Source: a virus. Taken from it: a DNA stretch of 64,000 nt. The position numbers were made by a program, and so were the translations under genes. Below, one piece after another: positions 1-64,000 of the stretch. Positions within the stretch are counted from its first letter, which is position 1; each line of letters opens with the position of its first letter. The DNA is taken from positions 85,156-149,155 of the IMG/VR virus record IMGVR_UViG_3300017605_001304. The stretch is one strand, 5' to 3'. The notes beneath the pieces were generated by a model. It saw only the letters and a list, made by a program, of their open reading frames with translations, did not search any database and was not told the origin of the DNA.

Positions 1-1074
1 CATGTTGGGCTTGAAGATCGGCTCTCCGACGGTCTTGTCGTCGACCCAGCCGTCGGGGGTCCAACCGTCTTTGAAGAGCCGCGTCGCCATGGAGCGCGTG
101 GATTCCTTCTTGTGCTTCTTCACGTCGTCTCCTCGCACGCGCGGTGTGTCGAAGGGGAAGCCCGGCGCGTCGACGTCCCTTGGGGTGAGCTGCGTGACCT
201 TGGCGATCTTCTCCGTGTTGAAGACGACCACCCAGTCCTCGTTGCTCTGCCTCACGTACGCCACGTCGACGCCGTGGTCGACCAGGAACTTCGCGAGCGC
301 CGGACCGGCCTGTCCAGACGCCTGATCCGAGTTCACGAAGACGTTGACGAGGTACTCGGCAGGGAACGGGTTCCCGGAGCGGGCCGCCAGCCGGCGCAGC
401 GAGTCTGCGAGCTCCTGGCGCTGCCGAAGACGTGGGACGTCGCGCAGCCACGCGAGCGTCTCTTCGAGATCGAGGCGAGCGTCCTGCAGCCAGCGCAGGT
501 CCGGAGCCAGGACGACCCGCTGCACGGCACCGCCGCCCTTCGCGTAGCCCTTGGCGGTCGTCCAGCTCGTGGTGAGGTAGATGCCGGGTCCGTGCTCCGC
601 GGCGCCGCGTCGTGCACCACGGATCTCGGGCGGGCCGAACCACCGATGCGAGCCGTGATACAGAACGAGCGGGTCCGTCATGGACGACTCTCGCTGACGC
701 TGGATAGGTATTACCTCGTAATAGCGAGGAGAAGAAATGTCACTCTGCTCGCGGACATACGAGATAGCGATCTCGTCGACACGTGGGAACGTAAGGAGCA
801 CATAGTCTAGTACGCGCGTACGAAGTCGCGGGGCAGACATGAAGCGATTCGAACAAGCCTGCCGAATCCAGCCGCGCTTGAACATGCTCAGCCAAAGCTG
901 GTCTTCCGCCGCCTCAGTGTTGTTCGTGAACTCCACCTGAGATGGAATCTGCACGCCGGTGGCGCGCAGTACGCCTTCGTGTGCATGGACCCAGTCATTG
1001 TGCGAAGTGTCCGGGTCGGTAATTGGGAACACGCAGCCATCCGGGGCGATCCAGGCGCGTCCAGCGTAGGCCAC
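1..1074 (-). CDS. GWIxPDG-domain + H-Y-E class ADP-ribosyltransferase fusion, partial (runs off window edge)
   Basis: Not in the ORF track; translated by hand from GTG 1074 (AGGAG upstream). MAYAGRAWIAPDG...H..W...GWIRQ...QRES|SMTDPLVLYHGS...GPGIYLTT...AKGYA...NEDWVVVFN...KKESTRSMATRLFKDGW. YHGS/GxGIYLT/YA/E pattern is PARP/diphtheria-toxin-like. Confidence 0.75.
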   Translation of the reverse strand, partial: MAYAGRAWIAPDGCVFPITDPDTSHNDWVHAHEGVLRATGVQIPSQVEFTNNTEAAEDQLWLSMFKRGWIRQACSNRFMSAPRLRTRVLDYVLLTFPRVDEIAISYVREQSDISSPRYYEVIPIQRQRESSMTDPLVLYHGSHRWFGPPEIRGARRGAAEHGPGIYLTTSWTTAKGYAKGGGAVQRVVLAPDLRWLQDARLDLEETLAWLRDVPRLRQRQELADSLRRLAARSGNPFPAEYLVNVFVNSDQASGQAGPALAKFLVDHGVDVAYVRQSNEDWVVVFNTEKIAKVTQLTPRDVDAPGFPFDTPRVRGDDVKKHKKESTRSMATRLFKDGWTPDGWVDDKTVGEPIFKPNM

Positions 1075-1084
1075 AGGCAGCTCC

Positions 1085-1621
1085 TTAACCGAGCGTGCAG
1101 TCGATCGGCTGGAAGTCGGCGTAGATCTCGCGCGCCTTGTCCAGCGACCACCCATAATTACTCAGGTAGTTCACGAACGCGCCGAGGTCCAGGAACTTGA
1201 AGCCCGTCACGGAGTGGCAGAGGTTCTGGTAGAGGACGTTCAGTCGCACGACCTGCAGGTAGGCGCGCGCCACGACGCGGCCGAACTCGTTGGGCCGCAG
1301 CGGGCTCACGATGATGCGCGGGCCGTAGACCTTGGTCCAGTCGATCTCTTCGGGCGGCAGGAGCGCCTGCGGGCCCCAGAGGGCGAGGGCCAAGCACTGG
1401 CTCGCGCGGTTGAACTTCTCGACGGCGTCCTTGTCGGGCTTGCCCTGCGCCTTCGGGCGGGTGTCCGGGAGGTCGACGCCGACGAGCTGGATGCGGGCCG
1501 CGCGGTACGTCCACAGGCCCTGGTCGATCATCCCGAAGAACGTCTTGCCGTCGACGACGAACTGCCGGCTCTTCGGGAAGAGCTGGACCTGACAGGCATA
1601 GTTGAACAGGATCCGATTCAA
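1085..1621 (-). CDS. Staphylococcal nuclease (SNase)-fold protein with degenerate active site
   Basis: VVDGKT...IDQG...RIQLVGVDLPD...NEFGRVVA aligns to the SNase pattern DGDT...RLxGIDTPE...DKYGRxLA. Confidence 0.65.
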   Translation of the reverse strand: MNRILFNYACQVQLFPKSRQFVVDGKTFFGMIDQGLWTYRAARIQLVGVDLPDTRPKAQGKPDKDAVEKFNRASQCLALALWGPQALLPPEEIDWTKVYGPRIIVSPLRPNEFGRVVARAYLQVVRLNVLYQNLCHSVTGFKFLDLGAFVNYLSNYGWSLDKAREIYADFQPIDCTLG

Positions 1622-1646
1622 GAAGACCTCCCGTGACGTCGACGCC

Positions 1647-2156
1647 TCACTGACGAAGCGCTGCGGTCACGTGCTTGTTGACGATTTCGGTCGCGTACTT
1701 CTCGTACTGCCGAGCGCGGCGCGCGATGAGCGTCGCTGCGACTCGCCAGTGAGGATGCGGGGGAAGCCGGACGCTCTGCCCGCCGATGACCGCCGCCCCG
1801 CCGTACTCCAGGAGCTTGCTCACGTAGGGCAGGGACCAACCGAGCGCGCTCATGCGGTCCTCGGTGGCGATCGTGACGGTGGTGATCTCCTTCCCGCGGT
1901 GGACATCGGGCAGGATGCCGCGCACGTAGTCGAAGATCGCCTCGCGCCACGCCTTGTCCGAGAGGTAGTCGGTCTCTTCCAGGCTGCGGTCCGCGGCGCG
2001 GGCGGCCTTGGACTGGATGGTCACGAGGCTGTCGCGTGTGACCTTGTCCGCGAGCTGCTGGAGCGACTCCTCACAGCCTTTCCGGAGACCTGCCTCGACC
2101 CTGCGCAGCCACTCCTCGGGCCGTAGCCCTTCCATATTGACGGTGGCCTTGATCAA
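1647..2156 (-). CDS. Putative neck/tail-completion protein (HK97 gp10-like motif)
   Basis: LLEYGG...LPPHPHWR resembles the LEyGT...PPRPfxRP motif; likely TTG start 2156 with GGAG upstream; lies in the neck module. Confidence 0.5.
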   Translation of the reverse strand: MIKATVNMEGLRPEEWLRRVEAGLRKGCEESLQQLADKVTRDSLVTIQSKAARAADRSLEETDYLSDKAWREAIFDYVRGILPDVHRGKEITTVTIATEDRMSALGWSLPYVSKLLEYGGAAVIGGQSVRLPPHPHWRVAATLIARRARQYEKYATEIVNKHVTAALRQ

Positions 2157-2188
2157 GGTATCGTCTCCACACCTTGGAGGAGGTGAAC

Positions 2189-2611
2189 ATGGCCACGCTG
2201 GACGAGCTGCAGAAGGGGTCCGAAGAGTGCTCGGCACGGATGCGAGCGGTGCTACAGGACGAGCTCAAGCGCACGGGCTTTCCACTGCGCCTATGCACCT
2301 ACTACGTGGTCGGCATGACCGGCGCGTGGATCTTCCGGCTGCTCTTCAAGTTCGACCTGTTTGAGAACTTCAAGAGCTTGGCGCTCATCCTGCTGTGTCC
2401 GCCTCTGCTGACCGCGACGCAGGCTTTCCTGTTGAGCTTCATGCTCAAGCGGGCATACCAGCGGGCGCAGGATGCGCTCGGCATCGCGGACAAGGCGGAG
2501 AAGGCGCTGTTCGAGGCGACGCGAGGACTGCTCGCTCAGCGTGAGCAGCTCAAGTTCCTGGTCGAGAGGCTGCGCGATCGCGACGAAGGCGAGGAGTGGA
2601 AGGACGCTTAA
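2189..2611 (+). CDS. Membrane protein (2 predicted TM helices + coiled coil), counter-oriented
   Basis: Strong SD GGAGGAGGTG before ATG 2189; hydrophobic segments YYVVGMTGAWIFRLLF and LALILLCPPLLTATQAFLLSFML; fills the gap between two minus-strand genes. Confidence 0.65.
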   Translation: MATLDELQKGSEECSARMRAVLQDELKRTGFPLRLCTYYVVGMTGAWIFRLLFKFDLFENFKSLALILLCPPLLTATQAFLLSFMLKRAYQRAQDALGIADKAEKALFEATRGLLAQREQLKFLVERLRDRDEGEEWKDA

Positions 2612-3102
2612 CGGCCGTGGCGGTACCGGTCGCAGGCGCACACGATGTGGAACGGGAAGTTGGACGATCCCCAGTATCCGTCCTTGCTGCGCGTCTGCGT
2701 CTTGATCTCATAGAGGTCCGAATCGAAGCGCACGATCGAGCCGACCAGGAACGTCGTGCTCGGCTGCAGGATCTTCTGGTCGAGCAGCAGCACGGTCGAG
2801 AACGTCACGAGCAGCGTCCGCTCCTCATCCATGCCGTACTTCTGCAGGCGGTACTTGCTCGGGCTGTGGTCGATGTGGGCGTGGACCATGATCGGGTGGT
2901 CCCAATCCGGGTCGGACGCCTCGTTGTAGAGCGAGTCGACGTTCGTGTTGCCCCGGTTGAGCAGGATCAACGCGATCTGCGGGTGGTGGCGGATGAACGC
3001 CTCGCGCTGGAAGTTCGCCTGGATCTTGTAGTCCGACGTCTCCAGCAGCTTGAGCAGGAGCTCATTCGCGTCCTTGCCGTCGATCGGCAGCAGGTCGGAC
3101 AT
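2608..3102 (-). CDS. Neck/head-closure protein, T4 gp14-like
   Basis: LQKYGMDEERTLLVTFS...GSIVRFDSDLYEI matches the gp14-type pattern; GGAGG SD; downstream of a gp13-like gene. Confidence 0.65.
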   Translation of the reverse strand: MSDLLPIDGKDANELLLKLLETSDYKIQANFQREAFIRHHPQIALILLNRGNTNVDSLYNEASDPDWDHPIMVHAHIDHSPSKYRLQKYGMDEERTLLVTFSTVLLLDQKILQPSTTFLVGSIVRFDSDLYEIKTQTRSKDGYWGSSNFPFHIVCACDRYRHGR

Positions 3103-3811
3103 GGAGGTCCTCCAAGAACAGACGAGCGGCGAGGAAGCGGGTGGCCTCGTTCACGTGCAATTCGTACGGCCGCTCGGGACGCCCCTCATCGCTGTACGGG
3201 TCGACGTAGAACGACGACTTGCCGGGGTAGTTCGTGATGAAGTAGTCCTTCGCGCGGGACAGATCCTTGCGGCGAAGCTCGTACATGTTCCAGTCCGCCT
3301 TGCGGATCCAGCCGTGCATGCACATGTGGCGCATGATGACGTCGCCCGGGGTCAGTGGCGGCGTCTGATAGGCAGCTAAGAGTTCAGGGTGAACTCGGGC
3401 CCACGAGTCGTGAGACTGCCGGTCAGAGTCGAGCGGGTAGAACGTGTCGTCGGGAGCAATCCAACCTGCCCGAACATTGCGCGACTCGTGCAGGCGCACG
3501 GTCACCGGTTCCACTCGATGTGGAACGCGGCCGTGAAGGTCGAGATTTGCTGCCTCGACTCCTGGATACTTCATGCGGATGTAATCGAGCAAGAGAGGCT
3601 CATACTTCACGTTCAACTCGTAGTCCTTCTTGCCAGCCTGCCGGATCCAGCCCTTCGCGTACAACTGCGTAATGACCGCATCCGTGAAGTCAGGATCGTA
3701 CGGGTCGTCCATGCCGAGCAGCTCGGCCGCGAACTGATCGTGCATGTCGAAACGCGGCTCCAGAGGATGGAAGTTCATGTCCGGGTCGAGCCAGCCAATG
3801 TGGTCGGACAT
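3062..3811 (-). CDS. Protein with two tandem GWIxPDG...GWIR domains and C-terminal tag
   Basis: MSDHIGWLDPD...GWIRQ...RLHES|RNVRAGWIAPDD...GWIRK...NEATRFLAARLFLED; start coupled to upstream stop. Confidence 0.75.
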   Translation of the reverse strand: MSDHIGWLDPDMNFHPLEPRFDMHDQFAAELLGMDDPYDPDFTDAVITQLYAKGWIRQAGKKDYELNVKYEPLLLDYIRMKYPGVEAANLDLHGRVPHRVEPVTVRLHESRNVRAGWIAPDDTFYPLDSDRQSHDSWARVHPELLAAYQTPPLTPGDVIMRHMCMHGWIRKADWNMYELRRKDLSRAKDYFITNYPGKSSFYVDPYSDEGRPERPYELHVNEATRFLAARLFLEDLHVRPAADRRQGRE

Positions 3812-4632
3812 CACTGGCCCTCCAGGAACAGACGCTTCGCGATAGCCTTGGTGGACTCTAGCTGCACGACCACTGACTTGATGCGGCCGCGCCAATCTCT
3901 GAGATCAATCTCGATCGCGCGTACTTGAGGATACTTACGCCGGACATAGTCCACGACGGACTGTTCAAACAAAGCGTAGCACTCGTACTGGTCGCGACTC
4001 ACTTGACGGATCCAGCCGTCGTCAAACATCGCTTGAATCTTCCTGTCGACCCAGTCATCGTCGTCCGAGTCGTGCGCCTCACTGTCGGCAACCCACCCGG
4101 CGTGTCCTTGCGGAGCGGCGTGAAACTGTCCGTTCGGGTCGATCCACCCTTGCACCAGCGATGGCGCGGCTTCAAGCCAGCTCGACGGGAGCTTGAGCTG
4201 CTGGACGGCGCCAGATCGAATCGACGACGTCAACACGATCCACTCCTGCTCTTCGAGCGAGTCCTCGCTGGAGAGGTAGCGGCTGATCGGCAGCCCGATC
4301 GCTGTGCCTTTACGAAGGCGATACAGCTTGCCGGACTTCCAGTGCTTTTGCGCGAACGTCACCGCCGTAGTGACGTTGCTGCTCCAGGACTGGAACACGC
4401 GAGTCGACTCAGACGCGGGATCTACCTCTGCACCACGGTAGAGCGCAGGAACTGGTTGGCCGTTCTCTTTCAGGTCCTGCAGCAGTGCCCGGGCCTCGGC
4501 CCGCAGCTTCCGGCCAGACGCACTCGAAGGTTCTGGGGCCCCGGCGAGCTCGTCCTTGGCGTGCAGCTCGACGGTACCCATGTCGCTGCTGACCCACCGC
4601 CAGACGGCCCGTACCGCTTGAGGGTCGATCAT
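3811..4632 (-). CDS. R-S-E class ADP-ribosyltransferase + GWIxPDG domain + C-terminal tag
   Basis: LYRG...FQSWSS...AVTFA...EEQEWIV is the R / S-x-S / E-x-E triad; linker WLEA; then QGWIDPNGQFH...GWIRQ...LESTKAIAKRLFLEGQ. Confidence 0.75.
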   Translation of the reverse strand: MIDPQAVRAVWRWVSSDMGTVELHAKDELAGAPEPSSASGRKLRAEARALLQDLKENGQPVPALYRGAEVDPASESTRVFQSWSSNVTTAVTFAQKHWKSGKLYRLRKGTAIGLPISRYLSSEDSLEEQEWIVLTSSIRSGAVQQLKLPSSWLEAAPSLVQGWIDPNGQFHAAPQGHAGWVADSEAHDSDDDDWVDRKIQAMFDDGWIRQVSRDQYECYALFEQSVVDYVRRKYPQVRAIEIDLRDWRGRIKSVVVQLESTKAIAKRLFLEGQ

Positions 4633-4991
4633 CCCAACCCCTCCAAGAACAGACGCTTGGCGATGGCCCGTGTAGACTCGTCCATGTTGATGACGAGTGT
4701 TTTCGGAGGGCCAAGAAAGTCAACTACATCGATATTAATTCGATGCACATTGGGGTGTACTCGACGTACGTAATCAATGACCCACTGCTCATACGCCGCG
4801 GTACACTCATAATCGTACAGTCCCGCTTGGCGCACCCACCCAGCCTTTAGCATCCGAACCGTCTCAGCGTTAACCCAAACCAGAATCTGATCGTTGTCCG
4901 GGGCTCCTGGCCTGTTGTCTATCACCCACTCGTCGTGGCCATTCAGTACGCGGTGGAACTCGCCGTCAGGATCAATCCAGCCCTGTGCCAC
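4629..4991 (-). CDS. Single GWIxPDG-domain protein with C-terminal tag
   Basis: MAQGWIDPDGEFH...GHDEW...GWVRQ...DESTRAIAKRLFLEGLG. Confidence 0.8.
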   Translation of the reverse strand: MAQGWIDPDGEFHRVLNGHDEWVIDNRPGAPDNDQILVWVNAETVRMLKAGWVRQAGLYDYECTAAYEQWVIDYVRRVHPNVHRINIDVVDFLGPPKTLVINMDESTRAIAKRLFLEGLG

Positions 4992-4994
4992 GGC

Positions 4995-6023
4995 TTACCC
5001 CCACACAGGCGGAACGGCCGGCGCGAGCGAGCGCAGGTCATCTTCCAGCCGCTGCCGGTCTTGCCGGCTCTCGTCTAGAAGCTGCGCTGCGTCGAGCGTC
5101 AGCGTTCCACCGGGGCTCGGGACCGTCCCGCTCCACTTGCCGCGGGTCCGGCCGAGGATCTCCTTCGCGACGGCAAGTGCGTATTGTCGGAACCACGCGT
5201 GGTGCGAGACCGGGATCTGGTCGATCGCGACGTCGGCGTAGTAGCGGTACGAGACGTCGTAGAGGCTCGGGTCCTGAGAACCCGAGGGCCCGCCGAGCGA
5301 GATGTAGAGCGTCCCGTTCTCAACTCGCCAAGTCCACTCGGGCTCGACCGACGCCTGCCTACGCACTGTTTCCCAGTGCGACTGCGAGAGCACGAACTCG
5401 TCGAACTGGATCTGCGGCCAGATCGGGAACTCGCGGCCGAAGAACGGGAACGACGTCAGGTTCAACTGCTGCTTGCGAACGAACTGCACGTCCGCAACGC
5501 CGCGTGAGCCGACGCCCGGCAGCGGGTAGGCGAAGATGCCGGCGCTCAGCACCACGGTGTCCGACAGCTCGCGGGCGCACCAGCGGTTGTACACCGTGAG
5601 CGCTTCGTTCATGCACGTCGCGAGCTGCCCGCTCGTGAGCTCGACGGCCACGGACGGGAAGCCCAGCATGTTGAAGACGTACTGCCGGATCGAGTCGGAG
5701 TTGACGCCGCTCGCGATCGGGTATTCAGCCGTCAGCACGGTCGGGAACGGATCAACCTGGATGCCGAGCTGGTTCGCGTACCACTTCGCCGTGATCCGGC
5801 CCTGCACATAATTGCTGGCGTCGATGTACGTGTAGTAGAACGTCCCCTGCGCGTCCGAGCCTTGCACGATCGAGACCGAGGAGTCGGTCCCGAGTGCCCG
5901 GGTCTCAGTCACCGTCACGGCGCCCGCCTGGAAGATCTGGACCGAGAGGTCCTGATCGACCACGTCGCCGAGCCCGGTGTCGTCATTGACGAAGCGGATG
6001 TCCAACAGAACTGGAAGCGCCAT
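4995..6023 (-). CDS. Head-tail adaptor/neck protein, T4 gp13-like, with extra N-terminal beta domain
   Basis: IRQYVFNMLGFPSVAVELT...WFRQYALAVAKEILGRTRGKW...PGGTLTLDAAQLLDES...LEDDLR...PPVWG. Confidence 0.85.
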   Translation of the reverse strand: MALPVLLDIRFVNDDTGLGDVVDQDLSVQIFQAGAVTVTETRALGTDSSVSIVQGSDAQGTFYYTYIDASNYVQGRITAKWYANQLGIQVDPFPTVLTAEYPIASGVNSDSIRQYVFNMLGFPSVAVELTSGQLATCMNEALTVYNRWCARELSDTVVLSAGIFAYPLPGVGSRGVADVQFVRKQQLNLTSFPFFGREFPIWPQIQFDEFVLSQSHWETVRRQASVEPEWTWRVENGTLYISLGGPSGSQDPSLYDVSYRYYADVAIDQIPVSHHAWFRQYALAVAKEILGRTRGKWSGTVPSPGGTLTLDAAQLLDESRQDRQRLEDDLRSLAPAVPPVWG

Positions 6024-6026
6024 CGC

Positions 6027-7538
6027 TTATCTCTCCCGTCCAGCCAGACGAAGGCGTGTGTCGCCATGGACGCGGCCGCGGATCGCGACGTCGAGCCCCA
6101 GCGACGCCGCTCGATCCGTCACGAAGACGCCCAGGTCGCAGCCGAGCTGCAGGCCGCCGCGCTGGATCACGGCCAGATCGAGGCCGAGCGTGAGGACGGC
6201 GTCGAGCACCTTGACCGCGGTCGCCGTCGCGAGGTCTGTCGTGCTCTGCGCTCGCACGACGCTGGTGAGGCCCAGGGACACGTGGTCGGTCTCGGCGATC
6301 CCCGCGCTGGTCGCGAGGTCCGCCGTGAGCTCCGAGGCCACGAAGAGGTCCAGGACGACCTGCTTGAAGCTCGAAGTTCCGATCCAGGTCGAGAGGCTGA
6401 GGTTGATCGTGCGGTTCCCGGTCCCGACGACCAGGGTGTCCGAGGACAGGTTGATCGCGTGCCCGACCGCCACTCCCAGATCGGTCAGGAGCGTCGTCAG
6501 GAGCGTCTCCGCGACGCCCGTCGACGTCGACAGGTTCAGCACCGGTGCGCCCTTGACCACGGCCGTGGTGGCCACGGAGAGCGTCTTCGGTGCGCGAATG
6601 GCTGCCATCGTCGGCAGCGATAGCTGGAGGCCCTGAGCGACGGCCGTCGACAGGTTGAGCGAGAGGGTCGGCGCGAGCTGGACGACGGTGTCGAGGCCCA
6701 GGAACGTCGTGAGCGAGCTCTGAGAGACGAGCGTCGTGAGCCCGAGGCTCAGGACCGGCTGCACGTACGTCGTCGACGTGAGCGCGAGCGTACGCCCCAT
6801 GCTCGCGACGGCCGAGGTGAGGCCGAGCGACGCCGACTGCGGGAAGACGACCAGGGTGTCCGCGCCGAGCTGCAGGGCGATGGGCGCCTGCACCGCGGTC
6901 TTCGTCGCCATCATCACGAAGCGCGACAGCGCCACGGCGGTCGAGAGGGACAGAGTCGACGACGTCGAGAACGCCACCGCGACGTTCGTCCACAGGAACG
7001 TGAGCACGTCGGGGTCGCTGATCGCGGCGTCGGCGCCGAGCAGCGACTGCCCGCTAGTCATCCCGAGCGAGATGGCGGTGTCGAGCGAGAGGTTCTTCGT
7101 CCGGTTCGTCTGCTGCACGGCCACGCCGGTCGGCACCGCGGAGAACCGCGACGCCTGCACCGCCGAGGTCAGCAGCAAGAGCTGGTTCACGTTCGCCACG
7201 GAGATGGCCGTGCTAGTCGCGAGCGTCTTGAAGTACGTGCCGACGATCGTGTCGACCAGCAAGGTCTGCGCGACGTCTGCGAACTGGACCGCGGTCGTCT
7301 CCCCCAGCGACAAGGTCAAGGGGGTTTGCACCGCCGCCTGTGACGTCAGATTCAGGGTCAGATTCGAGAACTGAACCGCGTTGGTGAGGCCGAGGTCCAG
7401 CGTCGTGTTGGGCATCACCACAACGGTGTCCTCGCTGAGCAAGAGGGACGTCTGAGCCAGCACGCCGAGATCAAGACCCAGCGGCAGGGAGACAACCGTG
7501 CCTCCGAGAAGATTGTTCTGCAGGATCGGCAGAAGCAC
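6027..7538 (-). CDS. Low-complexity L/T/S/V/A-rich putative virion fibre/structural protein
   Basis: Degenerate short LSLxTxVxV repeats, almost no aromatic or charged residues; structural module. Confidence 0.55.
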   Translation of the reverse strand: MLLPILQNNLLGGTVVSLPLGLDLGVLAQTSLLLSEDTVVVMPNTTLDLGLTNAVQFSNLTLNLTSQAAVQTPLTLSLGETTAVQFADVAQTLLVDTIVGTYFKTLATSTAISVANVNQLLLLTSAVQASRFSAVPTGVAVQQTNRTKNLSLDTAISLGMTSGQSLLGADAAISDPDVLTFLWTNVAVAFSTSSTLSLSTAVALSRFVMMATKTAVQAPIALQLGADTLVVFPQSASLGLTSAVASMGRTLALTSTTYVQPVLSLGLTTLVSQSSLTTFLGLDTVVQLAPTLSLNLSTAVAQGLQLSLPTMAAIRAPKTLSVATTAVVKGAPVLNLSTSTGVAETLLTTLLTDLGVAVGHAINLSSDTLVVGTGNRTINLSLSTWIGTSSFKQVVLDLFVASELTADLATSAGIAETDHVSLGLTSVVRAQSTTDLATATAVKVLDAVLTLGLDLAVIQRGGLQLGCDLGVFVTDRAASLGLDVAIRGRVHGDTRLRLAGRER

Positions 7539-7584
7539 GGTTGTCCCCTAGGGGCTATGTCATGGGCATGAACGCCACAGAGGA

Positions 7585-9210
7585 TTAGAAGTAGGTCGTA
7601 ACGACGACCATGCCGTGACCGCCCGCGCCTCCACCCTGCGACCCAGACGCGGTGCCGCCACCGCCGCCACCGCCGCCAGGGAATCCGCCGTTACCAGCGT
7701 GCGTCGCAGAGTCTCCCGCGCACGCACCGGAGCCGCCATGCGGGAACCGCGTCGAGTCATTGCCGTTCGCACCGGCCGCGGCCGCGGGAGCTGAAGCACC
7801 GCCGCCCATGCCGGGACCGGAGTTGACGCCAGTGGTCGAGCGTCCGCCCGCACCACCACCGCCGCCGCGCAGCGACCATCCGTTGTTCGCGGAGGTCGTC
7901 CCAGTATCAACATCCGCGCCGGATTCTCCGCCGCCACCGCCCCATTCTGCAGGTGAGCCACCGACCGGGGACAGCGTGCCGGCGCCGCCACGACCCCCGC
8001 CGCCACCGCTGGCCGGGATGTTGTTCGCCGCCGGGACCGTGTAGAGATCCGAACGGCTCGTGTTGGCGACGAGCGCCGTGAGTCCGCGACCGGCTCCACA
8101 TCCGCCGTTCCCACCATCCGCAGAGACTGCGCCGGTCGCGGCCGTTCCGGCGACGCGGCGCGCCGACGTCAGCGGGCCTTGCCCACCCTTGTCAAACTCC
8201 GAGAGCACGCCCGCATTGCCGTTCGTGCCGTCCGTATTCGCGGTCGCGGCGCCGCCCTTGCCGGCGTGAACAGTCACCGACGTGCCGAGGTCCGTCGGGT
8301 CGAACCACGCCTCGTCGTACCCGCCACCACCGCCACCACCGCCGCCCGCCGCTGTCACCGCATTGCGACCGGCCGATCCGCTGCCACCGCCATCGCAGAT
8401 CTGCACGAAGCACTTCCGCGCGCCCGGCCCCGGGCGCTGCCAAGTGTCATCGAGATCTGCAGCGGAACCGATGAAGAACTGGGTTTCGCTAGGCCGGGGC
8501 GCCGGGAAGTCGCGGTTCCCGCTGATGGTCGGGAGGAAGTGGATACGCGTCGCCACCTCGACCGTGGAGCTGGCCCACGTCATCGTCGTGGCGGCGGTCC
8601 CTGCCGCCACGGCCCGCGTGCCGCTGACCATGACGAGGCCGCCGCCCGTGCCGTCCGTCGTCGATCCGTCGAACTGCTCGGTGATGCTCGTGAGGTTGGA
8701 GTTCGTCGCGGCCGACGCCTGCCCACCGGTGGCGTCGATGGCATGCGCCCAGAGGTCGACGACGAGCGTGTTGTCGATCCACGTCTGCGTCACGGCCGAT
8801 GAGGCCGACGTCGACGCAGTGAACTTCCACGACTGCCCGCCCAGGTGGAACGGATCCCCGATGTTCGGGCAGCCATGGACCGAGAACATGAACCCGTAGG
8901 TGTGGTCACCTGCGTCGGTAAGCGTCGGCGCAGTCTCGCTGCCGCTGTCCCGCTTCCAGAAGATCGAGAGCTTCGTGCTGGCGGCAGTCGCCGCCGCACC
9001 GATCCCGTTCTGCGGACCGATCTGCTTGTACCCGGCCGGCGCCGCGTAGTTGGCGTCGTTCGAGCACTGGATCACGAGTACGAGAATGTCGTCGGCATCG
9101 TGCACGCTAGGCAGCGTCGCCGTCGGCACCCCGGTCGAATGGAACTCCGCGCCGACGCTCGCGATCGTAGGGAGAGTCGGCGTGCGGCTAAGGAGAGGAT
9201 ACAGCGGCAT
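7585..9210 (-). CDS. Glycine-rich virion structural/fibre protein
   Basis: N-terminal beta domain followed by GGGGGGG/GGAGG tracts ending GGHGMVVVTTYF, typical of phage Gly-rich minor tail domains. Confidence 0.65.
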   Translation of the reverse strand: MPLYPLLSRTPTLPTIASVGAEFHSTGVPTATLPSVHDADDILVLVIQCSNDANYAAPAGYKQIGPQNGIGAAATAASTKLSIFWKRDSGSETAPTLTDAGDHTYGFMFSVHGCPNIGDPFHLGGQSWKFTASTSASSAVTQTWIDNTLVVDLWAHAIDATGGQASAATNSNLTSITEQFDGSTTDGTGGGLVMVSGTRAVAAGTAATTMTWASSTVEVATRIHFLPTISGNRDFPAPRPSETQFFIGSAADLDDTWQRPGPGARKCFVQICDGGGSGSAGRNAVTAAGGGGGGGGGYDEAWFDPTDLGTSVTVHAGKGGAATANTDGTNGNAGVLSEFDKGGQGPLTSARRVAGTAATGAVSADGGNGGCGAGRGLTALVANTSRSDLYTVPAANNIPASGGGGGRGGAGTLSPVGGSPAEWGGGGGESGADVDTGTTSANNGWSLRGGGGGAGGRSTTGVNSGPGMGGGASAPAAAAGANGNDSTRFPHGGSGACAGDSATHAGNGGFPGGGGGGGGTASGSQGGGAGGHGMVVVTTYF

Positions 9211-9222
9211 CTGCGCCTCCTG

Positions 9223-12200
9223 TTACGTGTACTCGACGACGCGCGCGGCGCCGGTGGCCGACACCCAGATGCCGTCCACATTGCCGGTGTAATTGAAGGG
9301 ACACTCGTAGTACCCGTTCGCAGGAACCTGCAACGTGTAGCTCGTATTGCTTGCTGTCGTTCCATTCTTGAGATAGAGAATGGAGGTCGAATCGTTGTAA
9401 ACGCTGTAGCCAAGCCGGTTGGAGTTGGAGGTCAGCAGCGTCGTGCTCGACGCCAGTGCGTTCACAGTATTCGTGGTCGCCGTGGCCGAAGTCACGGCCT
9501 TCGTGGTGACGGTCGCAGCGATCGAGATCGGCTGGGTGACGGCCGAGCCGTCGACCTTCATGGCCTTGCTGGCCGTGATGGTCAGGCGCTGTCCGCGGGT
9601 CGTCTCGTCTTCGATGACGAGGACCTGGGCGCGCTTGGAGTCGATGCGCCCTGCCGCGACGTCGTTCTCAGTAAGCGCCGTCGCGCCCGACACGTTGTCG
9701 TCGTAGTAGTAACCCGCCGGGAAGACGGGCGTCGTCGCATCGGTGAAGGGCGCGTTGTCCGCGACGGCCAACTGCTCCGTCGTGTTCACCGAGCCCGAGA
9801 CCGTGACCGCACCGCTGGAGATCGTGGTGCTACCGGCGACGAGGTTGACCCGGATCGCGTTGTTGGTCGCGTCGCCGGGCTTCACCAGGGTGTTGCCGGT
9901 ATCCGTGATCGCCGCGGCCAGCGGCGACGAGGCCGGAGCATCGACGGTCAGCGATCCCGCGTTGTCCGAGACCGGGAAGGGTCCCGTACCCGCATTCGCA
10001 GTGACCGTGCCGGAGACCGGCTGGGTGACGGCCGAGCCGTCCACCTTGAGCGCATTCGTGAGCTGGACCTGATCGGTCGCGAGCGTCACGCGCAGCGTGC
10101 CCGCGCTCTTGCTGCCCGAGTTCGTGTCGACCGCGGTACCGGCCCACTGCGTCTGGTTCACCGACTGGTTGGCCGACAGCGCGCCAATCGTGTTCGTACC
10201 GGCCGGGAGCGCCGAGCTCAGCGCCACCGTGCTCGTGCCACGCGACGCACGGATGCTGACCGTCGACGAGTTCGTACCCGCCGTCGAGACCCGCACCCGG
10301 AAGGCGGTGAACCCGGTGATGTTGCCCTGGGTCTGGACGTCGCCCGCCGCCTGCGTGACCGTGTTCGCCACCGCGCCGGTCGAGACGGTGCCAGCCGTGC
10401 CGGAGATGGCCACCATGTTGACCGGCTGGAAGTTCGTGCCGTCGACCGAGCCTTCGAAGACGAGGGTGCCGGTGCCCGTGCCCCAGGTGATGCGCACGCC
10501 CACGCCGCCGTAGCCCACGAGCGACGACACCGTGATGGCGTTCGCCGTCGAGGTCATGCTGAGCGACTGCGTGACCTGCGTCGTGTCGTTGCCCGAGCGC
10601 TCACGGTCCCAGGTGGAACCGTTCCAACCCAAGGCCAGCGCACCGACCGAAGTTGTAGTCGGATTGGCCGTGGCATCGGCCAGCGCCGCAGCCGCCGGAA
10701 GCTCCGAGTCGACTGCAAGCGTGCCAGTACCGGCATTGGCCGTGACCGTGCCGGAGATCGTGAAGGTGCCCGAGCCCGCATTCGCGGTCACCGTGCCGGA
10801 GACCGGTTGCGTGACCGCAGAGCCATCGACCTTGAGGGCGTTGGTGAGCGCCGGCTGATCGGTCGCGATGACGATGCGCTGCGTACCGGCGCTCTTGGTG
10901 CCGGAGTTCGTGTCGATGTTCGTGCCGCCGAGCTGCAGCGTATTCGTCGCGAAGTTGCCGGCACCCGGATTCGCCGTGACCGTGCCCGAGATGGTCTGCG
11001 TGCCCGACGGGATGTTGCGCACGACAAGCCCGAGGTCGCTGCCTCCGGGAGTCGTGGTCGCCGTCGCGAGCTCCGTCCCGTCCGCCTTGCGCAGGTTCGT
11101 ATGGAACGCGCGCTTGGCCGTGATGCGGACTGCGGCTGCCTGATCTTCGGTCGGGTCGGCGGAGATCGTGTCGTTCAGCACGCCGCCGGACGGGGTGAAG
11201 GTCGTGGAGCCTTCCGTGAACGTGCTCTTGTCGGCTTGCGCCGTGCCGCCCGAGCCAGCACCGGCGACGATGTTCACACGAATGGCGTTGTTGCCGGCAT
11301 CGCCCGGCTTGACCAGCGTGTTGCTGGTATCGGTGATGGCGACGGCGACGGGGGTCGCAGCCGGAGCATCGACCGTGAGCGAGCCCGAGTTGTCGGAGAC
11401 AGGGAATGGGCCCGTACCGGCATTCGCCGTCACGGTTCCCGAAACCGCCTGGGTTCCAGACGGGATGTTGCGGACGATCAGCGCCTGCTCCGAGCCGCCC
11501 GGAGTCGACGTGGCCGAGGCCAGCTCGACTCCGGTGGCGCTCCGCAGGTTCGCATGCAGGCCGCGCTTCGCCGTCATGCGCAGCGCCGCGGCCTGATCCT
11601 CGGTCGGATCCGCCGAGATCGTGTCGTTCAGCACAGCCCCGACAGGAGTGAACGTCGTCGTGCCTTCCGTGAAGGTCGACTTGTCCGCCTGCGCGGTACC
11701 ACCTGAGCCGGCGCCCGCCACGATGTTGACGCGGATCGCGTTGTTGCCTGCGTCCCCGGGCTTGACGAGCGTGTTGCTCGTGTCCGTGATCGCGGTGGCG
11801 ACCGGCGTCGCCGCAGGCGCGTCCACGGTGAGAGAGCCGGAGTTATCGGAAACCGGGAAAGGTCCCGTACCCGCGTTCGCCGTGACCGTGCCCGAGACCG
11901 TCGTAGTTCCCGTCGCGCGGGTGACGAGGCCGTAGTCCGAGCCGCCGGGCGTCGTGTTCGTGACGACGACGACGTTGGTGCCGTCCGTGACCTTGGTCTT
12001 CTGCGTGCCGTCCGTCTGCGCCGAAGAGACGGCCGCAAGCGTCGACTGCGTGGCCAGCGAACCCGAGGTCCCGATGTTCGCCGTGATCGTGCCGTCGACC
12101 GTGAGCGAGCTGGAGTTGTCGTCGACGTGGAAGACCTGGGAGCCGCCCGACACGGGCTGGGTCACCGCCGAGCCGTCGACCTTGAGGGCGTTGGCGCCGG

Positions 12201-12384
12201 TCACGGCGACGGCGTTCGTCCCGTCGCTGGGGCGCACATAGAGCGGGGAGCCCGAGTGCACGTCCGTCGCGGCGCCATCCGCGCCCTGCTGAATCTTGAC
12301 GCGCTGGACCTTGACGCCCGCGATGTCGTCGGTGCTGACGGTATCGCCGCCGGACCCGGCGTTCAGAATCGTGTTGTCGGACAC
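9223..12384 (-). CDS. Long repetitive fibre protein
   Basis: 1053 aa; KVDGSAVTQP x4, ANAGTGPFPVSDNxGSLTVDAPA x3 and a long tandem duplication; small beta-rich C-terminal domain. Confidence 0.7.
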   Translation of the reverse strand: MSDNTILNAGSGGDTVSTDDIAGVKVQRVKIQQGADGAATDVHSGSPLYVRPSDGTNAVAVTGANALKVDGSAVTQPVSGGSQVFHVDDNSSSLTVDGTITANIGTSGSLATQSTLAAVSSAQTDGTQKTKVTDGTNVVVVTNTTPGGSDYGLVTRATGTTTVSGTVTANAGTGPFPVSDNSGSLTVDAPAATPVATAITDTSNTLVKPGDAGNNAIRVNIVAGAGSGGTAQADKSTFTEGTTTFTPVGAVLNDTISADPTEDQAAALRMTAKRGLHANLRSATGVELASATSTPGGSEQALIVRNIPSGTQAVSGTVTANAGTGPFPVSDNSGSLTVDAPAATPVAVAITDTSNTLVKPGDAGNNAIRVNIVAGAGSGGTAQADKSTFTEGSTTFTPSGGVLNDTISADPTEDQAAAVRITAKRAFHTNLRKADGTELATATTTPGGSDLGLVVRNIPSGTQTISGTVTANPGAGNFATNTLQLGGTNIDTNSGTKSAGTQRIVIATDQPALTNALKVDGSAVTQPVSGTVTANAGSGTFTISGTVTANAGTGTLAVDSELPAAAALADATANPTTTSVGALALGWNGSTWDRERSGNDTTQVTQSLSMTSTANAITVSSLVGYGGVGVRITWGTGTGTLVFEGSVDGTNFQPVNMVAISGTAGTVSTGAVANTVTQAAGDVQTQGNITGFTAFRVRVSTAGTNSSTVSIRASRGTSTVALSSALPAGTNTIGALSANQSVNQTQWAGTAVDTNSGSKSAGTLRVTLATDQVQLTNALKVDGSAVTQPVSGTVTANAGTGPFPVSDNAGSLTVDAPASSPLAAAITDTGNTLVKPGDATNNAIRVNLVAGSTTISSGAVTVSGSVNTTEQLAVADNAPFTDATTPVFPAGYYYDDNVSGATALTENDVAAGRIDSKRAQVLVIEDETTRGQRLTITASKAMKVDGSAVTQPISIAATVTTKAVTSATATTNTVNALASSTTLLTSNSNRLGYSVYNDSTSILYLKNGTTASNTSYTLQVPANGYYECPFNYTGNVDGIWVSATGAARVVEYT

Positions 12385-12397
12385 TTTTCACTCCTCG

Positions 12398-12928
12398 CTA
12401 TGCAGCCACCACGGGCTTGACCTCTGCGTACCACTTCTCGGCGGCTGATTGGAAGTTGATGTGATCGGAGGTCTGTTCGATGGCGCCGTCGAACTTGACG
12501 ATCCGTTGCGTCGGAATCACTGCGCCGTCTTTCGTCGTGACTTCAATGACGAGGCCCTCGGCCGGAGGGCTCAAGAAGCAAACGCTCCGGCCGAGGGTCT
12601 GGTCCGGCTGCAACTGTTCCACGCCAATCAAGTAAGACGCGATGAAGGTACTGCCGCCCTGCAACAGACAGAATGTCCTGCGCAGCAGGATGGGATGCTG
12701 TCCTGGGCGCAGTTGAATGGAAGCCGACTTCAAGCCCGGCATCGTCGGGAGCCATGCGATTTCCGACATCGGGCGCAGGAAGTCGATCTTGCTTTCCTCC
12801 CCGGTCGGGGAGATCTGATCTAGGACTGTGCCGTCCGCATACGTAATCCGCCAAATGTACTTGTAGCGGTTACGAATGATGACTTGGGTCTGCGCGTCAG
12901 TGCAGACGATCTCCGTCACTTCTGCCAC
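12398..12928 (-). CDS. Hypothetical protein
   Basis: GTG 12928 with GGAGG SD; WRITYADGTVLDQ... globular sequence. Confidence 0.65.
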   Translation of the reverse strand: MAEVTEIVCTDAQTQVIIRNRYKYIWRITYADGTVLDQISPTGEESKIDFLRPMSEIAWLPTMPGLKSASIQLRPGQHPILLRRTFCLLQGGSTFIASYLIGVEQLQPDQTLGRSVCFLSPPAEGLVIEVTTKDGAVIPTQRIVKFDGAIEQTSDHINFQSAAEKWYAEVKPVVAA

Positions 12929-12948
12929 AGCAGACCCTCCTAGATCGG

Positions 12949-13437
12949 TTAAATCTCGTCCCACACCGCCTGCACGTTGCCCGACGAGTTCGTGTTCTGC
13001 AGCCCGGAGACCGCGGTCGTACCGACCGTGATCGCGAGGTAGAGCAGGTTGCCGATCTGCCCCGTGCCCGTGAACGTCGTCACGCCCGTCCACGAATAGA
13101 ACGTGTTGTTCGCCGTATTCGTGTACGCCGCGATCGAGCCCACATCCAGCTCGACCGGCTGCGAATACGAGGAGTTGAACTTGTGGTAGCTGTCGACGCC
13201 GGTCGTCTCGGTACCGTTGAAGAAGTACCGGACGTTGCTGATCTGGTTGCTCGGGGCGACGGTGCAGTTGATCCGCATCGCCTTCTCGAACGAGTAATCG
13301 ACGCCCGAGCCGGGCTTGACCATCGGGTTATTCAGGTCGATGGTCGCGTCGTTCGCGTTCTTGAAGCGCGCCTGCGTGACCGAGCTCCAGGTCGCAGACG
13401 CCGCCGTCGAGTTTTCCCACTGAACAGTTGCAGCCAT
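12949..13437 (-). CDS. Putative virion structural protein
   Basis: Beta-rich 162 aa with P..GVDYSFEK motif and C-terminal WDEI; structural context. Confidence 0.6.
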   Translation of the reverse strand: MAATVQWENSTAASATWSSVTQARFKNANDATIDLNNPMVKPGSGVDYSFEKAMRINCTVAPSNQISNVRYFFNGTETTGVDSYHKFNSSYSQPVELDVGSIAAYTNTANNTFYSWTGVTTFTGTGQIGNLLYLAITVGTTAVSGLQNTNSSGNVQAVWDEI

Positions 13438-13440
13438 GTC

Positions 13441-13851
13441 TTACTTCTCCGGGTTCGTCGCGTCGTAGACGCGAACGATGTTGAGGTGGCTATCCGTTTC
13501 GACCTTGAAGTCCTTCAGCTTCCCCTCCTCGACGCCCACGGCCTTCAGAGCCTGGAAGAATGCATTCTGGAACTCGCGGTACATCTGGGCCGACGTCGCC
13601 TGCTCGTTCTTGACCTTCTGATCGAGCTTGGTGCGCTCCGCCTCCAACGCCTTGAGGCGACGCTTCGAGTCGGCCATGACCCACTCGATCTCGTCGTTCA
13701 CCTCGTTCAGGCGCTCGCCGGCCGTCGCGACCTGCGAGTTGGCGTAGGCCAGAAGCGTCTGGAGACGCTCCAGCCGGAGACGATCGGTTTCCTGGATCAC
13801 GATGTCCTGGGTCACGGGCAGGGCTTCGGTGGTTCCCATGTCCGAGCTCAC
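13441..13851 (-). CDS. Coiled-coil hypothetical protein
   Basis: Heptad-like E/K/R/L-rich helix; overlaps upstream stop. Confidence 0.65.
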   Translation of the reverse strand: MSSDMGTTEALPVTQDIVIQETDRLRLERLQTLLAYANSQVATAGERLNEVNDEIEWVMADSKRRLKALEAERTKLDQKVKNEQATSAQMYREFQNAFFQALKAVGVEEGKLKDFKVETDSHLNIVRVYDATNPEK

Positions 13852-14390
13852 TTGCTCAGCGCCCAGTTGCGCAGCAGCTTCACGTTGTCCACGTGCGGCT
13901 GCTCGTCATCGATCTTGACGCCGCAGAACTCGGCCACGCGACGCAGGACACGCCGCTTGTTCAGCTCCTGCGAGATCTGCTCGTCGCGAGCATCGCGGAA
14001 GTACAGACGCCACTCCGCGACGGTCTTGCTGTAGACGGTCGGCTCGCCTGTCGGCTTCTGGCCCTTCCAGGTGGTGAGCGACTCGTCCTCGCCCGACGGG
14101 GCGGACAGCAGGTTCAGCGGGTCGTGGATCTTGCTGCGCTCCACGGTGATGAACAGCGGCTGCAGCGCCTTCCAGTCCCGGCAGTTCTCGAAATACTTGC
14201 CGACGATGATGCCGCCTGCAGGCAGCGCGTACAGCGACCCGTCCGGCATGGACAGCACGACAGGCGCGTCCGTAGTGAACGTGGACGTCGTCTTCCCTTC
14301 CTGGACCTTCGCCTGCTTCGTGCGATTGATCCAGAGCGGCATCTCCCGCGTGGGAGTGAACGTGCCCGTTGCGAGTGCATTGGTAGCCAC
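13848..14390 (-). CDS. Hypothetical protein downstream of capsid gene
   Basis: AAGGAG SD, GTG start, GC3-biased coding. Confidence 0.65.
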   Translation of the reverse strand: MATNALATGTFTPTREMPLWINRTKQAKVQEGKTTSTFTTDAPVVLSMPDGSLYALPAGGIIVGKYFENCRDWKALQPLFITVERSKIHDPLNLLSAPSGEDESLTTWKGQKPTGEPTVYSKTVAEWRLYFRDARDEQISQELNKRRVLRRVAEFCGVKIDDEQPHVDNVKLLRNWALSK

Positions 14391-14473
14391 GAAATCTCCT
14401 TCGCCACCGGTGAAGTGGCATGAATGGGACCGTACAGAGGATGGACGTCACCGGGGTTCGATGACGATCGGTG

Positions 14474-14503
14474 CCCTGGCAGGGCCGTGTGGCCCTGCCA
14501 GGG
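14474..14503 (-). terminator. Perfect 13-bp GC hairpin after major capsid gene (terminator or mRNA stabiliser; no U-tract)
   Basis: CCCTGGCAGGGCC-GTGT-GGCCCTGCCAGGG, about 20 nt past the MCP stop. Confidence 0.6.
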
Positions 14504-14522
14504 TTCGTTACTCAGTGCTCGA

Positions 14523-15959
14523 TTACGGGTTGAGGACCTGACCCGTCGAATACATCTTGTTGTTGATCGCCTTCACACCGTACTGCGTCATCGCGCCCTT
14601 GCGCCCGATGAAGTCATCGAGCACAACGGTCGGGGTCGTGAGGAGCGGGATGTACGGCGCGTACACGTAGCCCGCGTCCATGAACGAGTTGCCCTTGAAG
14701 CCCATCACCCACTTGTCGACCGGGAAGTTCGGGTCCTTGAAGCAATCGAAGCGACCGAGGAACTTGCCCATCTCGACGATGCCGGTGTTGCTGTGCGTCG
14801 CATACGCATTCGAGTCCGGCTTGAACTGCGGATGGGACTCGATGACGTTCGCCACCGAGGTACCCATGACCACGAAGTTCGCCTGCCCGCGCTTCGTCGC
14901 GCTGTAGATGAGCTGGCTGCCAGTGATGAACGCATCCGCGAGCGTCAGCTTGTGCTCGGCGTAGCTGATGTTCGCCGGGGTGGCCTTGTCCCAAAGGACG
15001 TTGCCCGCGCCCGCGAAGTTGTAGAGGTCGTTGATGATCTGGCGGTCGATCTCGTACTTGATCACCTCGGCCAGAACACCGACCAGCTCCGCTTCCGCAT
15101 CCAGGCCGTGGAGCGCCTGGAGGTTCTGCGAAGCCTCAAGCGACCAGTTCGCCTTGAGCTTGCGGACCTCGGCCGTGACGCTGGAGCTCGTGAGCTGCAG
15201 GTCGATGCCGGGGATTGCCGTGTTGGCCTCAGCGTCGTAGTCGTAGGTGATGAGGAGGCTCGTGGCGGTACCGCCGGTGCTCCAACCAACCGAGGCAATC
15301 GCGCCGGTCGTGTAGTTGACCGTGCCCGCGGTGATGCCCGTGCCGATCAGGTTGCCGTTGCCATCATCCGTGAAGCTCGTGGCCGTGGTCGCACCGACGA
15401 TCGTGCCGGACAGCGTGCCCGGCTTGATCGGAAGCTGACCAGAGCCCCACGTCGCGGACTGAGGCGTGGTACCGGCGAAGGTCACCGTCAACTGGGGAAC
15501 GGTCGCCGAGCTGTAATACTCGGAGTTCACCGGCCCGGTCCGCGAGTCGAAGAAGGTCGAGCCCGCGGTCTGGTTGCCCTTGGTCAGGCTCAGGATGAAG
15601 TCGAGATAGAAGACCAGCGAGATCGGCCCGGACATCGGCTGGATCGACACGATCTTGTTCGCGATGAGCTCGGGATAGATCGCCCGAACCAGCGGGAACG
15701 CGAACTTGTCGAACGAACCAATGTTGAGCAGCTTGGTCGTCTCAGTCAGCGGTCGCTCGCCCGTCAGCGTGACGTTCGGCCGCGTCTTGAGCATGTGCTG
15801 TCGCTGGTTCTCCAGAAGGAGCGCCGTCCACGGGCGGGAAAGCCCGTCGAGGCCCTTCATGTAGCGCGACCACTGAGCAGACTCGGCCAGACGCTCACCC
15901 GTGGTGATCATCTCGCCGTGCTGCTCTTCATTGAACTCCTTCAGATCGGGAGTAAGCAT
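14523..15959 (-). CDS. Major capsid protein, T4 gp23 family
   Basis: TALLLENQ; PLVRAIYPELIANKIVSIQPMSGP; RKLKANWSLEASQNLQALHGLDAEAEL; EIDRQII; GFKG..MDAGYVYAPYIPL; TQYG. Start may be TTG 15977 or ATG 15959. Confidence 0.95.
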   Translation of the reverse strand: MLTPDLKEFNEEQHGEMITTGERLAESAQWSRYMKGLDGLSRPWTALLLENQRQHMLKTRPNVTLTGERPLTETTKLLNIGSFDKFAFPLVRAIYPELIANKIVSIQPMSGPISLVFYLDFILSLTKGNQTAGSTFFDSRTGPVNSEYYSSATVPQLTVTFAGTTPQSATWGSGQLPIKPGTLSGTIVGATTATSFTDDGNGNLIGTGITAGTVNYTTGAIASVGWSTGGTATSLLITYDYDAEANTAIPGIDLQLTSSSVTAEVRKLKANWSLEASQNLQALHGLDAEAELVGVLAEVIKYEIDRQIINDLYNFAGAGNVLWDKATPANISYAEHKLTLADAFITGSQLIYSATKRGQANFVVMGTSVANVIESHPQFKPDSNAYATHSNTGIVEMGKFLGRFDCFKDPNFPVDKWVMGFKGNSFMDAGYVYAPYIPLLTTPTVVLDDFIGRKGAMTQYGVKAINNKMYSTGQVLNP

Positions 15960-15977
15960 TGGTTTCCGAAGCTCCAA

Positions 15978-17612
15978 TCATGCACGCCGCAAAAGGCCCT
16001 TGATCATGTCGCGCTTCGTCTCCGGCTTCGGAGACGCGTCTTCGGTCAGCGGCTTCCGGTCCTGGGGACCATTGGGCAGCGCCGACTCGAATGCGGGCTG
16101 ATGCGGAATGCTCGGGTCATTGTTGTCACGCGGCTGCGGGGCCAGCTTGTGCTGACCACACTGTGGGCAGGAGATTTCCTGCGCCGTGGTTTCGGCCTCG
16201 GTCACATAGTGGCAGCCTGCACAGGCGACCTTGTGAGTCGAAACCTTCGGCTTGGCGTCGGTGGCAGCGCTCTCCCGCTTGGATCGGGCAGGGTTGAACG
16301 CCTTGACCTGGATCTCGATCATTTCATCGAGTTCAGCGATCGTCTTCTGCTTACGGAGCAGTGGCTCCACCCGTCGCAGGGAGGGGTTGTCCGCAAGAGC
16401 TTCACGAATGCGGCGCAGCAGCTTCGCTTCGTCGTTGCGCTTCACGAAGGCTTCGAGCAGAGACAGCGCCGAAGCGCGCTCCGTCCCGACCTTGTGCAGC
16501 TCCTTCAACTTCTCCGCGAGCTTCTGCTCGACCTTCCGCGTCCCGTCGATGAGCGCAGCCGCGAGCTTCTTGGCCGCCTCGAACTTGCCCTTCGGGACCG
16601 AATCGGTCGACTCCACCAGTCGCCGCTCAAGCTCGGCGATCCGGCGGTCGGCAATAGACAGCCGTGCAAACGTCTCGGCCAGGAGCTCCGAACCGGCCGA
16701 AGCCGTAGTCGCGCCCGAGAACGAGCCGTTGACGGTGACAGTGTTGGCAGAACTGGTCGTGACCGGCGGAGCAATGGCCGCCTGAACGCGCGCCGCGAAC
16801 GGCGCCGCCGTCTCGTTGTACGAGCGATCCCGTGCCGCAGACGCGGCCGTACGGGACGCCTGGATGACGGCCAGGGCTTCGTCACCGTCCTTCTTCAGGG
16901 ACGGCTGCTGCCCGAGCAGGGTCTGGATCTTCGACTCAGACTCAATGAGTTCGAGAACGAACTTGTCGAGCTGCTTCGTGTCCGTGGTGGCCAGGGCTTC
17001 CTTGATCTCGTAGGCCCGGACCTGAAGGCGCCGGATCTCCGCCTGCTTTGCGTCCATGCTGGACTCCATCTTGTAAGGACCGCTCAGACTCTCCGCGAGC
17101 CGCGGGTACGCGCCTTCCACGCTCGGGGTGGAGACGAAGTCAAAGGTGTCGAGCTTGAAGCTCGCTTCCTCGACGTACTCGACTCCGTCGCGCATGACCG
17201 ACGTGCCGCGCCCTCGCGAAGAGATCCCCACGGGAACTCCGGCGCGGAACAACTTCTGAAGGTGGATGCCAGGGACCGTGTCGAGGACGAGTGCTTCGCC
17301 CTGGACTTCGTCTCCCTCCAGCCACAGCTTCTTGACAATGTGTGAAACTTCGAGCAGGTGGGTCTGACCGCTGTCGGGATGCTCCACGACGCCGGTCATG
17401 CCGTTGTTACCCATCCGCTTCTGCTGCTCGGGGTTGTTGAGCTGGTTCTCCCACAAACCCCGGGTGTAGACCCGGCCGTTGCCGTTCTTCACCCCGCCCA
17501 TCTGGAAGCGGCCACGCACCGTCATCCAGTTGTTGTTATCGACCTTCTCTTGAAGGACTGTGAACTTGGCGGGAGCAAGATGTTCAATGAGAGGCTTGAG
17601 GTCGCCGCTCAT
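15978..17612 (-). CDS. Prohead protease (T4 gp21 family) fused to coiled-coil scaffold with Zn ribbon
   Basis: KNGNGRVY, GVVEHP (His), VGISSRGRG (Ser), DFVSTPSVEGAY; long helical C-terminal half; CAGC...CPQC; TAATG coupling at 17612. Confidence 0.9.
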   Translation of the reverse strand: MSGDLKPLIEHLAPAKFTVLQEKVDNNNWMTVRGRFQMGGVKNGNGRVYTRGLWENQLNNPEQQKRMGNNGMTGVVEHPDSGQTHLLEVSHIVKKLWLEGDEVQGEALVLDTVPGIHLQKLFRAGVPVGISSRGRGTSVMRDGVEYVEEASFKLDTFDFVSTPSVEGAYPRLAESLSGPYKMESSMDAKQAEIRRLQVRAYEIKEALATTDTKQLDKFVLELIESESKIQTLLGQQPSLKKDGDEALAVIQASRTAASAARDRSYNETAAPFAARVQAAIAPPVTTSSANTVTVNGSFSGATTASAGSELLAETFARLSIADRRIAELERRLVESTDSVPKGKFEAAKKLAAALIDGTRKVEQKLAEKLKELHKVGTERASALSLLEAFVKRNDEAKLLRRIREALADNPSLRRVEPLLRKQKTIAELDEMIEIQVKAFNPARSKRESAATDAKPKVSTHKVACAGCHYVTEAETTAQEISCPQCGQHKLAPQPRDNNDPSIPHQPAFESALPNGPQDRKPLTEDASPKPETKRDMIKGLLRRA

Positions 17613-19177
17613 TAGCGGCGCCTCAGTGACTCGACCCCCGTAGCCGGGGGATCGTTCATGCGGGCGGCCCATTCTCCCCACTTGCCGAAGTTCGCCTTCC
17701 GGCGCGGGGGACCGTTCGCCGCCCAGTGCTTGAATACGTCAGCGTTGAAGCGCGGGTTCTGCCGCCGCATGACTTCGCAAATCGCGTTGATTGTTTCCGA
17801 CGTCGCCTTGCTCGTGTGCAAAGCAACCGCGATTTCCTCGAAGTCCTTTTTCGAGAGGGCTTCCTTCTTCGGCTTGTTCTTATCGCGGATCGCCTTGAAG
17901 TCGATTTGCTTGCCGGTCCCCTCGCAGTCAGGGCAGTTGTCGCGGTGCACGCCCGGCTTGCAGTGACATGGCTTGCCCGTCTTCGGCTGGTAGGACTCGA
18001 AGGCCGGGGGCTTCTTCTCTTCAGGCTCGTCGCCATCCGGTTCCGCCTGGGGCTCCGGCGGCTCGTCACCCATCTCGTCCCCGTCCGGCTCCTCTTCGGG
18101 CGGCGGAGGCTGCTCCTCCAGGAAGTGCCCGAAGTCCTCAGCAAGTCCCTGGTCGTCCAGGAACTTGGTGATCAGCTCCATCGCATAGTCGTCGTCTGCG
18201 CCCGTCTGCGACTTGTAGTCGTCGACGATCGCAGCCGCCGTGATCGTTTCCTCGACGTCCGGAGGTCCGTCGGAAGGCGGATCAACTTCCGGCTCTTCGG
18301 TCGGCAGCGGCGGAGCGTCCGCATCTTCACCCAGCGCGGCGAGCACTCGCTCCAGCGAGGCGTTGCTCTCCAGCGCCGCGATCGCGCGGTCGATCTTCTC
18401 GTTCAACTTGACCTCTCCGCCGTAGGCGTTGAGCAGGTCCTTGGTCCACTCAGCCTGAGTGGACGGGATCTGCAGCGTGTTCGCCACCGACTCGATCGTC
18501 TGACCAGAACGGAACAAAGCCAAAGCCTGTCCGACCTGGGCGATCGAGAGCCCGACGCGTGCCGCAATCTGAGCGGCCATGATCGGCGGGTCGTATTCGA
18601 GGGACGCCTCTCGCAGCGCGTTCCCAGACTTAGGCACGAATGCCTCCTTTCTGTCCTTGGGAGGTGTCCGACCACGGCTCTTCGCGTATTCGGCATCGCG
18701 CCGCATCAGCTCCTTCCCAACAGCCGCCTGCTTTTTCTTCTGAGCAGGCGTCGGGGGCTTCTGCTGCTTCAGCGTTTGCATCGACTTCTGGAACGCCTGA
18801 CTGGGACGCACGGGCCACGTCCCACTTGCCGCCCTAGAGCCCCGAAGGGTCACGGGATCCCGCACAATGTGGAACGCTTTGTAGTAGAAGTTGTCAGGCC
18901 ACTGTCCGCGGTAACCGAAGTTCGCGCGGATGTAGCGTTGCAGGTAGCGCAGACCAGCGAGTCGAGACACGTGGCGCGCCAACCGGACAAACTTCTCGTA
19001 GACCCACCAGTGGACGGGGAACCAGTAATCCTTGCGACGCTTGCTGCCGAGGGTGAGGATCAACTCACCGACGTCGAGCGGATCAGACTTCGAGTAGGTG
19101 AGGCTCTTGATCCCCATCCACTCAGGTTGATCTCCCAGGATTTCAAGCAGCCCCTTCTCGGGGTTGACTGTGAGCAT
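17612..19177 (-). CDS. Modular head-associated protein (KTSC-like, HTH-like, acidic linkers, Cys cluster, KKDFxxIA...NPRF module)
   Basis: IKSLTY...ELILTL...VYEKF...YLQRYIR (KTSC-like); IAARVGLSIAQV; CHC...CPDCEGTG; KKDFEEIA...QNPRFNADVF. Confidence 0.6.
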   Translation of the reverse strand: MLTVNPEKGLLEILGDQPEWMGIKSLTYSKSDPLDVGELILTLGSKRRKDYWFPVHWWVYEKFVRLARHVSRLAGLRYLQRYIRANFGYRGQWPDNFYYKAFHIVRDPVTLRGSRAASGTWPVRPSQAFQKSMQTLKQQKPPTPAQKKKQAAVGKELMRRDAEYAKSRGRTPPKDRKEAFVPKSGNALREASLEYDPPIMAAQIAARVGLSIAQVGQALALFRSGQTIESVANTLQIPSTQAEWTKDLLNAYGGEVKLNEKIDRAIAALESNASLERVLAALGEDADAPPLPTEEPEVDPPSDGPPDVEETITAAAIVDDYKSQTGADDDYAMELITKFLDDQGLAEDFGHFLEEQPPPPEEEPDGDEMGDEPPEPQAEPDGDEPEEKKPPAFESYQPKTGKPCHCKPGVHRDNCPDCEGTGKQIDFKAIRDKNKPKKEALSKKDFEEIAVALHTSKATSETINAICEVMRRQNPRFNADVFKHWAANGPPRRKANFGKWGEWAARMNDPPATGVESLRRR

Positions 19178-19195
19178 CCTGGATCTCCTACGTCA

Positions 19196-19624
19196 TCAGG
19201 ACGTGGTGACGATGTTGCTGATTCCCGTAAGACGCGCCTTGATCGTGCAAGACGAGCTCGTCACGGTGCCGGTGCCCTGCACCGAGACCTGGATGTGCGT
19301 GTCCTGCACCGACAGCGGCGCCACCTGGATCTGCAGGTCGTCCGCCGAGGTATCGCACGTCCGGTCGTACTCATGCGCGATGAAGTACGTGGTGCCACCG
19401 TCGTTGCTGATCTGCACCTGAATGATCATGTTGGTGAGCGAGCCGAGCGTGAACGTGATCTGGATCGTCGCACCGGTCGTGCGCAGCGTGCCGGGGTTGA
19501 CCCCCCACGTCGCCGCGCCCGCGTGCTCCAGGTCGAGCGCCGAGCTGAGGACCGCACCGGTCGTCAGGATCGCCGCCGCCCGCAGCGTCTGATACGCACC
19601 GATCGCCGCATTGGTCGTTGCCAT
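19196..19624 (-). CDS. Small beta-sandwich virion (decoration-like) protein
   Basis: VQISNDGGTTYF motif, T/S/A/G-rich; resembles its neighbour. Confidence 0.55.
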   Translation of the reverse strand: MATTNAAIGAYQTLRAAAILTTGAVLSSALDLEHAGAATWGVNPGTLRTTGATIQITFTLGSLTNMIIQVQISNDGGTTYFIAHEYDRTCDTSADDLQIQVAPLSVQDTHIQVSVQGTGTVTSSSCTIKARLTGISNIVTTS

Positions 19625-19636
19625 GTAGAAAGCTCC

Positions 19637-20041
19637 TTAGCTCACGAGGACCGGGACCGGCGCGCGATCGAAGCGGGCCTGGACCACAAGAGTTGAACCC
19701 GTACCCGCGGCCTTGGCCGTGATGCGAACCCGACGGGCCGCCGAGCCAGCAATCGCGCCGAGGTTGACCACGACACGCCACTTCTCGTTGGCGCCGATGT
19801 CCGCGCCCACGGTGGTGTTCGTCGTGCCACGAATCGTGTCCGGGCAGATGAACCACGTGGCCCCGCCGTCATCGCTCACGTCGACGTGGTACTCGTTCAG
19901 CGCATCCGTCGAGAACGTGAACGTGTTGTAGACGTACAGATAGTGCGCGCCCTTGCTGAGCAGGGTCGTCGAGAACTTCTGGGACGCGGACGTCGCGCCG
20001 CTCATGACCGTCGTCAGAGAGCCGAATGCCTCATTGGCCAT
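19637..20041 (-). CDS. Small beta-sandwich virion (decoration-like) protein
   Basis: VDVSDDGGATWF...RVRITA motif. Confidence 0.55.
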   Translation of the reverse strand: MANEAFGSLTTVMSGATSASQKFSTTLLSKGAHYLYVYNTFTFSTDALNEYHVDVSDDGGATWFICPDTIRGTTNTTVGADIGANEKWRVVVNLGAIAGSAARRVRITAKAAGTGSTLVVQARFDRAPVPVLVS

Positions 20042-20044
20042 TGC

Positions 20045-20428
20045 TTATCTCCTATGATTGATGCGATGGAGCGGCGGCTGGTCGTCGAATGGACTCTGCC
20101 ACTGCAGTTCCTCGAACGGGACACGCGACCCGAAGGTCGCGGACGCCAGTCCCTCGATCTCCATCGCGCGGACATCTTCAGGCTGGTCGTCGGGAACGAC
20201 GATGTTGTGGTGCAGCAAGTCGTAGGACACGCGCCGTCGGTTCCAGACGAAGTCGACGACACGTGACGCGTTCGGGCACCCGAGCGCCGCGAGCCACTCG
20301 CTGAGCTCGCTGTGCGACAGCACGTAGCTGTCGTTCAGCAATCTGACTTCGATCTCGTCGGAGTCCGGCAGGTGGTCCAACTCGAACGTCGCGAAGCCCT
20401 TGGTCGGCGGCTTGAGCCGATAGAACAT
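20045..20428 (-). CDS. Hypothetical protein
   Basis: AGGAG SD, coupled to upstream stop. Confidence 0.6.
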   Translation of the reverse strand: MFYRLKPPTKGFATFELDHLPDSDEIEVRLLNDSYVLSHSELSEWLAALGCPNASRVVDFVWNRRRVSYDLLHHNIVVPDDQPEDVRAMEIEGLASATFGSRVPFEELQWQSPFDDQPPLHRINHRR

Positions 20429-21522
20429 CAGTCCTTCTCCTCGTCGGTGTCCGACTTGAGCTCCTCCGGCTCCTCGTCCTCCTCGTCGGAGGACCCCTCC
20501 AGGTCCGGAAGCTCGGACGCCGTTTCCATGTCTCCGTCGATCTCCATGGGCTCCATGCCCATCGGAGGCTCCGGCATCACCGGGTCGACCGAGACGATGC
20601 TGCTCGCGGTCGCCGGGATCGATGCGCCGTTGACGTCGAGGATCCAGCCGTCGGCACCCCGCTTGACTGCGAGGCCCGTCTTATGGTTGCCGGCGGCGTC
20701 CTTCACCGTGACGTTGTCGCCGGACTGGATCGACATCAGCAGTGCGTCCGTCTCGGTGAGGATGTCCCCCGAGAGGACCTTGTCGAGCGCCGTCTGGGGA
20801 GCCATGCCGGCCTCGACCAGCCGCAGGCCAAGCCCCACACGCCGGCCCGCCAGCGTCGGATCGTGCTTGCTTTCAGTCATGCCGTAATGGCTCCTGTAAC
20901 AGTCGGCGTTGCAAAACGCCTTGTGGTCCTTCCAGCTCACGTTGCGCGTGAGCGGATTCTCGTGACCGTAGGTGTAGACCTTGCCCTCGCGCGAGCAGCC
21001 AGAGCACTGGCCCTGGTGACGCATCGGCTTGCGCACGAGCCGACCCGAGACAGCCGGAACAGAGGTCGTCGCGCTCGAAGGCCCGCCGCCGAGCAGTGAT
21101 GCGGACTTCGGGCCCATGTCGAGCTTGCTGGCCTCTTTCACGTCCGTCTCCTTGGAGTCGTCCGACTTCTTCTTGTTGGCAGCGCCGAGCGCCTTGCCCA
21201 TGTTGGCTTCGTCGTCCCCGTTCTCGGCGTCGGAGACGTACTCGTCCCATGCGTCGCCCGCTTCCTGGTCCGTCTTGAACGGTTCGACGGTGACGAAGCC
21301 TTCCTTGTCCTCGATCACGATCGCGGCCACGGTGTTGTCGTAGCCGTGGCCCGCCTGATCGAGCTCTTTCCGAGTCTCGTCGTCCAAGGCCAGCAACGTC
21401 GCCTGCCAGCCGTTGGTCTTCGTGTCGCCAACCTTGGCAGCGTCGTCGGTTTTCATCGCGATCGCGTGGAGCATCTTCTCCACGTTGTCGCCGTAGCGCC
21501 CCGTGGTTGGCTCGTACTGCAT
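20428..21522 (-). CDS. Modular head-associated protein (acidic module, CxxC...FCxxxC Zn module, acidic tail)
   Basis: ATG 21522; IEDKEGFVTVEPF module; VKEA| junction; CSGC...FCNADC; MTES| and LTET| junctions. Confidence 0.65.
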   Translation of the reverse strand: MQYEPTTGRYGDNVEKMLHAIAMKTDDAAKVGDTKTNGWQATLLALDDETRKELDQAGHGYDNTVAAIVIEDKEGFVTVEPFKTDQEAGDAWDEYVSDAENGDDEANMGKALGAANKKKSDDSKETDVKEASKLDMGPKSASLLGGGPSSATTSVPAVSGRLVRKPMRHQGQCSGCSREGKVYTYGHENPLTRNVSWKDHKAFCNADCYRSHYGMTESKHDPTLAGRRVGLGLRLVEAGMAPQTALDKVLSGDILTETDALLMSIQSGDNVTVKDAAGNHKTGLAVKRGADGWILDVNGASIPATASSIVSVDPVMPEPPMGMEPMEIDGDMETASELPDLEGSSDEEDEEPEELKSDTDEEKD

Positions 21523-21872
21523 CAGGGGGCGTCCGCGAGCTTGATCGTCTGGCCCTCGGTGACGCCGCAATCCGCCCAGCACTTGCCGAGGTCAGGCAGG
21601 TCGTAGTACGTGCCCGTGCCGCCGTCGAAGCGGACCTTGATCTTCGCCTTGTTGTTGGTCGCAGCAGCCCACGCGGTTGAGCCGGGGAGGATGCCGAGGC
21701 GCGAGAGGATGTTCTGCATCTCCAGGATGATTGGGCGATTCGGGGAGATGCCGACGATGAACGTCGCAGCGGTGCTAAACCCGGTGACCCCGGTCGCGTC
21801 GACCGTGATGTACTTCGTACCGATGGTCCCAGCGATGTGGCTGGTACCGATACCGATCTGGGGGGCAGCCAT
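21522..21872 (-). CDS. Hypothetical protein, possibly virion
   Basis: GAGGAG SD; coupled to the next gene. Confidence 0.6.
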   Translation of the reverse strand: MAAPQIGIGTSHIAGTIGTKYITVDATGVTGFSTAATFIVGISPNRPIILEMQNILSRLGILPGSTAWAAATNNKAKIKVRFDGGTGTYYDLPDLGKCWADCGVTEGQTIKLADAP

Positions 21873-21935
21873 GTCTGGGGCTCCTCAACGTCCCTCCCCC
21901 ACGTCTGAGGTGGAGGAGGGACACCGGAAAACAAC

Positions 21936-22223
21936 TCAGCTCGGCAGCGTGCCCGTCGGGGGCTGCCACGTCGCGAGCTTGTCCGCGAGGGCCGCCGCGG
22001 TGACGTTGTCGAACTCGATCATCACCCACGTCTTGCCCGTCGGGACCGTACCCGCCGCCGAGCCCGCGATCTGGAAGAACACCTTGCGGTTCGGGTCCAG
22101 CGCGTACAGCGCGGACGCCTTCTGGGCACCGCCGCGGTTCGCGATCGCTTCCGTCACGATCCGCACCAACTGCTGGCCAAGGATGTTCGTCGTCGTCGAA
22201 AGAACGTCCGCCATGTGACTCAA
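21936..22223 (-). CDS. Hypothetical protein
   Basis: AGGAG SD; GC3-biased coding. Confidence 0.55.
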   Translation of the reverse strand: MSHMADVLSTTTNILGQQLVRIVTEAIANRGGAQKASALYALDPNRKVFFQIAGSAAGTVPTGKTWVMIEFDNVTAAALADKLATWQPPTGTLPS

Positions 22224-22732
22224 GCTCCTGTCATTTGCCGCTCAGAGAGCAGCAGCCGTTCACGCAACTCTCGAACACGCACTGGATCACGATGGGCCTC
22301 CGAGAGTCGCGTGAGGACACGCACCGCGAGCGCGTGATCCTGGGAACTCAGAAGCGGACCCACCGCTGCCCCAGACTTTGTTTTCGCTTCGTAGCGCGAG
22401 AGGTACTCGTCGTACGACTCGTGCTTCGCCTTCTTGAAGGTCTTCGCGAGACTGCAGCGCTTAGCAGTCGTGCCGGTATGTTTGCCGGCGCAGAACTGCG
22501 AAACGGTCTCGCCTGCGCTCTGGGCCTGCTTCGTGAGCGCGCCCTTCTTCAGCTTGAGCTTCTGCATCCACTTCGCTTCCGTCGTGCTGCGCAGCGAATA
22601 GGGCTGCCGCGGCTTCGGAGGCGGGTCGTCGTAGTCCACGTAGTAGTACGTGTAGACCGCGCTCTCTTGCAGGACCTTGGCGGGCGCAGCGCCATTCGCC
22701 ACGGCCTCGATGGCTTTGTCGAGTGGGTCCAT
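22220..22732 (-). CDS. Small modular protein with basic KWMQK...KKGAL...LAKTFKK module
   Basis: MDPLDKAIEAVANGAAPAKVLQES|...TTEA|KWMQKLKLKKGALTKQA...KRCSLAKTFKKAKHES|. Confidence 0.65.
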   Translation of the reverse strand: MDPLDKAIEAVANGAAPAKVLQESAVYTYYYVDYDDPPPKPRQPYSLRSTTEAKWMQKLKLKKGALTKQAQSAGETVSQFCAGKHTGTTAKRCSLAKTFKKAKHESYDEYLSRYEAKTKSGAAVGPLLSSQDHALAVRVLTRLSEAHRDPVRVRELRERLLLSERQMTGA

Positions 22733-22734
22733 GG

Positions 22735-23151
22735 TTACTTCCCCGCAAGCCAAACGGATGCACGGGTCACCGTGCCGAATGACACGATGTCGAGCTTGAC
22801 CTGCTTCAGCCCTTGGCCGTCGATCGCCGCAAGCCCGGTACATCCCGAGAGCACGGACGGAAAGGACGTGTGGTTCGCCGCGCCACCACCAGTAAATGTG
22901 CCCACCTGCGACGTGCCAGTCGTGTCAGACACGGCGGTGAACGTCAGGCCCTGGATGAGCTGATGGTTGTTGCCGTCCGAGCTAAGCCAGCGGACGCGCA
23001 GGACCACCGTGCCCGACGCGCCGTTGGTCTCGACCTTGACCAGGATTCCGTTGCTGATCGCATCCAGCGTGTAGGTGTTCGCGCCCGAGCCGGCGGTGGC
23101 GTCGTTGAACTCTTTCTGGAAGACGTTCCGCGCCAAGTTCAGTGCGGCCAT
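22735..23151 (-). CDS. RNxFQKEF-family decoration-like protein (copy 1)
   Basis: RNVFQKEF...NTYTLDAISNGILVKVE...VLRVRWLSSDG...VWLAG. Confidence 0.7.
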   Translation of the reverse strand: MAALNLARNVFQKEFNDATAGSGANTYTLDAISNGILVKVETNGASGTVVLRVRWLSSDGNNHQLIQGLTFTAVSDTTGTSQVGTFTGGGAANHTSFPSVLSGCTGLAAIDGQGLKQVKLDIVSFGTVTRASVWLAGK

Positions 23152-23179
23152 TTACAGCTCCTGAGATAGACGTCCACGA

Positions 23180-23614
23180 CTAGTTCCCCGCGACCCAGAC
23201 TGAACAGGCGGTGACGCTGCCCGTGAATGAGACCACGTCAATCCGGACTCGGTGCATTCCGTAAGAAGGAATGGCCGCCAGCCCGGTCGCGCCCGCCAAC
23301 AGTGCGGGGAAGGTGTCGTGGTCTCCACCCGCCTGCGAGGCCCCGGTCGTGTCGGTGGTCGAGGTGAAGGTCAGGCCCTGCTGGACCTGATAGTTGCCGC
23401 CATCGCTGCTGTACCACCGCAAGCGCAGGATGACCGTCCCTGACGCGTTGTTACATTCCACCTTGAGCAGGATGCCCGTGCTGAGCGCGTCGAGGACATA
23501 CGTGTTCATCCCCGGGGCCGCGCCCGACGTTGTGAATTCTTTCTGGAATGTGCCACGCAGAAGTGGCGGAGATGCAGTGATGAATACGTCTGCGCCCAGG
23601 TTTAGCGTGGGCAT
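23180..23614 (-). CDS. RNxFQKEF-family decoration-like protein (copy 2)
   Basis: RGTFQKEF...NTYVLDALSTGILLKVE...ILRLRWYSSDG...VWVAG. Confidence 0.7.
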   Translation of the reverse strand: MPTLNLGADVFITASPPLLRGTFQKEFTTSGAAPGMNTYVLDALSTGILLKVECNNASGTVILRLRWYSSDGGNYQVQQGLTFTSTTDTTGASQAGGDHDTFPALLAGATGLAAIPSYGMHRVRIDVVSFTGSVTACSVWVAGN

Positions 23615-23911
23615 TTAGGCGCTCTCCTCGTGCCCCCGTGTCTTCTCGGGGTACTTCTGCAGGTACATATCCAGCAGTCGACGAAAGAGGTCGTTCTGCT
23701 CCGCGGTGTAACGCTTCGTCAATGCGAAGCTCCGCGCATTCGTGAAGATGTGCCCGCCGACCTGCTTGTGCCAATCGAGGAAGTGAATCAGGTCCTCGCC
23801 GATCTTCAGGTCTCGCAGCGAGACGCTGCCCGGCTGATCCAGCCCGCGCCACTTGCCACCACGGGTGGGCGGCAGGACGTCCCGTTCGGGACGATCGTCA
23901 GGAAGCGCCAC
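23615..23911 (-). CDS. Hypothetical protein
   Basis: GGAGG SD, GTG start. Confidence 0.55.
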   Translation of the reverse strand: MALPDDRPERDVLPPTRGGKWRGLDQPGSVSLRDLKIGEDLIHFLDWHKQVGGHIFTNARSFALTKRYTAEQNDLFRRLLDMYLQKYPEKTRGHEESA

Positions 23912-24083
23912 GGCCGCCTCCGAGCTGCGGGTAGACCTGCAGCAAGGCGCGCGTCAACGCGCCCCAGTCCACGTCATTGGTCATGACGAGGTCCAAGTGA
24001 TAGGTCGCGAGCTCCGCAGGCTTCTCGCTCTCCTCGAAGAACTGCTTGACGAGCGCAGCCGCAATCTTTCGAGAAGAGGGCAT
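23898..24083 (-). CDS. Small hypothetical protein with tag-like N-terminus
   Basis: MPSSRKIAAALVKQFFEES; GAGG SD. Confidence 0.55.
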   Translation of the reverse strand: MPSSRKIAAALVKQFFEESEKPAELATYHLDLVMTNDVDWGALTRALLQVYPQLGGGRGAS

Positions 24084-24089
24084 GAGACC

Positions 24090-24608
24090 TCACTTGATCT
24101 CGGCGTGCACCGAGTAGCGGTTGAAGGCCGGGGATTCCCAGCTCATCGTAACCGAAAGGTTGGTCGGGATGGGGTTGCCTGTGCAGTCGGGGTTGTTCTT
24201 GCCGACCGCGAAGGTCGCGGACTTGGCGTCCGCTTCGAAGGCGTCAGCCTGCAGCGCCTCCATCGGGCAGAGGCCACGCGCCGCCAGGATCGCCACGGCC
24301 TTGCCGTACGCGTAGCGCGGGTTCTGGACGAAGGCTTGGCCGTCGAGCCCCGCGTTCAGGAAGGCGAGCTGCAGGCCCTGCTTGATCGCGTCGGGGAGCG
24401 ACTCCTGCGGAGGCGTCGGCTCGTTGGCACGCTTGTCCTTCTCCGGCGTCGAGAGCTTGTCGCCCTTGCCGTAGTAGTTCTGGTCGATCTTCTGGCTCAG
24501 GTTCGGCTTGTCCTTCGCCTTCTTGGCGTCGTTGGACACGGCGTCCGTCAGGACGAGACGTTCGACGAAGTTCAGGACGATGTTCGCCTTGGGCCCGATC
24601 TCACTCAT
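24090..24608 (-). CDS. Hypothetical protein
   Basis: GGAGG SD lies in the upstream gene end; GC3-biased. Confidence 0.65.
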   Translation of the reverse strand: MSEIGPKANIVLNFVERLVLTDAVSNDAKKAKDKPNLSQKIDQNYYGKGDKLSTPEKDKRANEPTPPQESLPDAIKQGLQLAFLNAGLDGQAFVQNPRYAYGKAVAILAARGLCPMEALQADAFEADAKSATFAVGKNNPDCTGNPIPTNLSVTMSWESPAFNRYSVHAEIK

Positions 24609-26262
24609 GTCGACCTCCCTGCAGACCCCGGAAGAGTCGGGCTGCGATGTTGCGGACGGACTCCTTGACCGGTTCCTTGTCCTTGTACAGCAGCGGCTGC
24701 TTGCCGGACTTCACGGGCGCGTCCTTGGCCGCTTGCCGATCCACGGTATCGATCTCGACGTCCGGCCCGTACTCCTGGTGGATCCAGTCCTCGATCTCTC
24801 GATCGTTGTAGTCGTAGCCATCGGGCGTCTTGACCGTCTCGAAGTCTTCCCCGAAGACCTCGCGGCCCAGGAAGCGACCATCCTTGGTGTAGATGAAGCG
24901 GATCTCGGGCTGCGAGTCCTGCTTAAAGAACTCGATGTGGCCTCGTCTATCTTTATAGGATCCGCGGTCCTTCAGCAGGTGCCAGTAGATGTTCTCGGCA
25001 GCGAAGTCCTTGATCACCTTATCGTTGTCTTCCCACTCGTTAGGAATACTCTCCATCGTCGGGTGCTGACCGTCCAAGAAGAACCAGTACGTCGAGGTGT
25101 TGTCCGCGCCCCAAAGATGTTCATGCTCACAATCTTGACAATAGTTCTGCCCGCAGTATTCGCAGTTATAGATGTCCTCGGGATCAAAGCTGTCCCCGCA
25201 GCCAGAGCACTCCTCCGTCTCATGATCCACCCAGAATCTCCCGCCGTGCGCATCCTGAATCCGCCGCTGCTGCTCCGACGTGAAGTCGTCCCACTCCAGC
25301 CCGCTGTCGTCCGACAAGCCGTTGACGCGGTTGGTGCAGAAGAGGTCCGCCAACTTCGCCAACGAGTCTTCGTCGTTGGGTTCCTTGTTCGACGGGCCAC
25401 GGATCTGCACCGCGCTCTTGTCGTCGACGTCGACCGTGATCAGCGGCCTCCAGATCTTCGTCTTCGGGTCCAAGGCCCGGTACGAGTAGAGCGTGCCCTC
25501 CCCTGCTCCACAGTGGTGCATCAGCTCACCTTCGAGATCCGACTCGCGACAGTCTAGGTGCACCCAAGCCGAGCCGTCGTCGTACTCAAGCACGATCTCG
25601 CCGAGATCACCCGCCTTGTTCGCGGACCGGATGTCGCCGCGTAGCTGAGCAGCGTACTTCTCACGGAGCTCGGCGACCCGATGTATGAGGCTTGCGGGGT
25701 TGGCCGCCTTTACGTCGAAGTTGATGTTGTCGAGGAGCGTGTCGATGTCGATCTTCGTCTTTTCCGCGATCTCGCCCAGTCCGCGGAGCCCGTCCTGCAG
25801 GTTGTCCTTCACCTGATAGAAATCAAGTGGCATCCAGTCCGCGTTCCACCCAAGGGCCACACAGAGCTTTGCGTAGTAATACTGCGTCGCGCTCACGATC
25901 GCCCGCCCTGCGGGATCTTCGCGGTTTTCCTTTGTGGAAGGCAGCGCGTGCCCGAGAATCTCTCGATACCGGTTCCACGCACCGAGGAGCATCCAACGAA
26001 ACGCCCAGATCGAGCGGTCGTAGCGCTTGAATTGCAGGGCCAGCTCTTCGCCGAGTTTGTAGAGCTGATCAGGATCCGAGAAGATGTTCGCGTTATTCGC
26101 CTGTCGCTTACGGAACTCACTCTCAGGCGGCAGTGCATCGATCATCGCCTTGATCTTCTGCACATGCTTCACGTACGTTGCGAACATGGCGCGCATGTCC
26201 GCCTGCGGGTTACGACCCTCGGCCAGCAGGCGCACGAAGATGTCGTAGACCCGAGCCATCAA
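24601..26262 (-). CDS. PcfJ-like domain + Zn-finger protein with C-terminal tag (paralog A)
   Basis: LEGELMHHCG...YSYR...PLITV...QIRGPSN (PcfJ pattern); CSGC...CEYC...CQDC; KESVRNIAARLF. Confidence 0.7.
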   Translation of the reverse strand: MMARVYDIFVRLLAEGRNPQADMRAMFATYVKHVQKIKAMIDALPPESEFRKRQANNANIFSDPDQLYKLGEELALQFKRYDRSIWAFRWMLLGAWNRYREILGHALPSTKENREDPAGRAIVSATQYYYAKLCVALGWNADWMPLDFYQVKDNLQDGLRGLGEIAEKTKIDIDTLLDNINFDVKAANPASLIHRVAELREKYAAQLRGDIRSANKAGDLGEIVLEYDDGSAWVHLDCRESDLEGELMHHCGAGEGTLYSYRALDPKTKIWRPLITVDVDDKSAVQIRGPSNKEPNDEDSLAKLADLFCTNRVNGLSDDSGLEWDDFTSEQQRRIQDAHGGRFWVDHETEECSGCGDSFDPEDIYNCEYCGQNYCQDCEHEHLWGADNTSTYWFFLDGQHPTMESIPNEWEDNDKVIKDFAAENIYWHLLKDRGSYKDRRGHIEFFKQDSQPEIRFIYTKDGRFLGREVFGEDFETVKTPDGYDYNDREIEDWIHQEYGPDVEIDTVDRQAAKDAPVKSGKQPLLYKDKEPVKESVRNIAARLFRGLQGGRHE

Positions 26263-28028
26263 CGGTCTCCCTGGAAGAGCCTCTTCGCGAGCGCTCGACT
26301 GGACTCCTTTTGCTGGTACAGGAGCGGCTGCTTCCCGGCCTTCACCGGAGCGTCGCGCTTCGCCTGCCGCGACTCGTCCTCGATGTCGACGTCCGGGCCG
26401 TACTGCTGGTAGACCCAGTAGTCGATGTCTGCCTTCGGGACGTTCGCGACGTAGCGCCGGCCTGGAACTCCCTCCGGCTCGTGCGACCGATACCAGTCAT
26501 CTTGACCAGAGAACTGCTCGATGCCGAGCAGTCGTCCATCATGCTTCGAGTAGATGAAGATGGTCTGCGGCGGGTCCTTGCCGTAGTACATCTCGACGTC
26601 TCTACGGGCCACGCCCTTCCAGTCAAAGTCGTACTTATTGTCTGGATTAGCGGCCATGTATTGAAACGCGTCGGTATCCGGCGTCTCGCCCTCATTATCG
26701 TTGTCGCCCCACTTCGTGGGAAGCAGTCCGTCCCACACCAACTGGCCGTCGACGTAGGCCCAGACTTGGATCGTATCGCCCCAGAGCTCGTCCTCCTCAT
26801 GACCACCGATACAATCGTTACAGTAGAGTTCGTCGCAGTATTCGCACTTGTTCAGCTCGTCCTCGTCGAACCGATCTCCGCAGCCCTCGCACTTCTCGCG
26901 GTTGTCCTCTTCCGGCTCGTTGTCGCCGTCATCAGCATCTTGCTCGCGGTGGCCGGGGTAAACGTGGCGAGAGTCGGTAAAGGTAAAGCCGGGGTTCTCG
27001 CTCTGGATCTTGGCGACCTGCTCCGGGGTGAAGTTGCTCTTCTGGACGTCGCCCCCGTACGTCGTCCCGCGCATCCACTTGGCGGTCGCGAGCAGGTCGG
27101 TGAGCTTCTCCCAGGCTTTCGGGTCGTCGTCGAGCACGGCGTTGGCCGACCCACGGAACTGCGCGACGCGGTGGTCGTGCGTCAGCCCGACGTTGTAGAC
27201 GGGCTGCCAGCCCTTGCCGCTCGGAGCCTTCTCGCGGTAGGAGAGCTGGTCCCCGCCCGACGAGCCGCCGCAGTGGTGCATCAACTCGCCTTCGAGATCC
27301 GACTGCGTGCACTTCAAGTTCAGCCAGACTGCTCCGTCCGGGTACTTGACGACGACCTCGCCGACAGCACCTTGCTTGTTCGCGGTGGTGATGTCGCCCA
27401 TGAGCTCGGCGCGGAAGTCCGCTTCGATCTTCTTATAGACAGAAGGCAGATGACTACTTGGCATCGGAACCACGAAGCCGCCCTTTGCCAGGATCGTGTC
27501 CACCGGCTGCGTCGTCTTCTTGTTCACCTTTTCAGCAATCTCAAGAATCGCCGTCAGTATTGCAGTAACTCTGTCCGTAGGCAGTGGCCCGTTACCTAGA
27601 GTCGGATCCACCCTGCGAACGATCGCAGCCACGGCTTCCATCAGGGAATTGTAAAACCCCTCCCATTCCACAGAATGGCTATTCGCTGCCCGCTGGACAC
27701 ATAGGTTATGAATAAGACGATTCACTACGATTGCAAGCATCCATCTCCACGCCTGAATCGCGTACGTATACGAACCGAGACGCTTACAGAGCTGAAACGC
27801 AACCTCGTCCTCCGGCTGGTCTACGTAGCGCCGCAAGGCGCCTAGCTCGTTTTGTAGCGCCTGCGTAAGAGGTTGATAATTAGGATCGCTATCGGCCTTC
27901 GCGAGCACCTCCGGCGTGAAGATCCTCTCGATCCGCCGGATGGCGGCGTGGCCGATCTCCCGCATGTCGGTAAAGGGATTCCGCCCCTCCAGCAGAGCTT
28001 GCAGGAAGAAGTCCTTGGGAGAGGCCAT
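26259..28028 (-). CDS. PcfJ-like domain + Zn-finger protein with C-terminal tag (paralog B)
   Basis: LEGELMHHCG...LSYR...QFRGSAN; CEGC...CEYC...CNDC; KESSRALAKRLF. Confidence 0.7.
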   Translation of the reverse strand: MASPKDFFLQALLEGRNPFTDMREIGHAAIRRIERIFTPEVLAKADSDPNYQPLTQALQNELGALRRYVDQPEDEVAFQLCKRLGSYTYAIQAWRWMLAIVVNRLIHNLCVQRAANSHSVEWEGFYNSLMEAVAAIVRRVDPTLGNGPLPTDRVTAILTAILEIAEKVNKKTTQPVDTILAKGGFVVPMPSSHLPSVYKKIEADFRAELMGDITTANKQGAVGEVVVKYPDGAVWLNLKCTQSDLEGELMHHCGGSSGGDQLSYREKAPSGKGWQPVYNVGLTHDHRVAQFRGSANAVLDDDPKAWEKLTDLLATAKWMRGTTYGGDVQKSNFTPEQVAKIQSENPGFTFTDSRHVYPGHREQDADDGDNEPEEDNREKCEGCGDRFDEDELNKCEYCDELYCNDCIGGHEEDELWGDTIQVWAYVDGQLVWDGLLPTKWGDNDNEGETPDTDAFQYMAANPDNKYDFDWKGVARRDVEMYYGKDPPQTIFIYSKHDGRLLGIEQFSGQDDWYRSHEPEGVPGRRYVANVPKADIDYWVYQQYGPDVDIEDESRQAKRDAPVKAGKQPLLYQQKESSRALAKRLFQGDR

Positions 28029-28037
28029 TCCGTCTCC

Positions 28038-30485
28038 TTAGATCGATGAGACCCACAACGAGAGCTTGCCGGTGCCGCTCATCGTGCGCACGTCGACGCG
28101 CAGGCTCTGCGCACCGGTCGTCGGGAAGATCATCTCGGTGCCGTGCCGGTAGTTCGTCTCGGACGTGTCGCTGCGGATGTCCAGGTTCTTGCAGAGCTTT
28201 GTGTCTCGCCACGTCGTGAGATCCGGGCAGTCCCCGTCCTGCGCCGACCAGACGATGTCGAGCGTGCACGACGGCTGCGTCGCGGCGTCGTTCTCGAACT
28301 CGACGTGCAGCACAGCCCCTTGCGCCATCGCCCCGAGCACGTACGTCGTCGTACCGGCCGTCGGCGCGGAGATCTTGTCGAACTCCTTCTGGAAGAAGTT
28401 CTGCACCAGCGCGACGTCGTTCTCAACCGTGACGTTCACCGTCGTGGACGTCGTCGTATTCCCGGCCGCGTCCCGCGCCGTCGCCGTGAGCGCGTGCGCC
28501 CCGTTCAGGGCCGTCGTCGTGTCCCAGCTCACCGTGTACGGCGCCACCAGGACCTCGGCGCCGAGGTTGTTCCCGTCGAGCTTGAACTGCACGCCGACCA
28601 CCGCCACGTTGTCCGCGGCGTCCGCAGCCACCAGGACCAGCTCTGAGACCGTCGCCTCATCGACCGGGCTGGTCAGGCTGACCGTCGGCGGGGTCAAGTC
28701 CGTCGCCGGGGGCGTCGCGCCCTGCTCGAAGGCTCCGGCGTCCAGCGTCGCATCCGCCGTCGAGCGAATGTAGCCCAGGTAGTCCCGGTAGAGCATCGGC
28801 AACGAGCCGCCGATGTTCTTCGCCGCGCTGCCGGAGACCAGACTGAAGTCGTGGCCCGCCGAGTTCGTGAAGATCGGATCCGTGCCGGTGTTGTTCGACT
28901 GGAAGAGTCCGAGCGGGTCGAAGCCCGCCGTCTGCCACTGCACGAAGGTCTTGTTCCCGTTGTTGAACGAGAACGCGCCGTTCGTGGACGTCGAGTCGCC
29001 GGAGTTCGAGTAGTAGAAGTTCCGGTTGCAGTTCACGTACAGGTAGTCGTCGCTGCTGCCCTGCGCCCCGAAGCCGAGCTGCACGAACTTCTTGTCCGCC
29101 ACGTCCACGTCCGACGTACGGAAGACGATGTTGTTGCGGATCTGAATCGTGCGGACGCCGTTGGTGTAGATGCCGCCGTTGCCGCTGGCATAGACCGTGT
29201 TGCCGTAGACGCCGACGTTCTGGGTGCGCTCGGTCGGGAAGTTCTGGTTCGAGAAGCCAAGCTGAATGCCGTAGAGGCAGTTCTCGAAGACGTTGTTCTT
29301 GATCACGCCCCGGTTGACGTAGTAGGCCGTCATGCCGTCACCGGTGCAGTTCTGGAAGTAGCACGCCTCCATCCAGAGGTCCTGCGCCTCCGAGCTACCG
29401 TCGACGCTTCCGTTCGAGCCGACGCCCGCGCCCTCGTTGGCGTTCTTGAACGTGCAGCCGTACAGCATGTACTTCTGGCAGCCGGAGAGCAGCAACGCCG
29501 ACTGGACGCCGTTGCTGAAGCCGTCGTACGTCCCACCTCGGATTTCGAGGAGGTCGCCGTGGAAGTAGGCGTTGGTGGCACGGCCGGGCGAGTTGTTGTA
29601 GCAGTTGGCGTTGATCACGCCGTACCACGAGATGCGCCCGCCGCCGTTGCTGAAGCCCATGCCGCCACCGCCCGGGATCCCGAGGTGGCCGGTGGCTTCG
29701 CAGTTCGCCCAAGTGACCTTCTTCGAGGCGACGTTGCCGTCGGTGGCCTCGAACGTCCCGTTCACCTGCTTGCAGCCGTCGAAGGTCGAGCCGAAGGCCG
29801 TTGCTCCGACCCAGCCCTGCCCCGGCGTCGGCCAACGGAATTCCCAGTTCTTGATCAGGATCGACTCGCCCCAGTTGTCGGTGAAGTGACCATTGTTCCC
29901 CTGGTAGAGGCTGACCCCTTCGCTGATCGAGATGATCGGGTTCGCGCCCGAGCCGTAGGTGTCGCCGATCATCGGGTGCGTGAAGACGCCGGTGTCCCCG
30001 TTCCCGCCGTTGTTTGAGTAGGTGAACGTGTCGCCCCGGTTCAGCAGGATCTTCTTCGGCTGGCCAGTAACTCGCGGCGGGTAGAGACCGCCGACGCCGT
30101 TGAACGCGACCTGGAACGCCTTGAGCGGCGTCTGGTACGGCGCGTTCTGGGAGCCGTTGCCGGTCGAGTCGTTGCCGCTGCTCGCGACGTAGATCGTGCC
30201 CCAGGCCGGGTTCCAGTTGCTGACCACGACCTGGAACGTCGTCGAGTTCGTCGCACCGAGATCGTCCGTCACCGTGAGCTGGACGTTGTAGGTCCCTGCA
30301 GTGTCGAAGCGGTGCGATGCGATCGGGCCGTAAAGCACCGGCGACCCGTCCGCGAAGTTCCAAGCGTAGTCGACGATCGTTCGACCGGTGTCGAAGGTTG
30401 AGTTGAGTCCGTGGAAGCGCTCCCACGTGTAGCCCGCGAGGTGCATCGTCTCGCCGGGCTCGGCGATGATTGCTACGAGCGCCAT
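28038..30485 (-). CDS. PKD + right-handed beta-helix + Ig-like + RNxFQKEF domain protein (putative virion-displayed depolymerase/adhesin)
   Basis: YAWNFADG...HRFDTAGTYNVQLTVTDD (PKD); IYVASSGND...PYQT; N/G-rich helix coils; DPIF...DFSL...DAGAFE; DLTPPTVSLTSP...ARDAAGN (Ig-like); QNFFQKEF tail. Confidence 0.85.
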   Translation of the reverse strand: MALVAIIAEPGETMHLAGYTWERFHGLNSTFDTGRTIVDYAWNFADGSPVLYGPIASHRFDTAGTYNVQLTVTDDLGATNSTTFQVVVSNWNPAWGTIYVASSGNDSTGNGSQNAPYQTPLKAFQVAFNGVGGLYPPRVTGQPKKILLNRGDTFTYSNNGGNGDTGVFTHPMIGDTYGSGANPIISISEGVSLYQGNNGHFTDNWGESILIKNWEFRWPTPGQGWVGATAFGSTFDGCKQVNGTFEATDGNVASKKVTWANCEATGHLGIPGGGGMGFSNGGGRISWYGVINANCYNNSPGRATNAYFHGDLLEIRGGTYDGFSNGVQSALLLSGCQKYMLYGCTFKNANEGAGVGSNGSVDGSSEAQDLWMEACYFQNCTGDGMTAYYVNRGVIKNNVFENCLYGIQLGFSNQNFPTERTQNVGVYGNTVYASGNGGIYTNGVRTIQIRNNIVFRTSDVDVADKKFVQLGFGAQGSSDDYLYVNCNRNFYYSNSGDSTSTNGAFSFNNGNKTFVQWQTAGFDPLGLFQSNNTGTDPIFTNSAGHDFSLVSGSAAKNIGGSLPMLYRDYLGYIRSTADATLDAGAFEQGATPPATDLTPPTVSLTSPVDEATVSELVLVAADAADNVAVVGVQFKLDGNNLGAEVLVAPYTVSWDTTTALNGAHALTATARDAAGNTTTSTTVNVTVENDVALVQNFFQKEFDKISAPTAGTTTYVLGAMAQGAVLHVEFENDAATQPSCTLDIVWSAQDGDCPDLTTWRDTKLCKNLDIRSDTSETNYRHGTEMIFPTTGAQSLRVDVRTMSGTGKLSLWVSSI

Positions 30486-30494
30486 GTGTCCTCC

Positions 30495-30875
30495 TTAGAG
30501 CGCAGCGACCCAGACCGAAACGGCACCGGAACCTGCGATGCTGCCGACGTCGACACGTAGAGCCCGCGCACCCGAGGAGTTGAAGTTGAGCTCCGAGCCG
30601 TGCCGCCACAGCGGCGGCGTACCGGTCTGCTGGGTGTCGGCCTGGATGTCGAGGTTGACCGAGGTCTGCTGCTGGAACTGCTTGGTCGTCAGGTCCCCCG
30701 AGATCCACAGCACGCGGATCACGCAGGACGGCTGTGTCGCGGCGTTGTTCTGGAGCTCGACCTTGATCACGACGCCTTGGGCCGCCGCCGACAGCGTGTA
30801 CGTATTCGTGCCGGTCGTCGCGGTCGAGACCGCGTTATGCTCCTTCGCGAACGTGTTCCGCGTGAGAGCGGGCAT
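30495..30875 (-). CDS. RNxFQKEF-family decoration-like protein (copy 3)
   Basis: MPALTRNTFAKEH...NTYTL...KVELQNNAATQPSC...WRHGSEL...LRVDV; GGAGG SD. Confidence 0.75.
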   Translation of the reverse strand: MPALTRNTFAKEHNAVSTATTGTNTYTLSAAAQGVVIKVELQNNAATQPSCVIRVLWISGDLTTKQFQQQTSVNLDIQADTQQTGTPPLWRHGSELNFNSSGARALRVDVGSIAGSGAVSVWVAAL

Positions 30876-30926
30876 GAGACCTCCATCGTGCGCGTAGCGC
30901 ACACCTCTCCCGGGGCGGGAGGGACG

Positions 30927-30954
30927 TTGACACGACCTGTATTACAGGTATGCT
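30927..30954 (+). promoter_or_regulatory. Sigma70-type promoter with palindromic operator-like site in the spacer
   Basis: TTGACA (30927-32), 16 nt spacer, TATGCT (30949-54); ACCTGTA-T-TACAGGT at 30935-30949. Confidence 0.75.
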
Positions 30955-30989
30955 GAGGCCCGCCTTTCGAGCCCAAGAGGAGACTGAGC

Positions 30990-31148
30990 ATGTACCGATT
31001 CGCGCTGACCTTCGGGGCCCTGCTGATCCTGTCCGGGCTGTGCAGCCTGCTGATCTTCGGGGACTTCACCTGGGCCGACGCCGGGCTCGCGCTCACGGGC
31101 GCGCTGCTGGGTCGTCACTTCGGCCGCCGTGCAGGGCGCTTCTCGTGA
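30990..31148 (+). CDS. 52-aa membrane peptide
   Basis: AGGAG SD; MYRFALTFGALLILSGLCSLLIFGDFTWADAGLALTGALLGRHFGRRAGRFS (hand translated). Confidence 0.6.
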   Translation: MYRFALTFGALLILSGLCSLLIFGDFTWADAGLALTGALLGRHFGRRAGRFS

Positions 31149-31378
31149 GCCCCTCCAACAACGAACTTCGGGTCCTACGGAAGCACGCCGACCGCATCGG
31201 CTTGGACCTGGAGTACGATCCGTCCGGGCGCTGGGACTACCCTTGGAAGTTCACGCGCCGCAAGAGCCGCTACGAGTGGCGGGTCAAGACGATCGATCGA
31301 GTACACTTCCACCTGGGCAACGAGCTCAGTCGGACGAAGCGTCTGAAGCGCATCGCGACGAGGCTCGTCGGAGCATGA
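31145..31378 (+). CDS. Basic hypothetical protein
   Basis: GTGA coupling; SPSNNELRVLRK...KRIATRLVGA. Confidence 0.55.
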   Translation: MSPSNNELRVLRKHADRIGLDLEYDPSGRWDYPWKFTRRKSRYEWRVKTIDRVHFHLGNELSRTKRLKRIATRLVGA

Positions 31379-31512
31379 AGAAGGAGATGAGCATGGATCG
31401 CGTCTTCCGTTTCTATCGGGCACATCCTCGGGCAACGCTGGTCCTCGCAGCCGCGGCGGACCTCTGCGTCTTGGCCGGTCTCGGACTGATCGTCCGGGCG
31501 ATTTGGAGCTGA
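31375..31512 (+). CDS. Small single-TM protein
   Basis: ATGA coupling; LVLAAAADLCVLAGLGLIV. Confidence 0.5.
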   Translation: MKKEMSMDRVFRFYRAHPRATLVLAAAADLCVLAGLGLIVRAIWS

Positions 31513-31514
31513 CC

Positions 31515-31778
31515 GTGCAGTTCTACATCACCCAACCTGACGGCACGACGCGGACGACCGAGATCCCAGACGAGGTCGTGGTCGCTGCAACGTCGCTCCA
31601 GATGGATGGCAAGCAGGCCATCACCGACAAGAGCAAGTCGTCTTGGGCCGATCTGATGGGCGCTGTCACGAAGGCGCTGCTCGACGCGGAGGACCGCGGT
31701 CGGCAGAAGGGGCGCGAGGACGTGAAGGCCAAACTGGCCGAGCTCGTCGACCGGCTCCTCACGGGGACCCTGCCGTGA
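31515..31778 (+). CDS. Hypothetical protein
   Basis: GGAG SD, GTG start. Confidence 0.6.
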   Translation: MQFYITQPDGTTRTTEIPDEVVVAATSLQMDGKQAITDKSKSSWADLMGAVTKALLDAEDRGRQKGREDVKAKLAELVDRLLTGTLP

Positions 31779-31981
31779 ACGCGCACATCTACAGCGGCAT
31801 GAACCTGCGCGACGCGCTGGATGCTGCGTTGCGCCTCGGTGTGCCGGTCGAGCATCTCCGCGGCACCGGAGAAGTGATGGTCGGAATCGGTGCGGACCGC
31901 GTCCGCGTGAACCGGCGTCGGAAGGACGCGCCGCGTTCCATGCTCGCGATCATCCGACGCTACGTCAGGAAGGCAGGCTGA
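31775..31981 (+). CDS. Small basic protein, HicA-like topology
   Basis: helix-LGVPVEHLRGTGEV-strands-RRKDAP-helix. Confidence 0.45.
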   Translation: MNAHIYSGMNLRDALDAALRLGVPVEHLRGTGEVMVGIGADRVRVNRRRKDAPRSMLAIIRRYVRKAG

Positions 31982-31982
31982 C

Positions 31983-32270
31983 GTGGCCGTGGAGATACAG
32001 GCCGTCCCCTTCCGCGCCCTTCTCTCGACAGAGGTCGCAAGAAGTCCACGTCGTTTCGACTTCCAGCACAACCCGCAGATTCGGCGGGAGCCGGGGCTCG
32101 ACACACAAGGGCGTCAGCTCAAGCGAGCGTTCGTGCTGCGGTGCAAGTGCGGCCTTCATGTAGACTTCGGCCTGCGCTACGGTAAGGCCAGGGATGCGCA
32201 GAACGACCACGTACGGAAGCACTGGGACGAGCTTCCGTCCCAGAAGGAGACGACCCATGCCTCACGCTGA
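31983..32270 (+). CDS. Hypothetical protein with CxC...H motif
   Basis: LRCKCG...QNDHVRKH. Confidence 0.5.
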   Translation: MAVEIQAVPFRALLSTEVARSPRRFDFQHNPQIRREPGLDTQGRQLKRAFVLRCKCGLHVDFGLRYGKARDAQNDHVRKHWDELPSQKETTHASR

Positions 32271-32448
32271 AGACCGCTGCGATACCCCCAAGCACGACCG
32301 GCGCGAGAGCATCGTGACGGTGCGCGGGAAGCGGATGTGCGCCGAGTGCTGGCAGGCGCACTGCGGCAAGCCGCCCGAGCAGCCGTACGATGCGACGCTC
32401 CTGCCCGAAGGTCTGCGGGCCAGGACGAAGCCGTACGTCCCGTCATGA
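32257..32448 (+). CDS. Small Zn-binding protein
   Basis: AAGGAG SD; CDTPKH...CAECWQAHC. Confidence 0.55.
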   Translation: MPHAEDRCDTPKHDRRESIVTVRGKRMCAECWQAHCGKPPEQPYDATLLPEGLRARTKPYVPS

Positions 32449-32846
32449 GCCTCAGCGACGACGAGCTCAAGGCGATCGTGCAGCGGGTCAAGTTCAAGGG
32501 CGCCGCGTTCTACGTGGACGGCAGGACGATCCGCTTCAGCCTGAGCATCGAGCTCATCGACGGCGCACTACGGGAGCTCAAGGGAGCCGCGCTGGGGATC
32601 GTCCCGACGCCCGTCGACGGCTGGGAGTCTGAGCAGCACGTGCTCCGCGCGATCCAGACGACGTTCATCTGCTGGGCGCTGCACGAGATCCGGGAGCGGC
32701 TGTTCCTCGACGGGCATCACGTGACGGAGCCTCACCCCAACGGGCCCTCGGTCGACATGGTCCGGCAGACCGTCGAGTTGTTAGCGGCGCTCGGGTTCTG
32801 TAGGGTGATGGCGCATGGCGAATCCGAAGCAGCCGTGGGAGGGTGA
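32445..32846 (+). CDS. Hypothetical phage protein
   Basis: ALHEIRERLFLDG...EPHP motif; ATGA coupling. Confidence 0.6.
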   Translation: MSLSDDELKAIVQRVKFKGAAFYVDGRTIRFSLSIELIDGALRELKGAALGIVPTPVDGWESEQHVLRAIQTTFICWALHEIRERLFLDGHHVTEPHPNGPSVDMVRQTVELLAALGFCRVMAHGESEAAVGG

Positions 32847-33384
32847 GGACGACCTCGTCACGTTCACGTCGTCGGGGCTCTCGTGCGCCGTCACGCGGAA
32901 CGCGGAGCTCCGCTCGCTCTGTGGCTACGTTGCCGTCCCCGACGACCACCCGCTCGCCTACGTCCATCCGACCTACTTTTTCTACCCTGAGCCCATCACG
33001 CTCACCGGGGATGAGCTGCAGGCACACGGCGGAATCACGTTCCGTGGCCGGGCGCAGTACCTCGCGAGGAGCCCATTCGGACGGAGGAAGTGCTGGGCCC
33101 TCGGCTTCGACGCCGGCCACGCCGGTGACGTCGTGCCTGGACTTCCTGACATGGCGCGGTTCGAAGATGCGAAGTACCGCACGGTTGAGTACATGGTCAA
33201 GCAGTGCGAGCGCCTCGCGAAGCAGCTCGCCGCGATCCCGCCGAATCGGCCGAACCAGATCTGGCAGAAGCTCGCGACCCGGGTCGACGCCGTGATGCAG
33301 GGATGGGTCGCGATGGAGATCGGGCGGGAACTGCCACTGGCTCGATCCTGCGAGATGTGGACGAATCGGATTCTGACCACTTAG
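32815..33384 (+). CDS. Conserved-looking phage hypothetical protein
   Basis: LCGYVAVP..HP...HGGITF...WALGFDAGHAGD...YRT.EY...CE.LA.QL motif set typical of a widespread phage family. Confidence 0.7.
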   Translation: MANPKQPWEGEDDLVTFTSSGLSCAVTRNAELRSLCGYVAVPDDHPLAYVHPTYFFYPEPITLTGDELQAHGGITFRGRAQYLARSPFGRRKCWALGFDAGHAGDVVPGLPDMARFEDAKYRTVEYMVKQCERLAKQLAAIPPNRPNQIWQKLATRVDAVMQGWVAMEIGRELPLARSCEMWTNRILTT

Positions 33385-33830
33385 TCCGCTTCAGGTCGAG
33401 TCGCGAGCTCGGCCTGTAACGCGTGAAGAAGAGCCTGCAGCTCCTTAACATCTTCGTCGCGGTCTGGCCACTGTGAGACTTCCTTGAGAAGTCGCTCGGC
33501 TTCTAGCTCCGCCTGAATGAGGTCACCGACTCCAAGATCTTCTAGCCGGTTGTTCGCAACGGCATAGAGGCCGGAGAACTGGCCGCTGTGCCAATATCCC
33601 GCGATGCGGTGGATGTTGCTGTCATGCTCAGTGCCTTTACGTGCTACAAATGCTGCGAACTCGTCGTCGCCGACCGTTCTGCCCTTGACTTTCTCTTGCG
33701 GAGCCAGCTCGTACGCTGCGAAGTCGTCGGGCTCGGCTGGATCATCGAGAAAGCCGAACTCAGGATCCCATCCCTCCAGCAAGATCTCCTTCACCCGCTT
33801 CAGGATCTCATCGGCGGTTCTCTGCGTCAC
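33381..33830 (-). CDS. Hypothetical protein with leader ending ILLE|G and IAxxWHxGQ motif
   Basis: GTG 33830 (or ATG 33842); TADEILKRVKEILLEG; HRIAGYWHSGQFSGLY. Confidence 0.6.
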   Translation of the reverse strand: MTQRTADEILKRVKEILLEGWDPEFGFLDDPAEPDDFAAYELAPQEKVKGRTVGDDEFAAFVARKGTEHDSNIHRIAGYWHSGQFSGLYAVANNRLEDLGVGDLIQAELEAERLLKEVSQWPDRDEDVKELQALLHALQAELATRPEAD

Positions 33831-34431
33831 TGCGAGCTCCATCCCACGCGGACAAGAAGCTCGTCCACGGGAAGTTGTTGACGGCCACGATGAACCCCTT
33901 GGGGATCTGGGGGAGCGTGGCGCGCTGCCCGACTTGCAGGGCAGCGAGACCTGGGGCGTAGTCCTTGGGGACGTCCGCCACGAGGAACGGGAACTCGGGA
34001 TGAAGAACACGTCCGACGCTGCAGGAGACGACGCGTTGAAACCGCGGCCGCAAGCCTTCCATGCGGATGCCGTCGACCAGCCGAATGCGGTTCTCGTTGC
34101 GCATCGCGAAGTTCGCGAAGATCCGTGTGCAGCCGACCTCGACCGAGCGCAGGAACTTCTGCTCGTCCAGCAGACGTAGCGCATCCGTGATGCGCTGCGC
34201 ACAAGCGCGGTCGACCTTGCCGAAGAACTGCTCGCAGTAGTACGCGAGCTGGCGAGAGTTGCGACCGGGGTGGCCGTAGAAGACGCCCTCTACAGCCACC
34301 CGACCTGCGAGCTCGTAGATCTCGGGCGACTCGATCGCTCCAGAGAGCTTGAGCCCAATGCCCAGCAGGCGGACGAGGCTCAGTTTCGGTGCGGCAGCAG
34401 TCTGCATGGAGGATCGAGGCTCCGGGTTCAT
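33808..34431 (-). CDS. Hypothetical protein
   Basis: 207 aa, GC3-biased, coupled to upstream stop. Confidence 0.6.
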   Translation of the reverse strand: MNPEPRSSMQTAAAPKLSLVRLLGIGLKLSGAIESPEIYELAGRVAVEGVFYGHPGRNSRQLAYYCEQFFGKVDRACAQRITDALRLLDEQKFLRSVEVGCTRIFANFAMRNENRIRLVDGIRMEGLRPRFQRVVSCSVGRVLHPEFPFLVADVPKDYAPGLAALQVGQRATLPQIPKGFIVAVNNFPWTSFLSAWDGARSDAENRR

Positions 34432-34850
34432 GCGTCGGCAGCAGTCTCAGCAGCCGCGGCGGCCGCGCGCTTGCGCAGCCACGCCACGACGGTCACGATG
34501 ATCAGCGTAGCGATTCCACCGGTCCCGTCATCGGGCGTGTCGCCTTCGGGCGGCTCGACCGGCGGACTCTCCGCGGCCGGCTCCGTCTTCGGCATGAGCC
34601 CGAGCGTCGCGTTGATCTGTTGCAGGTCGTCGTGCACGTGGGACATCTGCTCGTACGCCTGCGCCTTGGGGGCGCTCAAGTTCCACGTCAACGCAGCCCA
34701 GCCCGATTCTCCCGACGAGTTGACGTCGGTCTTCCAGGCGGGGCTGTCATACCGGCCCCAGTCATGGCCGTAGCCGACCGTGAGCGAGTCCGGGATAGCC
34801 GAGCCACATCCCCCGAGCAGGAGCACGGGGATAAGACTCAGCGCACGCAC
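34428..34850 (-). CDS. Lipoprotein with C-terminal TM helix; unimolecular spanin candidate
   Basis: MRALSLIPVLLLGG|C lipobox; beta-rich middle; Pro/acidic linker; GIATLIIVTVVAWLRKR; directly follows a holin-like gene. Confidence 0.55.
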   Translation of the reverse strand: MRALSLIPVLLLGGCGSAIPDSLTVGYGHDWGRYDSPAWKTDVNSSGESGWAALTWNLSAPKAQAYEQMSHVHDDLQQINATLGLMPKTEPAAESPPVEPPEGDTPDDGTGGIATLIIVTVVAWLRKRAAAAAAETAADA

Positions 34851-34851
34851 G

Positions 34852-35082
34852 TCAAGGCTTCTTCGGAGCGGCAGCCGTGTCCGCAGAGATCTTGGCGAGC
34901 GTCGCGCTCTTCTGGAAGTCGGCGATGCCCTGTGCGCCCATATAGACGAGCACGAGCTTGATGATCGAGTCCGTACGTTCGGCCGGGATGCCGAGCTTCT
35001 GGCCGTAGGCGGTGAGCACGAGGCCCACGATGGCCGCGATCGCCTTCTTGCTTTCGAGGAAACTCTTGAGCGTGTTCCACAT
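34852..35082 (-). CDS. Holin-like protein
   Basis: 76 aa; LESKKAIAAIVGLVL...IIKLVLVYMGAQGIAD (SRK-type start, 2 TM helices, basic tail). Confidence 0.6.
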   Translation of the reverse strand: MWNTLKSFLESKKAIAAIVGLVLTAYGQKLGIPAERTDSIIKLVLVYMGAQGIADFQKSATLAKISADTAAAPKKP

Positions 35083-35106
35083 GCGGAGGTTGTCCTTGTG
35101 AAAGAC

Positions 35107-35165
35107 CGGGGCCCCGACCGGCGGGGTGCCAAGCCGGAGGAGCAGCTTGACGGGTCGGGGCCCCG
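35107..35165 (-). promoter_or_regulatory. Long GC hairpin upstream of holin (terminator/attenuator candidate)
   Basis: 13-bp perfect inverted repeat CGGGGCCCCGACC / GGTCGGGGCCCCG with inner CAAGC/GCTTG stem; followed by TCTTTC on the minus strand. Confidence 0.5.
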
Positions 35166-35173
35166 TGAGACCA

Positions 35174-38100
35174 TCAGTCCTTGGTGCCGAACATCTTGCG
35201 ACCGAGCACGAGGTCGATCGCATTCGCGTCAAGACCGAAGTACGGCGCGATCTTGAGCGAAGGGATGCCCTGCTCGCCCATCCCCTGCAGAGCCGCGAAG
35301 CCCTGCTCGGAGAACTCCATCTCGTAGCCCGCGGCGCGCAGCCGCGACGTCGCCTGAGCTGCGGAACCGGCCGGACCTTCGAGCGGCGCACCGCCCTGGC
35401 TCGGGTTCTGGCCCGCCTCTTCCTCGCGCAGCTCCTTCAGCACTTCCTTCACGTCGGGATCGCGCAACAGGTCCGCGGTGATGCTCTTCGGCCGCGTCCC
35501 TTCGCGCATGCGGAACTTGCGGTTGATCATGCGTGTTGCGAGCCCCTCTTCGTTGGATTCGGCCACGTTGGCCGGTGCCGCATCTTTGTTCTCGTACGAC
35601 GGATGCGGGTACTGGAACATCGCCAGCGCCTTCGGGCCGCCGTGGCCCGCCTGCGCCGCCTGATCACGGAAGTGGCTGTAGAGCTCTTCGAGCTCCTGCT
35701 TCCACGTGTAGAACTCCGGCCGCATCTTCACGCCGGGCTTCTGCTCGGCCTGCTTCATGCGGCCGAGCATGTCCTGAATCTCACCCATGATTCGCTGGAT
35801 CTGGTCCGGCTGCATCTTGCTCGGGCCGTACTGCGCGTACATGCCGAGGCCGGTGGTGTTGCCGAGGTGCCAGTCCTTCGCGAGCTGCAGCACGCGCTGG
35901 TCGCGCTTCATGCGCTGCTCGACCGCGAAGTTGTGGTCCTGCACCTTGCGCTGATCCGCGGCCGCAGCCCGACGCTGCTTGAACCAGTCCATGCCGCGCT
36001 GGATCAGGCCCGGCCGCGGCGGCGCCGAGAAGGCGTTGGCCGCCTGCGCGACGTCGACGTGAGCGCCCGGCGGCTTGGGCGCCGGGATGCCGGGGTCTGT
36101 CTGATTGGCCGTCGCAAGGTTCGGGTCCATGCCGACGTTGCCGCCAGGACGGACGGGGACCGGGCCCTTCGGGGGGCCTCCGAACGCCTTATCGATCCCC
36201 TGCGCCATCTCTTCCGGAGACCCCTTCTGGGGCGCTGGCTGGCCCTGAGACGGGTCGAACGAGAAATTGACGCCCTGGGCATCCCCGCTCGGCTGACCCT
36301 TCTGGCGGGCCCGCTGCTGCGCCATGGCCGCAGCACCCTTCAGAACGCTCTGATCCCGCGCCATCGGGCTCTTGTAGCCGCCCGAGGAGCCCTTACCGCG
36401 CATCCGGTACTGCCCGGCCTCGTCCAGCTCTTCCGCGGGCGGATCGAGCGGGAGGTCGATCAGGGCCGGACCGAGGTCCCTGGCACGCGCCAGGAAGGCC
36501 GGAGCGGTGTCCTGCTTCGTGTGCGCGAGCGCGATGACGTCTCGCTCTTCCGTGAGCCCGAAGACCACGTAGGGCCGCACGGTGAGCTCGACCGGCTCGC
36601 CCTCGGCCGTGAACGCCTGGAAGCGCTGCTTGGGCGTGATGATCGCGCCCTCAGCCACGGCGGGGTCGTTGGTCGGCTGGTCGGCCTTGGCGAAGTACGC
36701 CAGCGCCTGCCACGCCTTGTGCTCGATGTCGATCGTGGCGCGGACGCCCGGCTTGATCCCGTGCTTCAGGAGGGCGCGGCTCAGGTAGGGCCGCAGCACC
36801 TGGGACATGTCCGGTTCCTGGCCCTCGACCGCGTTCGGAAGAGCCGGCGGCCACTCACCGTAGACGCCGGACTTCACCTCGCTCACGATCTCGTCGATGG
36901 TGTTCTCGTTGCGCAGGTCCTGCGAGACGCCCGGCGGCATCTCGGAGTGGTCGACGCCGAGAGCCGGCGGAGCGTTCGGGTCGATCGCCCCCATGGGGTC
37001 CTGCGCAGGCTCCTGCCCAAGCAGGTCGTTCGCCTCGGTCTTCCCCGCCGTCTGCTTCGCACGCGACTTCGCGATCGCGTTCTGCGCGTCCTTCTCCAGG
37101 CCCTTGCTCTTCGCGTGGCCAAGAAGGTCCGCGAGCTCTTCGTGATCTTCCGGCGATGCGTCACCGCTCGCCGTCTTCTTCCCGAGCTGGTGGATCTTGA
37201 TCAGCAGGTCGGCCTCGTCGCGACCAACGAAAGCGCCGGACGCGGTGGACGTCGCTTCGTCCTTCTCGTCAGCATCGTCGGGGTGGTCGTGGTACGTGCC
37301 GCTGTCCGGGCACTCTGCGTCAACACACTGACCCGGCCCCTCGTCTGTTGATCCGTTGAGCGCGCGACGCCGCTGTCGCGCCGCGACATCTGCTTCCTTC
37401 CTCGCCTGCGGGAAGAGCTCCCTAGTCCGGCGCTTCTTTGCCTCCTCAACGACTTCACTCTCGGACTTCTTATGCTGCGATTCCGTATGTCCGCAGTCAC
37501 AGGTGTGATCGCCGCTGCCGTCGTCGTCATCATCCATGAACTTGTCACAGTCGCACTGCGTACACTTGCCGTAACCCTCGGTGACAACTTCACTCTCGGA
37601 CTTCTTGTCGCAGTTGCAGCAGCCATCCGCACAGCGGTCGCACCGCTGGCACAGATCAGCGGCACTCTGTTCCTTAGCGCCGCATGCCTCACACTTCTTG
37701 CTGCTCTCGTCCGAGCACTTGCAGGGGTCCTTGATGTTCACGCCCGGCTTGAGTTTGCCGCAGGTCTTGCAGCGCGGCCGGGACGTCGGAACGGAGTCCC
37801 GGACGATCTTGTACTCAGTCTTCAGCGTGAACGGGCCGTGCGCCTCGGCCGTCCGCGGGCTCCAGGAGCCGGCGAACTGGACCATGTGCTCGGCCTTCTC
37901 GACCGGCAGGACGAAGCCCGGACGATTCATGGAGTCGAAGTAGGGCTTGCCGAGGCCCCACGCGTACCCGAAGGACTCCGCCATCTCGACCGCACGCTCG
38001 CCCGTCTCGTTCGGGAACATCAGGAACGTGAAGCCGTCCGGCAGGCGCGTGAGCTCATCGCTCGCTTCGACGGGAGCCTCGGACAAGACCGTCCCTTGAA

Positions 38101-39853
38101 AGCGACCACGCACGACCTCGCAGGCCGTTTCGTAGTAGCCCTTCGAGACGTTGACGGTGTAGACGCGCGGGTCGCCCTGCTGCACTTCGAGCTTCTCGCT
38201 CGGGCGACGATGCGCCGGCAGGGTCTTGTACCACTCCTCGACGCGCGAGACCTTCGAGCGTGACTCGAACTGGAGCTCCGCGCTCTCGATGTGCTTCACC
38301 GCGGTCGCACGCAGGATGTTCGTCGCGGCCTGAGCCGGCGGCGCCAGCGCCTTGTGCAGCGGGTTCAGCGGGTGGTCCGTGTGCGACGTCTGCAGGAGGC
38401 CCGGCTTCGCCTCGTAGCGGCCGAAGTTCTCCTGGCTCGTCGCCTTGACCGCGCCGGTCTTCACGTTCTTGACGGTGATCGTGGCCGGCTTGCCCGGCAA
38501 CTGCTCCGACACCGCCGAGATGATCCAGTCGTCCTGCTGCGGATCGTCCTTCAGCTTGACCCGCTCGCCGATCTTCGGCGGAGCGTTGGGGTCGAGCGGG
38601 ATGTCCTCGTGGACGTCGGACTCCTTCTTGTCCGACTTGACGAACGGCTTCGGGCTCTCGCGACAGGTCTTGCAGTAGCGCTTGCCCATGAAGAAGCCAG
38701 TCTTCGCAGGCAGCGGTCCGCCGCACTGATCGCACTTCCTCTCGTCCTTCGCCTCGTAGGAGAGGATCTCCCCGTTCGTGAAGTCGTCGGGGTTGGTGAG
38801 GTCTTCCTTCTTCCGTGGCGCGTCGGCCGAGCGCTCGTATTCCTGGATGCGCTGGTCGGTCCAACCGTGGTCGCGCAGGAACTTCCGTGCCTGCTCCTTG
38901 TTCATGCCGCCCATGACGTTCGCTGCGGCGTCGTTCATCAGCAGCGTGCCCTTCGCGATCTTGAGCTGATGCTTCTCGGGCACGCCCTCGTCCAGCACGG
39001 GCTCGTTCAGGAGGCGGCTGTAGACGCGGCGCTCCTCGACGCGCGAAAGCGTCGTCATCTTCTGGCAGCCCTTGCAGACCAGCCGCGCACGGTGCTCGCG
39101 CATCAGCATGATCGCTTCGGACTTGCACTTGTCGCAAGACACGTCCTGGACCTGGACCGGCTCGTGGCCCTCCTTGTCCTCGGACTTCTCCTTCACGCGG
39201 ATCTGGAAGGTGCCGAGCGCGACGTCGTCCTTGGGACGCTTCAAGAGCTCCGCCACGCCCTGACGGTCGAGCATCGCGAGCGCCTGCTCGACCTTGTCGT
39301 CGGTGATCTGGTCGTTCAGGTAGACGTAGACGTCGTCGGTCTTGTCGTCGATCTCGACGTCGACGAGGTTGGCATCGAGGCCCGCCTCGACCAGCGCCGT
39401 CATGACGGAGGTCGCGAGCTCGTCGACGTCCTCCTTCAGGACCGGCGCGCCGTTCATCAGGCGCGAGATGTTCGCGACCGAGACGTCCTCGCTGTAGAGC
39501 TTGATGATGGCCTGCAGGCGCTCGCTCAGTGGACGTGGAGCCCCCGCCCGCATGACGCGGATCGCCTCGACCGAGTCCATCACCGAGGTGAAAGACTCCG
39601 CCTTCGGCTTGTCGGTGAGACGCTCGTACTCGGGGGACTTGCGGAAGTCATCGAGAACGTGACGACGGTTCTTGTGGACGAGGTCGTCGTTCTGCGACCA
39701 CTTCTGGCCGAACTTAAAGCCGTTGACCGACTTGAAATCGGCCTGTGGAGACTTGGGCATGCGATAGACCGGCTTGTCGGTCTCGAAGTCGACATCGAGC
39801 TCCAAGAACTCCATCTCTTCCCTATCCATGTACGCAAGCTCCAACGGCGCCAA
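35174..39853 (-). CDS. 1559-aa modular protein (many small Zn-finger, SH3-like and helical modules); putative head polyprotein
   Basis: At least six Cys clusters and short modules separated by ES/EA/EG junctions; Q/P/G-rich C-terminal part. Confidence 0.75.
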   Translation of the reverse strand: MAPLELAYMDREEMEFLELDVDFETDKPVYRMPKSPQADFKSVNGFKFGQKWSQNDDLVHKNRRHVLDDFRKSPEYERLTDKPKAESFTSVMDSVEAIRVMRAGAPRPLSERLQAIIKLYSEDVSVANISRLMNGAPVLKEDVDELATSVMTALVEAGLDANLVDVEIDDKTDDVYVYLNDQITDDKVEQALAMLDRQGVAELLKRPKDDVALGTFQIRVKEKSEDKEGHEPVQVQDVSCDKCKSEAIMLMREHRARLVCKGCQKMTTLSRVEERRVYSRLLNEPVLDEGVPEKHQLKIAKGTLLMNDAAANVMGGMNKEQARKFLRDHGWTDQRIQEYERSADAPRKKEDLTNPDDFTNGEILSYEAKDERKCDQCGGPLPAKTGFFMGKRYCKTCRESPKPFVKSDKKESDVHEDIPLDPNAPPKIGERVKLKDDPQQDDWIISAVSEQLPGKPATITVKNVKTGAVKATSQENFGRYEAKPGLLQTSHTDHPLNPLHKALAPPAQAATNILRATAVKHIESAELQFESRSKVSRVEEWYKTLPAHRRPSEKLEVQQGDPRVYTVNVSKGYYETACEVVRGRFQGTVLSEAPVEASDELTRLPDGFTFLMFPNETGERAVEMAESFGYAWGLGKPYFDSMNRPGFVLPVEKAEHMVQFAGSWSPRTAEAHGPFTLKTEYKIVRDSVPTSRPRCKTCGKLKPGVNIKDPCKCSDESSKKCEACGAKEQSAADLCQRCDRCADGCCNCDKKSESEVVTEGYGKCTQCDCDKFMDDDDDGSGDHTCDCGHTESQHKKSESEVVEEAKKRRTRELFPQARKEADVAARQRRRALNGSTDEGPGQCVDAECPDSGTYHDHPDDADEKDEATSTASGAFVGRDEADLLIKIHQLGKKTASGDASPEDHEELADLLGHAKSKGLEKDAQNAIAKSRAKQTAGKTEANDLLGQEPAQDPMGAIDPNAPPALGVDHSEMPPGVSQDLRNENTIDEIVSEVKSGVYGEWPPALPNAVEGQEPDMSQVLRPYLSRALLKHGIKPGVRATIDIEHKAWQALAYFAKADQPTNDPAVAEGAIITPKQRFQAFTAEGEPVELTVRPYVVFGLTEERDVIALAHTKQDTAPAFLARARDLGPALIDLPLDPPAEELDEAGQYRMRGKGSSGGYKSPMARDQSVLKGAAAMAQQRARQKGQPSGDAQGVNFSFDPSQGQPAPQKGSPEEMAQGIDKAFGGPPKGPVPVRPGGNVGMDPNLATANQTDPGIPAPKPPGAHVDVAQAANAFSAPPRPGLIQRGMDWFKQRRAAAADQRKVQDHNFAVEQRMKRDQRVLQLAKDWHLGNTTGLGMYAQYGPSKMQPDQIQRIMGEIQDMLGRMKQAEQKPGVKMRPEFYTWKQELEELYSHFRDQAAQAGHGGPKALAMFQYPHPSYENKDAAPANVAESNEEGLATRMINRKFRMREGTRPKSITADLLRDPDVKEVLKELREEEAGQNPSQGGAPLEGPAGSAAQATSRLRAAGYEMEFSEQGFAALQGMGEQGIPSLKIAPYFGLDANAIDLVLGRKMFGTKD
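37452..37606. repeat. 20-bp direct repeat at 37452-37471 and 37587-37606 inside the 1559-aa gene
   Basis: ACTTCACTCTCGGACTTCTT, encoding the KKSESEV linker twice. Confidence 0.85.
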
Positions 39854-40178
39854 GGCGCGAGGATGAAGACATCGACGCAGCGTGACCGGTGAACACGAGC
39901 GCCCGCTGATGCAGCGGGGGAAACGGCGAGCACGCTAGGTCGACGGCGAGTTCGAGGACGGACGTTGCGGAGGCGTCCCAAGCTGGAAGCGGCCCTTGCA
40001 GACGTCCGTCAGGATCGATTGCGGCGGGTAACAGGTGACGAGTTTGATGCAGTCCGCCGCGGCATAGAGAGCAAGGTTGCGGATGCGCAGCCAGTTCTGG
40101 ATCGAGCGAGCGCCCGGCACGTGCCACATGAGGTTGCACTCAACGGCCGCGGTGAGCAGCGTCGGGGCGAATCCTTCG

Positions 40179-40508
40179 TCATGCACCTCGACCAGACGAC
40201 TCGGCGACAGGTAGGCCACGCTCAAGAGGGGCCACACCTGTCGGAGCACCAGATAGGCCGGCGAACGGTCCGGGCTGCCCAGGACCAACGCCAACGTCCG
40301 GGACGGACGTTCCATTGTTGTAGTTCCAGAGGGGCCGCGCGACGAGGACGACTTGACACGCACACGAACGGACCCACGGCGCGTGGATGACGTTGCACTT
40401 GGGGCAGATCCAGCCGGTTGGCTCGACGTCGTAGCGACGAAAGTGAAACTCGCCGCAGCGACAGGGCGTCAGGCCGTGGATGCTGCAGACCGGGTCGCCG
40501 GTGCTCAT
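40179..40508 (-). CDS. Small Cys-rich protein (GWICPKC...AP)
   Basis: CSIH..PCRC; GWICPKCNVIHAPWVRSC; ATGA coupling. Overlaps a competing frame (39935-40363). Confidence 0.5.
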   Translation of the reverse strand: MSTGDPVCSIHGLTPCRCGEFHFRRYDVEPTGWICPKCNVIHAPWVRSCACQVVLVARPLWNYNNGTSVPDVGVGPGQPGPFAGLSGAPTGVAPLERGLPVAESSGRGA

Positions 40509-40786
40509 GTCGTCACTCCTGCCCTGGCTTTGCGGATCGCGTGCAGGATGGTCGACTGCACGAACGCCCGTTCATCCCGACGCCCGCCGACGTAGCCGAT
40601 GACGATCGCGTCCAAAACGAGTGCAGCCAGGATCTCTTCCTGGCTGCCTCCCTGCGCGACCTGTTCTTTCACCAGCTCGGGGATGTCGAGCTTCATGCCC
40701 TCGATGAACAGCCGCGCGAGGTCGATGTCGCGCCTCTCCACTTCCCCCGACATCCCGAGGAACTTCTCGCGCAGCTTGCTGGGCAT
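40505..40786 (-). CDS. Hypothetical protein
   Basis: AAGGAG SD. Confidence 0.6.
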   Translation of the reverse strand: MPSKLREKFLGMSGEVERRDIDLARLFIEGMKLDIPELVKEQVAQGGSQEEILAALVLDAIVIGYVGGRRDERAFVQSTILHAIRKARAGVTT

Positions 40787-40795
40787 GCCTTCTCC

Positions 40796-41650
40796 TTATG
40801 CGACGGCTCCATTCTGGAGGCCGTGCTTCTTCAAGTCCTTCCACCCGAGCTGAGTCTTCTTCGCGGCGTAGCGCTCCGGCCGGACCTGCCGGCTGACGTT
40901 CACGTAGCGGCGCTCGATCTTGTCGTAGACCCACTCGCTCGACGGGTTCGGCTTCGTCAGCCACATCTCGACCAGCAGGGTGCCGTACACGTTTCGCTGC
41001 CCGAGCTTCGGCTGCTTGGGGAACGGCCGGAAGTCGACGCGGTACCAGATGCCGTCCAGGAGCTGGAACTCCGTCTTCGCATCGACTGCGATCTGGGTCA
41101 CCCGTGCCGGTGGTGGCCGGCCGAGCGTCTTCCCCCAGACCGTCTTCTTGTTCTCCGTCAGGACCCCGGTCTTGGGGTGCACGTAGAAGAGCCAGAGGCT
41201 GCCGTCGACCGGATACTCCGCGCCCGAGGCGCCCGACGAACTCCGGAAGCTGCGGAACGCGTGCTTGTCCGAGATCCAGACCTTCTTCGTCTGCTTCTCG
41301 ATGAACGTGTTCACGGCGACGTAGCCGTCCACGTGCTCGCGGATGTGCCGCTGCTGCGTGCTGTCGAGCTTCACGTGCTTGCTGATCTCGGCCTGGACCT
41401 TGTTCCACGGCCTGCCGCAGTTCGTGCGGAGGAAGCGGATCAGCGGACTCAGGTGGTCCGAGAGCTCCTTCTCGCCGCCGGCCGCCTTGTACGGCTTGCG
41501 CATGCCCTCGCGGGTCGGCGGGTCGTGCCGCTCGTCAGCCTCGTCGTCGTCCCCGAGCTTGCGCTTGAAGCGGACGTGCCGGTACTTCAGGCCGCCGTAA
41601 CCCGGGTGACGCGGACGCTCTGTAAGGACCTTGCTGAAGTCAGCGCGCAC
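40796..41650 (-). CDS. Basic conserved-looking hypothetical protein
   Basis: KVLTERPR...KELSDHLSPLIRFL..NCGRPWNKV..EI...HIREHV...FYVHPKTGVL. Confidence 0.75.
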   Translation of the reverse strand: MRADFSKVLTERPRHPGYGGLKYRHVRFKRKLGDDDEADERHDPPTREGMRKPYKAAGGEKELSDHLSPLIRFLRTNCGRPWNKVQAEISKHVKLDSTQQRHIREHVDGYVAVNTFIEKQTKKVWISDKHAFRSFRSSSGASGAEYPVDGSLWLFYVHPKTGVLTENKKTVWGKTLGRPPPARVTQIAVDAKTEFQLLDGIWYRVDFRPFPKQPKLGQRNVYGTLLVEMWLTKPNPSSEWVYDKIERRYVNVSRQVRPERYAAKKTQLGWKDLKKHGLQNGAVA

Positions 41651-42267
41651 CGAACGATCTCCTGAAAGACTCCATCGGCAGGACTTCCTCGATGATCTCG
41701 CTGCCGATCGTCACGAAGACGGCGTACGGTCCATCGCAGAAATCGAGGGGCCTTGCACGGCGCAGGAACGTGCGCTCGACGAGCTCACGATCCCACATCC
41801 AAGTCAGGACACGGCGCAGCACCATCCCGTCGGGCGAGGGAAGCGGGCAATTCATCGGAGAGGTCCAAGGCTCGGTAGCACCCTGAAGCGAATGAAGTTC
41901 GAGAGGGCAGCCGCTCCGACCATGTTCCGCATGTACGGGCTACGGCCGAGCATGCCGCCCGGGATCGTGCCGTACAGCGGATGCTGCGTGTACAGCCGCG
42001 TGATCCGCCAGTGGTGGCGGATCACCTTGCTCACTGCCACGGGGCGGTCCTCCACCACCGGTCGCGCCACGGGGTCGGCTCGCGCTGCGTGACGAGCTCG
42101 ACCACACAGCGTTCGAGTTGGCGCGCGCCGCGGTTGAGCGCGTCGGCACGATGCGGCGGGAACAGCCGAAGCTGCAGCCGGAGGTCCATGAAGGCGTTCC
42201 GCCACGGGCCTTGGAGCCAGTGCGAGCACATCCCGAGACGGTGGGCGACGACGCGGCTGCTCAGCAC
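41640..42267 (-). other. Three coupled mini-ORFs
   Basis: 41640-41855, ~41852-42034 and ~42031-42267, with overlapping start/stop codons. Confidence 0.45.
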
Positions 42268-42575
42268 TCGGGGTCTCCTCGGTCCAGGCTCGCGCGATGT
42301 TTCTCGATGCGGGAGAGGATCTCCGGGATCCGGAGCGGCTTCATGTCCGAGACGTCGACGTCGAACTCGACGTAGATCGCCTTGACCATCTCCTCGGTCG
42401 AGCGCTCGTCGCTATCGAAGTCCGAGACGCAGGACTCGTCCGTCATCAGGACCCCTTCGGGATCCACCCCGATGGCGAGCTCAACGAACTCGTCGACCAG
42501 ATCGAGCGGGAACTGATCGAGCTTCACCGTCGGAGCGAACACGATCTCGGGGTCTTTCGGGATCTCGCTATCCAT
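42261..42575 (-). CDS. Acidic acyl-carrier-protein-like helical protein
   Basis: LAIGVDPEGVLMTDESCVSDFDSD...IYVEFDVDVSD...RIPEIL mirrors ACP helix spacing. Confidence 0.45.
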   Translation of the reverse strand: MDSEIPKDPEIVFAPTVKLDQFPLDLVDEFVELAIGVDPEGVLMTDESCVSDFDSDERSTEEMVKAIYVEFDVDVSDMKPLRIPEILSRIEKHRASLDRGDPEC

Positions 42576-42743
42576 CGAAGAAGAACTCCCGCAAGAGGCG
42601 ATCGATCCCCGCCGAGCTCACGCTGCTGGCGGTCGGCCGAGCGTCCACGATCTCATGCCACAGTGCATAGAGCCCCTGCGGTTCGACGCCGCTCACGAAC
42701 GCAAGCTCCGAGGCACTCGGCGGCCTGAGACGTGGACTATCGG

Positions 42744-43586
42744 CTACAGGAAGCTGTCGGTGATCTCGCATCCGATCAGGTGCCTCAAGCTGGTCGAGCC
42801 GCGGTTGAACTCGACCTGCATCACGTAGTTGCCCGGTTCCAGGTTCGTCTTGGTCGTGTCGAGCTGAACGCTGACCTCGCCAAGAGTACCGTCCGTGATG
42901 GTCGCATCAAGGTCCCCCCAGATCGGGAAGCCCTGGCGGTTCGCGCTGTTCACGGACTTCGCGAGCGAGAGCGTCACCGCCCCGCCCGTGATGTCGAAGC
43001 GGAGGAGGCCGTCCAGCGAGGTCGCGTAGTAGAAGAGCATCGTCGGCGTGCTCTTGCGCGTCACCACGATGCTGCGGCTCACCTCGTCCGCCGAGGTGCT
43101 GAGCACGACGAGCTCGGCCCAGTCGACCGAGGTCCCGATCGACTGCGACTCCCCGACCTCGGTGACGGTCGGCGCGTCCAGGCTGGACGTGCTCGTGAGG
43201 GTGAAGCGCAGGTACCGGAACCGTCCGGTCTGCGCCGCGAGCGTCTGCAGGATGCCGATCGTCGTGTCGGCTGACAGCACGTTCGCGAGCTCGGTCCGGT
43301 CCGCCGAGTCCGTCAGGTCGAACTCTTCGTCCGAGTAGAGGTACGCGCACGTGACGACGCCCTGCGCCCCACCCAAGTTGATCTTGAGATCGAGCGAGCT
43401 CATGTCCCAGACGGTTCCGTTGCGCCCGGAATCCGTCCGCTGCAGGAAGTACCCCGTCATCAGCGTCCCGACGAGGCCGATCGCCATGTTGTTGTTCAAG
43501 CGGCCCGCGTTCGGGCCGAGGTAGACCTGCGCCGCCGTCCCGTCGGCCGACAGGCGCAAGCCGAGAGACGTCGTGAGTGAAGCCAT
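42744..43586 (-). CDS. Putative virion structural protein
   Basis: Beta-rich; C-terminal ATITDGTLGEVSVQLDT..TNLEPGNYVMQVEF (BppU/Ig-like). Confidence 0.55.
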   Translation of the reverse strand: MASLTTSLGLRLSADGTAAQVYLGPNAGRLNNNMAIGLVGTLMTGYFLQRTDSGRNGTVWDMSSLDLKINLGGAQGVVTCAYLYSDEEFDLTDSADRTELANVLSADTTIGILQTLAAQTGRFRYLRFTLTSTSSLDAPTVTEVGESQSIGTSVDWAELVVLSTSADEVSRSIVVTRKSTPTMLFYYATSLDGLLRFDITGGAVTLSLAKSVNSANRQGFPIWGDLDATITDGTLGEVSVQLDTTKTNLEPGNYVMQVEFNRGSTSLRHLIGCEITDSFL

Positions 43587-43595
43587 GAAAGCCCC

Positions 43596-45017
43596 TTACT
43601 TGGGCAGACTGTTCAGGTACTCCTCGATGTTGGTGTACCCGTCGCCGTCTCGGTCCGTCGCCGCGTCCGCGCTCGACAACGGATTGAGCCCATGGCTCAG
43701 CTCCCAACCATCCGGCATGCCGTCACTGTCCGTGTCGATCGGGTTCGTACCCGTCTGCATCGTCGCCCAGCCGCCCACTTCGGACGGCGAGTTGATGATG
43801 TGACCGTTGTTCGAGAAGAGCGTCTGGAGGACGCGCTCGTCGACCTCGTCGCGGTACGGCCACGTCGCTCCGCAGCGCTTCGGCAAGCAGGTCAGCAACG
43901 TCGCCGCCGCCTGCGTACGAACCGCCGCCACGGTGTGCGGCACGAACATGCGGTACTGGTGAGCGCCGTAGAGCTCCGGGATCTGGTCGTTGCCGTCCGA
44001 CCGCAGGAAGAGCCAGTTGTTGAACAGCGGGTCCGTGATGAGGGTCTCTGCAATCGGGCCGATGTTCCCCGCGATGTAGATCTGGGCGCCAGGATCGGTC
44101 AGCGTGCCGACGTCGTTCGCCACGCGAATCCACGTGTGCAGCGGCGTGATGCCGGGGCCGATCGAGTTCGGGCCGGGCAGGTAGTAGTTGTTCACGATGT
44201 TCAGACGCTTGAGACCGGGGTGCTCGATCTCCATCGCCGCGCCTTGCGTCAGCGGGTCCCCGGTGTTGCCGCCCCAGTTGTAGATGAGGTTATTTCGGAA
44301 GTCGATCATGTCGCAGTAGGCGAACTGCGGGTTGCGCTGGTTGCCACTGATCATGACGTTGTGGTGCGTCGAGATGTTGTAGCAGGGCGCACCGACCGTC
44401 GACGAGCCGTACAGATTCGACATCGAGTGCCACGAGCCGTCGCCAATCCCTTCCGGAGGTGGCGGCTGCGTCTTCGGATGGAACGAATACGCGAGCGGCT
44501 CTGAAATCAAACAGTTCTGGATCGTGATGTCGTGCGCGCCGTACCAGACGGTGCAACACTCGTCGACCGACCACGACATAGATAGGTGATCAAGGATGAT
44601 GTTGTAGGTCTGACTCGGACCCGGGCTGACGTCGCTCGGCTGGCCGAAGTTGAGCGCGTCGCGATTGTCCCAGCCGTCGTCCGGGTTCTCGACGTCACCC
44701 GTGCGGATGCGCAGGTAGCGCATGATCACGTCGTGCGCCTGGATGCGGACCTCTTCGCCGCTGAGCGTGATCCCTTCGCCCGGCGCGGACTGCCCGGCGA
44801 TCGTCACGTACGGCTCGGTCAGGTGGATCGGGCTCGTGTGGTTGATGGTGCCGGCCACGTCGAAGACGATGATGCGCGGCCCAGTCGTAGATAGGGCGGC
44901 ACGCAGGCTGCCCGCACCCGAGTCATTCAAGTTCGTCACGTGAAGGACGGCGCCACCGCGGCCACCAATGCTGACCGCACCGAATCCTTCCGCGCCGGGG
45001 AACGCAGGAGTGGGCAT
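43596..45017 (-). CDS. Pectate lyase, PL1-type beta-helix, no signal peptide
   Basis: AFPGAEGFG..GGRGG..HVTNLNDSGAGSLR; TIAGQSAPG; DHLSMSWSVDE; QRNP; DFRNNLIYNW; DTDSDGMPDGWE...DGDGYTNIEEYLN; ATG 45017 with GGAGG SD. Confidence 0.9.
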   Translation of the reverse strand: MPTPAFPGAEGFGAVSIGGRGGAVLHVTNLNDSGAGSLRAALSTTGPRIIVFDVAGTINHTSPIHLTEPYVTIAGQSAPGEGITLSGEEVRIQAHDVIMRYLRIRTGDVENPDDGWDNRDALNFGQPSDVSPGPSQTYNIILDHLSMSWSVDECCTVWYGAHDITIQNCLISEPLAYSFHPKTQPPPPEGIGDGSWHSMSNLYGSSTVGAPCYNISTHHNVMISGNQRNPQFAYCDMIDFRNNLIYNWGGNTGDPLTQGAAMEIEHPGLKRLNIVNNYYLPGPNSIGPGITPLHTWIRVANDVGTLTDPGAQIYIAGNIGPIAETLITDPLFNNWLFLRSDGNDQIPELYGAHQYRMFVPHTVAAVRTQAAATLLTCLPKRCGATWPYRDEVDERVLQTLFSNNGHIINSPSEVGGWATMQTGTNPIDTDSDGMPDGWELSHGLNPLSSADAATDRDGDGYTNIEEYLNSLPK

Positions 45018-45066
45018 GGAACCTCCATGCTGGAAGACGAAGAAGAACGCGCTTGAACGGGCGCGA

Positions 45067-45303
45067 TTACGCGTCGAAGAGATCGACGCCGAGTTCCGAG
45101 AGCGGGCTCGGGCCTGGGTTCGCGTCAAACTGCCGAGGCGTATTGAAGAAGGGATCGGTGAACAAGCCGAGCATGCCGACAAGGACGTTGACCGGGGAAC
45201 CTTGCACCCAGTTCGTCGGACGGTCGAGGATGAAGAAGCGGTCGTTCAGCGTGCGGTTGTGCTTGCCGCGGACCGCTTTCAGCCGGGGTCTATTTCTGCT
45301 CAC
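45067..45303 (-). CDS. Hypothetical protein
   Basis: Fills the gap on the coding strand; GC3-biased. Confidence 0.45.
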   Translation of the reverse strand: MSRNRPRLKAVRGKHNRTLNDRFFILDRPTNWVQGSPVNVLVGMLGLFTDPFFNTPRQFDANPGPSPLSELGVDLFDA

Positions 45304-45781
45304 GCGGGTTCAGCTTCCGCAGGTAGCGGTCGATCATCCTCGCCGTGATTCCGCGGCGGGGGCTGTAGATCGCACCCGTCACCGCATCCTGCAGCTTCCG
45401 GGGTAGCTGGCAGAAGTGATGCGCACACAGGGACCACTGCTTGACTCGGAGCATGGTGGAGAGCTTGTTGGGGCACGTCGGAACCCGACAGACCGAGAGG
45501 GTCTGGGTCGGGCTGTCGTCATCGCCGCCAACGGTGCGGCGGCGATGGCCCGAGATGACGCCGCTCTTCCCCGCCTGCGTGAGCTGCAGGCGAGGGCCCT
45601 CGCCCCAGTCGCAGGGATGCGGGACGAATCCCTTGCCCGACTCGTCCGGGTCGTAAGGCGTCCCGTCTCGAACGAAGACCATCTCGCGACAGGTGAAGCA
45701 GCGCCGGAGCGGCGAGTACACCTTCACGAAGACCACGGAGGACTTGGCCACCGCGTTCCCGGACAAGATCTTCCGCCCCAT
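45290..45781 (-). CDS. Zn-binding hypothetical protein
   Basis: CFTC...HPC and CRVPTC...CAHHF..LP motifs; ATG 45781 with GAGG SD. Confidence 0.55.
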   Translation of the reverse strand: MGRKILSGNAVAKSSVVFVKVYSPLRRCFTCREMVFVRDGTPYDPDESGKGFVPHPCDWGEGPRLQLTQAGKSGVISGHRRRTVGGDDDSPTQTLSVCRVPTCPNKLSTMLRVKQWSLCAHHFCQLPRKLQDAVTGAIYSPRRGITARMIDRYLRKLNPREQK

Positions 45782-45905
45782 GCCCCACCTCGAAAAGTTC
45801 AGCCGCCTGCCCCATCCCGAGGGAGAGAACCGAGTGCCCTGCAAGCCATCATGAAGCGAGGATGTTGCCCCGTGACAGCAGCAGGCGGCTGAACCGTCTA
45901 CTGCG

Positions 45906-47291
45906 TCAGTTGGACTCGACGACCTCGGCCTCCTCCGCATCGAGCATCAGGCCCATGATCGGCCGCAGCTTCGTGGCTGCGTTCTTGAGCTCGCCGACCG
46001 GGTCCTCCTTGCGATCCTCGATCATCTTCTGGTGGTGCTGGAGCTGCCGCGCCGCGGTCACGAGGTCCGCCGTCGTCAGCTTGAGCCGCTTGCCGACCGC
46101 CTCCTGCCCGAGGCGGTAGATGGCCGCCAGCTTCGCCCGCGCACCGACCTCGGCGATGGTCGCCGGGATCATGCCCTCGCAGGCCCGGCCGACCGCTTCG
46201 AGGTCGACGTCGTCCGCGAGCTGGTCACCCGCGTAGCGCTTGACGAGGCGCATGGCCGCGTCCGCGTCGGGCTTCGTGAACTCGACGATCGCGTCGAGAC
46301 GGCCCGGCCGCAGCATGGCGGGGTGGATCTTCTCGACGCTGTTGGTCGTGAGGACGACCATGATCTCGGAGCCCTTCGCGACGACGCCGTCGATCTGCTC
46401 CAGGATCTGGTTCAGGCCCGCGCTGCGCTCGCCCTTGACCAGCTCGTCGATGTCCTCCGTGAACACGACCGCGGGCTGGTAGCGCTTCGCGAACGAGAGC
46501 GCGTTCAGGAACTGGCCGACGTTCTTCACGAGGATGAACGTCCAGCCGTTCTCCTCGCAGAGCTTCGCGGTCACGTTCGCCGTGAGGCTCTTGCCCACCC
46601 CGAACGGACCGGTCAGCAGCACGCCGCGCTTCAGCGGAACCTTCTTCGACCGGACGATGTCCGTGTAGAGGATCGGGGCGAAGAGGCTCATCGCGACCTG
46701 CGACTCGATGTCCTTGGGGAGGATCAGGTCGGACGGCGTGACCTTGTTCAGGTCGAGGAACTCCTTGTCGTTCGTGATCGCCTTGCCGCGATAGATCGAC
46801 TCGCCGGCCCGCATCCGGGCGTGCATCTGGTCGATGATCTCCTGCACGGCCGGCAGCGACTTCTTGCGCACGATCCCGACGAAGCGGAAGAAGTACGGAC
46901 CGTTCTCGACCTTCCGGGTCGCGTCGGTCTGCACGAAGCCCTCGACGCCGGGCAGGAGGAAGCGGCCCCACGGCACCTTGACCTCGGTCGTCGGACCCGT
47001 CCGTACCGTCAGCACCGCCGGCTTCTGGCCGGGGTCGAAGAAGTCCTGGGGCGGGATCTCCGTCTGCGACACGAACCCGAACCGGTCACGCAGCGTGTTG
47101 AACAGGAGCACCGCTCCGTCCCACGGGTCGAGGTCGAAGAGCTCGGAGAACTGCGTCTCCTGCTCTTCCTCCTGCTGCTTGCGCTGCAGCCACGTCACCG
47201 CCTCCGGAAGGCCCATGCCCTTCGGGAGCACGATGTCCGGGCGCTCCTCCCGCTTCACGTCGCACGACTTGAACGCCAGCTCACCTGCCAC
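45906..47291 (-). CDS. AAA+ ATPase (classic AAA clade, single ring)
   Basis: Walker A GPFGVGKS, Walker B VVFTEDID, sensor TTN, arginine-finger LRPGRLD. Confidence 0.92.
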   Translation of the reverse strand: MAGELAFKSCDVKREERPDIVLPKGMGLPEAVTWLQRKQQEEEQETQFSELFDLDPWDGAVLLFNTLRDRFGFVSQTEIPPQDFFDPGQKPAVLTVRTGPTTEVKVPWGRFLLPGVEGFVQTDATRKVENGPYFFRFVGIVRKKSLPAVQEIIDQMHARMRAGESIYRGKAITNDKEFLDLNKVTPSDLILPKDIESQVAMSLFAPILYTDIVRSKKVPLKRGVLLTGPFGVGKSLTANVTAKLCEENGWTFILVKNVGQFLNALSFAKRYQPAVVFTEDIDELVKGERSAGLNQILEQIDGVVAKGSEIMVVLTTNSVEKIHPAMLRPGRLDAIVEFTKPDADAAMRLVKRYAGDQLADDVDLEAVGRACEGMIPATIAEVGARAKLAAIYRLGQEAVGKRLKLTTADLVTAARQLQHHQKMIEDRKEDPVGELKNAATKLRPIMGLMLDAEEAEVVESN

Positions 47292-47419
47292 GATTCTCTC
47301 CTCGATGGTCTTGCTCAGGGCTCAACGGCACACGCCGCTATCTACCAGTATCGAAAAGCATCAGACGAAAAATCTGAGGGTCGATACCGCTTCCTGCATC
47401 AGGCGCTTGTAGACGCGGT

Positions 47420-48590
47420 TCATTGCATGCGGTCCTCGGTCGGCCACGCGATGTCGTTCAGCACGATCCCCGGCAAGTACCCGCCCCCCGTGAAGAGGTA
47501 CACGTCCTGCGCCATCCGCGGCAGCAGCCGGCCCGTCACGTCATGCTCGTTCAGCGCACCGCACAGGTTGGCGAAGACTTGATTCATCGCAGGACATCCG
47601 GGATCCGACACAGGAAGATCTTGAGGCTCAGCGAGTTGAAGGTGCTCGGCCAGTAGAACGGGTTGAAGCGCGACTGGCCGTACCAGTAGAGCTGATCCGC
47701 GTCGGCCGCGGCGAAGAGCTGCTGAACCAGCCTACGGTACTTCAAGTCGAGCCACGAGGTCATTCCGCCGGCTCCTCGTCGAACATGCTCCTGAGCGTGT
47801 CGTAGGGCGGGTCGCCCCACAGGAACGCCCGCAGGGCGGGCAAGAGGTCCCGCATGATGACGCGCAGGTCCTCATGAAGCAGCGCGTCGTGCGCATCGGC
47901 TTCGAGCGCAGAATACTCGGAGCGCAGCACCCGCCCGACGTTCACTCGAAGATCCTCGCGAGCGGGTGCACCGCGGCGATGTCCCGCCAGAACACGGGGG
48001 CGCCAGACAAGCCCTGGCAGAAGTAGAACAGCAGGTGGCTCGGGAAGTTGATGCAGTAGTAGTCGTAAAGCTCATACATCAGCACGACTCCGTCAGCAGC
48101 GGTTGCAGCCACAGCGCGGAGAACAGGTCGCCGGCAAAGAAGAGCAGGTCCTGCTTGGAGAACATGATGCCCGCCGGCCCGTGCGTGTAGATGAGCTGGT
48201 GAGTCATCTTCATGAAGTGCGTGTTCACAAGGTGTACTCCGTCAGCAGGGCGCGCAGCGACAGCGAGCCGTAAAAGCTGTGTTCCCAGAAGGGCGCGCCT
48301 TGTACCCAGCGGAGGATGGGAGTCTCCTCGATCACGCGCTCGTAGAAGAACCCGTTGCTCATCCTCCTGAAGTGCGCGGTCATAGGAGCTTCTTCCGATT
48401 CTGCTTGCGGCGTAGGTCACGGAACAACGCAGGTACCACCCCTACCAAGGTAAGCACCACGAGGATCATTGCAAGCGGCCTCATCGCAGGAGGCTCAGGA
48501 GCTTCTCGAACCCGTCGAAGAGGAGGTGAAGGAAGTTCCAGAAGCCGGCCGCGATCAGGCGGCCGACGCCGCGTACGAGGGACATGTCAG
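47420..48590 (-). other. Cluster of about 7 coupled mini-ORFs (45-70 aa)
   Basis: e.g. 47420-47587, 47584-47763, 47760-47945, 48079-48228, 48225-48383 with ATGA/GTGA overlaps. Confidence 0.6.
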
Positions 48591-50716
48591 CTCCCGATCC
48601 AGGCCCTTCCCACGCCCGGGACGAGAACCGTCCGGATGCCGGCGGGCCAACCCTGCTTGCTGAACTCCGCCGCGATGATGGGCTCCAAGACCGCGGCGAC
48701 CTTCTCGGCGTCCGGCAGGCCGCGGAACTGCGCGAGTCGGTGCAGGGCCACGCGGCCCGGTCCGTACTCGTGGTAGTACCCGCCCGACGGCATGCTCCAG
48801 GTTCCGGACTTGGGCTTCGCGTGCAGCGGGTCCGGGTCGGCCGGCAGGTTCGCCTGCGTCTGCTGCGTGACCGAGTAGTCGGTCTGGATGCGCAGCCACC
48901 ACGGCAGCGCCCCGAACTCCGAGATCGCCTTCTTCGAGCCGGGCACCTCCGTCCAGTGATTGAGCAGGATCGTCGGCGAGTACGTGCTCATCGGGCCGGA
49001 GTAGGCGACGAGGACGTCCGGCGTCCACGGGATCGACTCCAGGTCCGGAGCCGTCCAGCGGTCCGACGTCGACTTCGCGTAGCCGCGCCACCAGTTCCAG
49101 TTGTAGTAGATCAGCCGCTCGATCGCGCTGGTCGCCTGCACGAGCTGCTCACCCTGCATGAGCATCGCCGTGAACCACGCCTCCATCCACGGGCTCGCGT
49201 ACTCGGTGAAGACGGACGTGTCCCGGCCCGAGCTCGCGAAGACGCCGAGGCTGTACGCCCCGAGCGGGTGCGGTAGCTCGACCGTCTCCCACTTCGTGAG
49301 GGTCCGGTCGACACAAGTCCGGAGGTAGTCCTTGTGGGGATGGCCGTCCGGCAGAAGCCTGTACGCGAGGGAGAGATTCCGGAACGCCCACGCCTCTCGG
49401 CGTTGACCGAGATTCTGGAGCGTGCCGTCGTTCGGGAAGTTGTCCCGGATCGCGAGCAGGCACCACGAGATGAACTCGTCGAGTGCGAACTTCCTACCGG
49501 TCGTCAGCCACGTGAAGAGTCCGAGCAGAGGCATGTGGGCCGTGTTGACCACGGAAGGGTTCTTGTCCGCCGGGTCCTGGGGCGTGGCCGTCTGCTTCAG
49601 GAACGGGTGGTCGTGATGCACGCCCAGCACCGTGCTTGAAGGCGTTCGCCAGTGCGTCGAGAAGCTCCCGGACCCGTTCAGGTCCGCGTGGCGGGTGAGG
49701 CCGACGGCGGTCGGAGAGCCGCCGTTCAAGGCGTAGGCCGCCCAGCGGGGCCAGTGACCGATGTCCTCGCGGTCGGCCGTGCCGTCCATCTGCTCGTAGA
49801 TCGGCCCAGAGGCCATGGGGGCGCCGTTGGGGTCGGAGGCAGGCAGGAGCGGTCCGCGCTTCGGGTCGCGGTTGAGGGCCGTCCAGAGCGTCTGGGAGGC
49901 CGTCTCGGGGACCGGCTGGCTGAAGTCCCACGGCGGGATGATCCCGAGGTGGGCGAGGACCGTCGGGTCGAGGTCGACCTGGACCTCGGGCAGCGCCTGC
50001 CCGAGCCACACGCAGGTCGTGAAGCGGGCGCCCGGGTAGAGCTTCCCGCCCTTGCAGACGGGGAGCTCGATCGTCCTGCCGTCCGCGGCGCGCGTGAGCC
50101 AGCGGACGTTGTTGATCGTCTGGACGACGGGCGACAGATCGACGCGGCTGTTCTCGACCGCGGCTTCGACCAGGACGCCCGGCCAGCCGTCGAAGGCCCG
50201 CCACGTCACCTCGATCAGGAGGCGCGGGTGCTGGCCGAGCGGGCCCGTCGGCGGACCCACGAGGGTGACGTCGTGCACGCGGATGCCCGTGCGCGAGGCC
50301 ATCAGGAGCTGCAGCATCTGGATCGACTGCGCCGGCAGGAGCAGCGCGGCCCACGTGCCCGTGGGGTCCTTGATCTCCAGGTCGAACTGCAGCAGCGGGA
50401 AGATCTGCTTCCACGGGATCATGAAGATGTGCGGCGGCTGAGCGATCGTCGCGGGACGGACTTCGAGCTTGCTGCGCTTGCCCTGCACGTGCGCCACGTT
50501 CGCGCAGACGCGTGCGACCGCGATCGAGCCGTCGGCCCAGGTCGAGATCGTGTCGACGGACGCGTCCACGAGCTGCACGTCGTCCCAGAAGACGGACACG
50601 TAGTCCGGCATCGCCTCGCCCGGCAGGCCGACCAGTTGAGCGATCACCGGCGCTTGCGTCGTCGCCGTCTGCGTCACGAAGACCTGCATCACTTCCTCCA
50701 GTGCTTCCGCCACCAT
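48587..50716 (-). CDS. Putative polysaccharide lyase-like protein (PcRGLX/YetA-type N-terminal barrel + alpha/alpha barrel)
   Basis: ISTWADGSIAVA (WxDGS motif); DREDIGHWPRW; TAHMPLL...WLTTG; RREAWAFR; W/Y-rich helical C-terminal half. Confidence 0.5.
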   Translation of the reverse strand: MVAEALEEVMQVFVTQTATTQAPVIAQLVGLPGEAMPDYVSVFWDDVQLVDASVDTISTWADGSIAVARVCANVAHVQGKRSKLEVRPATIAQPPHIFMIPWKQIFPLLQFDLEIKDPTGTWAALLLPAQSIQMLQLLMASRTGIRVHDVTLVGPPTGPLGQHPRLLIEVTWRAFDGWPGVLVEAAVENSRVDLSPVVQTINNVRWLTRAADGRTIELPVCKGGKLYPGARFTTCVWLGQALPEVQVDLDPTVLAHLGIIPPWDFSQPVPETASQTLWTALNRDPKRGPLLPASDPNGAPMASGPIYEQMDGTADREDIGHWPRWAAYALNGGSPTAVGLTRHADLNGSGSFSTHWRTPSSTVLGVHHDHPFLKQTATPQDPADKNPSVVNTAHMPLLGLFTWLTTGRKFALDEFISWCLLAIRDNFPNDGTLQNLGQRREAWAFRNLSLAYRLLPDGHPHKDYLRTCVDRTLTKWETVELPHPLGAYSLGVFASSGRDTSVFTEYASPWMEAWFTAMLMQGEQLVQATSAIERLIYYNWNWWRGYAKSTSDRWTAPDLESIPWTPDVLVAYSGPMSTYSPTILLNHWTEVPGSKKAISEFGALPWWLRIQTDYSVTQQTQANLPADPDPLHAKPKSGTWSMPSGGYYHEYGPGRVALHRLAQFRGLPDAEKVAAVLEPIIAAEFSKQGWPAGIRTVLVPGVGRAWIGS

Positions 50717-53700
50717 GATTTCAACTGCAACCGCAGCGCACCGACCACGACGACGGTGCGCAGCGCCGCCGAGACGTCGGGCGCGCCGGGATTCTCGAAG
50801 ATGAACAGCAGGCGCTCCGAATTACGTACGCGGCGATAGAGCTCGTACTGCAGGTGCTCTCGCTTGGTGTGGATGTTCATCAGGGATTCAGCAGCCGGTC
50901 GAGGTGGACGCGCGGGACGAGGCCCAGCGCCTCGAATCGGTACGAGCCGAGCAGGTCGCACACGAACGAGTGCGCTTCCACCGACAACTGGTAGCTCTGA
51001 CGGTGCACGTCGAAGCGGGCACGCGCGGTCCTCGGCGTGCCCGACAGGAAGACGGTCTCGGGCAGGAGCACCTCGTAGTTCCAGGTGCCGCGCGTGAACG
51101 GCGGCCAGATCGTGTCGAAGGCCCAGAGCAAGAGGCCGAGCTCTTTCCCGCGTAGCAGTTTCATTCGGACCTCGATCGGGCCATGTCGAACCGGTAGTAG
51201 TCGAGGCCCGTATCCAGGGAGTGGACGAGCGCTCGGATCGCCCAGCCGAGCGGCTCCCAGTTATGCAGGTTCACCGTCATCCGTCCACGGAGAACGTCTG
51301 CTTCAGGTACCTGCAGCAAGACGTCCGCCATCTTGTTGAGCAGCAGGTCGTGGCGGTGCGTCATGAGCAGCGGGTCAGAGTCCATACCAGAGATCCGCCA
51401 TCACCGTGTAGAGGTAGGTCCGTTCGTTCGCACGGACCATGCGGATCTGCCGCGTGCCGAGCCACATCTCCGCGGCGAAGTCCGCAGCCGCGGCGGTGAC
51501 GTCCACGTTTTCACCGTGCTCGCCCCGCAGGGTGCTGCCGGAGCCGGAGATGGTCGGCGGGGGCGGCGGGCCGAAGACTTCTTCCAGCGCCGCGGCCAGC
51601 ATCCGATGTCCGAGGTTCTGCAACATCAGGCACCGATCCCGACGAACGCCCGCTCCATCGAGCGGAGCGAGTTCAAGACCCCACGCGACAGCGTCACGGA
51701 GTTCGTGCCGAGCGCGATGAACTGCAAGAAGTCCGCGGCCGCGGGACTGATCTCGCCGATCTGGTGCGCGTCCTTCGGGTCCGCGAGGTAGGTGCCGTTG
51801 ATGCGGCGGCCGGGGTCGTCGAGCGGGTACACGATGCTCAAGGCCCGGTACATGATGGTGACTTCGTTCGTGCTCATGCCTCGTCCAGGGCGATCAGTCG
51901 AACCTGGAGCAGCGTACCCGCGATCGCCGTGCTGATCCAGTCGCGCGGGTCACCGAAGGTCCGCAGCGCGGAGACCGTGTGTAGGTAGTCGCGATGCTTC
52001 TCGTCCGGCTCGGCGTAGGCCGACGCGATCCGCGTCATCAGCTCCTGGTAGGTGAAGAGCATCCGGTCCTCGATGCGGCTGCGGCCTCGGTTGACGACCC
52101 GCATCGGATTACCGCTGACGATGGTGGGCGGTCGCTTCACCGGAACCTCGCCGCATGATCTGTCGATAGACGCCGCCCACGCTGTCGGAGGCCAACACGT
52201 AGAACGACCATGTCTGCAGCGGGAGACGCGCCCAGGTCGCGAGCAACGCCCAGCGCTGCCACAGGTTCGTTTCTCGGATGTCCCACAGAAACATGATGAG
52301 GGGCCTCGTCACGTCCAGAGTCCTAGCAGGTCCCGGACGGCGATGCCGAACGCGTCGTAGTTCGTCGCGTACCAGAAGTTCCAGGGCTGGTCGACGTGGA
52401 CCACCGGACTTGGCATGCGCAGCCAGATGTCGACCCAGAACGAGCTGCTGAGCCGCTGGAACGTCTGCCTCGTCGGGTCGAACGTCAATGGACGATCTCA
52501 AGAAGGGCACAGAGCTCCCGCGAGGTGTGCGCGTACCGGGTCGACAGAAAGATCCACGGGAACGGCCTGAAGAGGACGTGGCCGTTCGCCTGCCGCCAGA
52601 CTCCTGAGAGCGCCTCGGCCAGCCGTTCGAACTCACGCACCATGAGCGTGCTCCTCGAACAGACGGCGGAAGGCCCACCCGAGCGCGTCGCCGTTCGTGC
52701 TGTGAAACATCCAGAACAGGTCCTTCTCGAACATCGAGAGGCCGCAGCGTCGCCACATGTGCCAGCCGTAGCCAGCGATGCGTCTGTAGGTCTTCTCGGT
52801 CGGAGAGAGCGGGATCATGCGCGAGCCCGCGGCGAGAGGAACTCGACGAGGTACGCCCCGTGCCACACGTCCGGGCCCACCATCAGCAACTGGAAGATCG
52901 CGTCGCCAGTCACCGGGAGCGGAACGACGTTGAACCACATGCGCCAGAGGCTGTTCCGCATCTGCCGCTCGTCGTTCATGCGCGACGTCATGGTGACGTG
53001 CGGGGTCATGCGAAGATCTGCTTCAAGTAGTCGGCGGACCACAGGCCCGGGCTGAGCATCAGCTCCCGAAAGCCAAGACCCTCGGGAGCCGGCATGAGTT
53101 GCGACCACCAGAGCCAGAGGTTGCAACGCATGAGCACCTCCTGCCGGATCAGCATCTTCGTCCAGGCGCTCACGGGCAGGCGACCTTCACGGCCCTGTCG
53201 AAGAACTCGGCGAGCCGCTTCAGCTCGTCCGGGCTCACGACGCGGGCCTCCTCCAGGTCCTCGCAGCAGAAGCCGATCTGGATCTTGGTCACGGGATCCC
53301 CGTGCAGCCAGATCGTCAGGTCGCCGAGCTCGAAGGACCGGATGGTCTGCGGCTCGATCTGCAGCAACGCGGGTCGATCATCGAGCATCACGGGCCCTCC
53401 CACTGAAGGTCAGGCGGCAGCCACGGCCGCCGCTGCGGCTCGACCATACGCTGGAAGTGCCCGAAGAGCCAGTAGACGCCGATGATCCCCGGGACCTCGA
53501 ACTCCCGCATGACGGCCGTCCGGGTGCGCTCGACCAGCGAGGCGTAGCTGCGGTCGTGGGTGTTCACAGCCGGAGCCACGTGTCACGGATCAGCCGGTAC
53601 ACGGTGACGTCGATCTCGTGGCGGTCCTGCACGAAGAGGGCGAGCAGGTTCTCCGGCCAGAGTCCAGACTTCGTCATCTCGGTGCAGCACGCGAGCTCGG

Positions 53701-55530
53701 CCAGCTTGAAGTTCGCGTCACGGAGGAGCTGCGTGTGCTGGCGGGTCATCACGGGATGGCCCCGACGAAGATGTGCCCGAGCGTCGGAGCGCCGTAGAGC
53801 ATGCGGTGCGGGAAGTCCCCGTCGAAGTACATCACGTCCGATCGCATCGACAGCTCGATGTAGAGGCCGTACCAGAGGACGTTGGCGTGGTACTGCGTCA
53901 GCAACGTCTGCAGCGCGCACAGGCAGCGGTGCTCGTCCTTCTGCTGCTCGGTCGTGGGCGTCACGGCAGCCGTCCCGCGAAGATGTCTCGCAGCGTCGGA
54001 GCCGTGCTCACGCGCCGGTGCAGGCAGCCGTCGAAGTACGACTGCGCGCGACCCGGGCCGTCCAGCAAGCGGAGGAACGGCGTGACCGAAACGGTCGACC
54101 TTCCAGCATCGCGAGCCGCGGCGCGCACGGTCTGGAACAGGTGGACCGTGGCCTCGGTGATCCGGGCTTCGCGATAGGGAGGCAAGGTCATCGCGGCACG
54201 TCCAGGAAGATGTCGTTGAGCGTCGTGCTCGTGTCGTAGCCGAACACGCTCGCTCCGCGCCCGTGGCGCTCGTAAACCGTGCGGCTGGGCACGCTCAGCG
54301 TCCCGATGAAGAATCCGAGCGTGAAGGCGAGCTCGTGGCTGACGCCATTACGAAGGAGCTGGTGCAAGCGCTCGGCGTAAAGCAGCACTTGGCACTTCAC
54401 CATCGGCCGCCTCCAGCGAGGCTGCCGCCCAGCAGGTCCCGCAAGGTCTCCGCCGTGCTCATGACGTAGAGCAGATGCGCCTCGATGTCGTGGTGGAAGA
54501 GACTCATCGTCCGCAGCTCTGGCACGACGGCACGGACGCGCATGCTCGTGACCAGCAGGTTTGTGCGGCTCGCCCCATCGAGCTGGCCGTGCGACGCGCA
54601 GAACTCGTCGGTCCGCGCGTGGAGCTGGCGCTGGTAGTGAGTGACCGCGTTCATCGCGGCTCCTCGACCAAGTTGAGGAGGAAGAACACCGTCGTCTCTA
54701 CCTGCAGGGCGCCGGGGAGGGCGTACCGCATGTCGAGGTCACCCTTCAGGTCGATCGCCATGACGACGAGGTCCACGTCCGACGACATCATCTGGAGCTG
54801 CAGCTTGCAGGGGTTCATCAGAGTGCCCACACGTCGTCGGCGAGGACTTCACCGAGCAGCGACTCGCGCAGCTCCAACGCCCAGAAGATGTCGAGGTTCT
54901 CTCGGCCCTCTAGACGCATGTAGGCGAACGTCTGCATGTAGATCGCCGTGCGCAGCTTCGTCCACGCGGCGGTCATCATGTTCGTCCTCACGCGACGATG
55001 TCCAGGGCTTGATCGAGCAAGAAGGTCGAAGCGCCGTCGCTCGGCTCCCAGAATGGGAGGAGCAGGGGCTCGTCCTGAACGAGGCTTGGGTAGACCTGCA
55101 GGTACATCGCCGAGCTGAGCGACTGGTACCTGCGATCCGCGTCTTGAATCGCGAGTCGGTCGGGCTCTCTGCTCATGCCATGACCAGCAACGTGCGGAGC
55201 CAGTAGACAAGCTGCCAAGGCTCGCCGTTCCAGAACCCGTCGATCGTCATCTCCTGGTCACGCAGACTGAAGAACCCGAGGCTCTGCGTCGTGCAGGCGT
55301 CGCACAGGTCGTGGTACTTACGGTTCATGCTCAAGCTCCCACGTCCTTCAACACGGCCAGCAGCTCGGCCGGGAGCCAGCGTTCCATCATCCAGCCATGG
55401 TCGTTCGGCTGGGTGAGGCTGGCGAAGCGCCGGAGCAGCCAATCATGGTAGGAGTCAGCATTTTCGAGCAGGAACAACCGCAGGGTGTTCACCTGGAAGG
55501 TCCAGTTCGTCCGGTGGAAGGGCGACATGC

Positions 55531-55860
55531 TCAAGCTCCGAACATCTTCCTTAGCACGAACGGGGTCACGAAGGAAGAGGCGAGGCAGAGCCAGATCGCC
55601 CAGCGCCGGGACTTCGTGCTTTCCATGTCGACCTGGATCGTGCGCATGTCGGACTCCAGCAGCGAGACCCGGGTCGGAAGGGCCTCCTTGCCGCTGACGT
55701 GGATCAGGGCGTGGAGCGAGTTCACGTTGGCGTTCGTCTCGGCCACCGTGACCTGGATCTTCGAGATGAGTTGCAGGAGTTCGTCCTTGGACTGGTCCGT
55801 GCTCTGACGCAGCGCCTCCATCGAATCCGTAAGTTTCGACAACTGGGAAGGTCCACTCAT
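55531..55860 (-). CDS. Coiled-coil protein with C-terminal TM helix (XhlA/holin-accessory-like)
   Basis: GKEALPTRVSLLE...RRWAIWLCLASSFVTPFVLRK; GAGG SD. Confidence 0.55.
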   Translation of the reverse strand: MSGPSQLSKLTDSMEALRQSTDQSKDELLQLISKIQVTVAETNANVNSLHALIHVSGKEALPTRVSLLESDMRTIQVDMESTKSRRWAIWLCLASSFVTPFVLRKMFGA

Positions 55861-56446
55861 TGAGGTACCTCGACCGAGCAGGGTAGATCGGGGCCGAGAG
55901 GAGGCGGAGGGTGACCCGCGTCTCGACGCGAAGTGACCCGAGGTTCGGGTCAGCTATTGAGGCAGGACGTACGACGCGATGTCAAGATCGTCGGGACCCC
56001 TTCCGATCTCGTACCAATGGTCGCTACGGTAGAGCAGGGTCCCGAAGAAGTGTGCGACGTCGTGACCGTCGTCAACGACGTAACTGAAGTTCTCTGTGCT
56101 GACGGGAATGCAGGTCTTCCCGAGGCGGATCTTCGCCAGCCGCCGGCTGAGGCGGTGCAGCCGGTTCTGCATGTCGGAGTAAAGGGACACGGCTACCTTT
56201 CCGCGAAGAGCACGTGCACGAACGCGCGACTCATGGAGCCGAGGAACGGGGCGTAGCCGCCGCTGAAGCCGTAGAGCTCGACGTCGAAGAGGCGTCGGAT
56301 GTCGTCGCCGTCGTCAGCCAGATAGGGGAGCGGCACCGGCATGAGGATGTCGACGTCGTTCACGCGGATGTCGTAGAGCAGCGTGTGCTCGATCGACGCG
56401 AGCAGCCTCCCTTGCATGCGTCGCGCGAAGTAGGACCACGCACGCT

Positions 56447-56680
56447 TCATGAGAGGAAGTCCCACAGCGGCGGCCAGCACGAGAAGGCTGGGCAGAAGAT
56501 CGGCCCGTGCGAGCGGTTTCGGTGCGACCCCCCACTCAACTCGCGCTCGAAGTTGATCAGCAAGCGTAAGAACCCGTCATGCTCGAACGGCTGCGGGTAA
56601 TTCGGATGCTGGTACCAGCCGCGGGCGAAGAGGCAAGGCATGCTCATGAGAGGAAGTCCTGCAGCGGCGGCCAGCACGAG
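56447..56680. repeat. 37-bp direct repeat (35/37 identical) at 56447-56483 and 56644-56680
   Basis: TCATGAGAGGAAGTCC(CA/TG)CAGCGGCGGCCAGCACGAG. Confidence 0.9.
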
Positions 56681-57180
56681 CCGATCGGGGCGACGAGTTC
56701 ATAGCGGCCGCGGAGCCGGTGTTGATCTCCGTCGACCATGTGCTCGAAGGTGAGCAGCAGGTCGATCACCTCGCCCATGGAGATGGGCCACAGGTACGGC
56801 GGCAGGTGGTACCAGCCGCAGGCGAACTCACGGATAGGCATAGATGAGGCCCAGCAGGTCCGGCCACGCCGTGGTCGTCGGCACGTGCACGTAGATCCCG
56901 TACGCGCTCCGCCCACCCCAGCGGCCGAAGCCGTGATCGAACATGTCCTCGAACTGTCCGACCCAGGAGACGAAGTCCCGCCCACTGACGGAGACCTGCC
57001 GCAGCTCAGCGGACTTGTCGCCGTCGTGCCGCATGTTGTACGGCGCGCCGTAGAAGAACGGGCTCCTGAGCCGGTTCATGGCTCGAACAGATCCATCAAG
57101 GACGGCCAGCACGTCATGATCGGTGCGACGAACCGATCCTCGTACGGCAACGACTCACCGTCGCCATCCAGGAACTGCTC

Positions 57181-57341
57181 GAACCACATGAGCAGGTGCA
57201 CGCCGCTCGCGTAGCTCTTCCAGCGGACGGCCCGGAAGGCTGGGCGAGGATCCATCCGCGGGATGTTCATGTCCAGATCCAGTTGAACTTCGGCCAGCGG
57301 GTTTCTTCGACGCGTCCCTGGAACCACATGAGCAGGTGCAC
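57181..57341. repeat. 21-bp perfect direct repeat at 57181-57201 and 57321-57341
   Basis: GAACCACATGAGCAGGTGCAC (encodes VHLLMWF on the minus strand). Confidence 0.9.
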
Positions 57342-60300
57342 ACCGTTCAAGTTCGGGGTCCAGGATACCGCACGGAAGAACGGGAAAGGACTCGTCGGCA
57401 TGAAGATCATCGCAGCAGGTCCTGCAGATGTGGCCAGCTATCCGACTCGGGCATGTGCAGCGCGTACGTGAGGAAGCCATGCGTGCGCGGACCGAGGAAG
57501 CCGCTGAGCTGCTCCTCGAACCACAGCAGCATGCCGATCCCGGTGTCCCTCCCGGCGGCGTCGGCGAGGCCGTAGAGCACCATGTCCTCGAAGAACTGGT
57601 AGTGCTCCCGGTGCCGGCTGTCCGCGAGTCGCGGCAACACGCCGCTGCAGTAGAACGGCGTCTTCAAGCGGTTCATTCCAGGACGTCCGTGACCCAGTCG
57701 CTCGTGAGGAACGGCGCCGCCAGCGCGTCCGGGGTCCAGTCCCAGACACCCGTCAGCGTGCCCGCCATCTGCCACCAGAAGTTGCTCAGCACGACCTCCG
57801 AGGCTTCAACCCGATCGTGCAGGTCGATGTTCAAGAGGCCCTGCTGGATGTGAGGATTGAACGGCGAGGTCAGCGTCATGGGCGTCCCAGGTCGTGGAGC
57901 ATAACCGGCCCTATCAAGAAGTCGTAGACCGGCGCGATCACGGCCGGACGCCACGGGAAGGAGCCCCAGGCGTGGACGCCGTAGAGCTCCATCCAGAAGA
58001 CGCAGAGGAAGTAGACGCCGCTGGACACGTAGCCCTCGGGCATGTCGGCCCCGATGCGGCCGAACTCGTCGTAGATCTCGGTCGCGCGAGGGGCACGGAG
58101 CTGAGCGAACGGGCTGCGGAGGGGAATCATCCGAGCGCGTCCTCGATGTCGTAGATCGGGCGACGGCTCGTGATCCCGCGCATGAACGGATAGAGCGGCG
58201 AGGCGCCGTCCGCTCGCCACGCGTAAGCCCCGCTGCCGGCGGCTCCCGTCAAGTGCAGCCAGAAGCGGCGCAAGACCACGTGGCCGTCGTAGTCGCCACC
58301 CAGGTCGCCGACCTGGATGAACGCGCGGTAGATGCGCCGGTCCGCTTCTACCGGACTGTAGGTCCCGATCCCGAAGTGGAACATCAGTAGAACATCCTGG
58401 CGATCATGTTGCCGCACGCGAACTCGTAGAACCCCGCCGCCACGTTCATGCGCCAGCGGTGTCCGCCGGTGTTTACCACGCCGGTCAAGAGCTCGCAGAA
58501 GTGCACCAGGACCTCGTGACCACTCCGATCCAGCGGGCAGGGCCCGACGAGGGTGAGCGCCTCGTAGATCCGACGGTCCACGTCGTTCGCGAGCTTGGTG
58601 AACGGGGCGCCGGGGAACATCAGCGCAGGTCCCGGAACGTCATGTGGCCGCACAGGAACCGGTACGACCGAGCGTGGGCCGACGGGCGCCACGGACGGCC
58701 GCCGAAGCTGCTCACGCCGGTCAGGTGGCGGGCGAAGCTGTGCAGCACCTCGAACGGGTGGCGCTGGCGCTCGTAGGTGATCCGGGCGAACGCGACGCGG
58801 ATGCGTTCGTCGATTGCCACGTTGGAGTCGCTGCCGAACATGCTGGGCGGGAACATCAGCGCACCTTGTCACTGTTCAGCAGGCTCTGGAGCAAGAACTC
58901 GGGCAGGGAGCCTTCGAGATCCACGAAGTCGTCGTCGTCGATCAGCCTGTCGACGAACCGACGGAGCTCAAGACTCTTGTCCGTGTCCGAGGCCCACGGA
59001 TCTTGAAGCAGGCCGGCTGGCCACGTGAGGATGCGCATCAGGATCGTCCCGTGTCGAGCAGCTCCTCGACCTCGCTGGCCAGCGCCTCCCACCCGACCAG
59101 CTCGCCGAAGGACGTGTCCGACAAGATCCGGTCGAGCTCGTCAGGGATCAGGGTGATCAGCATGGTCGCCCGGTGTGGACGTCGCTCCGACCATGGATCC
59201 TGCACGAGTCCCTTCGGCCACCGGAGCATGGTCAGATCTCTACCGGTACGAACTGGCGGAGCCGCCAGCGCGGGATCACGGTGAACTCTTCGAGCAGCTC
59301 AAGATACCAGAGTTCGTCCAAGAACGGGACGGCGGCTACTGGGGTGCCATAGCCCGGCAGGAAGGTCGCGTACGAGAACGAGCTGACGGAGATCAGCATC
59401 GAAGCAGCGGGTCCAGGAGCCGTCCCATGTTGAGGAACATGGGGCCGAATCCGTGGTGGAGGAGTGACGCGTCGCCGTCCGCAAGGACCGCGGACCATAC
59501 GAAGTGCGGTCCGTGTCGGAGGCGGATGAAGGCGGCGAGTTCCATCACCGTAGTTCCACCGGGAACGGCGGGAGCCACAGGTCGAGGAGGAACGACGGGC
59601 TCACGTGCACCCACAGCCGCATGAACTCCATGGGCGTCGAGATGCCCGCGCCGGTGAAGTCGAACCTGCCCCTCAAGAGGAAGGGAGCCTTCGCGAGGTT
59701 GAAGGACAGCGAGTCGATGTTCATTCGAGCTCGATAAGGAACGCCGGGCTCGTGTAGACGGACAGGTCCACGAGCTCGGACGGCAGAAGCGGGAGCTCGA
59801 ACGGCGCCCCTACGAGGAAGGGGCCCTTCGCGAGTAGGAAGAGTATCCCGTGGGCAGTCATCGGGGCGGATCCACCATGAACGAGCGGAGCACCGTCCTC
59901 CACATCACACGCGCCAACGCGGACTCGTCCCCGTTCGTCCAGAACGTCAGCAGCGGCTCCCACCAGCTAACGGCGTACGGCACCGGGTCGAGCTCCGTGA
60001 AGTGCGGCCCTTGGATGTACTGGTTAAGGCGCATCGCAGTCCTTGAACAGCGGCAGCAGCCGGAAGAGGACCTGCCGAGGACGCACGAGACCGTTGAACG
60101 CCCACAGCAGCCCGTCCCACGGGAGCCACGGATTCACCCGCATATCGTCGAAGCGCGGACCCTTGATGTAGTCGTGCAGCGTCATCGGTCGATCATCCGC
60201 AGGAAGATGATCCGGAAGGTGAAGGAGAGCGGCTGACCGCCACGGAGCAGGATCTCCGCTGCGGGGCCCACTGCGCTGAACAGCCCGATGTAGGGCGCCC

Positions 60301-62733
60301 CGTGGCGGTAGTCGTTCAGCGTCACGGCACGAGCTCCAGCAGCAGCGTCCAACTGGTCAGCCTGGGCCGGAGCAGCGGCGTGGCGCAGAAGGGCATGATC
60401 GTCCAGACGATGTCGATGACGCCACGGGAGCCGTAGAGCTGGGTCGGGTACAAGACCCCGTAGACGAGGCCGTTGTAGCTCGGCGGGTAGTCGCCACGTA
60501 CGAGCCTCATGACGGGAGCCAGTGCAGCAGGCCCGTGAGATCCCCGGGCCTCGTCAGCGGCGTGGCGCAGAGGGCGATGAGCACCGCGGCCGTGTCCACG
60601 AGCGCGGGCGAGACAGCGTCGCCCTGACTCAAGACGTCGAGCACGAAGTTGATCCAGGTCGGTCCGTAAACACCACGGAAGGGATTCATGAGCGTCGCCC
60701 GAAGTGGTTGACGAGCTCGCACAGCGGGCCCTGCGAGTTCGCGAAGGCGAAGTCCCCCCACATCGGGACGCCGCTTCCGAAGCGGAGCAGGCGCATCGCT
60801 TTCCGGTCATCCAGCGAAAGGACGATCAGCAGCTCGTTGAGGACCGGATGCACGTTCACACGTGGCTTCATACCAGCATCTGCCCTTGGCGACCGTCGAC
60901 CTCCAGGAGCTCCGCGAGGACGTTACCAGGATACGCGAGCGGCGTCTCGCTCAAGCGCGTCAGCGGGTGCATCGCCTCCATGGTCAAGATCCACGCAGGC
61001 GTACGGAGCTCGAACCAGCTCGTGGCCCGGACGGTGCTCGTCAGGAGGGCGACCAGCTCGCCCGCGGTCGGGACGTCGTCGACGCGCCTCACGAGAGCAG
61101 CGCCAGCGGGAAGAAAGCCATCCACCGCATGCACGGCATGTACGCCTCGGCCTGGACCGCGGCCGCCCAGTACACAAGCTGCGGCGGTAAACGCCGGCTC
61201 GATCCTTCCAGCAAGTAACGATGCCAGGGGCGGATCATCGCACCGAACCCCAGAAGTCGGAGAGCCCGGCGATGTATCGCGACATGCTCCAAAGGATATC
61301 CAGCGGCAGGTACTCCTGCGCGCCGTCATACCGCGGCGCCGTCCCTGCGGCGTAGAGCACGTTGACGTAGTCGGTGAACCGGTGCCACTCCGCGGTGGAC
61401 ATCTCCCCGCGGATCACGCTCTCGAAGGTGGGCAGCGGAGGCCAGCGGGTCATCCGTCATCCTTCGGGAGGAACGTGGTCGGCCGGACCAAGTAGGCCGC
61501 ACGGCGATTGCCGTCGATCCTCGGAGCGTCCACGACTCTCGCGATCCTCCAGATAGCGCCGTCCACGGCGCTAAGGGTGCGCCAAGAGGCACCGACCAAG
61601 CTCGACTGGATCTCAGTCGAGATGCGAGACAGCGGTTGCGGATTGCGCCTGCGCCAGGGGCGGGTCATCGGAGAGGTATCCGGGTCTGCAGCAGCTCCAC
61701 GGCGCGCCACAGCAGGTGCATCGAGATGTGGTCCTCGACGCGGAGGAGTAGATGACGCCCATCATCCGCAGGGAACGCGGAGAGATGACGCCCCAAGAGC
61801 ACTCGCTGCGTCATCGTAAGGGCCTCAAGATGAAGGTCAGCAGCACATGCAAGTCGACGATCGAGCTCTGGAAGGTGGGCAGGACTTCGAGTGATACGGC
61901 GCGGTGCAGGCCGGTGATCAAGGTGCGGTCCTCACCCCGGTGGAGGTACAGCAGGCCGTCATCCCTCGGGAACGAGGCGAGGCGGCGTACGAAGTCCAGG
62001 CGCTCGATCATCACACGCGTCCTTGGAGCAGTCGAAGGAGCGCTTCCTGCATACACGTAGAAGGAGGCGGCCACGTGACACGAAGCTCCGCCGCGTCCAG
62101 CAGTTCGCGCACGAGGAGCTCTTCGTCACGGCGAGTGAAGTAGCGAGAGGCCCACTCCTGCGGTCCGCTTCGTAAGCGGGCGATGAGCAGCCGGTTGATC
62201 ACTTCTTGCCCCAGTCCGACAGGCCCTTCAGGGAGTCGGGACCGAACTCGACCTTCGCGTCGACCTTGAGCGGCTTCTCCTTCAGCTCGTCCTGGATGCG
62301 CTGCGTCGCGAGGCAGGCGAGCTGGTAGACGCCTGCGACGGTGATCGCGACCACGAGAGCCGCGACCAGCAGCGCCGCCATGCACGCAAGGTAGTCGGTC
62401 CTCTTCACGCCCAGGAACCGGATCGCGATCCAGCCGGCGAGGAGCACGACGCCGAGAGCCAAGAAGGCGATGGCGTTCACGCGGCGCCCCCCATCAGCAC
62501 GTCCGTCTCGAACTCCTCGATCGACACGCTGCGCACGCTGTTGAACCGCTCGCTCCAGTCCCAGTCGTCGACGTCCATGCCGATGTCCGCAGCGAGCTGC
62601 GTCTGCTCTTCCCGGAAGACCTCGAACTCCTCCTTCAGGACCGCGGCGCGCATCTCGGTGACCCGGTCCAGCGTCGTGCACACGGCACGGACGACGCTCT
62701 CGTCGGGACGGTTGAACAGGACGACGTAGACCC

Positions 62734-63150
62734 TCACGCCCCGCACTCCCGGTTGACTCCCATGTCGACGCCCATCACGACGTAGGGCTTGTCCTTCTGC
62801 TCGGGGTGATGCTTCACGCACCAGCCGATCGTGCAGGGCCACCAGCCCATCTTGAGCTGGTCGGCGCGGTACGGAGCGTAGAGCTTCAGCCACTCGTCCT
62901 TCGCGATGAACTTCTCGCCGTCGTCGGTCCAGTGCACCCAGCCGTCGAGTTCATCCGCGAGCTCTCGCAGTCGCTGGATCTTCTCGACGTCGATCGGGCC
63001 GAGACCGTAGTGATTGAGCCGGTCCCCGACCACGATCCCGAAGAGATCGTATTCGAGGGCGCTCATCCAGCCGGCGCAGTAGTGGTCCTCGCTGATCTCC
63101 GACATGAGGTCGATCAGGGACGCGACGACGGTCTCGCGGCTCAGGGTCAC
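62734..63150 (-). CDS. Conserved-looking phage hypothetical protein
   Basis: MSEISEDHYCAGWMSALEYDL...GWVHW motif. Confidence 0.7.
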   Translation of the reverse strand: MTLSRETVVASLIDLMSEISEDHYCAGWMSALEYDLFGIVVGDRLNHYGLGPIDVEKIQRLRELADELDGWVHWTDDGEKFIAKDEWLKLYAPYRADQLKMGWWPCTIGWCVKHHPEQKDKPYVVMGVDMGVNRECGA

Positions 63151-63561
63151 GACTCGTCCTCCAGCTTGTGCAAGAGGGCATCGTACTCGTCAGCGACGTC
63201 GAGGACGCGCTCGATCACGGCCTTGGTCCGGGTGATCTCGAAGAAGCGCTCCAGGTCGGAGATCCGCTGACGCATCTGGTCCCACTCGCCTTTCTCTAGT
63301 GGCGACGCGAGATTCCCGAGCTCCAGCGGGATCGCTCCGACCTCGTCGAGGCACTCCTGCATCCTTGCCTTGTTCACGGCTCCTCCTTGTACACCGTACG
63401 CAGCAGCTTCCTGGCCTTCTCGCGATTCCCACCCGAGAGACGCAGCGCGATCCGCCAACGTACCCAGCGGCCGATCCTGTTGAGCACCGGCTCCGTGAGC
63501 TTGATCCAGACGTACAGCACCGCGCAGCCGAAGAGCAGGCAGTAGACCCACACCCAGGGGC

Positions 63562-63849
63562 TCACACGCGGGCCCCCGCCAGCTCCGAGATCGCGGCGTT
63601 ATACCGCGTCATGAAGTCCGGGTTCAACCCGTGGCACTTGCACTTGATCGGCTCGGCCGCAGCCTCGAACTCCCCCTTCGCGATGCGGCGGTGGGCCACC
63701 CAGGCCGCGACGCCCGCGTACTGGTAGCGCTCGTGCAGGCTGAGGATCGTGGCGGCTTGGTCGGCAGGGACCGGCTCGCAGTCAGCGCAGGCGAACGCGA
63801 AGGTGTCCCCGCAGTTGACGTTGAGCTCGATCTTGTTCTCGCGCACCAT
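63562..63849 (-). CDS. Phage hypothetical protein (true start may lie further upstream)
   Basis: VNCGDTFAFACADCEPV motif. Confidence 0.6.
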   Translation of the reverse strand: MVRENKIELNVNCGDTFAFACADCEPVPADQAATILSLHERYQYAGVAAWVAHRRIAKGEFEAAAEPIKCKCHGLNPDFMTRYNAAISELAGARV

Positions 63850-64000
63850 GAGGAAGACCGCGTCCGAGAGGAGCAGCTTGCCGACCGTGGTGCGCAGCGG
63901 CTCTTCGAGCGCGAGGAACCACTTCTTCAGCGTCGAGAACTCGTGCAGGATCGCGATGACGGCGTCCTGGTGGCCACAGCGATGCGCGTGCGTCGGCGTC

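Follow-up and report, generated by a model that had tools for sequence, protein, structure and literature searches.

Six proteins encoded in the genome of an uncultured T4-like phage carry a common eleven-residue tag, E-[SA]-x-[RK]-x-x-A-x-R-L-F. Its resemblance to the peptide in which the phage's protease-scaffold ends makes an address label for head loading its probable role. The fuller reading, which we favour tentatively and at somewhat under an even chance, has the tag dock on the capsid in imitation of the scaffold tail and thereby load effector-like proteins into the head; this would vary the T4 capsid-targeting idea by working from the C-terminus and independently of position. The first minutes of infection, with host-enzyme take-over and escape from defence, are decided by the proteins that are injected along with phage DNA. 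To our knowledge, head addressing of injected proteins is known experimentally for T4 and P1 only, with both signals N-terminal. If the favoured reading is true, cargo loading would have a second, independent route, the proteins that an uncultured phage injects could be predicted by a simple rule, and foreign proteins could be brought into phage heads by means of an 11-residue handle.

The tag was sought by six-frame regular expression and with an HMM built from the six copies, both in the window (the whole 64,000-nucleotide stretch of viral DNA analysed here) and in the entire 149,155-bp genome. Six matches were obtained, all on the minus strand, with no seventh anywhere in the genome. The six positions reported in an earlier note on this DNA are thereby confirmed (Table 1), and the genome scan proposed in the same note reveals no background, the six tags scoring 27.6-33.9 bits and the next best ORF 6.4 bits. 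Five of the six stand 4-20 residues from the C-terminus, bearing out the observation that most tags lie at or near that end; the tag of carrier A is internal. Positions E1, A7, R9, L10 and F11 are invariant across the six tags, and since the codons at invariant residues vary, with three Ala codons and four Arg codons in use, selection acts on the peptide and not on the DNA. The tag helix is amphipathic and basic, with a hydrophobic pattern of i, i+1, i+4, i+5. On its polar face, E1, R4 (R or K in the motif) and R9 do not vary among 13 tags, and its apolar face has an invariant small Ala. In five cases the tag stops 10-25 nt short of the following start codon. The Shine-Dalgarno sequence of the gene that follows doubles as the codons for the residues directly after RLF (LEG, LED, QGD), so that conservation of these residues is ambiguous.

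Table 1. Tag carriers, tags and head genes in the window (window coordinates)
Feature	Position	Strand	Remarks
Carrier A	1..1155	-	Cut by window edge; whole gene at genome 84847-86310, 488 aa
Tag of carrier A	73..105	-	Internal; about 125 residues after tag
Carrier B	3062..3814	-	Two GWIxPDG modules (first untagged) and tag
Tag of carrier B	3116..3148	-	20 residues from C-terminus; tail overlaps next gene
Carrier C	3811..4632	-	R-S-E ADP-ribosyltransferase-like domain, GWIxPDG module, tag
Tag of carrier C	3826..3858	-	Regular expression and HMM
Carrier D	4629..4991	-	One GWIxPDG module and tag, 120 aa
Tag of carrier D	4647..4679	-	Predicted helix at residues 107-119 of D model
gp13-like neck protein	4995..6023	-	PF26809 (precomputed); marks conserved slot holding inserted D, C, B
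Major capsid protein, T4 gp23-like	14523..15959	-	tblastn to T4-like major capsid proteins; docking receptor in silico
Inferred maturation site L-T-E of capsid protein	15741-15749	-	Aligned with T4 gp23 E65
Prohead protease	15978..17681	-	Peptidase_S77 at residues 28-193, fused to coiled-coil scaffold-like extension with Zn ribbon
Tag-like last 14 residues of protease-scaffold	15981..16022	-	Relaxed pattern
L-T-E site in protease-scaffold	16041-16049	-	20 residues before protein end
Carrier E	24601..26259	-	PcfJ-like lead, Zn-ribbon, linker, tag; tail at 24604-24750
Tag of carrier E	24631..24663	-	Lys/Pro-rich linker precedes
Carrier F	26259..28028	-	Paralog of E
Tag of carrier F	26274..26306	-	Lys/Pro-rich linker precedes

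The six tags are distributed over three architectures, namely proteins built on a GWIxPDG module, a likely ADP-ribosyltransferase (ART) with an internal tag, and the PcfJ-like paralogs. The earlier description of the carriers as six dissimilar proteins stands as far as a portable tag is concerned; it is overstated as far as independence is concerned, as carriers A, B, C and D have the GWIxPDG module in common, E and F are paralogs with 32% identity overall, and in related phage fragments the tag is mostly a C-terminal extension of this one module. The identity of E and F rises to 60% in their tails, which suggests constraint on the tails at the sequence level. Carrier A contains, in order, an untagged GWIxPDG module, an H-Y-E-like ART-PolyVal-like domain, a linker, the tag and a domain of about 125 aa of no recognised kind. 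Two of the six carriers, A and C, are likely ADP-ribosyltransferases. Carrier A scores 22.1 bits against ART-PolyVal, under the Pfam cut-off of 31.2. Carrier C has no sequence match in Pfam, PHROG or PDB; its Atlas model matches the ADPrib_exo_Tox and Tevenvirinae_ADPRT clusters (Alt-family and portal-MuF-fused ART) at TM 0.6-0.72, a structure match that points to an Alt-like R-S-E ART fold. No family match was obtained for carriers G and H, which lie downstream of A, and G is not similar to A.

The GWIxPDG module spans about 105 aa and is present in five copies in carriers A, B, C and D, three of them tagged and two untagged, the untagged copies lying at window positions 675-1062 in A and 3467-3802 in B. 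Sequence comparison marks it as a new domain family, associated in large phages with ART and GNAT enzymes. Neither Pfam nor PHROGs has an entry for it; a set of 1.8 billion representative proteins contains 177 relatives, and the module is also found within multi-domain proteins of 1000-5000 aa. Foldseek comparison of the module fold with the PDB yielded no match at E <= 0.001, the best BFVD match (E 6e-3) being to uncharacterised phage proteins and the best wide VIA-align match reaching Z 4.8; this missing fold match is not evidence of a new fold.

The carrier genes are translationally coupled within late virion operons, their partners being genes for the neck, tail or fibres, and neither promoter nor terminator signals exceed chance. 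The slot between the gp13-like protein and a 164-aa protein is kept in relatives, holding variants of module plus tag in L004, L010 and L001 and standing empty in the more distant L006 and L015; the form of carrier D, a single module with tag, recurs in related phages in this same slot. The GWIxPDG module is absent from the record to which L015 belongs, which is 63 kb long and 34% complete. Word-index homology searches with D and with E returned only this genome's own proteins, and no relatives of the gp13-like protein were present in IMG/VR or in JGI metagenome contigs. DNA-pattern scans for the tag codons gave 14 matches in IMG/VR and 3 in JGI metagenome contigs, all out of frame or without the module and attributable to chance. 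Because very few relatives exist and the tag scans gave chance matches only, comparative support comes from a handful of short contigs.

The tag is portable all the same: it can be N-terminal or interdomain, and a flexible linker joins it to proteins that lack the module. Among the relatives it is C-terminal on the foreign proteins P0108, P0051, P0038 and that of an L010 gene, separates the module from a GNAT domain in P0011 and P0029, and occupies the extreme N-terminus in P0046. The genome under study itself has three module-free tags, in E, in F and in the middle of A. Distant module proteins bear another helix, R-A-D-x-L-I-x-x-x-L-x-E, and a single phage fragment contains a helix version of its own five times. 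Such lineage-specific versions are what co-evolution with a phage-specific receptor would give.

The assignment of the prohead protease is supported by 53 bits against PF03420 (cut-off 27) and by phrog_207 at E 2e-38. The protease-scaffold tail is tag-like at the level of a pattern widened post hoc, which across the whole genome matches only the six tags and this tail; the expectation from shuffled ORF sets is 0.03 matches per set, with no match at the end of an ORF. The tail differs from the tag at two of its invariant positions, A7 being replaced by I and R9 by G. The earlier proposal that the tag docks on the procapsid fits this tag-like end and gains weak support from a predicted complex of the major capsid protein with the E/F tail. 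Computed with shallow alignments, the prediction scored 0.33 (runs of 0.33, 0.33 and 0.46) vs 0.01 for the best control, a score range in which, as the tool has been calibrated, wrong predictions outnumber right ones unless the prior is good. Of 80 solved complexes 58 reached the score mark, as did 2 of 110 mismatched pairs; scores of 0.60 or lower account for only 7 of the 80 solved complexes and for both mismatches that passed. Contacts agreed by at least 79% between the docking runs, with a partner pLDDT of at least 51.

In the favoured reading, the tag would be a portable linear motif, a short helix, basic and amphipathic, that docks on the inside of the capsid shell or on the core, in the place taken by the C-terminal peptide of the protease-scaffold. 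It would take accessory effector-like proteins into the assembling prohead, the carrier genes being expressed together with the virion genes, and the carriers would be packed in the head and exit with the DNA like T4 Alt and the internal proteins. Module and tag may together have formed the ancestral unit, a small gene between gp13-like and gp14-like genes, to which enzymatic 'warheads' (ART, GNAT) would later have been fused, while the tag alone would have been copied to unrelated proteins, giving E, F and the middle of A. A broader version is doubtful, in which a position-independent loading peptide (C-terminal, N-terminal or between domains) copies the protease-scaffold tail and constitutes, with GWIxPDG, a plug-in packing and injection system, so that gaining the 11-residue tag would be enough for any enzyme to be packed and injected.

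Known T4-type and phiKZ-type cargo signals are N-terminal, which counts against a C-terminal label. The encapsulin cargo-loading peptide is C-terminal, about 10 residues long, preceded by a flexible linker and common to different enzymes, and it binds inside an HK97-fold shell; organisms, shell and motif differ from those considered here and encapsulins involve no DNA packaging or ejection, making this an analogy and not a membership. The HK97 protease is said, by Duda et al. in 2013, to have a C-terminal encapsidation signal. The T4 capsid targeting sequence (CTS) of the internal proteins IPI-III is a short peptide common to otherwise unrelated, injected proteins, as the tag would be, and the present phage, like T4, has a gp23-like capsid protein, an S77 gp21-type protease and a likely ART among its candidate cargo. 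The CTS occupies the first 10 residues after Met, ends in I-x-E and is cut, whereas the tag is C-terminal or internal, unrelated in sequence and preceded by no L/I-x-E; none of the six tags is N-terminal, that position being found in the relative P0046 and in a weak candidate in carrier G (5.3 bits, outside the window). T4 Alt is head-packaged and processed by gp21 at both ends (PMC9026906; PMC5512222), its C-terminus thus being trimmed as well (PMC9026906).

In other phages, scaffold C-terminal ends contact the N-arm of the capsid protein, and SaPI1 CpmB competes with the 80alpha scaffold at this N-arm (PMC12749128). These cases resemble the favoured reading in that a C-terminal helix docks on the procapsid interior and a foreign protein can use the scaffold site (PMC12749128); they differ in concerning one protein or a size-redirecting parasite, whereas here a family of enzymatic cargo is concerned and the likeness is at pattern level. 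Polyvalent, MuF- or portal-fused effectors likewise have ART, GNAT and PcfJ-type domains among virion genes and predicted co-delivery with DNA (PMC5512222), with the difference that they are covalently fused to a structural domain, whereas the present carriers are small separate proteins with a common peptide. The N-terminal signal of P1 DarB, 30 residues in length, suffices to send a reporter into a myovirus head (PMC9024508). DarB thus shares a terminal signal for head packaging, and differs in that its signal is N-terminal, is on one protein and has no shared motif.

The tag in B, C, D and most relatives directly follows the last strand of the module and could for this reason be part of the domain. 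On this rather unlikely alternative, the helix would belong to the GWIxPDG module, packing on its own module in cis in B, C and D, and the module-free tags would plug in trans into the untagged modules of A and B, giving a hetero-oligomeric effector complex; the receptor of the tag would then be the module in place of the capsid. It accommodates the short amphipathic helix that flanks the module directly, on one side or the other, in almost every member of the family, the two untagged modules vs three module-free tags in the genome, and the distant phage in which module and GNAT are separate coupled genes, elsewhere fused through the tag. It also suits the modelled D, whose tag helix comes after the last strand with a pLDDT of 78-81 (about 80). 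Against it, this pLDDT is clearly under the 96-98 of the core, and the multi-module proteins of L013 are without the helix in most linkers. The alternative further leaves the purpose of such a complex unexplained, and the protease-scaffold tail looks like the tag without having the module.

An action of the tag in the host cell, as a common handle to one host structure (the inner membrane or a hub protein) after injection or synthesis, is unlikely. MinD has a C-terminal amphipathic helix for inner-membrane targeting, and the tail of the E. coli protein presumably ends in K-R-L-F, an ending that the tag resembles. The carriers are enzyme-like, and a basic amphipathic helix at the C-terminus, with a hydrophobic moment of 0.27-0.56, would suit such a handle; comparison of hydrophobic moments with MinD gave no discrimination between the readings. 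The mean hydrophobicity of the tag is negative, however, and the invariant E1, R4 and R9 with the small Ala favour specific protein contact over lipid. Membrane-targeting sequences of the MinD/FtsA type conserve the apolar face and leave the polar face loosely constrained. N-terminal and internal tags in relatives are ill-suited to a MinD-type tail, and the likeness to the protease-scaffold tail, on which head loading draws, would be left unexplained.

Improbable, too, is a recognition and cleavage cassette for the prohead protease, a polyprotein or propeptide linker without a targeting role. T4 gp21 follows the rule L/I-x-E (PMC9026906), and in agreement with it many helix variants of the wider family close with L-x-E, the next residue being G, S or A; the tags of A, P0011 and P0029 sit where domains join, and F-L-E stands directly after the helix in B, C and D only. 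The cleavage after the leading Glu that the earlier note had put forward is not supported and appears unlikely from sequence, because the capsid site is L-T-E, as in the T4 rule, and P3 in the six tags is K, V, Q, M, V and Q, never L or I. As for the F-L-E, a cut after L-E in C and D would take off only 2-3 residues, no Glu follows the helix in carriers A, E and F, and the L-E-G codons double as the ribosome-binding site of the next gene. A protease inside the prohead, moreover, needs its substrates delivered first.

A DNA or RNA element at gene ends (a ribosome-binding and coupling region or a recombination joint) would match the five tags close to a start codon with Shine-Dalgarno in the codons after RLF, but this very improbable explanation is at odds with carrier A, whose tag is internal and not close to any start codon, and with the N-terminal and interdomain tags of relatives, and was rejected on the free synonymous variation in the 33-nt core, where the amino acids are invariant.

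The 11-residue tag E-(S/A)-x-(R/K)-x-x-A-x-R-L-F occurs at exactly six sites in the whole genome, searched in six frames with a regular expression and with a 16-column HMM trained on the tags themselves, and these are precisely the places, in carrier proteins A to F, that the earlier note had listed. The six tags score 27.6-33.9 bits, against 6.4 bits for the next best ORF. E1, A7, R9, L10 and F11 are invariant with varied codons (Ala GCG/GCC/GCA, Arg CGG/CGT/CGA/AGG), indicating that the peptide is conserved, not the DNA. The stop codon of the tagged genes overlaps the next start codon, and the next gene's GGAGG ribosome-binding site falls in the codons after RLF, 5-6 nt ahead of its ATG; the whole tagged gene set is translationally coupled. 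Because these codons encode the GGAGG site, their LEG/LED residues are not confidently readable as a protein signal. A wider HMM including foreign tags recovers the same six and one weak candidate (5.3 bits), the peptide M-R-P-S-A-R-T-I-A-S-G-L-F-L-E opening a 226-aa protein, G, just outside the window, which may be a seventh, N-terminal tag. G sits two genes downstream of carrier A, with a 387-aa gene between them, and neither product belongs to a known family.

The virus record is a single record of 149,155 bp with 65% G+C, of which the window is the final 64 kb; genes in the window's first 30 kb lie nearly all on the minus strand in tight packing. The head genes are T4-like. Residues 28-193 of the protease-scaffold protein match Peptidase_S77 (gp21-type; 53 bits, cut-off 27; phrog_207, E 2e-38), and the remainder is a long coiled-coil scaffold-like extension (~370 aa) with a CxxC...CxxC zinc ribbon, in T4 terms a gp21-gp22 fusion. 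The related contig L015 has the same arrangement, including the zinc ribbon. The 815-aa protein adjoining carrier F combines PKD and Big_7 domains with a right-handed beta-helix and probably serves as a tail spike or depolymerase.

Coordinates of the carriers, head genes and related features (window positions unless another source is named)
Feature	Position	Strand	Remark
Carrier A	1-1155 (cut by the window edge)	minus	
Carrier B	3062-3814	minus	
Carrier C	3811-4632	minus	
Carrier D	4629-4991	minus	
Carrier E	24601-26259	minus	
Carrier F	26259-28028	minus	
Module copies	675-1062, 3104-3802, 3814-4155, 4632-4991	minus	
Last codons of tagged genes holding the next gene's GGAGG site	3811-3825, 4629-4646, 3102-3115, 24608-24625, 26259-26273		
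gp13-like neck protein	4995-6023		
gp23-type major capsid protein	14523-15959	minus	
L-T-E of the capsid protein	15741-15749	minus	
Prohead protease fused to scaffold-like extension	15978-17681	minus	567 aa; directly upstream of the capsid protein
815-aa protein	28038-30485	minus	adjoins carrier F
Protein G	genome 82999-83676 (L014:7000-7677)	minus	226 aa
Gene between A and G	L014:7688-8848		387 aa
Protease-extension protein of L015	8007-9956		
L-T-E of the L015 capsid protein	about 10190		
Module-GNAT locus of L011	9291-10917		169-kb phage contig

Carriers A-D have a common module of ~105 aa, built from two hairpins, GW-I-x-P-D-G and GWIRQ, and a D-Y-V..Y-P helix. All five module copies of the genome lie within these proteins and three end in the tag, which is missing from the copy at the N-terminus of A and from the first of the two copies in B. 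D consists of module and tag, nothing else; its model (27-sequence alignment; mean pLDDT 93.6, pTM 0.80) shows the tag as a helix spanning residues 107-119 (pLDDT 78-81, versus 96-98 for the core), and the fold has no convincing match among solved or predicted viral structures. The highest-ranked rival explanation takes the helix as belonging to the module and working in trans. An exhaustive profile search of 1.84 billion representatives returned 177 module proteins at E <= 0.001, many of them phage proteins of 1000-5000 aa with up to ten copies each. The module, without an entry in Pfam or PHROGs, is an undescribed domain family, and it is linked to ADP-ribosyltransferase (ART), GNAT and Arr-type enzymes.

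The N-terminal domain of C bears L-Y-R-G, S-W-S and E-Q-E-W motifs and has no sequence-profile match; its Atlas model matches ADPrib_exo_Tox clusters at TM 0.6-0.72, including the Tevenvirinae ADPRT (Alt) family and portal-MuF-ART fusions. A shows a sub-threshold ART-PolyVal match and carries its tag mid-protein, behind a basic linker and followed by ~125 residues. E and F, paralogs that share 32% identity, have a zinc ribbon besides a PcfJ-like lead (0.88), and their final ~50 residues, a Lys/Pro-rich linker plus tag, are by far the best-conserved part (60% identity). Third-position G+C is 0.61-0.79 in all six carrier genes versus 0.88-0.95 in structural neighbours; the carriers look like accessory genes.

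Among the module proteins returned by the profile search the tag changes position: it is C-terminal in the single-module proteins P0108, P0051 and P0038, stands between module and GNAT acetyltransferase in P0011 and P0029, and opens the module protein P0046 at its extreme N-terminus. The module-GNAT pair that P0011 and P0029 join through the tag is encoded by separate genes in L011: there the gene of a single-module protein shows translational coupling to the GNAT gene and faces an ART-PolyVal gene. On short contigs of related phages, whose gp13-like proteins are 63-67% identical to that of this phage, the gene next to the gp13-like one is either a module-tag gene, as in L004 and L010, or a module-tag-GNAT gene, as in L001; a homolog of window 2608-3102 comes after it. 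This slot is expanded to three genes here and is empty in the more distant relatives L006-L008 (a 129-kb contig; 46% identity in gp13) and L015 (48% identity in the capsid protein). The carriers are thus insertions particular to the lineage, set in a neck-tail operon that is itself conserved.

As for what the tag binds, the protease-scaffold closes with 14 residues in which E, S/T, R, I/M, K, L and F/L line up with those of the tags. Loosened so as to admit this tail, the tag pattern finds nothing besides the six tags and the tail itself among all six-frame ORFs (258,518 residues), against a mean of 0.03 matches, none near an ORF end, in residue-shuffled sets; since the pattern was widened only after the tail had been seen, the likeness is a lead, not proof. 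A short amphipathic helix also ends other T4-like proteases and scaffolds (T4 gp21, T4 gp22, L021, L015). In 80alpha and P22 the scaffold touches, within the procapsid, the N-arm of the capsid protein with its C-terminal end, and SaPI1 CpmB is a competitor for this site (PMC12749128). Docking of the tag on the procapsid, as the earlier note had proposed, gained weak support from complex prediction: with shallow alignments (capsid protein, 3 rows; E/F tail, 2 rows), the pair scored 0.33 (runs 0.33, 0.33, 0.46) versus 0.01 for the best control, with contact agreement among the runs of at least 79% and partner pLDDT of at least 51. The verdict is 'weak support'. Of 80 solved complexes 58 attain the score mark, as do 2 of 110 mismatched pairs; with scores of 0.60 or under, only 7 of those 80 attain it, together with both passing mismatches. 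Tail likeness, scaffold precedents and complex score together make capsid docking the leading reading of the tag, no longer a mere guess, though not established.

Under capsid docking, the carriers would be made late, alongside virion proteins, as gene coupling suggests. The tag, on a linker or module edge, would occupy the scaffold-tail site, on the interior of the procapsid or on its core, consistent with the weak in-silico support. The carriers would then be enclosed while the scaffold is degraded, as expected of an S77 protease, and would exit with the DNA, modifying host targets by ADP-ribosylation or acetylation, a step suggested by the domain leads and the T4 Alt precedent. The second rival makes the peptide a host-side targeting helix.

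Cleavage at the tag's leading Glu, also claimed earlier, is rather unlikely at the proposed bond. T4 gp21 cleaves after L/I-x-E (PMC9026906). L-T-E is invariant in the capsid proteins of this phage and L015, aligning exactly with L-T-E65 of T4 gp23, the maturation cut ending T4's 65-residue propeptide; with the gp21 rule, this suggests from alignment that T4-like phages have kept the L-x-E specificity even where they are very distant from one another. The protease-scaffold also bears L-T-E 20 residues before its end, which fits the C-terminal self-processing of SPN3US gp245 (PMC10052503). The P3 residues before the first Glu of the tags are K, V, Q, M, V and Q, missing L/I-x-E, so a cut there is not predicted. 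An F-L-E comes after the helix in B, C, D and three foreign tags and is absent in A, E and F. The third-ranked rival reads the peptide as a pure protease cassette.

The T4 capsid targeting sequence (CTS) shares its logic with the tag but is defined by an N-terminal position, which the tag of this phage does not have; for this reason, and with its fit to the cleavage rule doubtful, the tag is not classed as a CTS. In function it has more in common with scaffold-tail mimicry and with encapsulin cargo-loading peptides. New here are its C-terminal and position-free use, its tie to an undescribed module and its likeness to a scaffold tail.

More distant module proteins occur on 87-241-kb phage-like contigs, adjoining ART-PolyVal, GNAT and Arr-type genes, and bear another helix, R-A-D-x-L-I-x-x-x-L-x-E, mostly N-terminal. 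L013 (Logan SRR20000430 contig, an 18-kb phage fragment) has six neighbouring genes with at least 14 module copies; its own version of the helix, R-A-D-x-L-I-R-x-A-L, occurs there five times, at N-termini and where domains meet. Uniformity within a genome and divergence between genomes is the pattern that a peptide co-evolving with a phage-specific receptor should show. L013 also encodes a DUF5661 domain and an Arr-ms domain protein.

Follow-up and report, generated by a model that had tools for sequence, protein, structure and literature searches.

Two ADP-ribosyltransferases of opposite catalytic classes and a shared domain among the neck genes of a distant T4-like phage

We analyzed a 64,000-nucleotide window of a viral genome (positions 85,156 to 149,155 of IMG/VR record IMGVR_UViG_3300017605_001304) and found two ADP-ribosyltransferases (ARTs) of opposite catalytic classes, one R-S-E and one H-Y-[ED], in the neck module, as a first-pass annotation of the sequence had proposed. 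The genome is GC-rich and belongs to a distant T4-like myovirus. Every gene in positions 1-9200 of the window lies on the minus strand, and the two ARTs sit amid neck and tail genes, with Ad2, the sheath, the tube, the major capsid protein (MCP) and the prohead protease as their late or structural context. Both enzymes are joined to the same unannotated domain of ~120 residues, here called GWI, of which four genes hold five copies. That a phage has ARTs is not in itself surprising, since it is well established that such enzymes, predicted to be injected, can be encoded amid morphogenesis genes (T4 Alt; Iyer et al. 2017, 2022). On balance, we lean toward the explanation that the ART and GWI proteins of two accessory neck cassettes are loaded in the head or portal, enter the host with the DNA and ADP-ribosylate host targets.

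Two ART folds in the neck block

The 273-aa protein encoded at 3811-4632 contains LYRG (R66), SWS (S82-W83-S84) and EEQE (E127-E128-Q129-E130) upstream of its GWI domain (Table 1). Its AF2 model, with pLDDT > 90 across aa 1-150, has the split beta-sheet ART fold that the first-pass annotation had suggested looking for: R66 lies in strand 1 (64-68), S84 in strand 2 (80-84), followed by a helix (87-96), and E128-Q-E130 just before and at strand 5 (130-134). In an exhaustive VIA search of 48,161 PDB chains, R-S-E ARTs filled ranks 1-16 (Z 6.1-8.6, 117-144 residues aligned), among them Vis (8.6), C3bot2 (8.2), ART2.2 (8.2) and ExoS (8.0). The top 50 Foldseek matches of the protein in the PDB were likewise nearly all ARTs, with weak E-values of 0.05-0.4. 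At the sequence level, the protein had no Pfam match at E up to 10, none of 37 members of the R-S-E module family matched a Pfam ART family, and the family profile found no PDB sequences. HMMER identified 88 relatives of the module, and the catalytic positions were kept in nearly all of the 90 aligned sequences (R in 88, S/T in 89, E128 in 86 and E/Q130 in 87). The strands and motifs are those of the R-S-E class with one variation, the invariant Glu being the first of the E-x-[EQ] pair. The protein is confirmed as an ART fold of the R-S-E clade with intact, family-conserved catalytic residues.

Table 1. Features of the neck block, in window coordinates.
Feature	Position	Strand	Remarks
Cassette A	3062-4991	-	encodes GWI120, the R-S-E ART-GWI protein and GWI-GWI249
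Cassette B	1-1074 and ~3.2 kb past the window edge	-	GWI/H-Y-[ED] ART protein and two uncharacterized proteins
Head-tail adaptor Ad2, T4 gp13-like	4995..6023	-	phrog_211, E 2e-13; upstream border of insertion A
120-aa protein, single GWI domain and tag	4629..4991	-	tag 4647-4679
R-S-E ART domain (aa 1-150 of the 273-aa protein)	4183..4632	-	
GWI domain and terminal helix, C-terminal half of the 273-aa protein	3814..4170	-	tag ESTKAIAKRLF, 3826-3858
249-aa protein, tandem GWI x2	3062..3811	-	copies 3446-3811 and 3065-3445; tag 3116-3148, placed after the second copy
Neck gene p164	2608-3102	-	between the two insertions; 44% identity homologue in phage G001
Neck gene p196	1647-2237	-	between the two insertions
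Neck gene p178	1085-1621	-	between the two insertions; 34% identity homologue in phage G001
GWI core, N-terminus of the edge gene (P0001 aa 28-156)	688..1074	-	
H-Y-[ED] ART domain, ART-PolyVal-like (P0001 aa 157-345)	121..687	-	H167, Y193, E306/D307
Internal tag helix ESTRSMATRLF (P0001 aa 351-361)	73..105	-	then GWTPDGW and a ~100-aa domain leaving the window

The second ART is encoded by an open reading frame at the window edge (1-1074) that was missing from the program-made list. The frame is real, its best start being a GTG at 1074 with AAGGAG 7 nt upstream. Following it past the window, as had been advised, extended it by 311 nt (G000:C1:84844-86229) and gave a product of 461 aa (called gene P0003), or of 488 aa from an upstream ATG (P0001). 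The domain order is as first described, with the GWI domain preceding LYHGS (H167), GPGIYLT (Y193), GYA (Y204) and NEDW (E306-D307). In the model of the H-Y-[ED] domain (pLDDT ~90), H167 lies in strand 1 (163-169), Y193 in strand 2 (192-195) and E306/D307 in strand 5 (306-311), the ART fold with the residue placement of the H-Y-[EDQ] class. Its top VIA matches (Z 5.2-8.1) were the cyanophage A4 pre-ejectosome chain B (8.1), diphtheria toxin (7.2) and AcrIF11 (6kyf; 6.3), together with cholix, ExoA and PARPs. We found 26 metagenomic homologues of the domain with 42-61% identity, and H167, Y193, E306 and D307 were invariant in 17 sequences otherwise differing by 40-60%. For the C-terminal domain of the protein (aa 390-480; pLDDT ~85), there was no informative fold match. 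The edge protein is thus confirmed as carrying an H-Y-[ED] ART fold with intact, family-conserved catalytic residues.

The Pfam matches of the edge frame, PF18760 (ART-PolyVal; E 2.8e-4) and DUF3990 (E 1e-3), both fall below the gathering scores; the former reaches 22.1 bits against a gathering score of 31.2 and covers only profile positions 6-64, placing the protein outside the family as defined. PF18760 was nevertheless matched by nine of the 10 homologues tested (E 6e-3 to 3e-29), two of them above the gathering score. P0026 scored 39.8 bits on the domain shared with the edge frame, while P0010 scored 102.8 bits with its best-scoring stretch in a separate N-terminal ART-PolyVal domain; P0004 gave the sole full-profile match among the homologues tested (positions 4-134 of 140). 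The best reading of these data is a divergent sister subfamily of ART-PolyVal.

The two folds might instead be catalytically dead structural domains that decorate the neck or head, comparable to the VIP2-like domain of anthrax lethal factor. Lethal factor is indeed among the fold matches of the R-S-E domain (VIA rank 17), and the score of the H-Y-[ED] domain below the Pfam threshold points the same way. The conservation argues against it: R, S/T and E-x-E/Q are retained in 86-89 of 90 R-S-E relatives, and the four H-Y-[ED] residues vary in none of the sequences compared. Retention of the catalytic residues in both families indicates selection for catalysis, and we regard dead enzymes as very unlikely.

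Accessory insertions and the shared GWI domain

In the related phage G001, the genes are ordered Ad2-p164-[204 aa]-p178-[127 aa]-p266-sheath-tube. Its Ad2 homologue (44% identity) is 4 nt from the p164 homologue, and this neck block of G001 has no GWI or ART gene. As G001 has the same neck order without these genes, the two cassettes are accessory insertions in the phage studied here. In keeping with insertion, the GC content at third codon positions (GC3) was 0.81-0.95 in p164, p196 and p178 and lower, 0.74-0.77, in the three GWI genes scored.

That the two ART proteins share one domain, a central claim of the first-pass annotation, holds beyond chance. In the 273-aa protein, GWI occupies aa ~155-273 (GWIDPNG...GWIRQ...DYVRRKYP). 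With BLASTP, the copy of the edge frame matched the 249-aa protein at E 8e-10 and the 273-aa protein at 8e-7, and the 120-aa protein matched the C-terminus of the 273-aa protein at E 3e-32 (50% identity); the two copies in the 249-aa protein had HMM domain E-values of 1e-52 and 6e-47, both self-inclusive. A word search of 5.8 billion proteins found no relative of the 120-aa protein with a length of 65-233 aa. As proteins consisting of GWI only exist (120 and 249 aa), the domain may itself be an effector rather than an adaptor.

The tag, E[SA][STV][RKN]xx[AM][ATK]RLF, occurs six times in the 149-kb record and in none of 50 shuffles, and it aligns with the last helix of the GWI domain. It was said to be carried by both ART proteins; it is present in each, but in the edge protein it lies inside the chain (aa 351-361), with 127 residues after it, such that the ART there is preceded by the GWI core and followed by the tag. 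The LE[GD] codons of the tag double as the ribosome-binding site of the next gene, and the overlapping Shine-Dalgarno sequence accounts for this end of the motif. The six tagged proteins are of otherwise different make-up, and two are encoded in the head-gene region.

The GWI domain models poorly (pLDDT < 60), and its function can therefore only be guessed. Distant relatives are located at around aa 900 of polyvalent proteins of 2099 and 2115 aa bearing LPD38. A bolder reading, which we hold to be less likely than not, is that GWI and the terminal ES-x-R-x-x-A-x-RLF helix form a new portable module for head loading or anchoring, which would do at the C-terminus what the T4 capsid targeting sequence or MuF does and would load at least six separate cargo proteins, including both ART classes, in place of one giant polyvalent protein. 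A different role, which we consider improbable, is that of a cis-acting inhibitor or immunity module silencing each toxic ART in the producing cell until cleavage or ejection, with GWI120 and GWI249 as extra antidote. An ART toxin usually comes with a partner immunity protein, as in Tre1-Tri1 (6dre), TreX-TriX and ART-ARH among the fold matches, and GWI-only genes flank the R-S-E ART gene on both sides. Yet a single domain would have to neutralize two ART classes whose active sites are built differently, GWI relatives are found in giant proteins without a Pfam-detected ART domain, and two non-ART acidic proteins carry the GWI C-terminal element.

Plausible delivery with the virion

All three modules, the two ART classes and GWI, recur as beads in giant polyvalent phage proteins. 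Proteins as long as 5177 aa contain relatives of the R-S-E module alongside ART-PolyVal, GNAT, NUDIX, 2H and portal domains, and in another phage the module is fused to a portal protein (PF04860, E 3e-92). The H-Y-[ED] module has relatives joined to NUDIX, to GNAT or to another ART-PolyVal domain. For ARTs whose genes lie among those of morphogenesis, packaging in the head has been predicted, and such contexts are the published basis of that prediction (PMC5512222, PMC9503650). By analogy with this family context, including the portal fusion, and with the match to an ejection protein, virion-borne ARTs are plausible here. The proteins of this phage are 120-461 aa long with one to three domains each and thus differ from polyvalent proteins, in which many effector domains share one giant polypeptide. 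Among the four GWI proteins, we found no MuF (PF04233) match in Pfam or PHROG, detected no metallopeptidase (MPTase) or LPD domains and recognized no T4-type N-terminal capsid targeting sequence.

Under the favored explanation, modules that elsewhere are beads of giant multi-effector polyvalent proteins would be "unbundled" into small proteins. Their tight packing on one strand suggests that the cassette genes would be co-transcribed late with the structural genes; the products would then be built into the head or portal region, with GWI as the putative common incorporation or anchoring module, and could enter the host together with the DNA, on the model of T4 Alt, of MuF and portal fusions and of the ejection proteins of podophages. 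There, using NAD+ and the chemistry typical of the classes, the R-S-E enzyme would perform Arg/Asn-type modification of host proteins and the H-Y-[ED] enzyme a reaction on host targets like that of diphtheria toxin or AcrIF11. The outcome might be host takeover or disabled defense.

Alternatively, the ARTs may stay unpackaged as late cytoplasmic enzymes of the producing cell that modify host or phage proteins or exclude superinfecting phages; GWI would then be a substrate-recruiting or regulatory domain and the neck a merely permissive site offering late timing. Several observations suit such a role: the cassettes are accessory insertions absent from G001, at least one H-Y-[ED] homologue lies in a nonstructural neighborhood (RecA, 2OG oxygenase, GNAT), T4 ModA and ModB are nonpackaged ARTs (PMC5512222), and no MuF, portal or capsid targeting sequence was recognized. 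We nevertheless give this alternative a minor share of the probability: polyvalent, portal-fused or ejection proteins have counterparts of each of the three modules, and a tag element on six differing proteins, two from the head region, is explained more easily by a shared physical destination.

The first-pass annotation further suggested that the prohead protease releases the ARTs as free domains at linkers WLEA and QRES. Among the phage proteins are a T4 gp21-type protease and an MCP with a T4-like cleavage site (PLTE|T). The two strings exist, but nothing marks them as cleavage sites, and with no [LI]xE motif at either ART/GWI linker, the release is unsupported. The motif is also absent from the N-termini of the ART proteins and was found only internally, at aa 54-56, 126-128 and 221-223 of the 273-aa protein and 203-205 of the 461-aa protein; it is the motif of T4 gp21 and may not be that of this protease.

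The locus adds a compact R-S-E ART family without a Pfam model, with ~90 cluster representatives, that occurs in polyvalent-type and portal-fused proteins, and a candidate shared incorporation module, GWI, with five copies here and others in LPD38-bearing giant proteins. In the comparison with G001, the effectors stand out as two separate insertions into a neck block that is otherwise conserved, and a phage with the two ART classes side by side is a compact system in which to ask for the targets of each. If GWI is a loading signal, it would offer a handle for packaging foreign proteins into a nonmodel phage.

Comparison with known systems

T4 Alt, an R-S-E ART of the Alt/VIP2 clade, travels in the head and is injected; gp21 trims it at both ends (PMC9026906). 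The similarities are a T4-like myovirus and an R-S-E ART fold with Arg, Ser/Thr and E-x-E, and models of phage Alt-like "RNA polymerase ADP-ribosylase" are among the BFVD matches of the R-S-E domain. In contrast to Alt, the domain is much smaller (~150 aa, R66 and S84 being only 18 residues apart), matches no Pfam ART family, has the first rather than the second Glu position of E-x-[EQ] invariant and is joined to GWI without an N-terminal capsid targeting sequence, while the genes lie in the neck block and not in the baseplate region. Relatives of the module occur inside giant polyvalent-type proteins, whereas Alt/VIP2 ARTs are reported not to (PMC5512222).

The H-Y-[ED] domain resembles ART-PolyVal (PF18760; H-Y-D, Tox-ART-HYD2 clade) and AcrIF11 in having the His in strand 1, the Tyr in strand 2 and an acidic pair in strand 5; the pair of AcrIF11 is D115/E116 or D146/E147 (bioRxiv 10.1101/2024.08.26.609590). 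The fusions of its relatives to NUDIX, GNAT and a second ART-PolyVal domain are likewise shared with ART-PolyVal. It differs in its length of ~185 aa, with a helical insert at aa ~226-299, against a profile of 140 positions, and in being enclosed by the core and the terminal helix of GWI in a 461-aa protein rather than lying in a giant polypeptide. The best fold match of the domain was gp27 of cyanopodophage A4 (PDB 9k3a chain B, residues 1418-1606; Z 8.1, 155 aligned, rmsd 4.1), which was solved inside the capsid, on the portal (PMC12002296), and whose region 1418-1606 the accessible text of that paper does not describe as an ART. Unlike the edge protein, gp27 is a podovirus ejection protein of > 1700 aa, and its identity to the H-Y-[ED] domain is 14%.

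With polyvalent proteins (Iyer et al. 2017) and MuF- or portal-fused effectors, the phage shares the module families, the late or structural gene context, the combination of several effector classes and a predicted role in delivery with the DNA. Unlike in polyvalent proteins, four small genes (120-461 aa) in two cassettes carry the modules separately, and their common denominator is a repeated unannotated domain.

Two candidate ADP-ribosyltransferase domains

Neither Pfam, PHROGs nor PDB sequences recognized the 273-aa protein (RSE273), and a word-index homology search with the whole protein, run in limited length windows, returned self matches only; tblastn against phages likewise found none. 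An exhaustive HMMER search with residues 1–155 retrieved 88 cluster representatives, the best at an E-value of 2e-18. Most of these relatives are modules of ~120 aa embedded in long proteins, the largest of 5,177 aa, with partner domains including ART-PolyVal, GNAT, NUDIX, 2H phosphoesterase and a complete portal protein; none is named and none matches an ADP-ribosyltransferase (ART) family in Pfam. Among 90 aligned sequences, the residues of the R-S-E class are nearly invariant (R66 in 88, S/T84 in 89, E128 in 86 and E/Q130 in 87), and L64, G67, W83, A90 and W131 are also conserved.

The AF2 model, built from a 37-sequence alignment, has pLDDT >90 over residues 1–150; in it, R66 falls on strand 1, S84 on strand 2 with a helix following, and E128-x-E130 where strand 5 begins. 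Foldseek E-values against the PDB were weak, with nearly all of the listed structures being ARTs. After VIA re-alignment, the Z-scores were 8.6 for Vis and ExoS and 8.1 for Tre1, and in a Foldseek-independent scan of 48,161 chains, R-S-E ARTs took ranks 1–16 (Z 6.1–8.6) while H-Y-E ARTs reached Z 3–4 only. The first-pass annotation had proposed an R-S-E ART and a check of its fold; the fold searches and the conserved R, S/T and E-x-E/Q agree with it, and we conclude that the domain is a compact R-S-E-type ART of a family without Pfam coverage.

For the protein of the edge gene (P0001 when translated from the first ATG, 488 aa), residues 162–222 matched ART-PolyVal (E 3e-4) and DUF3990 (E 1e-3), neither reaching the threshold. 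A word-based search gave 26 relatives with 42–61% identity across ~185 residues, many of them with NUDIX, GNAT or another, canonical ART-PolyVal domain as fusion partner; relatives made up solely of the region in common with the edge protein still match PF18760, with one (P0004) spanning profile positions 4–134 of 140. H167, Y193, E306 and D307 are invariant among the aligned relatives and, in a model with pLDDT ~90, map to strands 1, 2 and 5. ART-PolyVal has been defined as H-Y-D (Iyer et al., PMC5512222), and AcrIF11 has a D/E pair equivalent to E306/D307 (bioRxiv 10.1101/2024.08.26.609590). The best fold match was the cyanophage A4 pre-ejectosome (PDB 9k3a chain B, residues 1418–1606, Z 8.1), followed by diphtheria toxin (Z 7.2), AcrIF11 (PDB 6kyf, Z 6.3) and then cholix toxin, ExoA and PARPs. 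The H-Y-E-like assignment made from sequence thus holds, on invariant H/Y/E-D residues and ART fold matches together with a sub-threshold ART-PolyVal match. A rival reading, that the ART folds are dead structural ones, is made unlikely by the residue conservation in both enzymes, and we consider the ART identity and likely (predicted) activity well supported and highly probable.

The last ~100 aa of the edge protein are modeled with confidence (pLDDT ~85) as strand-strand-helix-helix-strand-strand-strand and had no informative counterpart in the PDB; this segment opens with GWTPDGW, an echo of the GWIxPDG motif. On a 55.7-kb ENA scaffold (L008), a homologue of the H-Y-[ED] ART clusters with a NUDIX+ART-PolyVal protein, a GNAT/YunG protein, RecA and a 2OG-Fe(II) oxygenase; this multi-effector cluster shows no obvious structural character.

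Insertions in the neck-gene block

The source record, of which positions 85,156–149,155 form the window, is 149,155 bp long, estimated to be 70% complete, and has a GC content of ~65%. Its major capsid protein (MCP) is T4 gp23-like (phrog_138, E 3e-62) and had 2,604 matches among phage records, all at <60% identity and at 28–39% in the best 12 listed. In the adjoining gene, a gp21-type prohead protease (phrog_207, E 2e-38) is joined with a CxxC...CxxC zinc ribbon and a long coiled-coil region resembling a scaffold, and the protease/MCP interval holds no separate scaffold gene. A blastn comparison of window positions 1–8000 with 50,697 phage records gave no matches; in the window, the T4 late promoter TATAAATA had no matches, and the sigma-70 and terminator scans stayed at background level.

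All genes in 1–9200 lie on the minus strand, and with adaptor, gp15-like, sheath and tube genes around the ARTs, the earlier label "neck module" is a fair description. The ART motifs were found where they had been reported in both reading frames, and the adjacent DNA (L007) completes the edge frame, which continues 311 nt past the window. The edge gene likely starts at the GTG at 1074, which has AAGGAG upstream, giving a 461-aa product identical to the public gene call. The public call for GWI120 (P0119) is a 74-aa truncation beginning at residue 47, and the Atlas record has the same start; the full frame, from the GTG at 4991, includes the GWIDPDG motif.

Features of the neck-gene block, in 5'→3' gene order, and of related loci (window positions unless L007 is given)
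Feature	Position	Length (aa)	Remarks
Fibre-like protein		541	
p503		503	
Ad2, gp13-like adaptor		342	phrog_211, E 2e-13
GWI120	4629–4991	120	
RSE273	3811–4632 (minus)	273	R-S-E ART and GWI domain
GWI249	3062–3811	249	
p164		164	
p196		196	
p178		178	
Edge gene	1–1074 (minus)	461	GWI core and H-Y-[ED] ART; last in window
Edge protein C-terminus	L007:14844–15150		P0001 residues 385–488
p387	L007:13684–14847 (minus)	387	beyond window
p231		231	beyond window
p266		266	beyond window; weakly gp15-like
ORF		113	beyond window
Tail sheath			beyond window; Pfam E 1e-10
Tube			beyond window
Shine-Dalgarno for RSE273	4632–4660		overlaps tag end
Shine-Dalgarno for GWI249	3811–3840		overlaps tag end
Shine-Dalgarno for p164	3102–3130		overlaps tag end
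MCP	14523–15977 (minus)		
Prohead protease	15978–17681 (minus)		
Acidic paralogue 1	24601–26262 (minus)	553	
Acidic paralogue 2	26259–28028 (minus)	589	

A related IMG/VR contig (G001), whose MCP shares 48% identity with the one here, preserves the order p503-Ad2-p164-[204 aa]-p178-[127 aa]-p266-sheath-tube-p313-p660 at 28–45% identity. Its Ad2 and p164 are separated by 4 nt, and no GWI match was found anywhere in its 63 kb. Given this order without GWI genes, the present phage therefore carries two insertions, one consisting of GWI120, RSE273 and GWI249 and the other of the edge gene, p387 and p231. The GC3 of the inserted GWI genes is 0.74–0.77 versus 0.81–0.95 in the conserved neighbors.

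The co-inserted p387 contains the PARP-like strings HFT, GGYNFA and ENQYIF and a Cys-rich tail. Its reading as a third ART is not supported: hhalign against the ART alignment gave a probability of 0.7%, no Pfam or PHROG matched, and the Atlas neighbors were weak and mixed (Tpt1, Tox-ART-HYD1, AbiGi and Tad6).

The GWI domain and its terminal helix

That the two ARTs share a domain, as first proposed from sequence, is statistically solid: five GWI copies occur in four genes, two of them in GWI249 and one each in GWI120, RSE273 and the edge protein. The domain matched no Pfam or PHROG entry; a word search with its profile found self matches only, with no relative of 65–233 aa, and GWI120 had no usable feature match in the ESM Atlas. 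It also models poorly, including the GWI120 model in the Atlas. A scan of IMG/VR with a degenerate two-motif DNA pattern gave six loci, and three of them encode collinear GWI relatives. Two of these sit at about residue 900 of 2,099- and 2,115-aa proteins with LPD38, the Pfam domain that marks polyvalent proteins. A related-locus search with one GWI-related alignment (A6) returned only two loci, both already known.

In an eight-sequence alignment, the helix following the last two strands in the giant proteins lines up with the ESTRAIAKRLF tag, and the tag is thus best read as the terminal helix of the GWI domain. The alternative of a free-standing portable peptide is weakened by this alignment with the last helix of domains internal to giant proteins, and further by the role of the codons at the tag end. 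The LE[GD] ending is limited to three tandem genes, in which the codons specifying it, CTG/TTG GAG G.., supply the following gene with its GGAGG ribosome-binding site (..CGT CTG TTC YTG GAG GRN). The terminal Glu thus needs no protease explanation, and the overlap suggests that a unit of gene and junction was duplicated in tandem. The tag helix has six copies in the 149-kb record versus none expected, its invariant part being E-[SA] at the helix start. Within the edge protein, the ART separates the GWI core from the tag helix. A rival and less likely view of the GWI domain is that it would have a cis-inhibitory role.

Two very acidic paralogues, with a net charge of about –30, both end in a DY..Y(G)P.V motif and an ES.R..A.RLF helix, and so account for two of the six tag copies. 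They have no PHROG and no Pfam family besides weak FYVE-type zinc-finger matches, and the label "PcfJ-like" for these two large tagged proteins was dropped, Pfam having given those weak matches only.

Delivery and processing

BFVD matches of the R-S-E domain include phage proteins whose annotations read Alt-like RNA-polymerase ADP-ribosylase or MuF-type minor capsid protein. For the edge enzyme, chain B of 9k3a is gp27, as judged by residue numbering; the portion of the A4 structure paper available to us (PMC12002296) describes gp27 as an ejection protein seen on the portal within the capsid and makes no mention of an ART-like domain in it. From family context and published generalizations (PMC5512222, PMC9503650), delivery with the virion would be the best reading, the rival being that the ARTs are late cytoplasmic enzymes. 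For the mechanism taken as a whole, we put the chances slightly above even.

Release of free domains by the prohead protease, the other part of the original proposal, is unsupported: the T4-type cleavage motif [LI]xE is absent from both ART/GWI linkers, with the proviso that the protease of this phage may differ in specificity. The MCP carries a T4-like site, PLTE|T, where T4 gp23 has LTE|A for its maturation. Both ends of T4 Alt undergo processing (PMC9026906), so trimming of the C-terminus at the invariant E-[SA] would be possible by analogy.

Follow-up and report, generated by a model that had tools for sequence, protein, structure and literature searches.

The gene analysed here lies on the minus strand of the window, the whole stretch of 64,000 nucleotides of viral DNA that was analysed (from IMG/VR record IMGVR_UViG_3300017605_001304). 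As an earlier note on this DNA had claimed, positions 35174-39853 hold a single ORF of 1559 codons, and every peptide string quoted in that note was found in the translation; a plus-strand reading of the interval was full of stops and was rejected in favour of a minus-strand gene. The third-position GC of the ORF is 0.88, and therefore the ORF is clearly coding. It is open from a TTG at 39853, and the start codon is likely to be the ATG at 39829 (MDREEM...), which has a GGAG 9 nt upstream and gives a product as long as the database copy P0002 (1551 aa). With this ATG as start, the product is therefore a protein of 1551 aa, which is a 170-kDa, acidic, multi-domain polypeptide (Glu + Asp 16.0%, Lys + Arg 13.5%; Glu 8%). 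Scans around the gene for the T4 late-promoter motif TATAAATA, and for sigma-70-type promoters and terminators, were uninformative.

The immediate neighbours of the gene are small genes of no known family and an AAA ATPase, with no recognisable head genes among them; a pectate-lyase-like gene lies upstream, and PKD/Big/beta-helix and other large fibre-like genes follow downstream in the same orientation. The head genes too are on this strand, 17.5 kb downstream of the gene, and tail-fibre-like genes lie in the interval. The window ORF at 15978-17681 matches Peptidase_S77 (PF03420, E 3.3e-16, above the curated cut-off); this T4 gp21-type protease is fused to a scaffold and is adjoined by a T4-like major capsid protein (phrog_138, E 3e-62). 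The phage is uncultured and rich in GC, and its head is of the T4 type. The features of the gene are listed below, with a slash after the Glu of each putative junction.

35174..39829, minus strand: whole gene from the probable ATG, 1551 aa plus stop
39800..39829, minus strand: N-terminal acidic decapeptide MDREEMEFLE, then L, from the translation
39179..39682, minus strand: N-domain, residues 58-225, helices and a ferredoxin-like subdomain
39005..39166, minus strand: zinc ribbon 1 (C240, C243, C260, C263) and a helix, residues 230-283
38822..38983, minus strand: module C, residues 291-344, a mobile 55-residue four-helix module, pLDDT ~95
38597..38806, minus strand: low-confidence linker, residues 350-419, with zinc ribbon 2 and the first DPNAPP motif
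38420..38596, minus strand: Tudor/SH3-like beta-barrel bead, residues 420-478
37865..38290, minus strand: domain F, residues 522-663, two ferredoxin/ACT-like alpha-beta units
37484..37771, minus strand: Cys-rich zinc-knuckle region, residues 695-790, low pLDDT
37584..37606, minus strand: 23-nt direct repeat, copy 2, linker KKSESEVV then TE/G
37449..37471, minus strand: 23-nt direct repeat, copy 1, linker KKSESEVV then EE/A
36449..36991, minus strand: domain H, residues 955-1135, conserved with P0003 and P0005
36044..36448, minus strand: Gly/Pro/Gln-rich disordered stretch, residues 1136-1270, pLDDT <40
35177..36043, minus strand: domain I, residues 1271-1559, conserved with P0003 and P0005

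Domain layout and relatives

AlphaFold2 modelling shows a modular fold, with five confident domains separated by linkers at pLDDT <50 and with clear beads in the first 700 residues, and the second half of the protein was modelled as helical or disordered (the C-terminal half, with an alignment of just three sequences, folded poorly). The view of the protein as a string of tiny modules was thus upheld for the first ~700 residues, but about half of the protein consists of conserved blocks (955-1135 and 1271-1559) and long disorder. The N-domain heads a family of modular proteins, and the Cys residues of zinc ribbon 1 are invariant (4/4) across four homologues. Module C is preceded by VLDE/G and followed by RIQE/YE/R, and the linker 350-419, which contains zinc ribbon 2 (C374, C377, C394, C397), is variable when compared with P0003. 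A 40-residue linker, disordered in the AlphaFold2 model, sets the barrel bead apart from domain F, whose two alpha-beta units are joined by a conserved LSE/A loop. The zinc-knuckle region 695-790 differs among homologues; the two copies of the 23-nt repeat (22/23 nt identical, 135 nt apart) place KKSESEVV on either side of a 45-residue zinc-knuckle unit that is missing in P0003. Domain H (pLDDT 55-75) has the second DPNAPP motif at its start, is helical over 983-1057 and ends with ELDE/A, the counterpart being LTE/A in P0003. The disordered stretch 1136-1270 is poorly conserved, and domain I consists of long helices at 1281-1401 (pLDDT 60-78), a disordered part and a small helix-turn-helix-like end at 1498-1549. 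At the N terminus, the decapeptide MDREEMEFLE may, by analogy, represent a capsid-targeting-like leader with Glu at position 10; its FLELD motif is kept in P0003, and no similar leader pattern was found in other genes of the genome, being unique to the gene of the 1551-aa protein.

The absence of a large catalytic domain, stated in the earlier note, was borne out by Pfam, PHROGs, NCBIfam and PDB sequence and fold searches. Pfam, PHROGs and NCBIfam searches assigned the whole protein to no family, the only rows being a sub-threshold PASTA row and a phrog row at E 0.027, and no tail, fibre or tape-measure family was matched in Pfam or PHROGs. Likewise, 50,697 records of cultured phages contained no tblastn match to the whole protein, to module C or to the N-domain, the ESM Atlas search gave no usable match, and Foldseek with the low-confidence model 2 returned nothing. 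The fold matches of the beads were restricted to generic small folds, with faint similarity to WYL, Tudor and PWWP proteins that bind nucleic acids. Ligand-sensing WYL regulators (DriD, PafBC, BrxR) carry an N-terminal winged helix-turn-helix followed by the WYL Sm/SH3-like barrel and then by WCX; WYL rows topped the Foldseek list at E 2.6e-3 to 1e-2, but with an rmsd of ~20, and WYL proteins were not in the best 50 rows of a second fold comparison. The modules are probably binding modules rather than enzymes. The PDB sequence searches, run with profiles A1 and A2 and with the C-terminal 74 residues, returned only two kinds of row, a 'CAP repeat' match at E 2.8e-4 across 30 columns and weak matches to Fas death domains (E 0.06-0.1), and both were treated as non-informative.

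BLAST detected no internal protein repeats, no paralogous modules were found elsewhere in the genome, and the ESxRxIAxRLF docking peptide was absent from the 1551-aa protein by regex. The N-domain, the zinc ribbon, domain F, domain H and domain I make up a family-specific backbone shared by only three or four relatives; no shorter stand-alone forms of residues 955-1559 were found, and IMG/VR scans yielded no hit with the N-domain profile and one locus with the whole-family profile. The related phage G001, which has a similar gene layout and a protease 38% identical to that of the studied phage, carries the N-domain and domain F on two adjacent genes, and domain F of the G001 relative is fused to a Zeta-toxin/AAA_33-type P-loop kinase. 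The best explanation of this distribution is that the backbone picked up mobile mini-modules, i.e., module C, the Tudor/SH3 barrel and the zinc knuckles.

Glutamate junctions

The S77 proteases of T4, phiKZ and SPN3US cleave after Glu (PMC5694885, PMC9026906), and the earlier note had described the modules as delimited by Glu junctions. The counts, however, are compatible with chance (8 sites vs 4.5-5.2 expected, p 0.09-0.14): [ILVY]xE[SAG] was seen 8 times vs 5.2 expected (p 0.14), and [VLI]xE[ASG] 8 times vs 4.5-4.6 expected (z 1.6-1.7, p ~0.1), and the latter motif showed no enrichment in the three true homologues P0003, P0005 and P0006. When the AlphaFold boundary check proposed earlier was run, E-small sites were not significantly concentrated at bead edges (p 0.075 or weaker). 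Within residues 1-692, 7/16 of the E[ASG] sites and 0/3 of the [VLI]xE[ASG] sites lay in low-confidence segments (AlphaFold2 linkers), vs a background of 25% (p 0.075 for E[ASG]), and linkers 350-419 and 481-521, which are longer than all others, have no hydrophobic-x-E-small site. One of the [VLI]xE[ASG] sites is a helix end inside the folded N-domain and another a loop inside domain F. Several of the joints listed earlier (SYE/A, RYE/A, SDE/S and KTE/A) have no hydrophobic residue at P3, and most of the Glu sites are not kept in homologues, the only class-typical joints in the protein being the duplicated KKSESEVVxE linker and VLDE/G. As the earlier caveat allowed, the Glu 'joints' are mostly at the level expected by chance for a Glu-rich protein. 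As to the proposed polyprotein diced by a gp21-type protease, the genome does encode an S77 protease, but dicing into many micro-effectors is unsupported for this gene. The protease-scaffold itself ranks 1/128 among the genes for [VLI]xE[ASG], with 9 sites vs 2.3 expected (z 4.8).

Module C in other phages

Module C matched >200 protein clusters or architectures, often stand-alone genes of 50-70 aa in which the module ends within 0-3 residues of a terminal ...LE. The suggestion that each module be searched for as a stand-alone ORF was fruitful in the case of the first listed module (GVPEKHQLKIAK...), which forms an ORF of its own in dozens of clusters. Module C is missing from the homologues P0003, P0005 and P0006, and neither Pfam nor cultured phage genomes contain it. 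Neither protease-jointed phage polyproteins nor DUF5661 turned up in a limited literature search, which is a weak negative.

Elsewhere, module C is linked to head-core genes, and the modules are mobile. Six proteins have module C fused to S77 proteases, Peptidase_S77 being its only recurrent Pfam partner, and in most of these fusions module C is flanked by LEE/S-type sites. On a 279-kb contig, the T4-type portal gene and the S77 protease gene flank a gene for a protein that combines module C with an SH3-like bead. P0126, which also carries module C, is located between gp13-like and sheath genes, and P0004 and P0126 are near PA14, sheath and baseplate genes. Among large IMG/VR contigs that carry module C, 16 of 29 have a Pfam-detectable S77 protease; among complete genomes that carry it, 5 of 12 have none.

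The edges of module C were examined in ~150 fusion proteins, with the remainder of those proteins as background. [VLI]xE[ASG] was found at 48/149 and 51/156 of the edges vs 12% and 9% expected, i.e., an about three-fold enrichment. The 2693-aa protein P0004, which contains module C, has 35 [VLI]xE[ASG] sites vs 9.2 expected and a recurring ES[VLI]DE/[AS] joint, with [VLI]DE[ASG] seen 16 times vs 0.8 expected, and for the module C proteins P0104, P0126, P0102 and P0093 the motif z was 3.7-4.9. The stand-alone module C genes are mostly without an N-terminal leader and start directly at the module; a general capsid-targeting-like leader model was dropped because most of them begin with the module itself.

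Possible roles of the protein

Because module C occurs among head-assembly genes elsewhere, the 1551-aa protein is probably head cargo, and we tentatively prefer to read it as cargo that is loaded into the head and cut at a few sites rather than diced throughout. A modular, enzyme-free accessory protein would be made together with the virion genes and taken into the prohead core, where the Peptidase_S77 prohead protease would trim it after a few of the Glu residues between beads. The foremost candidates for such cuts would be E289/G before module C, E759/G and E804/A in the KKSESEVV linkers, and E1145/A; bead-by-bead cutting is not part of this proposal. The trimmed protein might then enter the host with the DNA, like T4 Alt, the T4 internal proteins and the phage 'polyvalent' proteins. 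Packaging, cleavage and delivery of the 1551-aa protein are what we infer from these comparisons.

It is also quite possible, though short of probable, that the protein acts inside the cell as a hub that never enters the virion, its small binding modules tethering nucleic acid or host or phage proteins and its Glu sites being due to chance. The zinc ribbons, the Tudor/SH3 barrel, the ACT-like units, the helix-turn-helix-like tail and the disordered linkers would suit such a hub, as would the weak WYL/Tudor/PWWP fold echoes and the fusion of domain F to a P-loop kinase in G001. The Glu-motif count compatible with chance, the lack of a capsid-targeting tag common to other genes of the genome and a neighbourhood of small genes and an AAA ATPase, typical of accessory regions, point in the same direction. 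However, module C occurs in prohead-protease fusions and in a portal-protease cluster elsewhere, the DNA of the gene carries a duplication of class-type linkers, and the gene is co-oriented with structural genes, all of which speak against a purely intracellular hub.

The full earlier model, in which a head-packaged polyprotein is diced by the gp21-type protease at nearly every bead boundary into micro-effectors or core peptides, is improbable for this protein. Diced polyproteins do appear to exist (P0004, with its 35 sites vs 9.2, P0104, P0126, P0102 and P0093), module C is common to the studied protein and these motif-rich giants, and the studied phage encodes an S77 protease. Nevertheless, there are only 8 sites in the protein, two of them inside the folded N-domain and domain F, the motif is in no significant excess either overall or at boundaries, most of the joints listed earlier are not of the hydrophobic-x-E type, and the homologues are without most of the sites. 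Least likely is a virion part outside the head (fibre, whisker or tail accessory) whose helical C-terminal half would form a rod decorated by the beads, as could be read from the fibre-like genes downstream, the pectate-lyase-like gene upstream, the long modelled helices 1281-1401 and the PA14, sheath and baseplate genes near P0004 and P0126, but no tail, fibre or tape-measure family was matched, trimeric coiled-coil or beta-helix repeats were not seen, and a fibre would hardly be expected to have long Gly/Pro/Gln-rich disordered stretches or zinc ribbons of an intracellular type.

The preferred reading of a sparingly trimmed cargo protein can be compared with several known systems. In T4, the internal proteins (IPI-III, which carry the capsid targeting sequence) and Alt are processed by the gp21 (Peptidase_S77) prohead protease and provide the textbook example of host-disarming proteins that are injected along with the phage DNA. 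The studied phage likewise encodes an S77 protease and a T4-like capsid protein; the putative leader MDREEMEFLE/L resembles the T4 capsid targeting sequence MKTYQEFIAE in its Glu at position 10 and its EF[IL] core, and module C has relatives in a portal-protease cluster and inside protease-scaffold proteins. In contrast, the T4 internal proteins are small, basic, single-domain and cut once, whereas the studied protein is 170 kDa, acidic and multi-module, has neither a tag common to its genome nor a significant excess of sites, and shows no sequence homology to the T4 internal proteins or Alt.

Polyvalent proteins (Iyer, Burroughs, Anand, de Souza and Aravind 2017, PMC5512222) likewise combine many independent, shuffled domains in one phage polypeptide; for some of these proteins, processing and transport in the virion are known or predicted, and the domain F-Zeta-toxin/AAA_33-type kinase fusion of the G001 relative is in keeping with this pattern. 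They are defined by enzymatic or anti-restriction domains (methylases, helicases, ADP-ribosyltransferases and peptidases; PMC5512222), whereas no effector domain or embedded peptidase was detected in the studied protein, whose beads are tiny generic folds. With the presumed protease-jointed cargo giants of uncultured T4-like phages (P0004, P0126, P0104, P0102 and P0093), the studied protein shares module C, common to all of them, as well as the duplicated ES..V.E/[GA]-type linker and the S77 protease of its phage. Nevertheless, almost all modules of the giants are bordered by a regular joint (z 4-9, and as high as 17 for [VLI]DE[ASG]), whereas z is 1.6-1.7 in the studied protein, which is mostly conserved family backbone and long disorder. 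The ejection and inner-body proteins of phiKZ, 201phi2-1 and SPN3US offer a further likeness, being large, head-internal and trimmed after Glu, with redundant propeptide sites, but their motif is S/A-X-E, with a small P3, whereas the studied sites have V, L or I at P3; those proteins are verified by mass spectrometry and the studied one, which has no homology to them, is known from sequence.

A broader reading, which we regard as doubtful in its entirety, is that module C would be a widespread, hitherto undescribed domain of the head core or cargo in T4-type and larger phages, loaded into the prohead, sometimes within the protease-scaffold, and set free by cleavage after Glu, and that the ORF would be an old family-specific giant protein that captured such beads by recombination at standard linkers. 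If this reading of module C were true, phages would swap injected mini-proteins as cassettes, and if the giant modular proteins were head cargo, the injected repertoire of uncultured T4-type phages would be much larger and easier to shuffle than model phages suggest. With its recurrent fusions to prohead proteases and its flanking protease-type sites, module C offers a small, well-behaved substrate with which the idea of cargo loading and processing can be tested directly. The concrete gain of the analysis is module C itself, a 55-residue unannotated domain with hundreds of relatives.

Reading and domain organization of the giant gene

The following genes of the window, which is the final 64 kb of a 149-kb IMG/VR virus contig (completeness estimate 70%), are treated here.

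35174-39853, minus strand, giant ORF
15978-17681, minus strand, 567-aa protease-scaffold fusion with a Peptidase_S77 domain inside
33808-34431, minus strand, flanking gene, 207 aa
40796-41650, minus strand, flanking gene, 284 aa
34428-35174, minus strand, ORF overlapping the stop of the giant ORF

The region 35174-39853 contains, as described in the earlier note, one long ORF of 1559 codons, whose strand is minus (TTG at 39853 to the stop at 35174-35176). A plus-strand reading was ruled out by its many stops. Third-position GC in the ORF is 0.88 in a genome of 65% GC, and by this measure the ORF is clearly coding. Translation likely starts at ATG 39829 (MDREEMEFLE...), which has a GGAG sequence 9 nt upstream and yields a product of 1551 aa, the length of the database copy, P0002.

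AlphaFold2 modelling of residues 9-700 from a 39-row alignment gave a mean pLDDT of 74.5, with five confident beads and segments of pLDDT below 50 between them.

Beads of the giant protein predicted by AlphaFold2
Residues 58-225, N-domain, alpha+beta
Residues 230-283, zinc ribbon plus helix
Residues 291-344, module C, four-helix, pLDDT ~95
Residues 420-478, Tudor/SH3-like barrel
Residues 522-663, domain F, double ferredoxin/ACT-like

Searches of Pfam, PHROGs, NCBIfam and PDB sequences with the giant protein returned no family and no catalytic domain. For the N-terminal half, the five beads and the empty family searches thus confirmed the description of beads on a string without an enzyme. This description did not hold for the C-terminal half, which is conserved helical and disordered sequence rather than tiny modules. 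The model of residues 691-1559, with only three sequences in its alignment, was poorly folded (mean pLDDT 47) and found no match in Foldseek. At low confidence it showed a stretch of Cys-rich zinc knuckles, an acidic region that includes a short bundle of helices, the helical domain H, disordered sequence rich in Gly, Pro and Gln, long helices and a small helix-turn-helix-like C-terminal end.

Only three homologues, complete or partial, turned up in a search of 1.8 billion representatives and 5.8 billion clusters, namely P0003 (1412 aa, 36% identity), P0005 (1131 aa) and P0006 (912 aa), and 50,697 records of cultured phages gave no match to any of the modules. Blocks common to the family are the N-domain, zinc ribbon 1 and domains F, H and I; the sequence between these blocks differs among homologues, and module C is present only in the giant protein. 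P0006 derives from a 63-kb IMG/VR contig (G001) whose protease-scaffold is 38% identical to that of the window phage; in G001, two adjacent genes encode the N-domain protein and domain F, the latter fused to an AAA_33/Zeta-toxin-type P-loop kinase. The kinase/domain F protein at L006:5355-8906 (IMGVR_UViG_3300045950_000243) has 1183 aa with the kinase at its N-terminus, and its gene lies directly downstream of an N-domain/zinc-ribbon gene and ~9 kb upstream of the prohead protease. The N-domain alone heads other zinc-ribbon-rich modular proteins (P0012, P0013, P0025, P0039, P0060, P0082, P0103 and P0118).

The motif DPNAPP is found twice in the giant protein. One copy (~38582-38599, minus strand) immediately precedes the SH3-like bead, and the other (~36971-36988, minus strand) opens domain H. 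P0003 has the motif too (IDPNAPPALG), the kinase/domain F protein of G001 has the variant DPNAPG, and the motif could be a linear docking signal.

Proposed glutamate junctions in the giant protein

The source phage has a T4-type head. Its protease-scaffold gene, with a domain of the Peptidase_S77 family, to which the T4 gp21 prohead protease belongs, adjoins the gene of a T4-like major capsid protein (phrog_138, E 3e-62). The fusion has its own C-terminal zinc ribbon (CAGC...CPQC), and the N-terminus of the capsid protein contains a candidate maturation site, ...ERLAE/SAQW (joints are marked by a slash).

The proposal that Glu junctions delimit the modules was not borne out by the motif counts in the giant protein, which contains no significant excess of [ILVY]xE[SAG] (8 vs 5.2 expected from shuffles, p 0.14) or [VLI]xE[ASG] (8 vs 4.6 expected, z 1.6); the latter was not enriched in P0003, P0005 or P0006 either. 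When 128 genes of the genome were ranked for [VLI]xE[ASG], the protease-scaffold came first (9 vs 2.3 expected, z 4.8), which makes it a good internal control for the motif being meaningful in this phage, and the giant ORF came eighth (z 1.7). The enrichment test at predicted module edges, which the earlier note had proposed, was run on residues 1-692 using AlphaFold2 confidence as a boundary map. E[ASG] fell inside low-confidence segments in 7 of 16 cases (background 25%, p 0.075) and no more than 8 residues from a bead edge in 6 of 16 (22%, p 0.11), and none of the three [VLI]xE[ASG] sites was inside a low-confidence segment. Two of the eight sites lie within beads, E156 ending a helix of the N-domain and E592 in a loop of domain F, and the remaining six are in short connections or low-confidence regions. 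Four joints listed previously (SYE/A, RYE/A, SDE/S and KTE/A) have no hydrophobic residue at P3.

The near-chance number of Glu sites favors the view of the protein as a non-virion intracellular hub of small binding modules in which such sites occur by chance, a reading that we consider possible, with some reserve. The weak motif counts, the boundary tests and the joints without a hydrophobic P3 therefore come close, for this gene, to the lack of boundary enrichment that the earlier note named as speaking against its proposal. Wholesale dicing of the protein into micro-effectors, as originally modelled, is improbable.

Candidate glutamate joints around module C in other proteins

Despite these counts, the Glu-joint idea is not dead. 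The S77-type proteases of T4, phiKZ, 201phi2-1 and SPN3US all cleave after Glu (PMC5694885, PMC9026906), and giant proteins with module C exceed chance by far for [VLI]xE[ASG].

[VLI]xE[ASG] in giant proteins with module C
P0004, 2693 aa, 35 observed, 9.2 expected
P0104, 1445 aa, 12 observed, 3.4 expected
P0126, 1379 aa, 13 observed, 4.2 expected
P0102, 1217 aa, 14 observed, 4.5 expected
P0093, 1074 aa, 11 observed, 4.0 expected

P0004 contains [VLI]DE[ASG] 16 times (0.8 expected), with ES[VLI]DE/[AS] as a recurring joint. Across ~150 fusion proteins, [VLI]xE[ASG] was located no more than 20 residues ahead of module C in 48 of 149 instances (12% expected) and at its C-terminal edge in 51 of 156 (9% expected). 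In the giant protein, module C is preceded by VLDE/G, as in P0004 (ESVDE/AELSVPQQHQ) and P0126 (ESITE/GMSVPEQHA), and followed by RIQE/Y. The giant protein has two copies of the linker KKSESEVV-x-E/[GA], for which a 23-nt direct repeat codes (22/23 identical, 135 nt apart), and between them lies a 45-residue zinc-knuckle unit that P0003 lacks; the repeat bears the marks of a cassette that entered at a standard linker. LDE/A at residues 1143-1146 is LTE/A in P0003, and LSE/A in domain F is LTE/S in P0003 and LGE/A in P0005. For the whole class, the linkers could be recombination joints or helix caps instead of protease sites.

P0004 is a phage protein (L007:10001-18082, L008:1007-9088) with module C at residues 907-963, ~16 copies of its joint separating unrelated modules, and a PA14-domain gene downstream.

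Searching with a single sequence returned 226 representatives at E ≤1e-3, nearly all matching the 55-residue module C stretch, and a profile search for module C gave 283 longer proteins at E ≤1e-5; IMG/VR contains 77 loci. Dozens of the matches are stand-alone genes of 50-100 aa, and at least 25 proteins stop 0-3 residues from the terminal ...[LFIW]E of the module. Peptidase_S77 is the sole Pfam domain recurring with module C, in six proteins (P0153, P0168, P0184, P0185, P0195 and P0199) that have the protease at the N-terminus and module C inside or ending a C-terminal extension of up to ~900 residues in the larger members. Module C is bracketed by LEE/S-type sites in most of them, and [VLI]xE[ASG] is enriched in most extensions (z 3-5; z 1.9 in the 268-aa P0168). 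They look like protease-scaffold-cargo fusions. The most useful new facts are that prohead proteases carry module C in this way and that the linker is repeated at the DNA level.

Module C is accompanied by a Pfam-detectable S77 protease in 16 of 29 large IMG/VR contigs, a suggestive but not exclusive co-occurrence. A 279-kb contig has the order T4 portal, 298-aa gene, 309-aa protein with module C and an SH3-like domain, 370-aa gene, S77 protease and 269-aa gene; T4 encodes prohead core proteins at the portal-to-protease position. The 309-aa protein (P0238, L013:2605-3534, IMGVR_UViG_3300014208_000025) has the N-terminus MKLSQLKTLVKNVIKE...SIAE/E. The P0126 gene has a gp13-like neck gene on one side and sheath and baseplate genes on the other.

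Proposed role and gene neighbourhood

We tentatively regard the giant protein as head cargo that would be made late, enter the core of the prohead and be trimmed by the S77 protease at a few sites between beads; it may lose its N-terminal decapeptide as well. The decapeptide (MDREEMEFLE/L) has Glu at position 10, as does the T4 capsid targeting sequence, MKTYQEFIAE (PMC8442874). Its removal is only a lead, because the pattern is found in no other gene of the window-phage genome and a leader is missing from most of the stand-alone genes for module C. That the giant protein is a fibre-like structural part outside the head is very improbable.

The closest systems are the T4 internal proteins and Alt with their capsid targeting sequence, the polyvalent proteins (PMC5512222) and the ejection proteins of giant phages, and the giant protein departs from each in at least one defining feature. 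Unlike the T4 internal proteins it is neither small nor basic, unlike polyvalent proteins it has no recognisable effector enzymes, and its processing is a prediction, whereas that of giant-phage ejection proteins is verified by mass spectrometry. A limited literature search found no description of protease-jointed 'beads-on-a-string' phage polyproteins, a weak negative. P0004, P0126 and others show the pattern of such proteins. At best, the giant protein would be a peripheral hybrid member of such a class, with a family-specific backbone and a few captured cargo beads.

Homologues of the 207-aa and 284-aa flanking genes (37% and 42% identical) flank P0003, and therefore the three genes form a conserved neighbourhood; synteny with the P0003 contig is kept on both sides. 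Neither flanking gene matched a family. The first ~108 codons of the ORF at 34428-35174, which had no family match, are Arg/Ser-rich and look wrong-frame, and its real extent is probably only ~34428-34850. From VRALSLIPVLLLGGCGS onward it is lipoprotein-signal-like, with a lipobox, and it ends in a hydrophobic C-terminal helix (IATLIIVTVVAWL), a predicted layout that resembles a unimolecular spanin.

Follow-up and report, generated by a model that had tools for sequence, protein, structure and literature searches.

The window, a stretch of 64,000 nucleotides, comes from an uncultured, soil-type phage with 65% GC and a gp23-type capsid, whose 149-kb record is about 70% complete. Between positions 55954 and 58856 it carries thirteen consecutive minus-strand ORFs, all of which were confirmed where the preliminary description had placed them, with proper starts and stops; each is named here by its upper coordinate, the minus-strand start (58856, for example, is 58620..58856). 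They encode 47–89 aa, with GC3 values of 0.79–0.94, equal to those of the structural genes of the same genome, and GC1 exceeds GC2 in every case except 57410 (GC1<GC2). At eleven of the twelve internal junctions stop and start overlap, as ATGA, TGATG or a longer stretch, the remaining one (56450/56190) being a gap of 2 nt. As a 75-codon frame is open in about 15% of cases in random sequence of 65% GC, thirteen consecutive frames would occur by chance with a probability of about 1e-11. These ORFs look coding and are genuine mini-genes. They form part of a larger same-strand block (50689..62014, minus; 50.7–62 kb) that holds 53 or more coupled mini-genes, recognised from gene calls, junctions and similarity decay.

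Since nearly all start codons overlap the preceding stop, polycistronic expression with translation coupled by termination and reinitiation is most likely. SD-like 4-mers precede 43/103 overlapping genes of this genome and 38/123 spaced ones, and are therefore not depleted at overlaps; it is the overlaps that argue for coupling. Sigma-70-like promoters were not enriched, with one site versus 1.2 expected; the host promoter type may differ, and the block extends almost to the contig end. The junctions also bear on the idea of one large repeat protein broken into ORFs by frameshifts, with which the head-to-tail order and similar lengths of the units would agree. Against it, nearly every unit starts on the stop of the previous one, which random decay would not yield, and the frame changes are ordered; in addition, an exhaustive HMMER search with family A (see below) met no intact long relative, its three non-self matches being unrelated long repeat proteins in which weak repeats sum to spurious scores. 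We consider such an origin scarcely credible.

On sequence comparison the thirteen ORFs are three adjacent families, of five, six and two genes, and not one proven family. Family A begins with 58856 (58620..58856, 78 aa, GC3 0.94), which has a Smith-Waterman z of 18.4 to the next gene and an HMM E-value of 7e-35. The second member, 58620 (58384..58620, 78 aa), has a TGATG junction and matches 58384 and 58856 with BLAST E-values of 1e-11 and 2e-10, respectively; the third, 58384 (58127..58384, 85 aa), reaches z values of 18.3, 9.1 and 9.6 to other A members, and the fourth, 58130 (57876..58130, 84 aa), matches 58856 at 1.4e-7 and carries an N-terminal motif at residues 4–8. An outlier, the acidic (pI 4.1) 68-aa product of 57879 (57673..57879), joins through a z of 5.7 to 58384 and is placed by the A-HMM above all 11,800 decoys. 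Three core residues are invariant in family A, L-x2-F-x5-G.

Family B opens with 57676 (57407..57676, 89 aa), which has a long N-terminal extension, was retrieved by the B-HMM at E 7.7e-4 before inclusion, and shows z values of 4.7–6.2 to 57270, 57079, 56841 and 56647 and of 3.6 to 57410. The last of these (57267..57410, 47 aa), noted previously as a truncated ORF, is indeed a shortened copy of its neighbour 57270 (57076..57270, 64 aa) that has undergone internal loss, as seen from a z of 15.3 and a DNA alignment with 21 identical nucleotides over the core; the public protein set also includes it as a gene call (P0011), and it is the weakest coding case because its GC3 is 0.79 and its GC1 lies below its GC2. 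Gene 57270 in turn matches 56841 (BLAST 1.7e-8). The outlier here is 57079 (56828..57079, 83 aa), with a z of 6.2 to 57676 and a B-HMM score of 12.2 bits that is beaten by one of the 11,800 decoys (12.6 bits). The remaining two members, 56841 (56644..56841, 65 aa) and 56647 (56447..56647, 66 aa), pair at a BLAST E-value of 6e-15 and share a 3' tract of 37 nt that is 95% identical, the DNA of 56647 having conserved ends and a diverged middle.

Group C is a weak pair judged by its sequences: 56450 (56193..56450, 85 aa) reaches a z of 4.9 to 56190 only (BLAST E 0.076), with no statistic tying it to A or B and an external homologue search that came up empty, and 56190 (55954..56190, 78 aa, GTG start, GC3 0.81) is the last gene, followed by a gap of 93 nt. 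A 7-bp hairpin lies 3' of it (55951-55935), with a folding z of -1.83 that is not significant.

Within families the evidence of kinship is considerable: the strongest A and B links have z values of 18–21, the weakest members join at 5.7–6.2 and the C pair at 4.9, BLAST E-values reach 6e-15, and the families beat 11,800 composition-matched shuffles when scored with their HMMs (for 57079, one decoy was higher). Across families nothing comparable was obtained. The mean cross-block z was 0.14, hhalign of A against B gave a score of 8.7, equal to the mean of the column-shuffled nulls (P=0.43; probability 0.1%), the core PSSM from A failed to retrieve B and that from B failed on A, and no family HMM crossed to another family. 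The helix core that had been proposed for all thirteen genes therefore fails every profile test. The preliminary description had itself named profile scores that do not exceed those of composition-matched shuffles, together with the lack of a common fold, as what would speak against a single family; across families the profiles did no better than shuffles, and as to the fold, there are two all-helical models of low confidence.

All thirteen genes may nevertheless belong to a family of great age and extreme divergence that has one fold and whose similarity drifts below detection along the array, and several features would agree with this. L-x2-F-x5-G, invariant in A, is present in four of the six B members (background 0.026 per 70 aa), and a five-residue N-terminal motif (residues 4–8) is confined, within the 44.7-kaa proteome, to one member of A and two of B. 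Ser/Thr-Pro-Phe is found within the first 15 residues of five of the thirteen proteins (two A, three B) versus 3/236 other proteins, and a downstream Trp-(x)-Pro element in nine, but also in 72/236 others. Gene lengths are alike, the motif elements are in register in a global alignment and the order of helices is the same in both AlphaFold models. However, the motifs were picked after the data had been seen, and since members of one family do not count as independent observations, among them those of B, the A/B motifs carry a weight of no more than about p 1e-3 to 3e-2 each; in group C the one match is to a loose pattern, F-x3-hydrophobic-x-G, whose frequency in the proteome is 0.07 per 70 aa, and the cross-family z values, hhalign probability, HMMs and PSSMs all speak against a single family. 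A shared origin of A and B is hinted at by the short colinear motifs alone; one family for all thirteen genes seems to us possible but rather doubtful.

The earlier proposal that the genes were duplicated serially in tandem, and then diverged strongly, is borne out: best within-family matches are mostly immediate neighbours, and across the 53-gene block the mean z falls from 3.44 for adjacent genes to 1.22 at distance 2 and 0.12 at distances of at least 8, a steep loss that is the signature of this process. At least eight more neighbour-paralogue pairs or groups were found within 50689..62014. Near-identical short DNA tracts (about 20 and 37 nt) persist at gene ends, those of 37 nt with a period of 197 nt, and the middles are diverged. 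Copies share 34–45% amino-acid identity at dS of 0.4–1.0, and for six paralogue pairs Nei-Gojobori dN/dS was 0.66–1.27, a crude estimate given the extreme GC3 bias. The two AlphaFold models (pLDDT 60 and 56) are all-helical with the core as a helix, so the mini-proteins are predicted, with low confidence, to be helical. Weakly constrained proteins would also fit a dN/dS near 1 together with pLDDT below 61.

These values raise the question of whether the array is a by-product, that is, duplicated filler or a "gene nursery" that has no selected function and is open only through high GC, as the dN/dS of about 1, the low structural confidence, the failure to find homologues anywhere and the odd amino-acid composition might suggest. 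Phage genomes, however, face packaging-size pressure, which argues against such filler, as do the thirteen consecutive open frames (more than 50 in the wider block) with their precise ATG/stop overlaps, the GC3 matching that of structural genes, and the hydrophobic columns that stay invariant within families. We regard this explanation as improbable.

The composition is distinctive in itself. Lysine makes up 0.8% of the mini-proteins versus 4.4% of large proteins, and W, F, H and R are raised; the same lysine-poor, aromatic-rich bias is present in three other mini-gene arrays of the genome and absent from two ordinary small-gene runs. Kyte-Doolittle hydropathy over 19 residues peaks at 1.38, and hence there is no transmembrane segment. 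A more elaborate proposal, and in our opinion an unlikely one, is that the phage keeps about 75 lysine-poor mini-binders as a standing library that renews itself. Recombination would take hold at the conserved ends of genes and at the overlap junctions, repeatedly duplicating and reshuffling cassettes with hypervariable middles, and a heritable repertoire directed at host defences that vary would result; lysine depletion may allow escape from lysine-directed host tagging or proteolysis.

Searches of Pfam, PHROGs and a set of 1.84 billion representative proteins brought up no homologues. Ten of the genes had no Pfam or PHROGs match at E<=1 and the other three (57410, 56450 and 56190), run against PHROGs alone, none at E<=0.1; no sequence homology to a described anti-defence or anti-CRISPR family was found within Pfam and PHROGs, and the flanking genes examined had no matches there either. 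With 55-60 kb as megablast query, none of 50,697 phage records matched; searches with a neighbouring protein of 701 aa were negative in both viral and metagenome contigs, and with the AAA ATPase and the capsid protein the records retrieved were all distant (40% and 48% identity) and lacked A or B homologues. Atlas searches gave no named relative of use, and Foldseek of both models against PDB gave nothing at E<=0.001, the models being too poor for interpretation. A metagenome match to 56841 was rejected: it is a seeded coincidence of 8 residues, and the contig is unrelated, with a metallophosphoesterase-like frame at that place. Alignments A1 and A2 showed excess variability for pattern scans. 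Among sequencing runs, no RNA run is listed as containing the sequence. One rhizosphere DNA run contains a small share of it, amounting to two 151-nt contigs only, at 58366-58672, which is too little to show population or copy-number variation and at most a weak habitat hint for the phage.

Immunity arrays are typically composed of tandem, diverged small paralogues, and the locus might be an array of immunity or antidote proteins, for example ones that neutralise toxins injected by the phage itself or that serve superinfection exclusion, diversified in the manner of orphan immunity genes arrayed at polymorphic toxin loci. The block and its neighbours contain no toxin gene, though, Pfam immunity families are unmatched and the mini-proteins are below the typical size of immunity proteins, which makes this very unlikely.

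The reading that we favour, with slightly better than even confidence, is that of separate mini-genes which arose by tandem duplication, are translated in a coupled manner and have a putative host-binding accessory role. Repeated local duplication, probably by unequal recombination at conserved gene ends and overlap junctions, made the families. Fast protein divergence later spared no more than a hydrophobic scaffold of small size, in which a predicted helix of about 13 residues closes with Gly and is followed by a Trp-Pro element. The products are most likely fast-evolving host-interaction proteins, putatively non-structural and binding host factors in host takeover or counter-defence, with paralogues that would be specialised on different targets. 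The mini-gene families are candidates for finding new host-targeting small proteins, though their present value is limited, as the phage is uncultured and searches gave no close relative for comparison.

Among known systems, large eukaryotic DNA viruses have multigene families such as the ASFV MGF and giant-virus duplications (PMC13359090), which resemble the array in their diverged tandem paralogues, genome expansion and presumed host interaction, but belong to another virus realm, encode far larger proteins and have no sequence or fold relationship to it. Closer in context are the hyperplastic regions or early clusters of T4-type phages, which likewise combine a gp23 capsid with packed small genes lacking homologues and are thought to modulate the host; one example, T4 gene 55.2, inhibits the topoisomerase I of the host and has no relatives that are known (PMC4396842). 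The present block differs from them in its neighbour paralogy over at least 53 genes, near-universal overlaps, lysine-poor, aromatic-rich products and lack of recognised early promoters. Segmental amplification of counter-defence genes, the "genomic accordion", has been described for the T4/T6 tifA-dmd locus (PMC9391042), SegB-driven tandem amplification in phage (PMC13096335) and K3L amplification in poxvirus (Elde 2012, as cited in PMC13359090). Although such laboratory evolution shows tandem amplification of phage counter-defence genes, natural amplifications after long divergence are poorly documented, and the block would be a fixed, large-scale case, with dozens of coupled mini-genes and near-neutral divergence outside a tiny scaffold. 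As in the T4/T6 and K3L accordions, small accessory genes lie head to tail in a large virus, consecutive paralogues in both A and B, with local recombination as their source and, in concept, dosage before divergence; whereas accordion copies are near-identical, recent and unstable, with visibly varying copy number, those found here have become fixed as genes in their own right and are not near-identical, their products agreeing at 34–45% of amino acids.

The array is real, and its tandem mini-gene families, for which no relatives are known, have solid statistical backing; it lies within a far larger duplicated block. All 13 minus-strand ORFs proposed in the preliminary description (window 55954-58856; named here by their higher, start-side coordinate) were found at precisely the given positions, each with a start and a stop codon. 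GC by codon position follows the order 3 >> 1 > 2, as for true sense frames at high GC (GC3 0.79-0.94), with the truncated 47-aa ORF 57410 (57267-57410) as the sole deviant; plus-strand ORFs over the region are antisense shadows with an inverted GC1/GC2 pattern, and the public gene set had called the array ORFs independently, including the 47-aa one. By our own arithmetic, an open 75-codon frame has a chance of ~15% in random sequence of 65% GC, and 13 consecutive ones of ~1e-11. At 11 of the 12 internal junctions the genes overlap, through ATGA, TGATG or, once, over 14 nt; the remaining junction, 56450/56190, is a 2-nt gap. An SD-like match of even 4 nt was counted in the upstream sequences of only four of the 13 genes, and in this genome SD frequency fails to separate overlapping from spaced genes. 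A 7-bp GC-rich hairpin, lacking a U-tract and with a folding z of only -1.83, directly follows the last array gene's stop codon (window 55935-55951, minus strand), and a second hairpin is found within the same 93-nt gap 3' of the array.

Pairwise BLAST and Smith-Waterman z-scores (200 shuffles per pair) split the array into three blocks: family A, comprising 58856, 58620, 58384, 58130 and the outlier 57879 (z 5.7 and 3.3), family B, comprising 57676, 57410, 57270, 56841, 56647 and the outlier 57079 (z 6.2 to 57676), and group C, the pair 56450/56190 (56193-56450 and 55954-56190; z 4.9, BLAST E 0.076). Family HMMs, searched against 59 local small proteins and 11,800 composition-matched shuffles, rank both outliers above all or nearly all decoys, and among the 59 local proteins pick up no member of the opposite family. 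The 30 A-by-B Smith-Waterman pairs have a mean z of 0.14, hhalign of A against B gives 0.1% probability over 11 columns with a score of 8.7, matching the average of 8.66 from 150 column-shuffled nulls (P 0.43; global mode no better), and core-only PSSMs do not cross between the two families. Paralogy is solid within neighbouring families, but the single 13-member family with one shared core was overstated and finds no support by the preliminary description's own yardstick, cross-family profiles scoring no better than shuffles.

Some traces of a common core can nevertheless be listed. The invariant core columns of family A, L-x2-F-x5-G, recur in four of the six B members (proteome rate 0.026 per 70 aa); Ser/Thr-Pro-Phe occurs within the first 15 residues of 5 of the 13 proteins (two A, three B) as against 3 of 236 others, and its five-residue form at residues 4-8 is confined, in the 44.7-kaa proteome, to 58130 (A), 57676 and 57079 (both B). 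A downstream Trp-(x)-Pro element is present in 9 of 13, and is weak evidence alone because 72 of the 236 other proteins have it. Global alignment brings all three elements into register; these motifs were chosen after data inspection, and each coincidence counts roughly once because the B members share one ancestor. Judged from such motifs, common ancestry of A and B is plausible, at a little under an even chance, and nothing supports placing C in the same family. The A and B AlphaFold models agree in being all-helical, the core forming a 13-residue helix that ends at the glycine, but are of low confidence (pLDDT 60 and 56); Foldseek against the PDB returned no match for either model at E<=0.001. 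One of only two matches outside the array to the core pattern of families A and B (hydrophobic-L-x2-F-x3-L-x-G) is a 47-aa protein at window 47942-48085 (minus strand), beyond a gene for a 701-aa protein.

Serial tandem duplication, as originally proposed, is well supported by neighbour paralogy and by the decay of similarity with gene distance. Best within-family matches are mostly immediate neighbours, and across 53 consecutive mini-genes (window 50,689 to 62,014) mean z falls from 3.44 for adjacent genes (23% of pairs >4.5) to 1.22 at distance 2, 0.45 at distance 3 and 0.12 at distances of at least 8, where 0.3% of pairs exceed 4.5, approximately the Gumbel expectation. Neighbouring paralogues form at least eight more pairs or groups in the block (52818/52488, 53173/53009, 54654/54191/53964, 59229/59038, 59861/59724, 60644/60510, 60185/60034 and 51877/51626). 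In the 56841/56647 pair, 37 nt across the C-terminus and junction are 95% identical in DNA and ~20 nt close to the 5' end nearly so, with a middle of ~55% identity, a pattern that fits recombination or conversion at gene ends, or a diversified middle; the 47-aa ORF is its neighbour's copy minus a central spacer. Apparent gaps at window 59393-59545 and 61669-61801 (both minus strand) contain extra mini-ORFs overlooked by the GC3 caller, making the block more continuous than the gene calls imply: one starts on the upstream gene's stop and is like the 59858-60325 group in carrying Gly-Pro-x-Phe close to the N-terminus, and the other resembles gene 61811-62014 in a common Phe-Pro-x-Asp-Asp-Gly stretch. 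Just downstream of the block, the 701-aa protein (window 48587-50692, minus strand) has an 891-aa paralogue ~120 kb away (genome 12935-15610, minus strand), neither matching Pfam or PHROGs.

The paralogues are clearly not under strong purifying selection: Nei-Gojobori dN/dS for six pairs is 0.66-1.27, a crude estimate under extreme GC3 bias. Despite this lack of strong purifying selection, frames are kept open, and hydrophobic columns remain invariant within families. Lysine makes up 0.8% of the 13 proteins as against 4.4% of proteins >150 aa (K/(K+R) 0.09 and 0.42); Phe, Trp, His and Arg are enriched and Leu just slightly so (10.1% vs 8.6%), and no transmembrane segments are predicted. This compositional bias extends to the rest of the block and to three other, Trp/Leu-rich mini-gene arrays (genome 3924-6976, minus; genome 49918-51934, plus; window 47584-48383, minus; K/(K+R) 0.18-0.19), and is absent from two ordinary small-gene runs (genome 67740-69359, window 62199-63849), which suggests a genome-wide class of ~75 lysine-poor mini-proteins.

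When 5.8 billion protein clusters were searched with word-seeded profiles of A, B and 56450, only the window's own proteins came back. Pfam and PHROGs gave no match at E<=1 for ten of the array genes, nor did PHROGs at E<=0.1 for 57410, 56450 and 56190; Atlas searches gave no named relative, and families A and B are absent from related viral records. The array proteins belong to no described protein family. Exhaustive HMMER with family A against 1.84 billion representatives added only three long repeat proteins, rejected as summed weak hits, and a single metagenome match was rejected as a seeded coincidence. One rhizosphere metagenome run yielded two near-identical 151-nt contigs of family A genes (window 58366-58672) and nothing else useful, which points weakly to soil or the rhizosphere as habitat. 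The window is the final 64 kb of a 149,155-bp viral record in IMG/VR rated ~70% complete, has 60-69% GC throughout, no tRNA genes and most genes on the minus strand; its gp23-type major capsid protein (PF07068, E 9e-66) is <40% identical to the best match in cultured phages and 48% to that of the closest uncultured record.

These separate, overlapping, same-strand genes in three families arose by duplication in situ and have since diverged rapidly around a small scaffold of hydrophobic residues. Their transcription would be polycistronic with termination-reinitiation coupling, and their products, predicted helical by the low-confidence models, may be soluble binders of host factors for takeover or counter-defence. 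This role is suggested by analogy with the tandem amplification of counter-defence genes in T4 and T6 (PMC9391042, PMC13096335) and with small T4 genes without relatives that inhibit host enzymes (PMC4396842). Accordion dynamics have been discussed for large phages (PMC13359090), and the preliminary description read the array as an accordion of small binders: the tandem duplication stands, but the copies are neither recent nor near-identical, and the array behaves as an accordion long since frozen and diverged. Another parallel is with hyperplastic small-ORF regions in T4-like phages; the array is set apart from these by how far neighbour paralogy extends, by its wall-to-wall coupling and by its composition.
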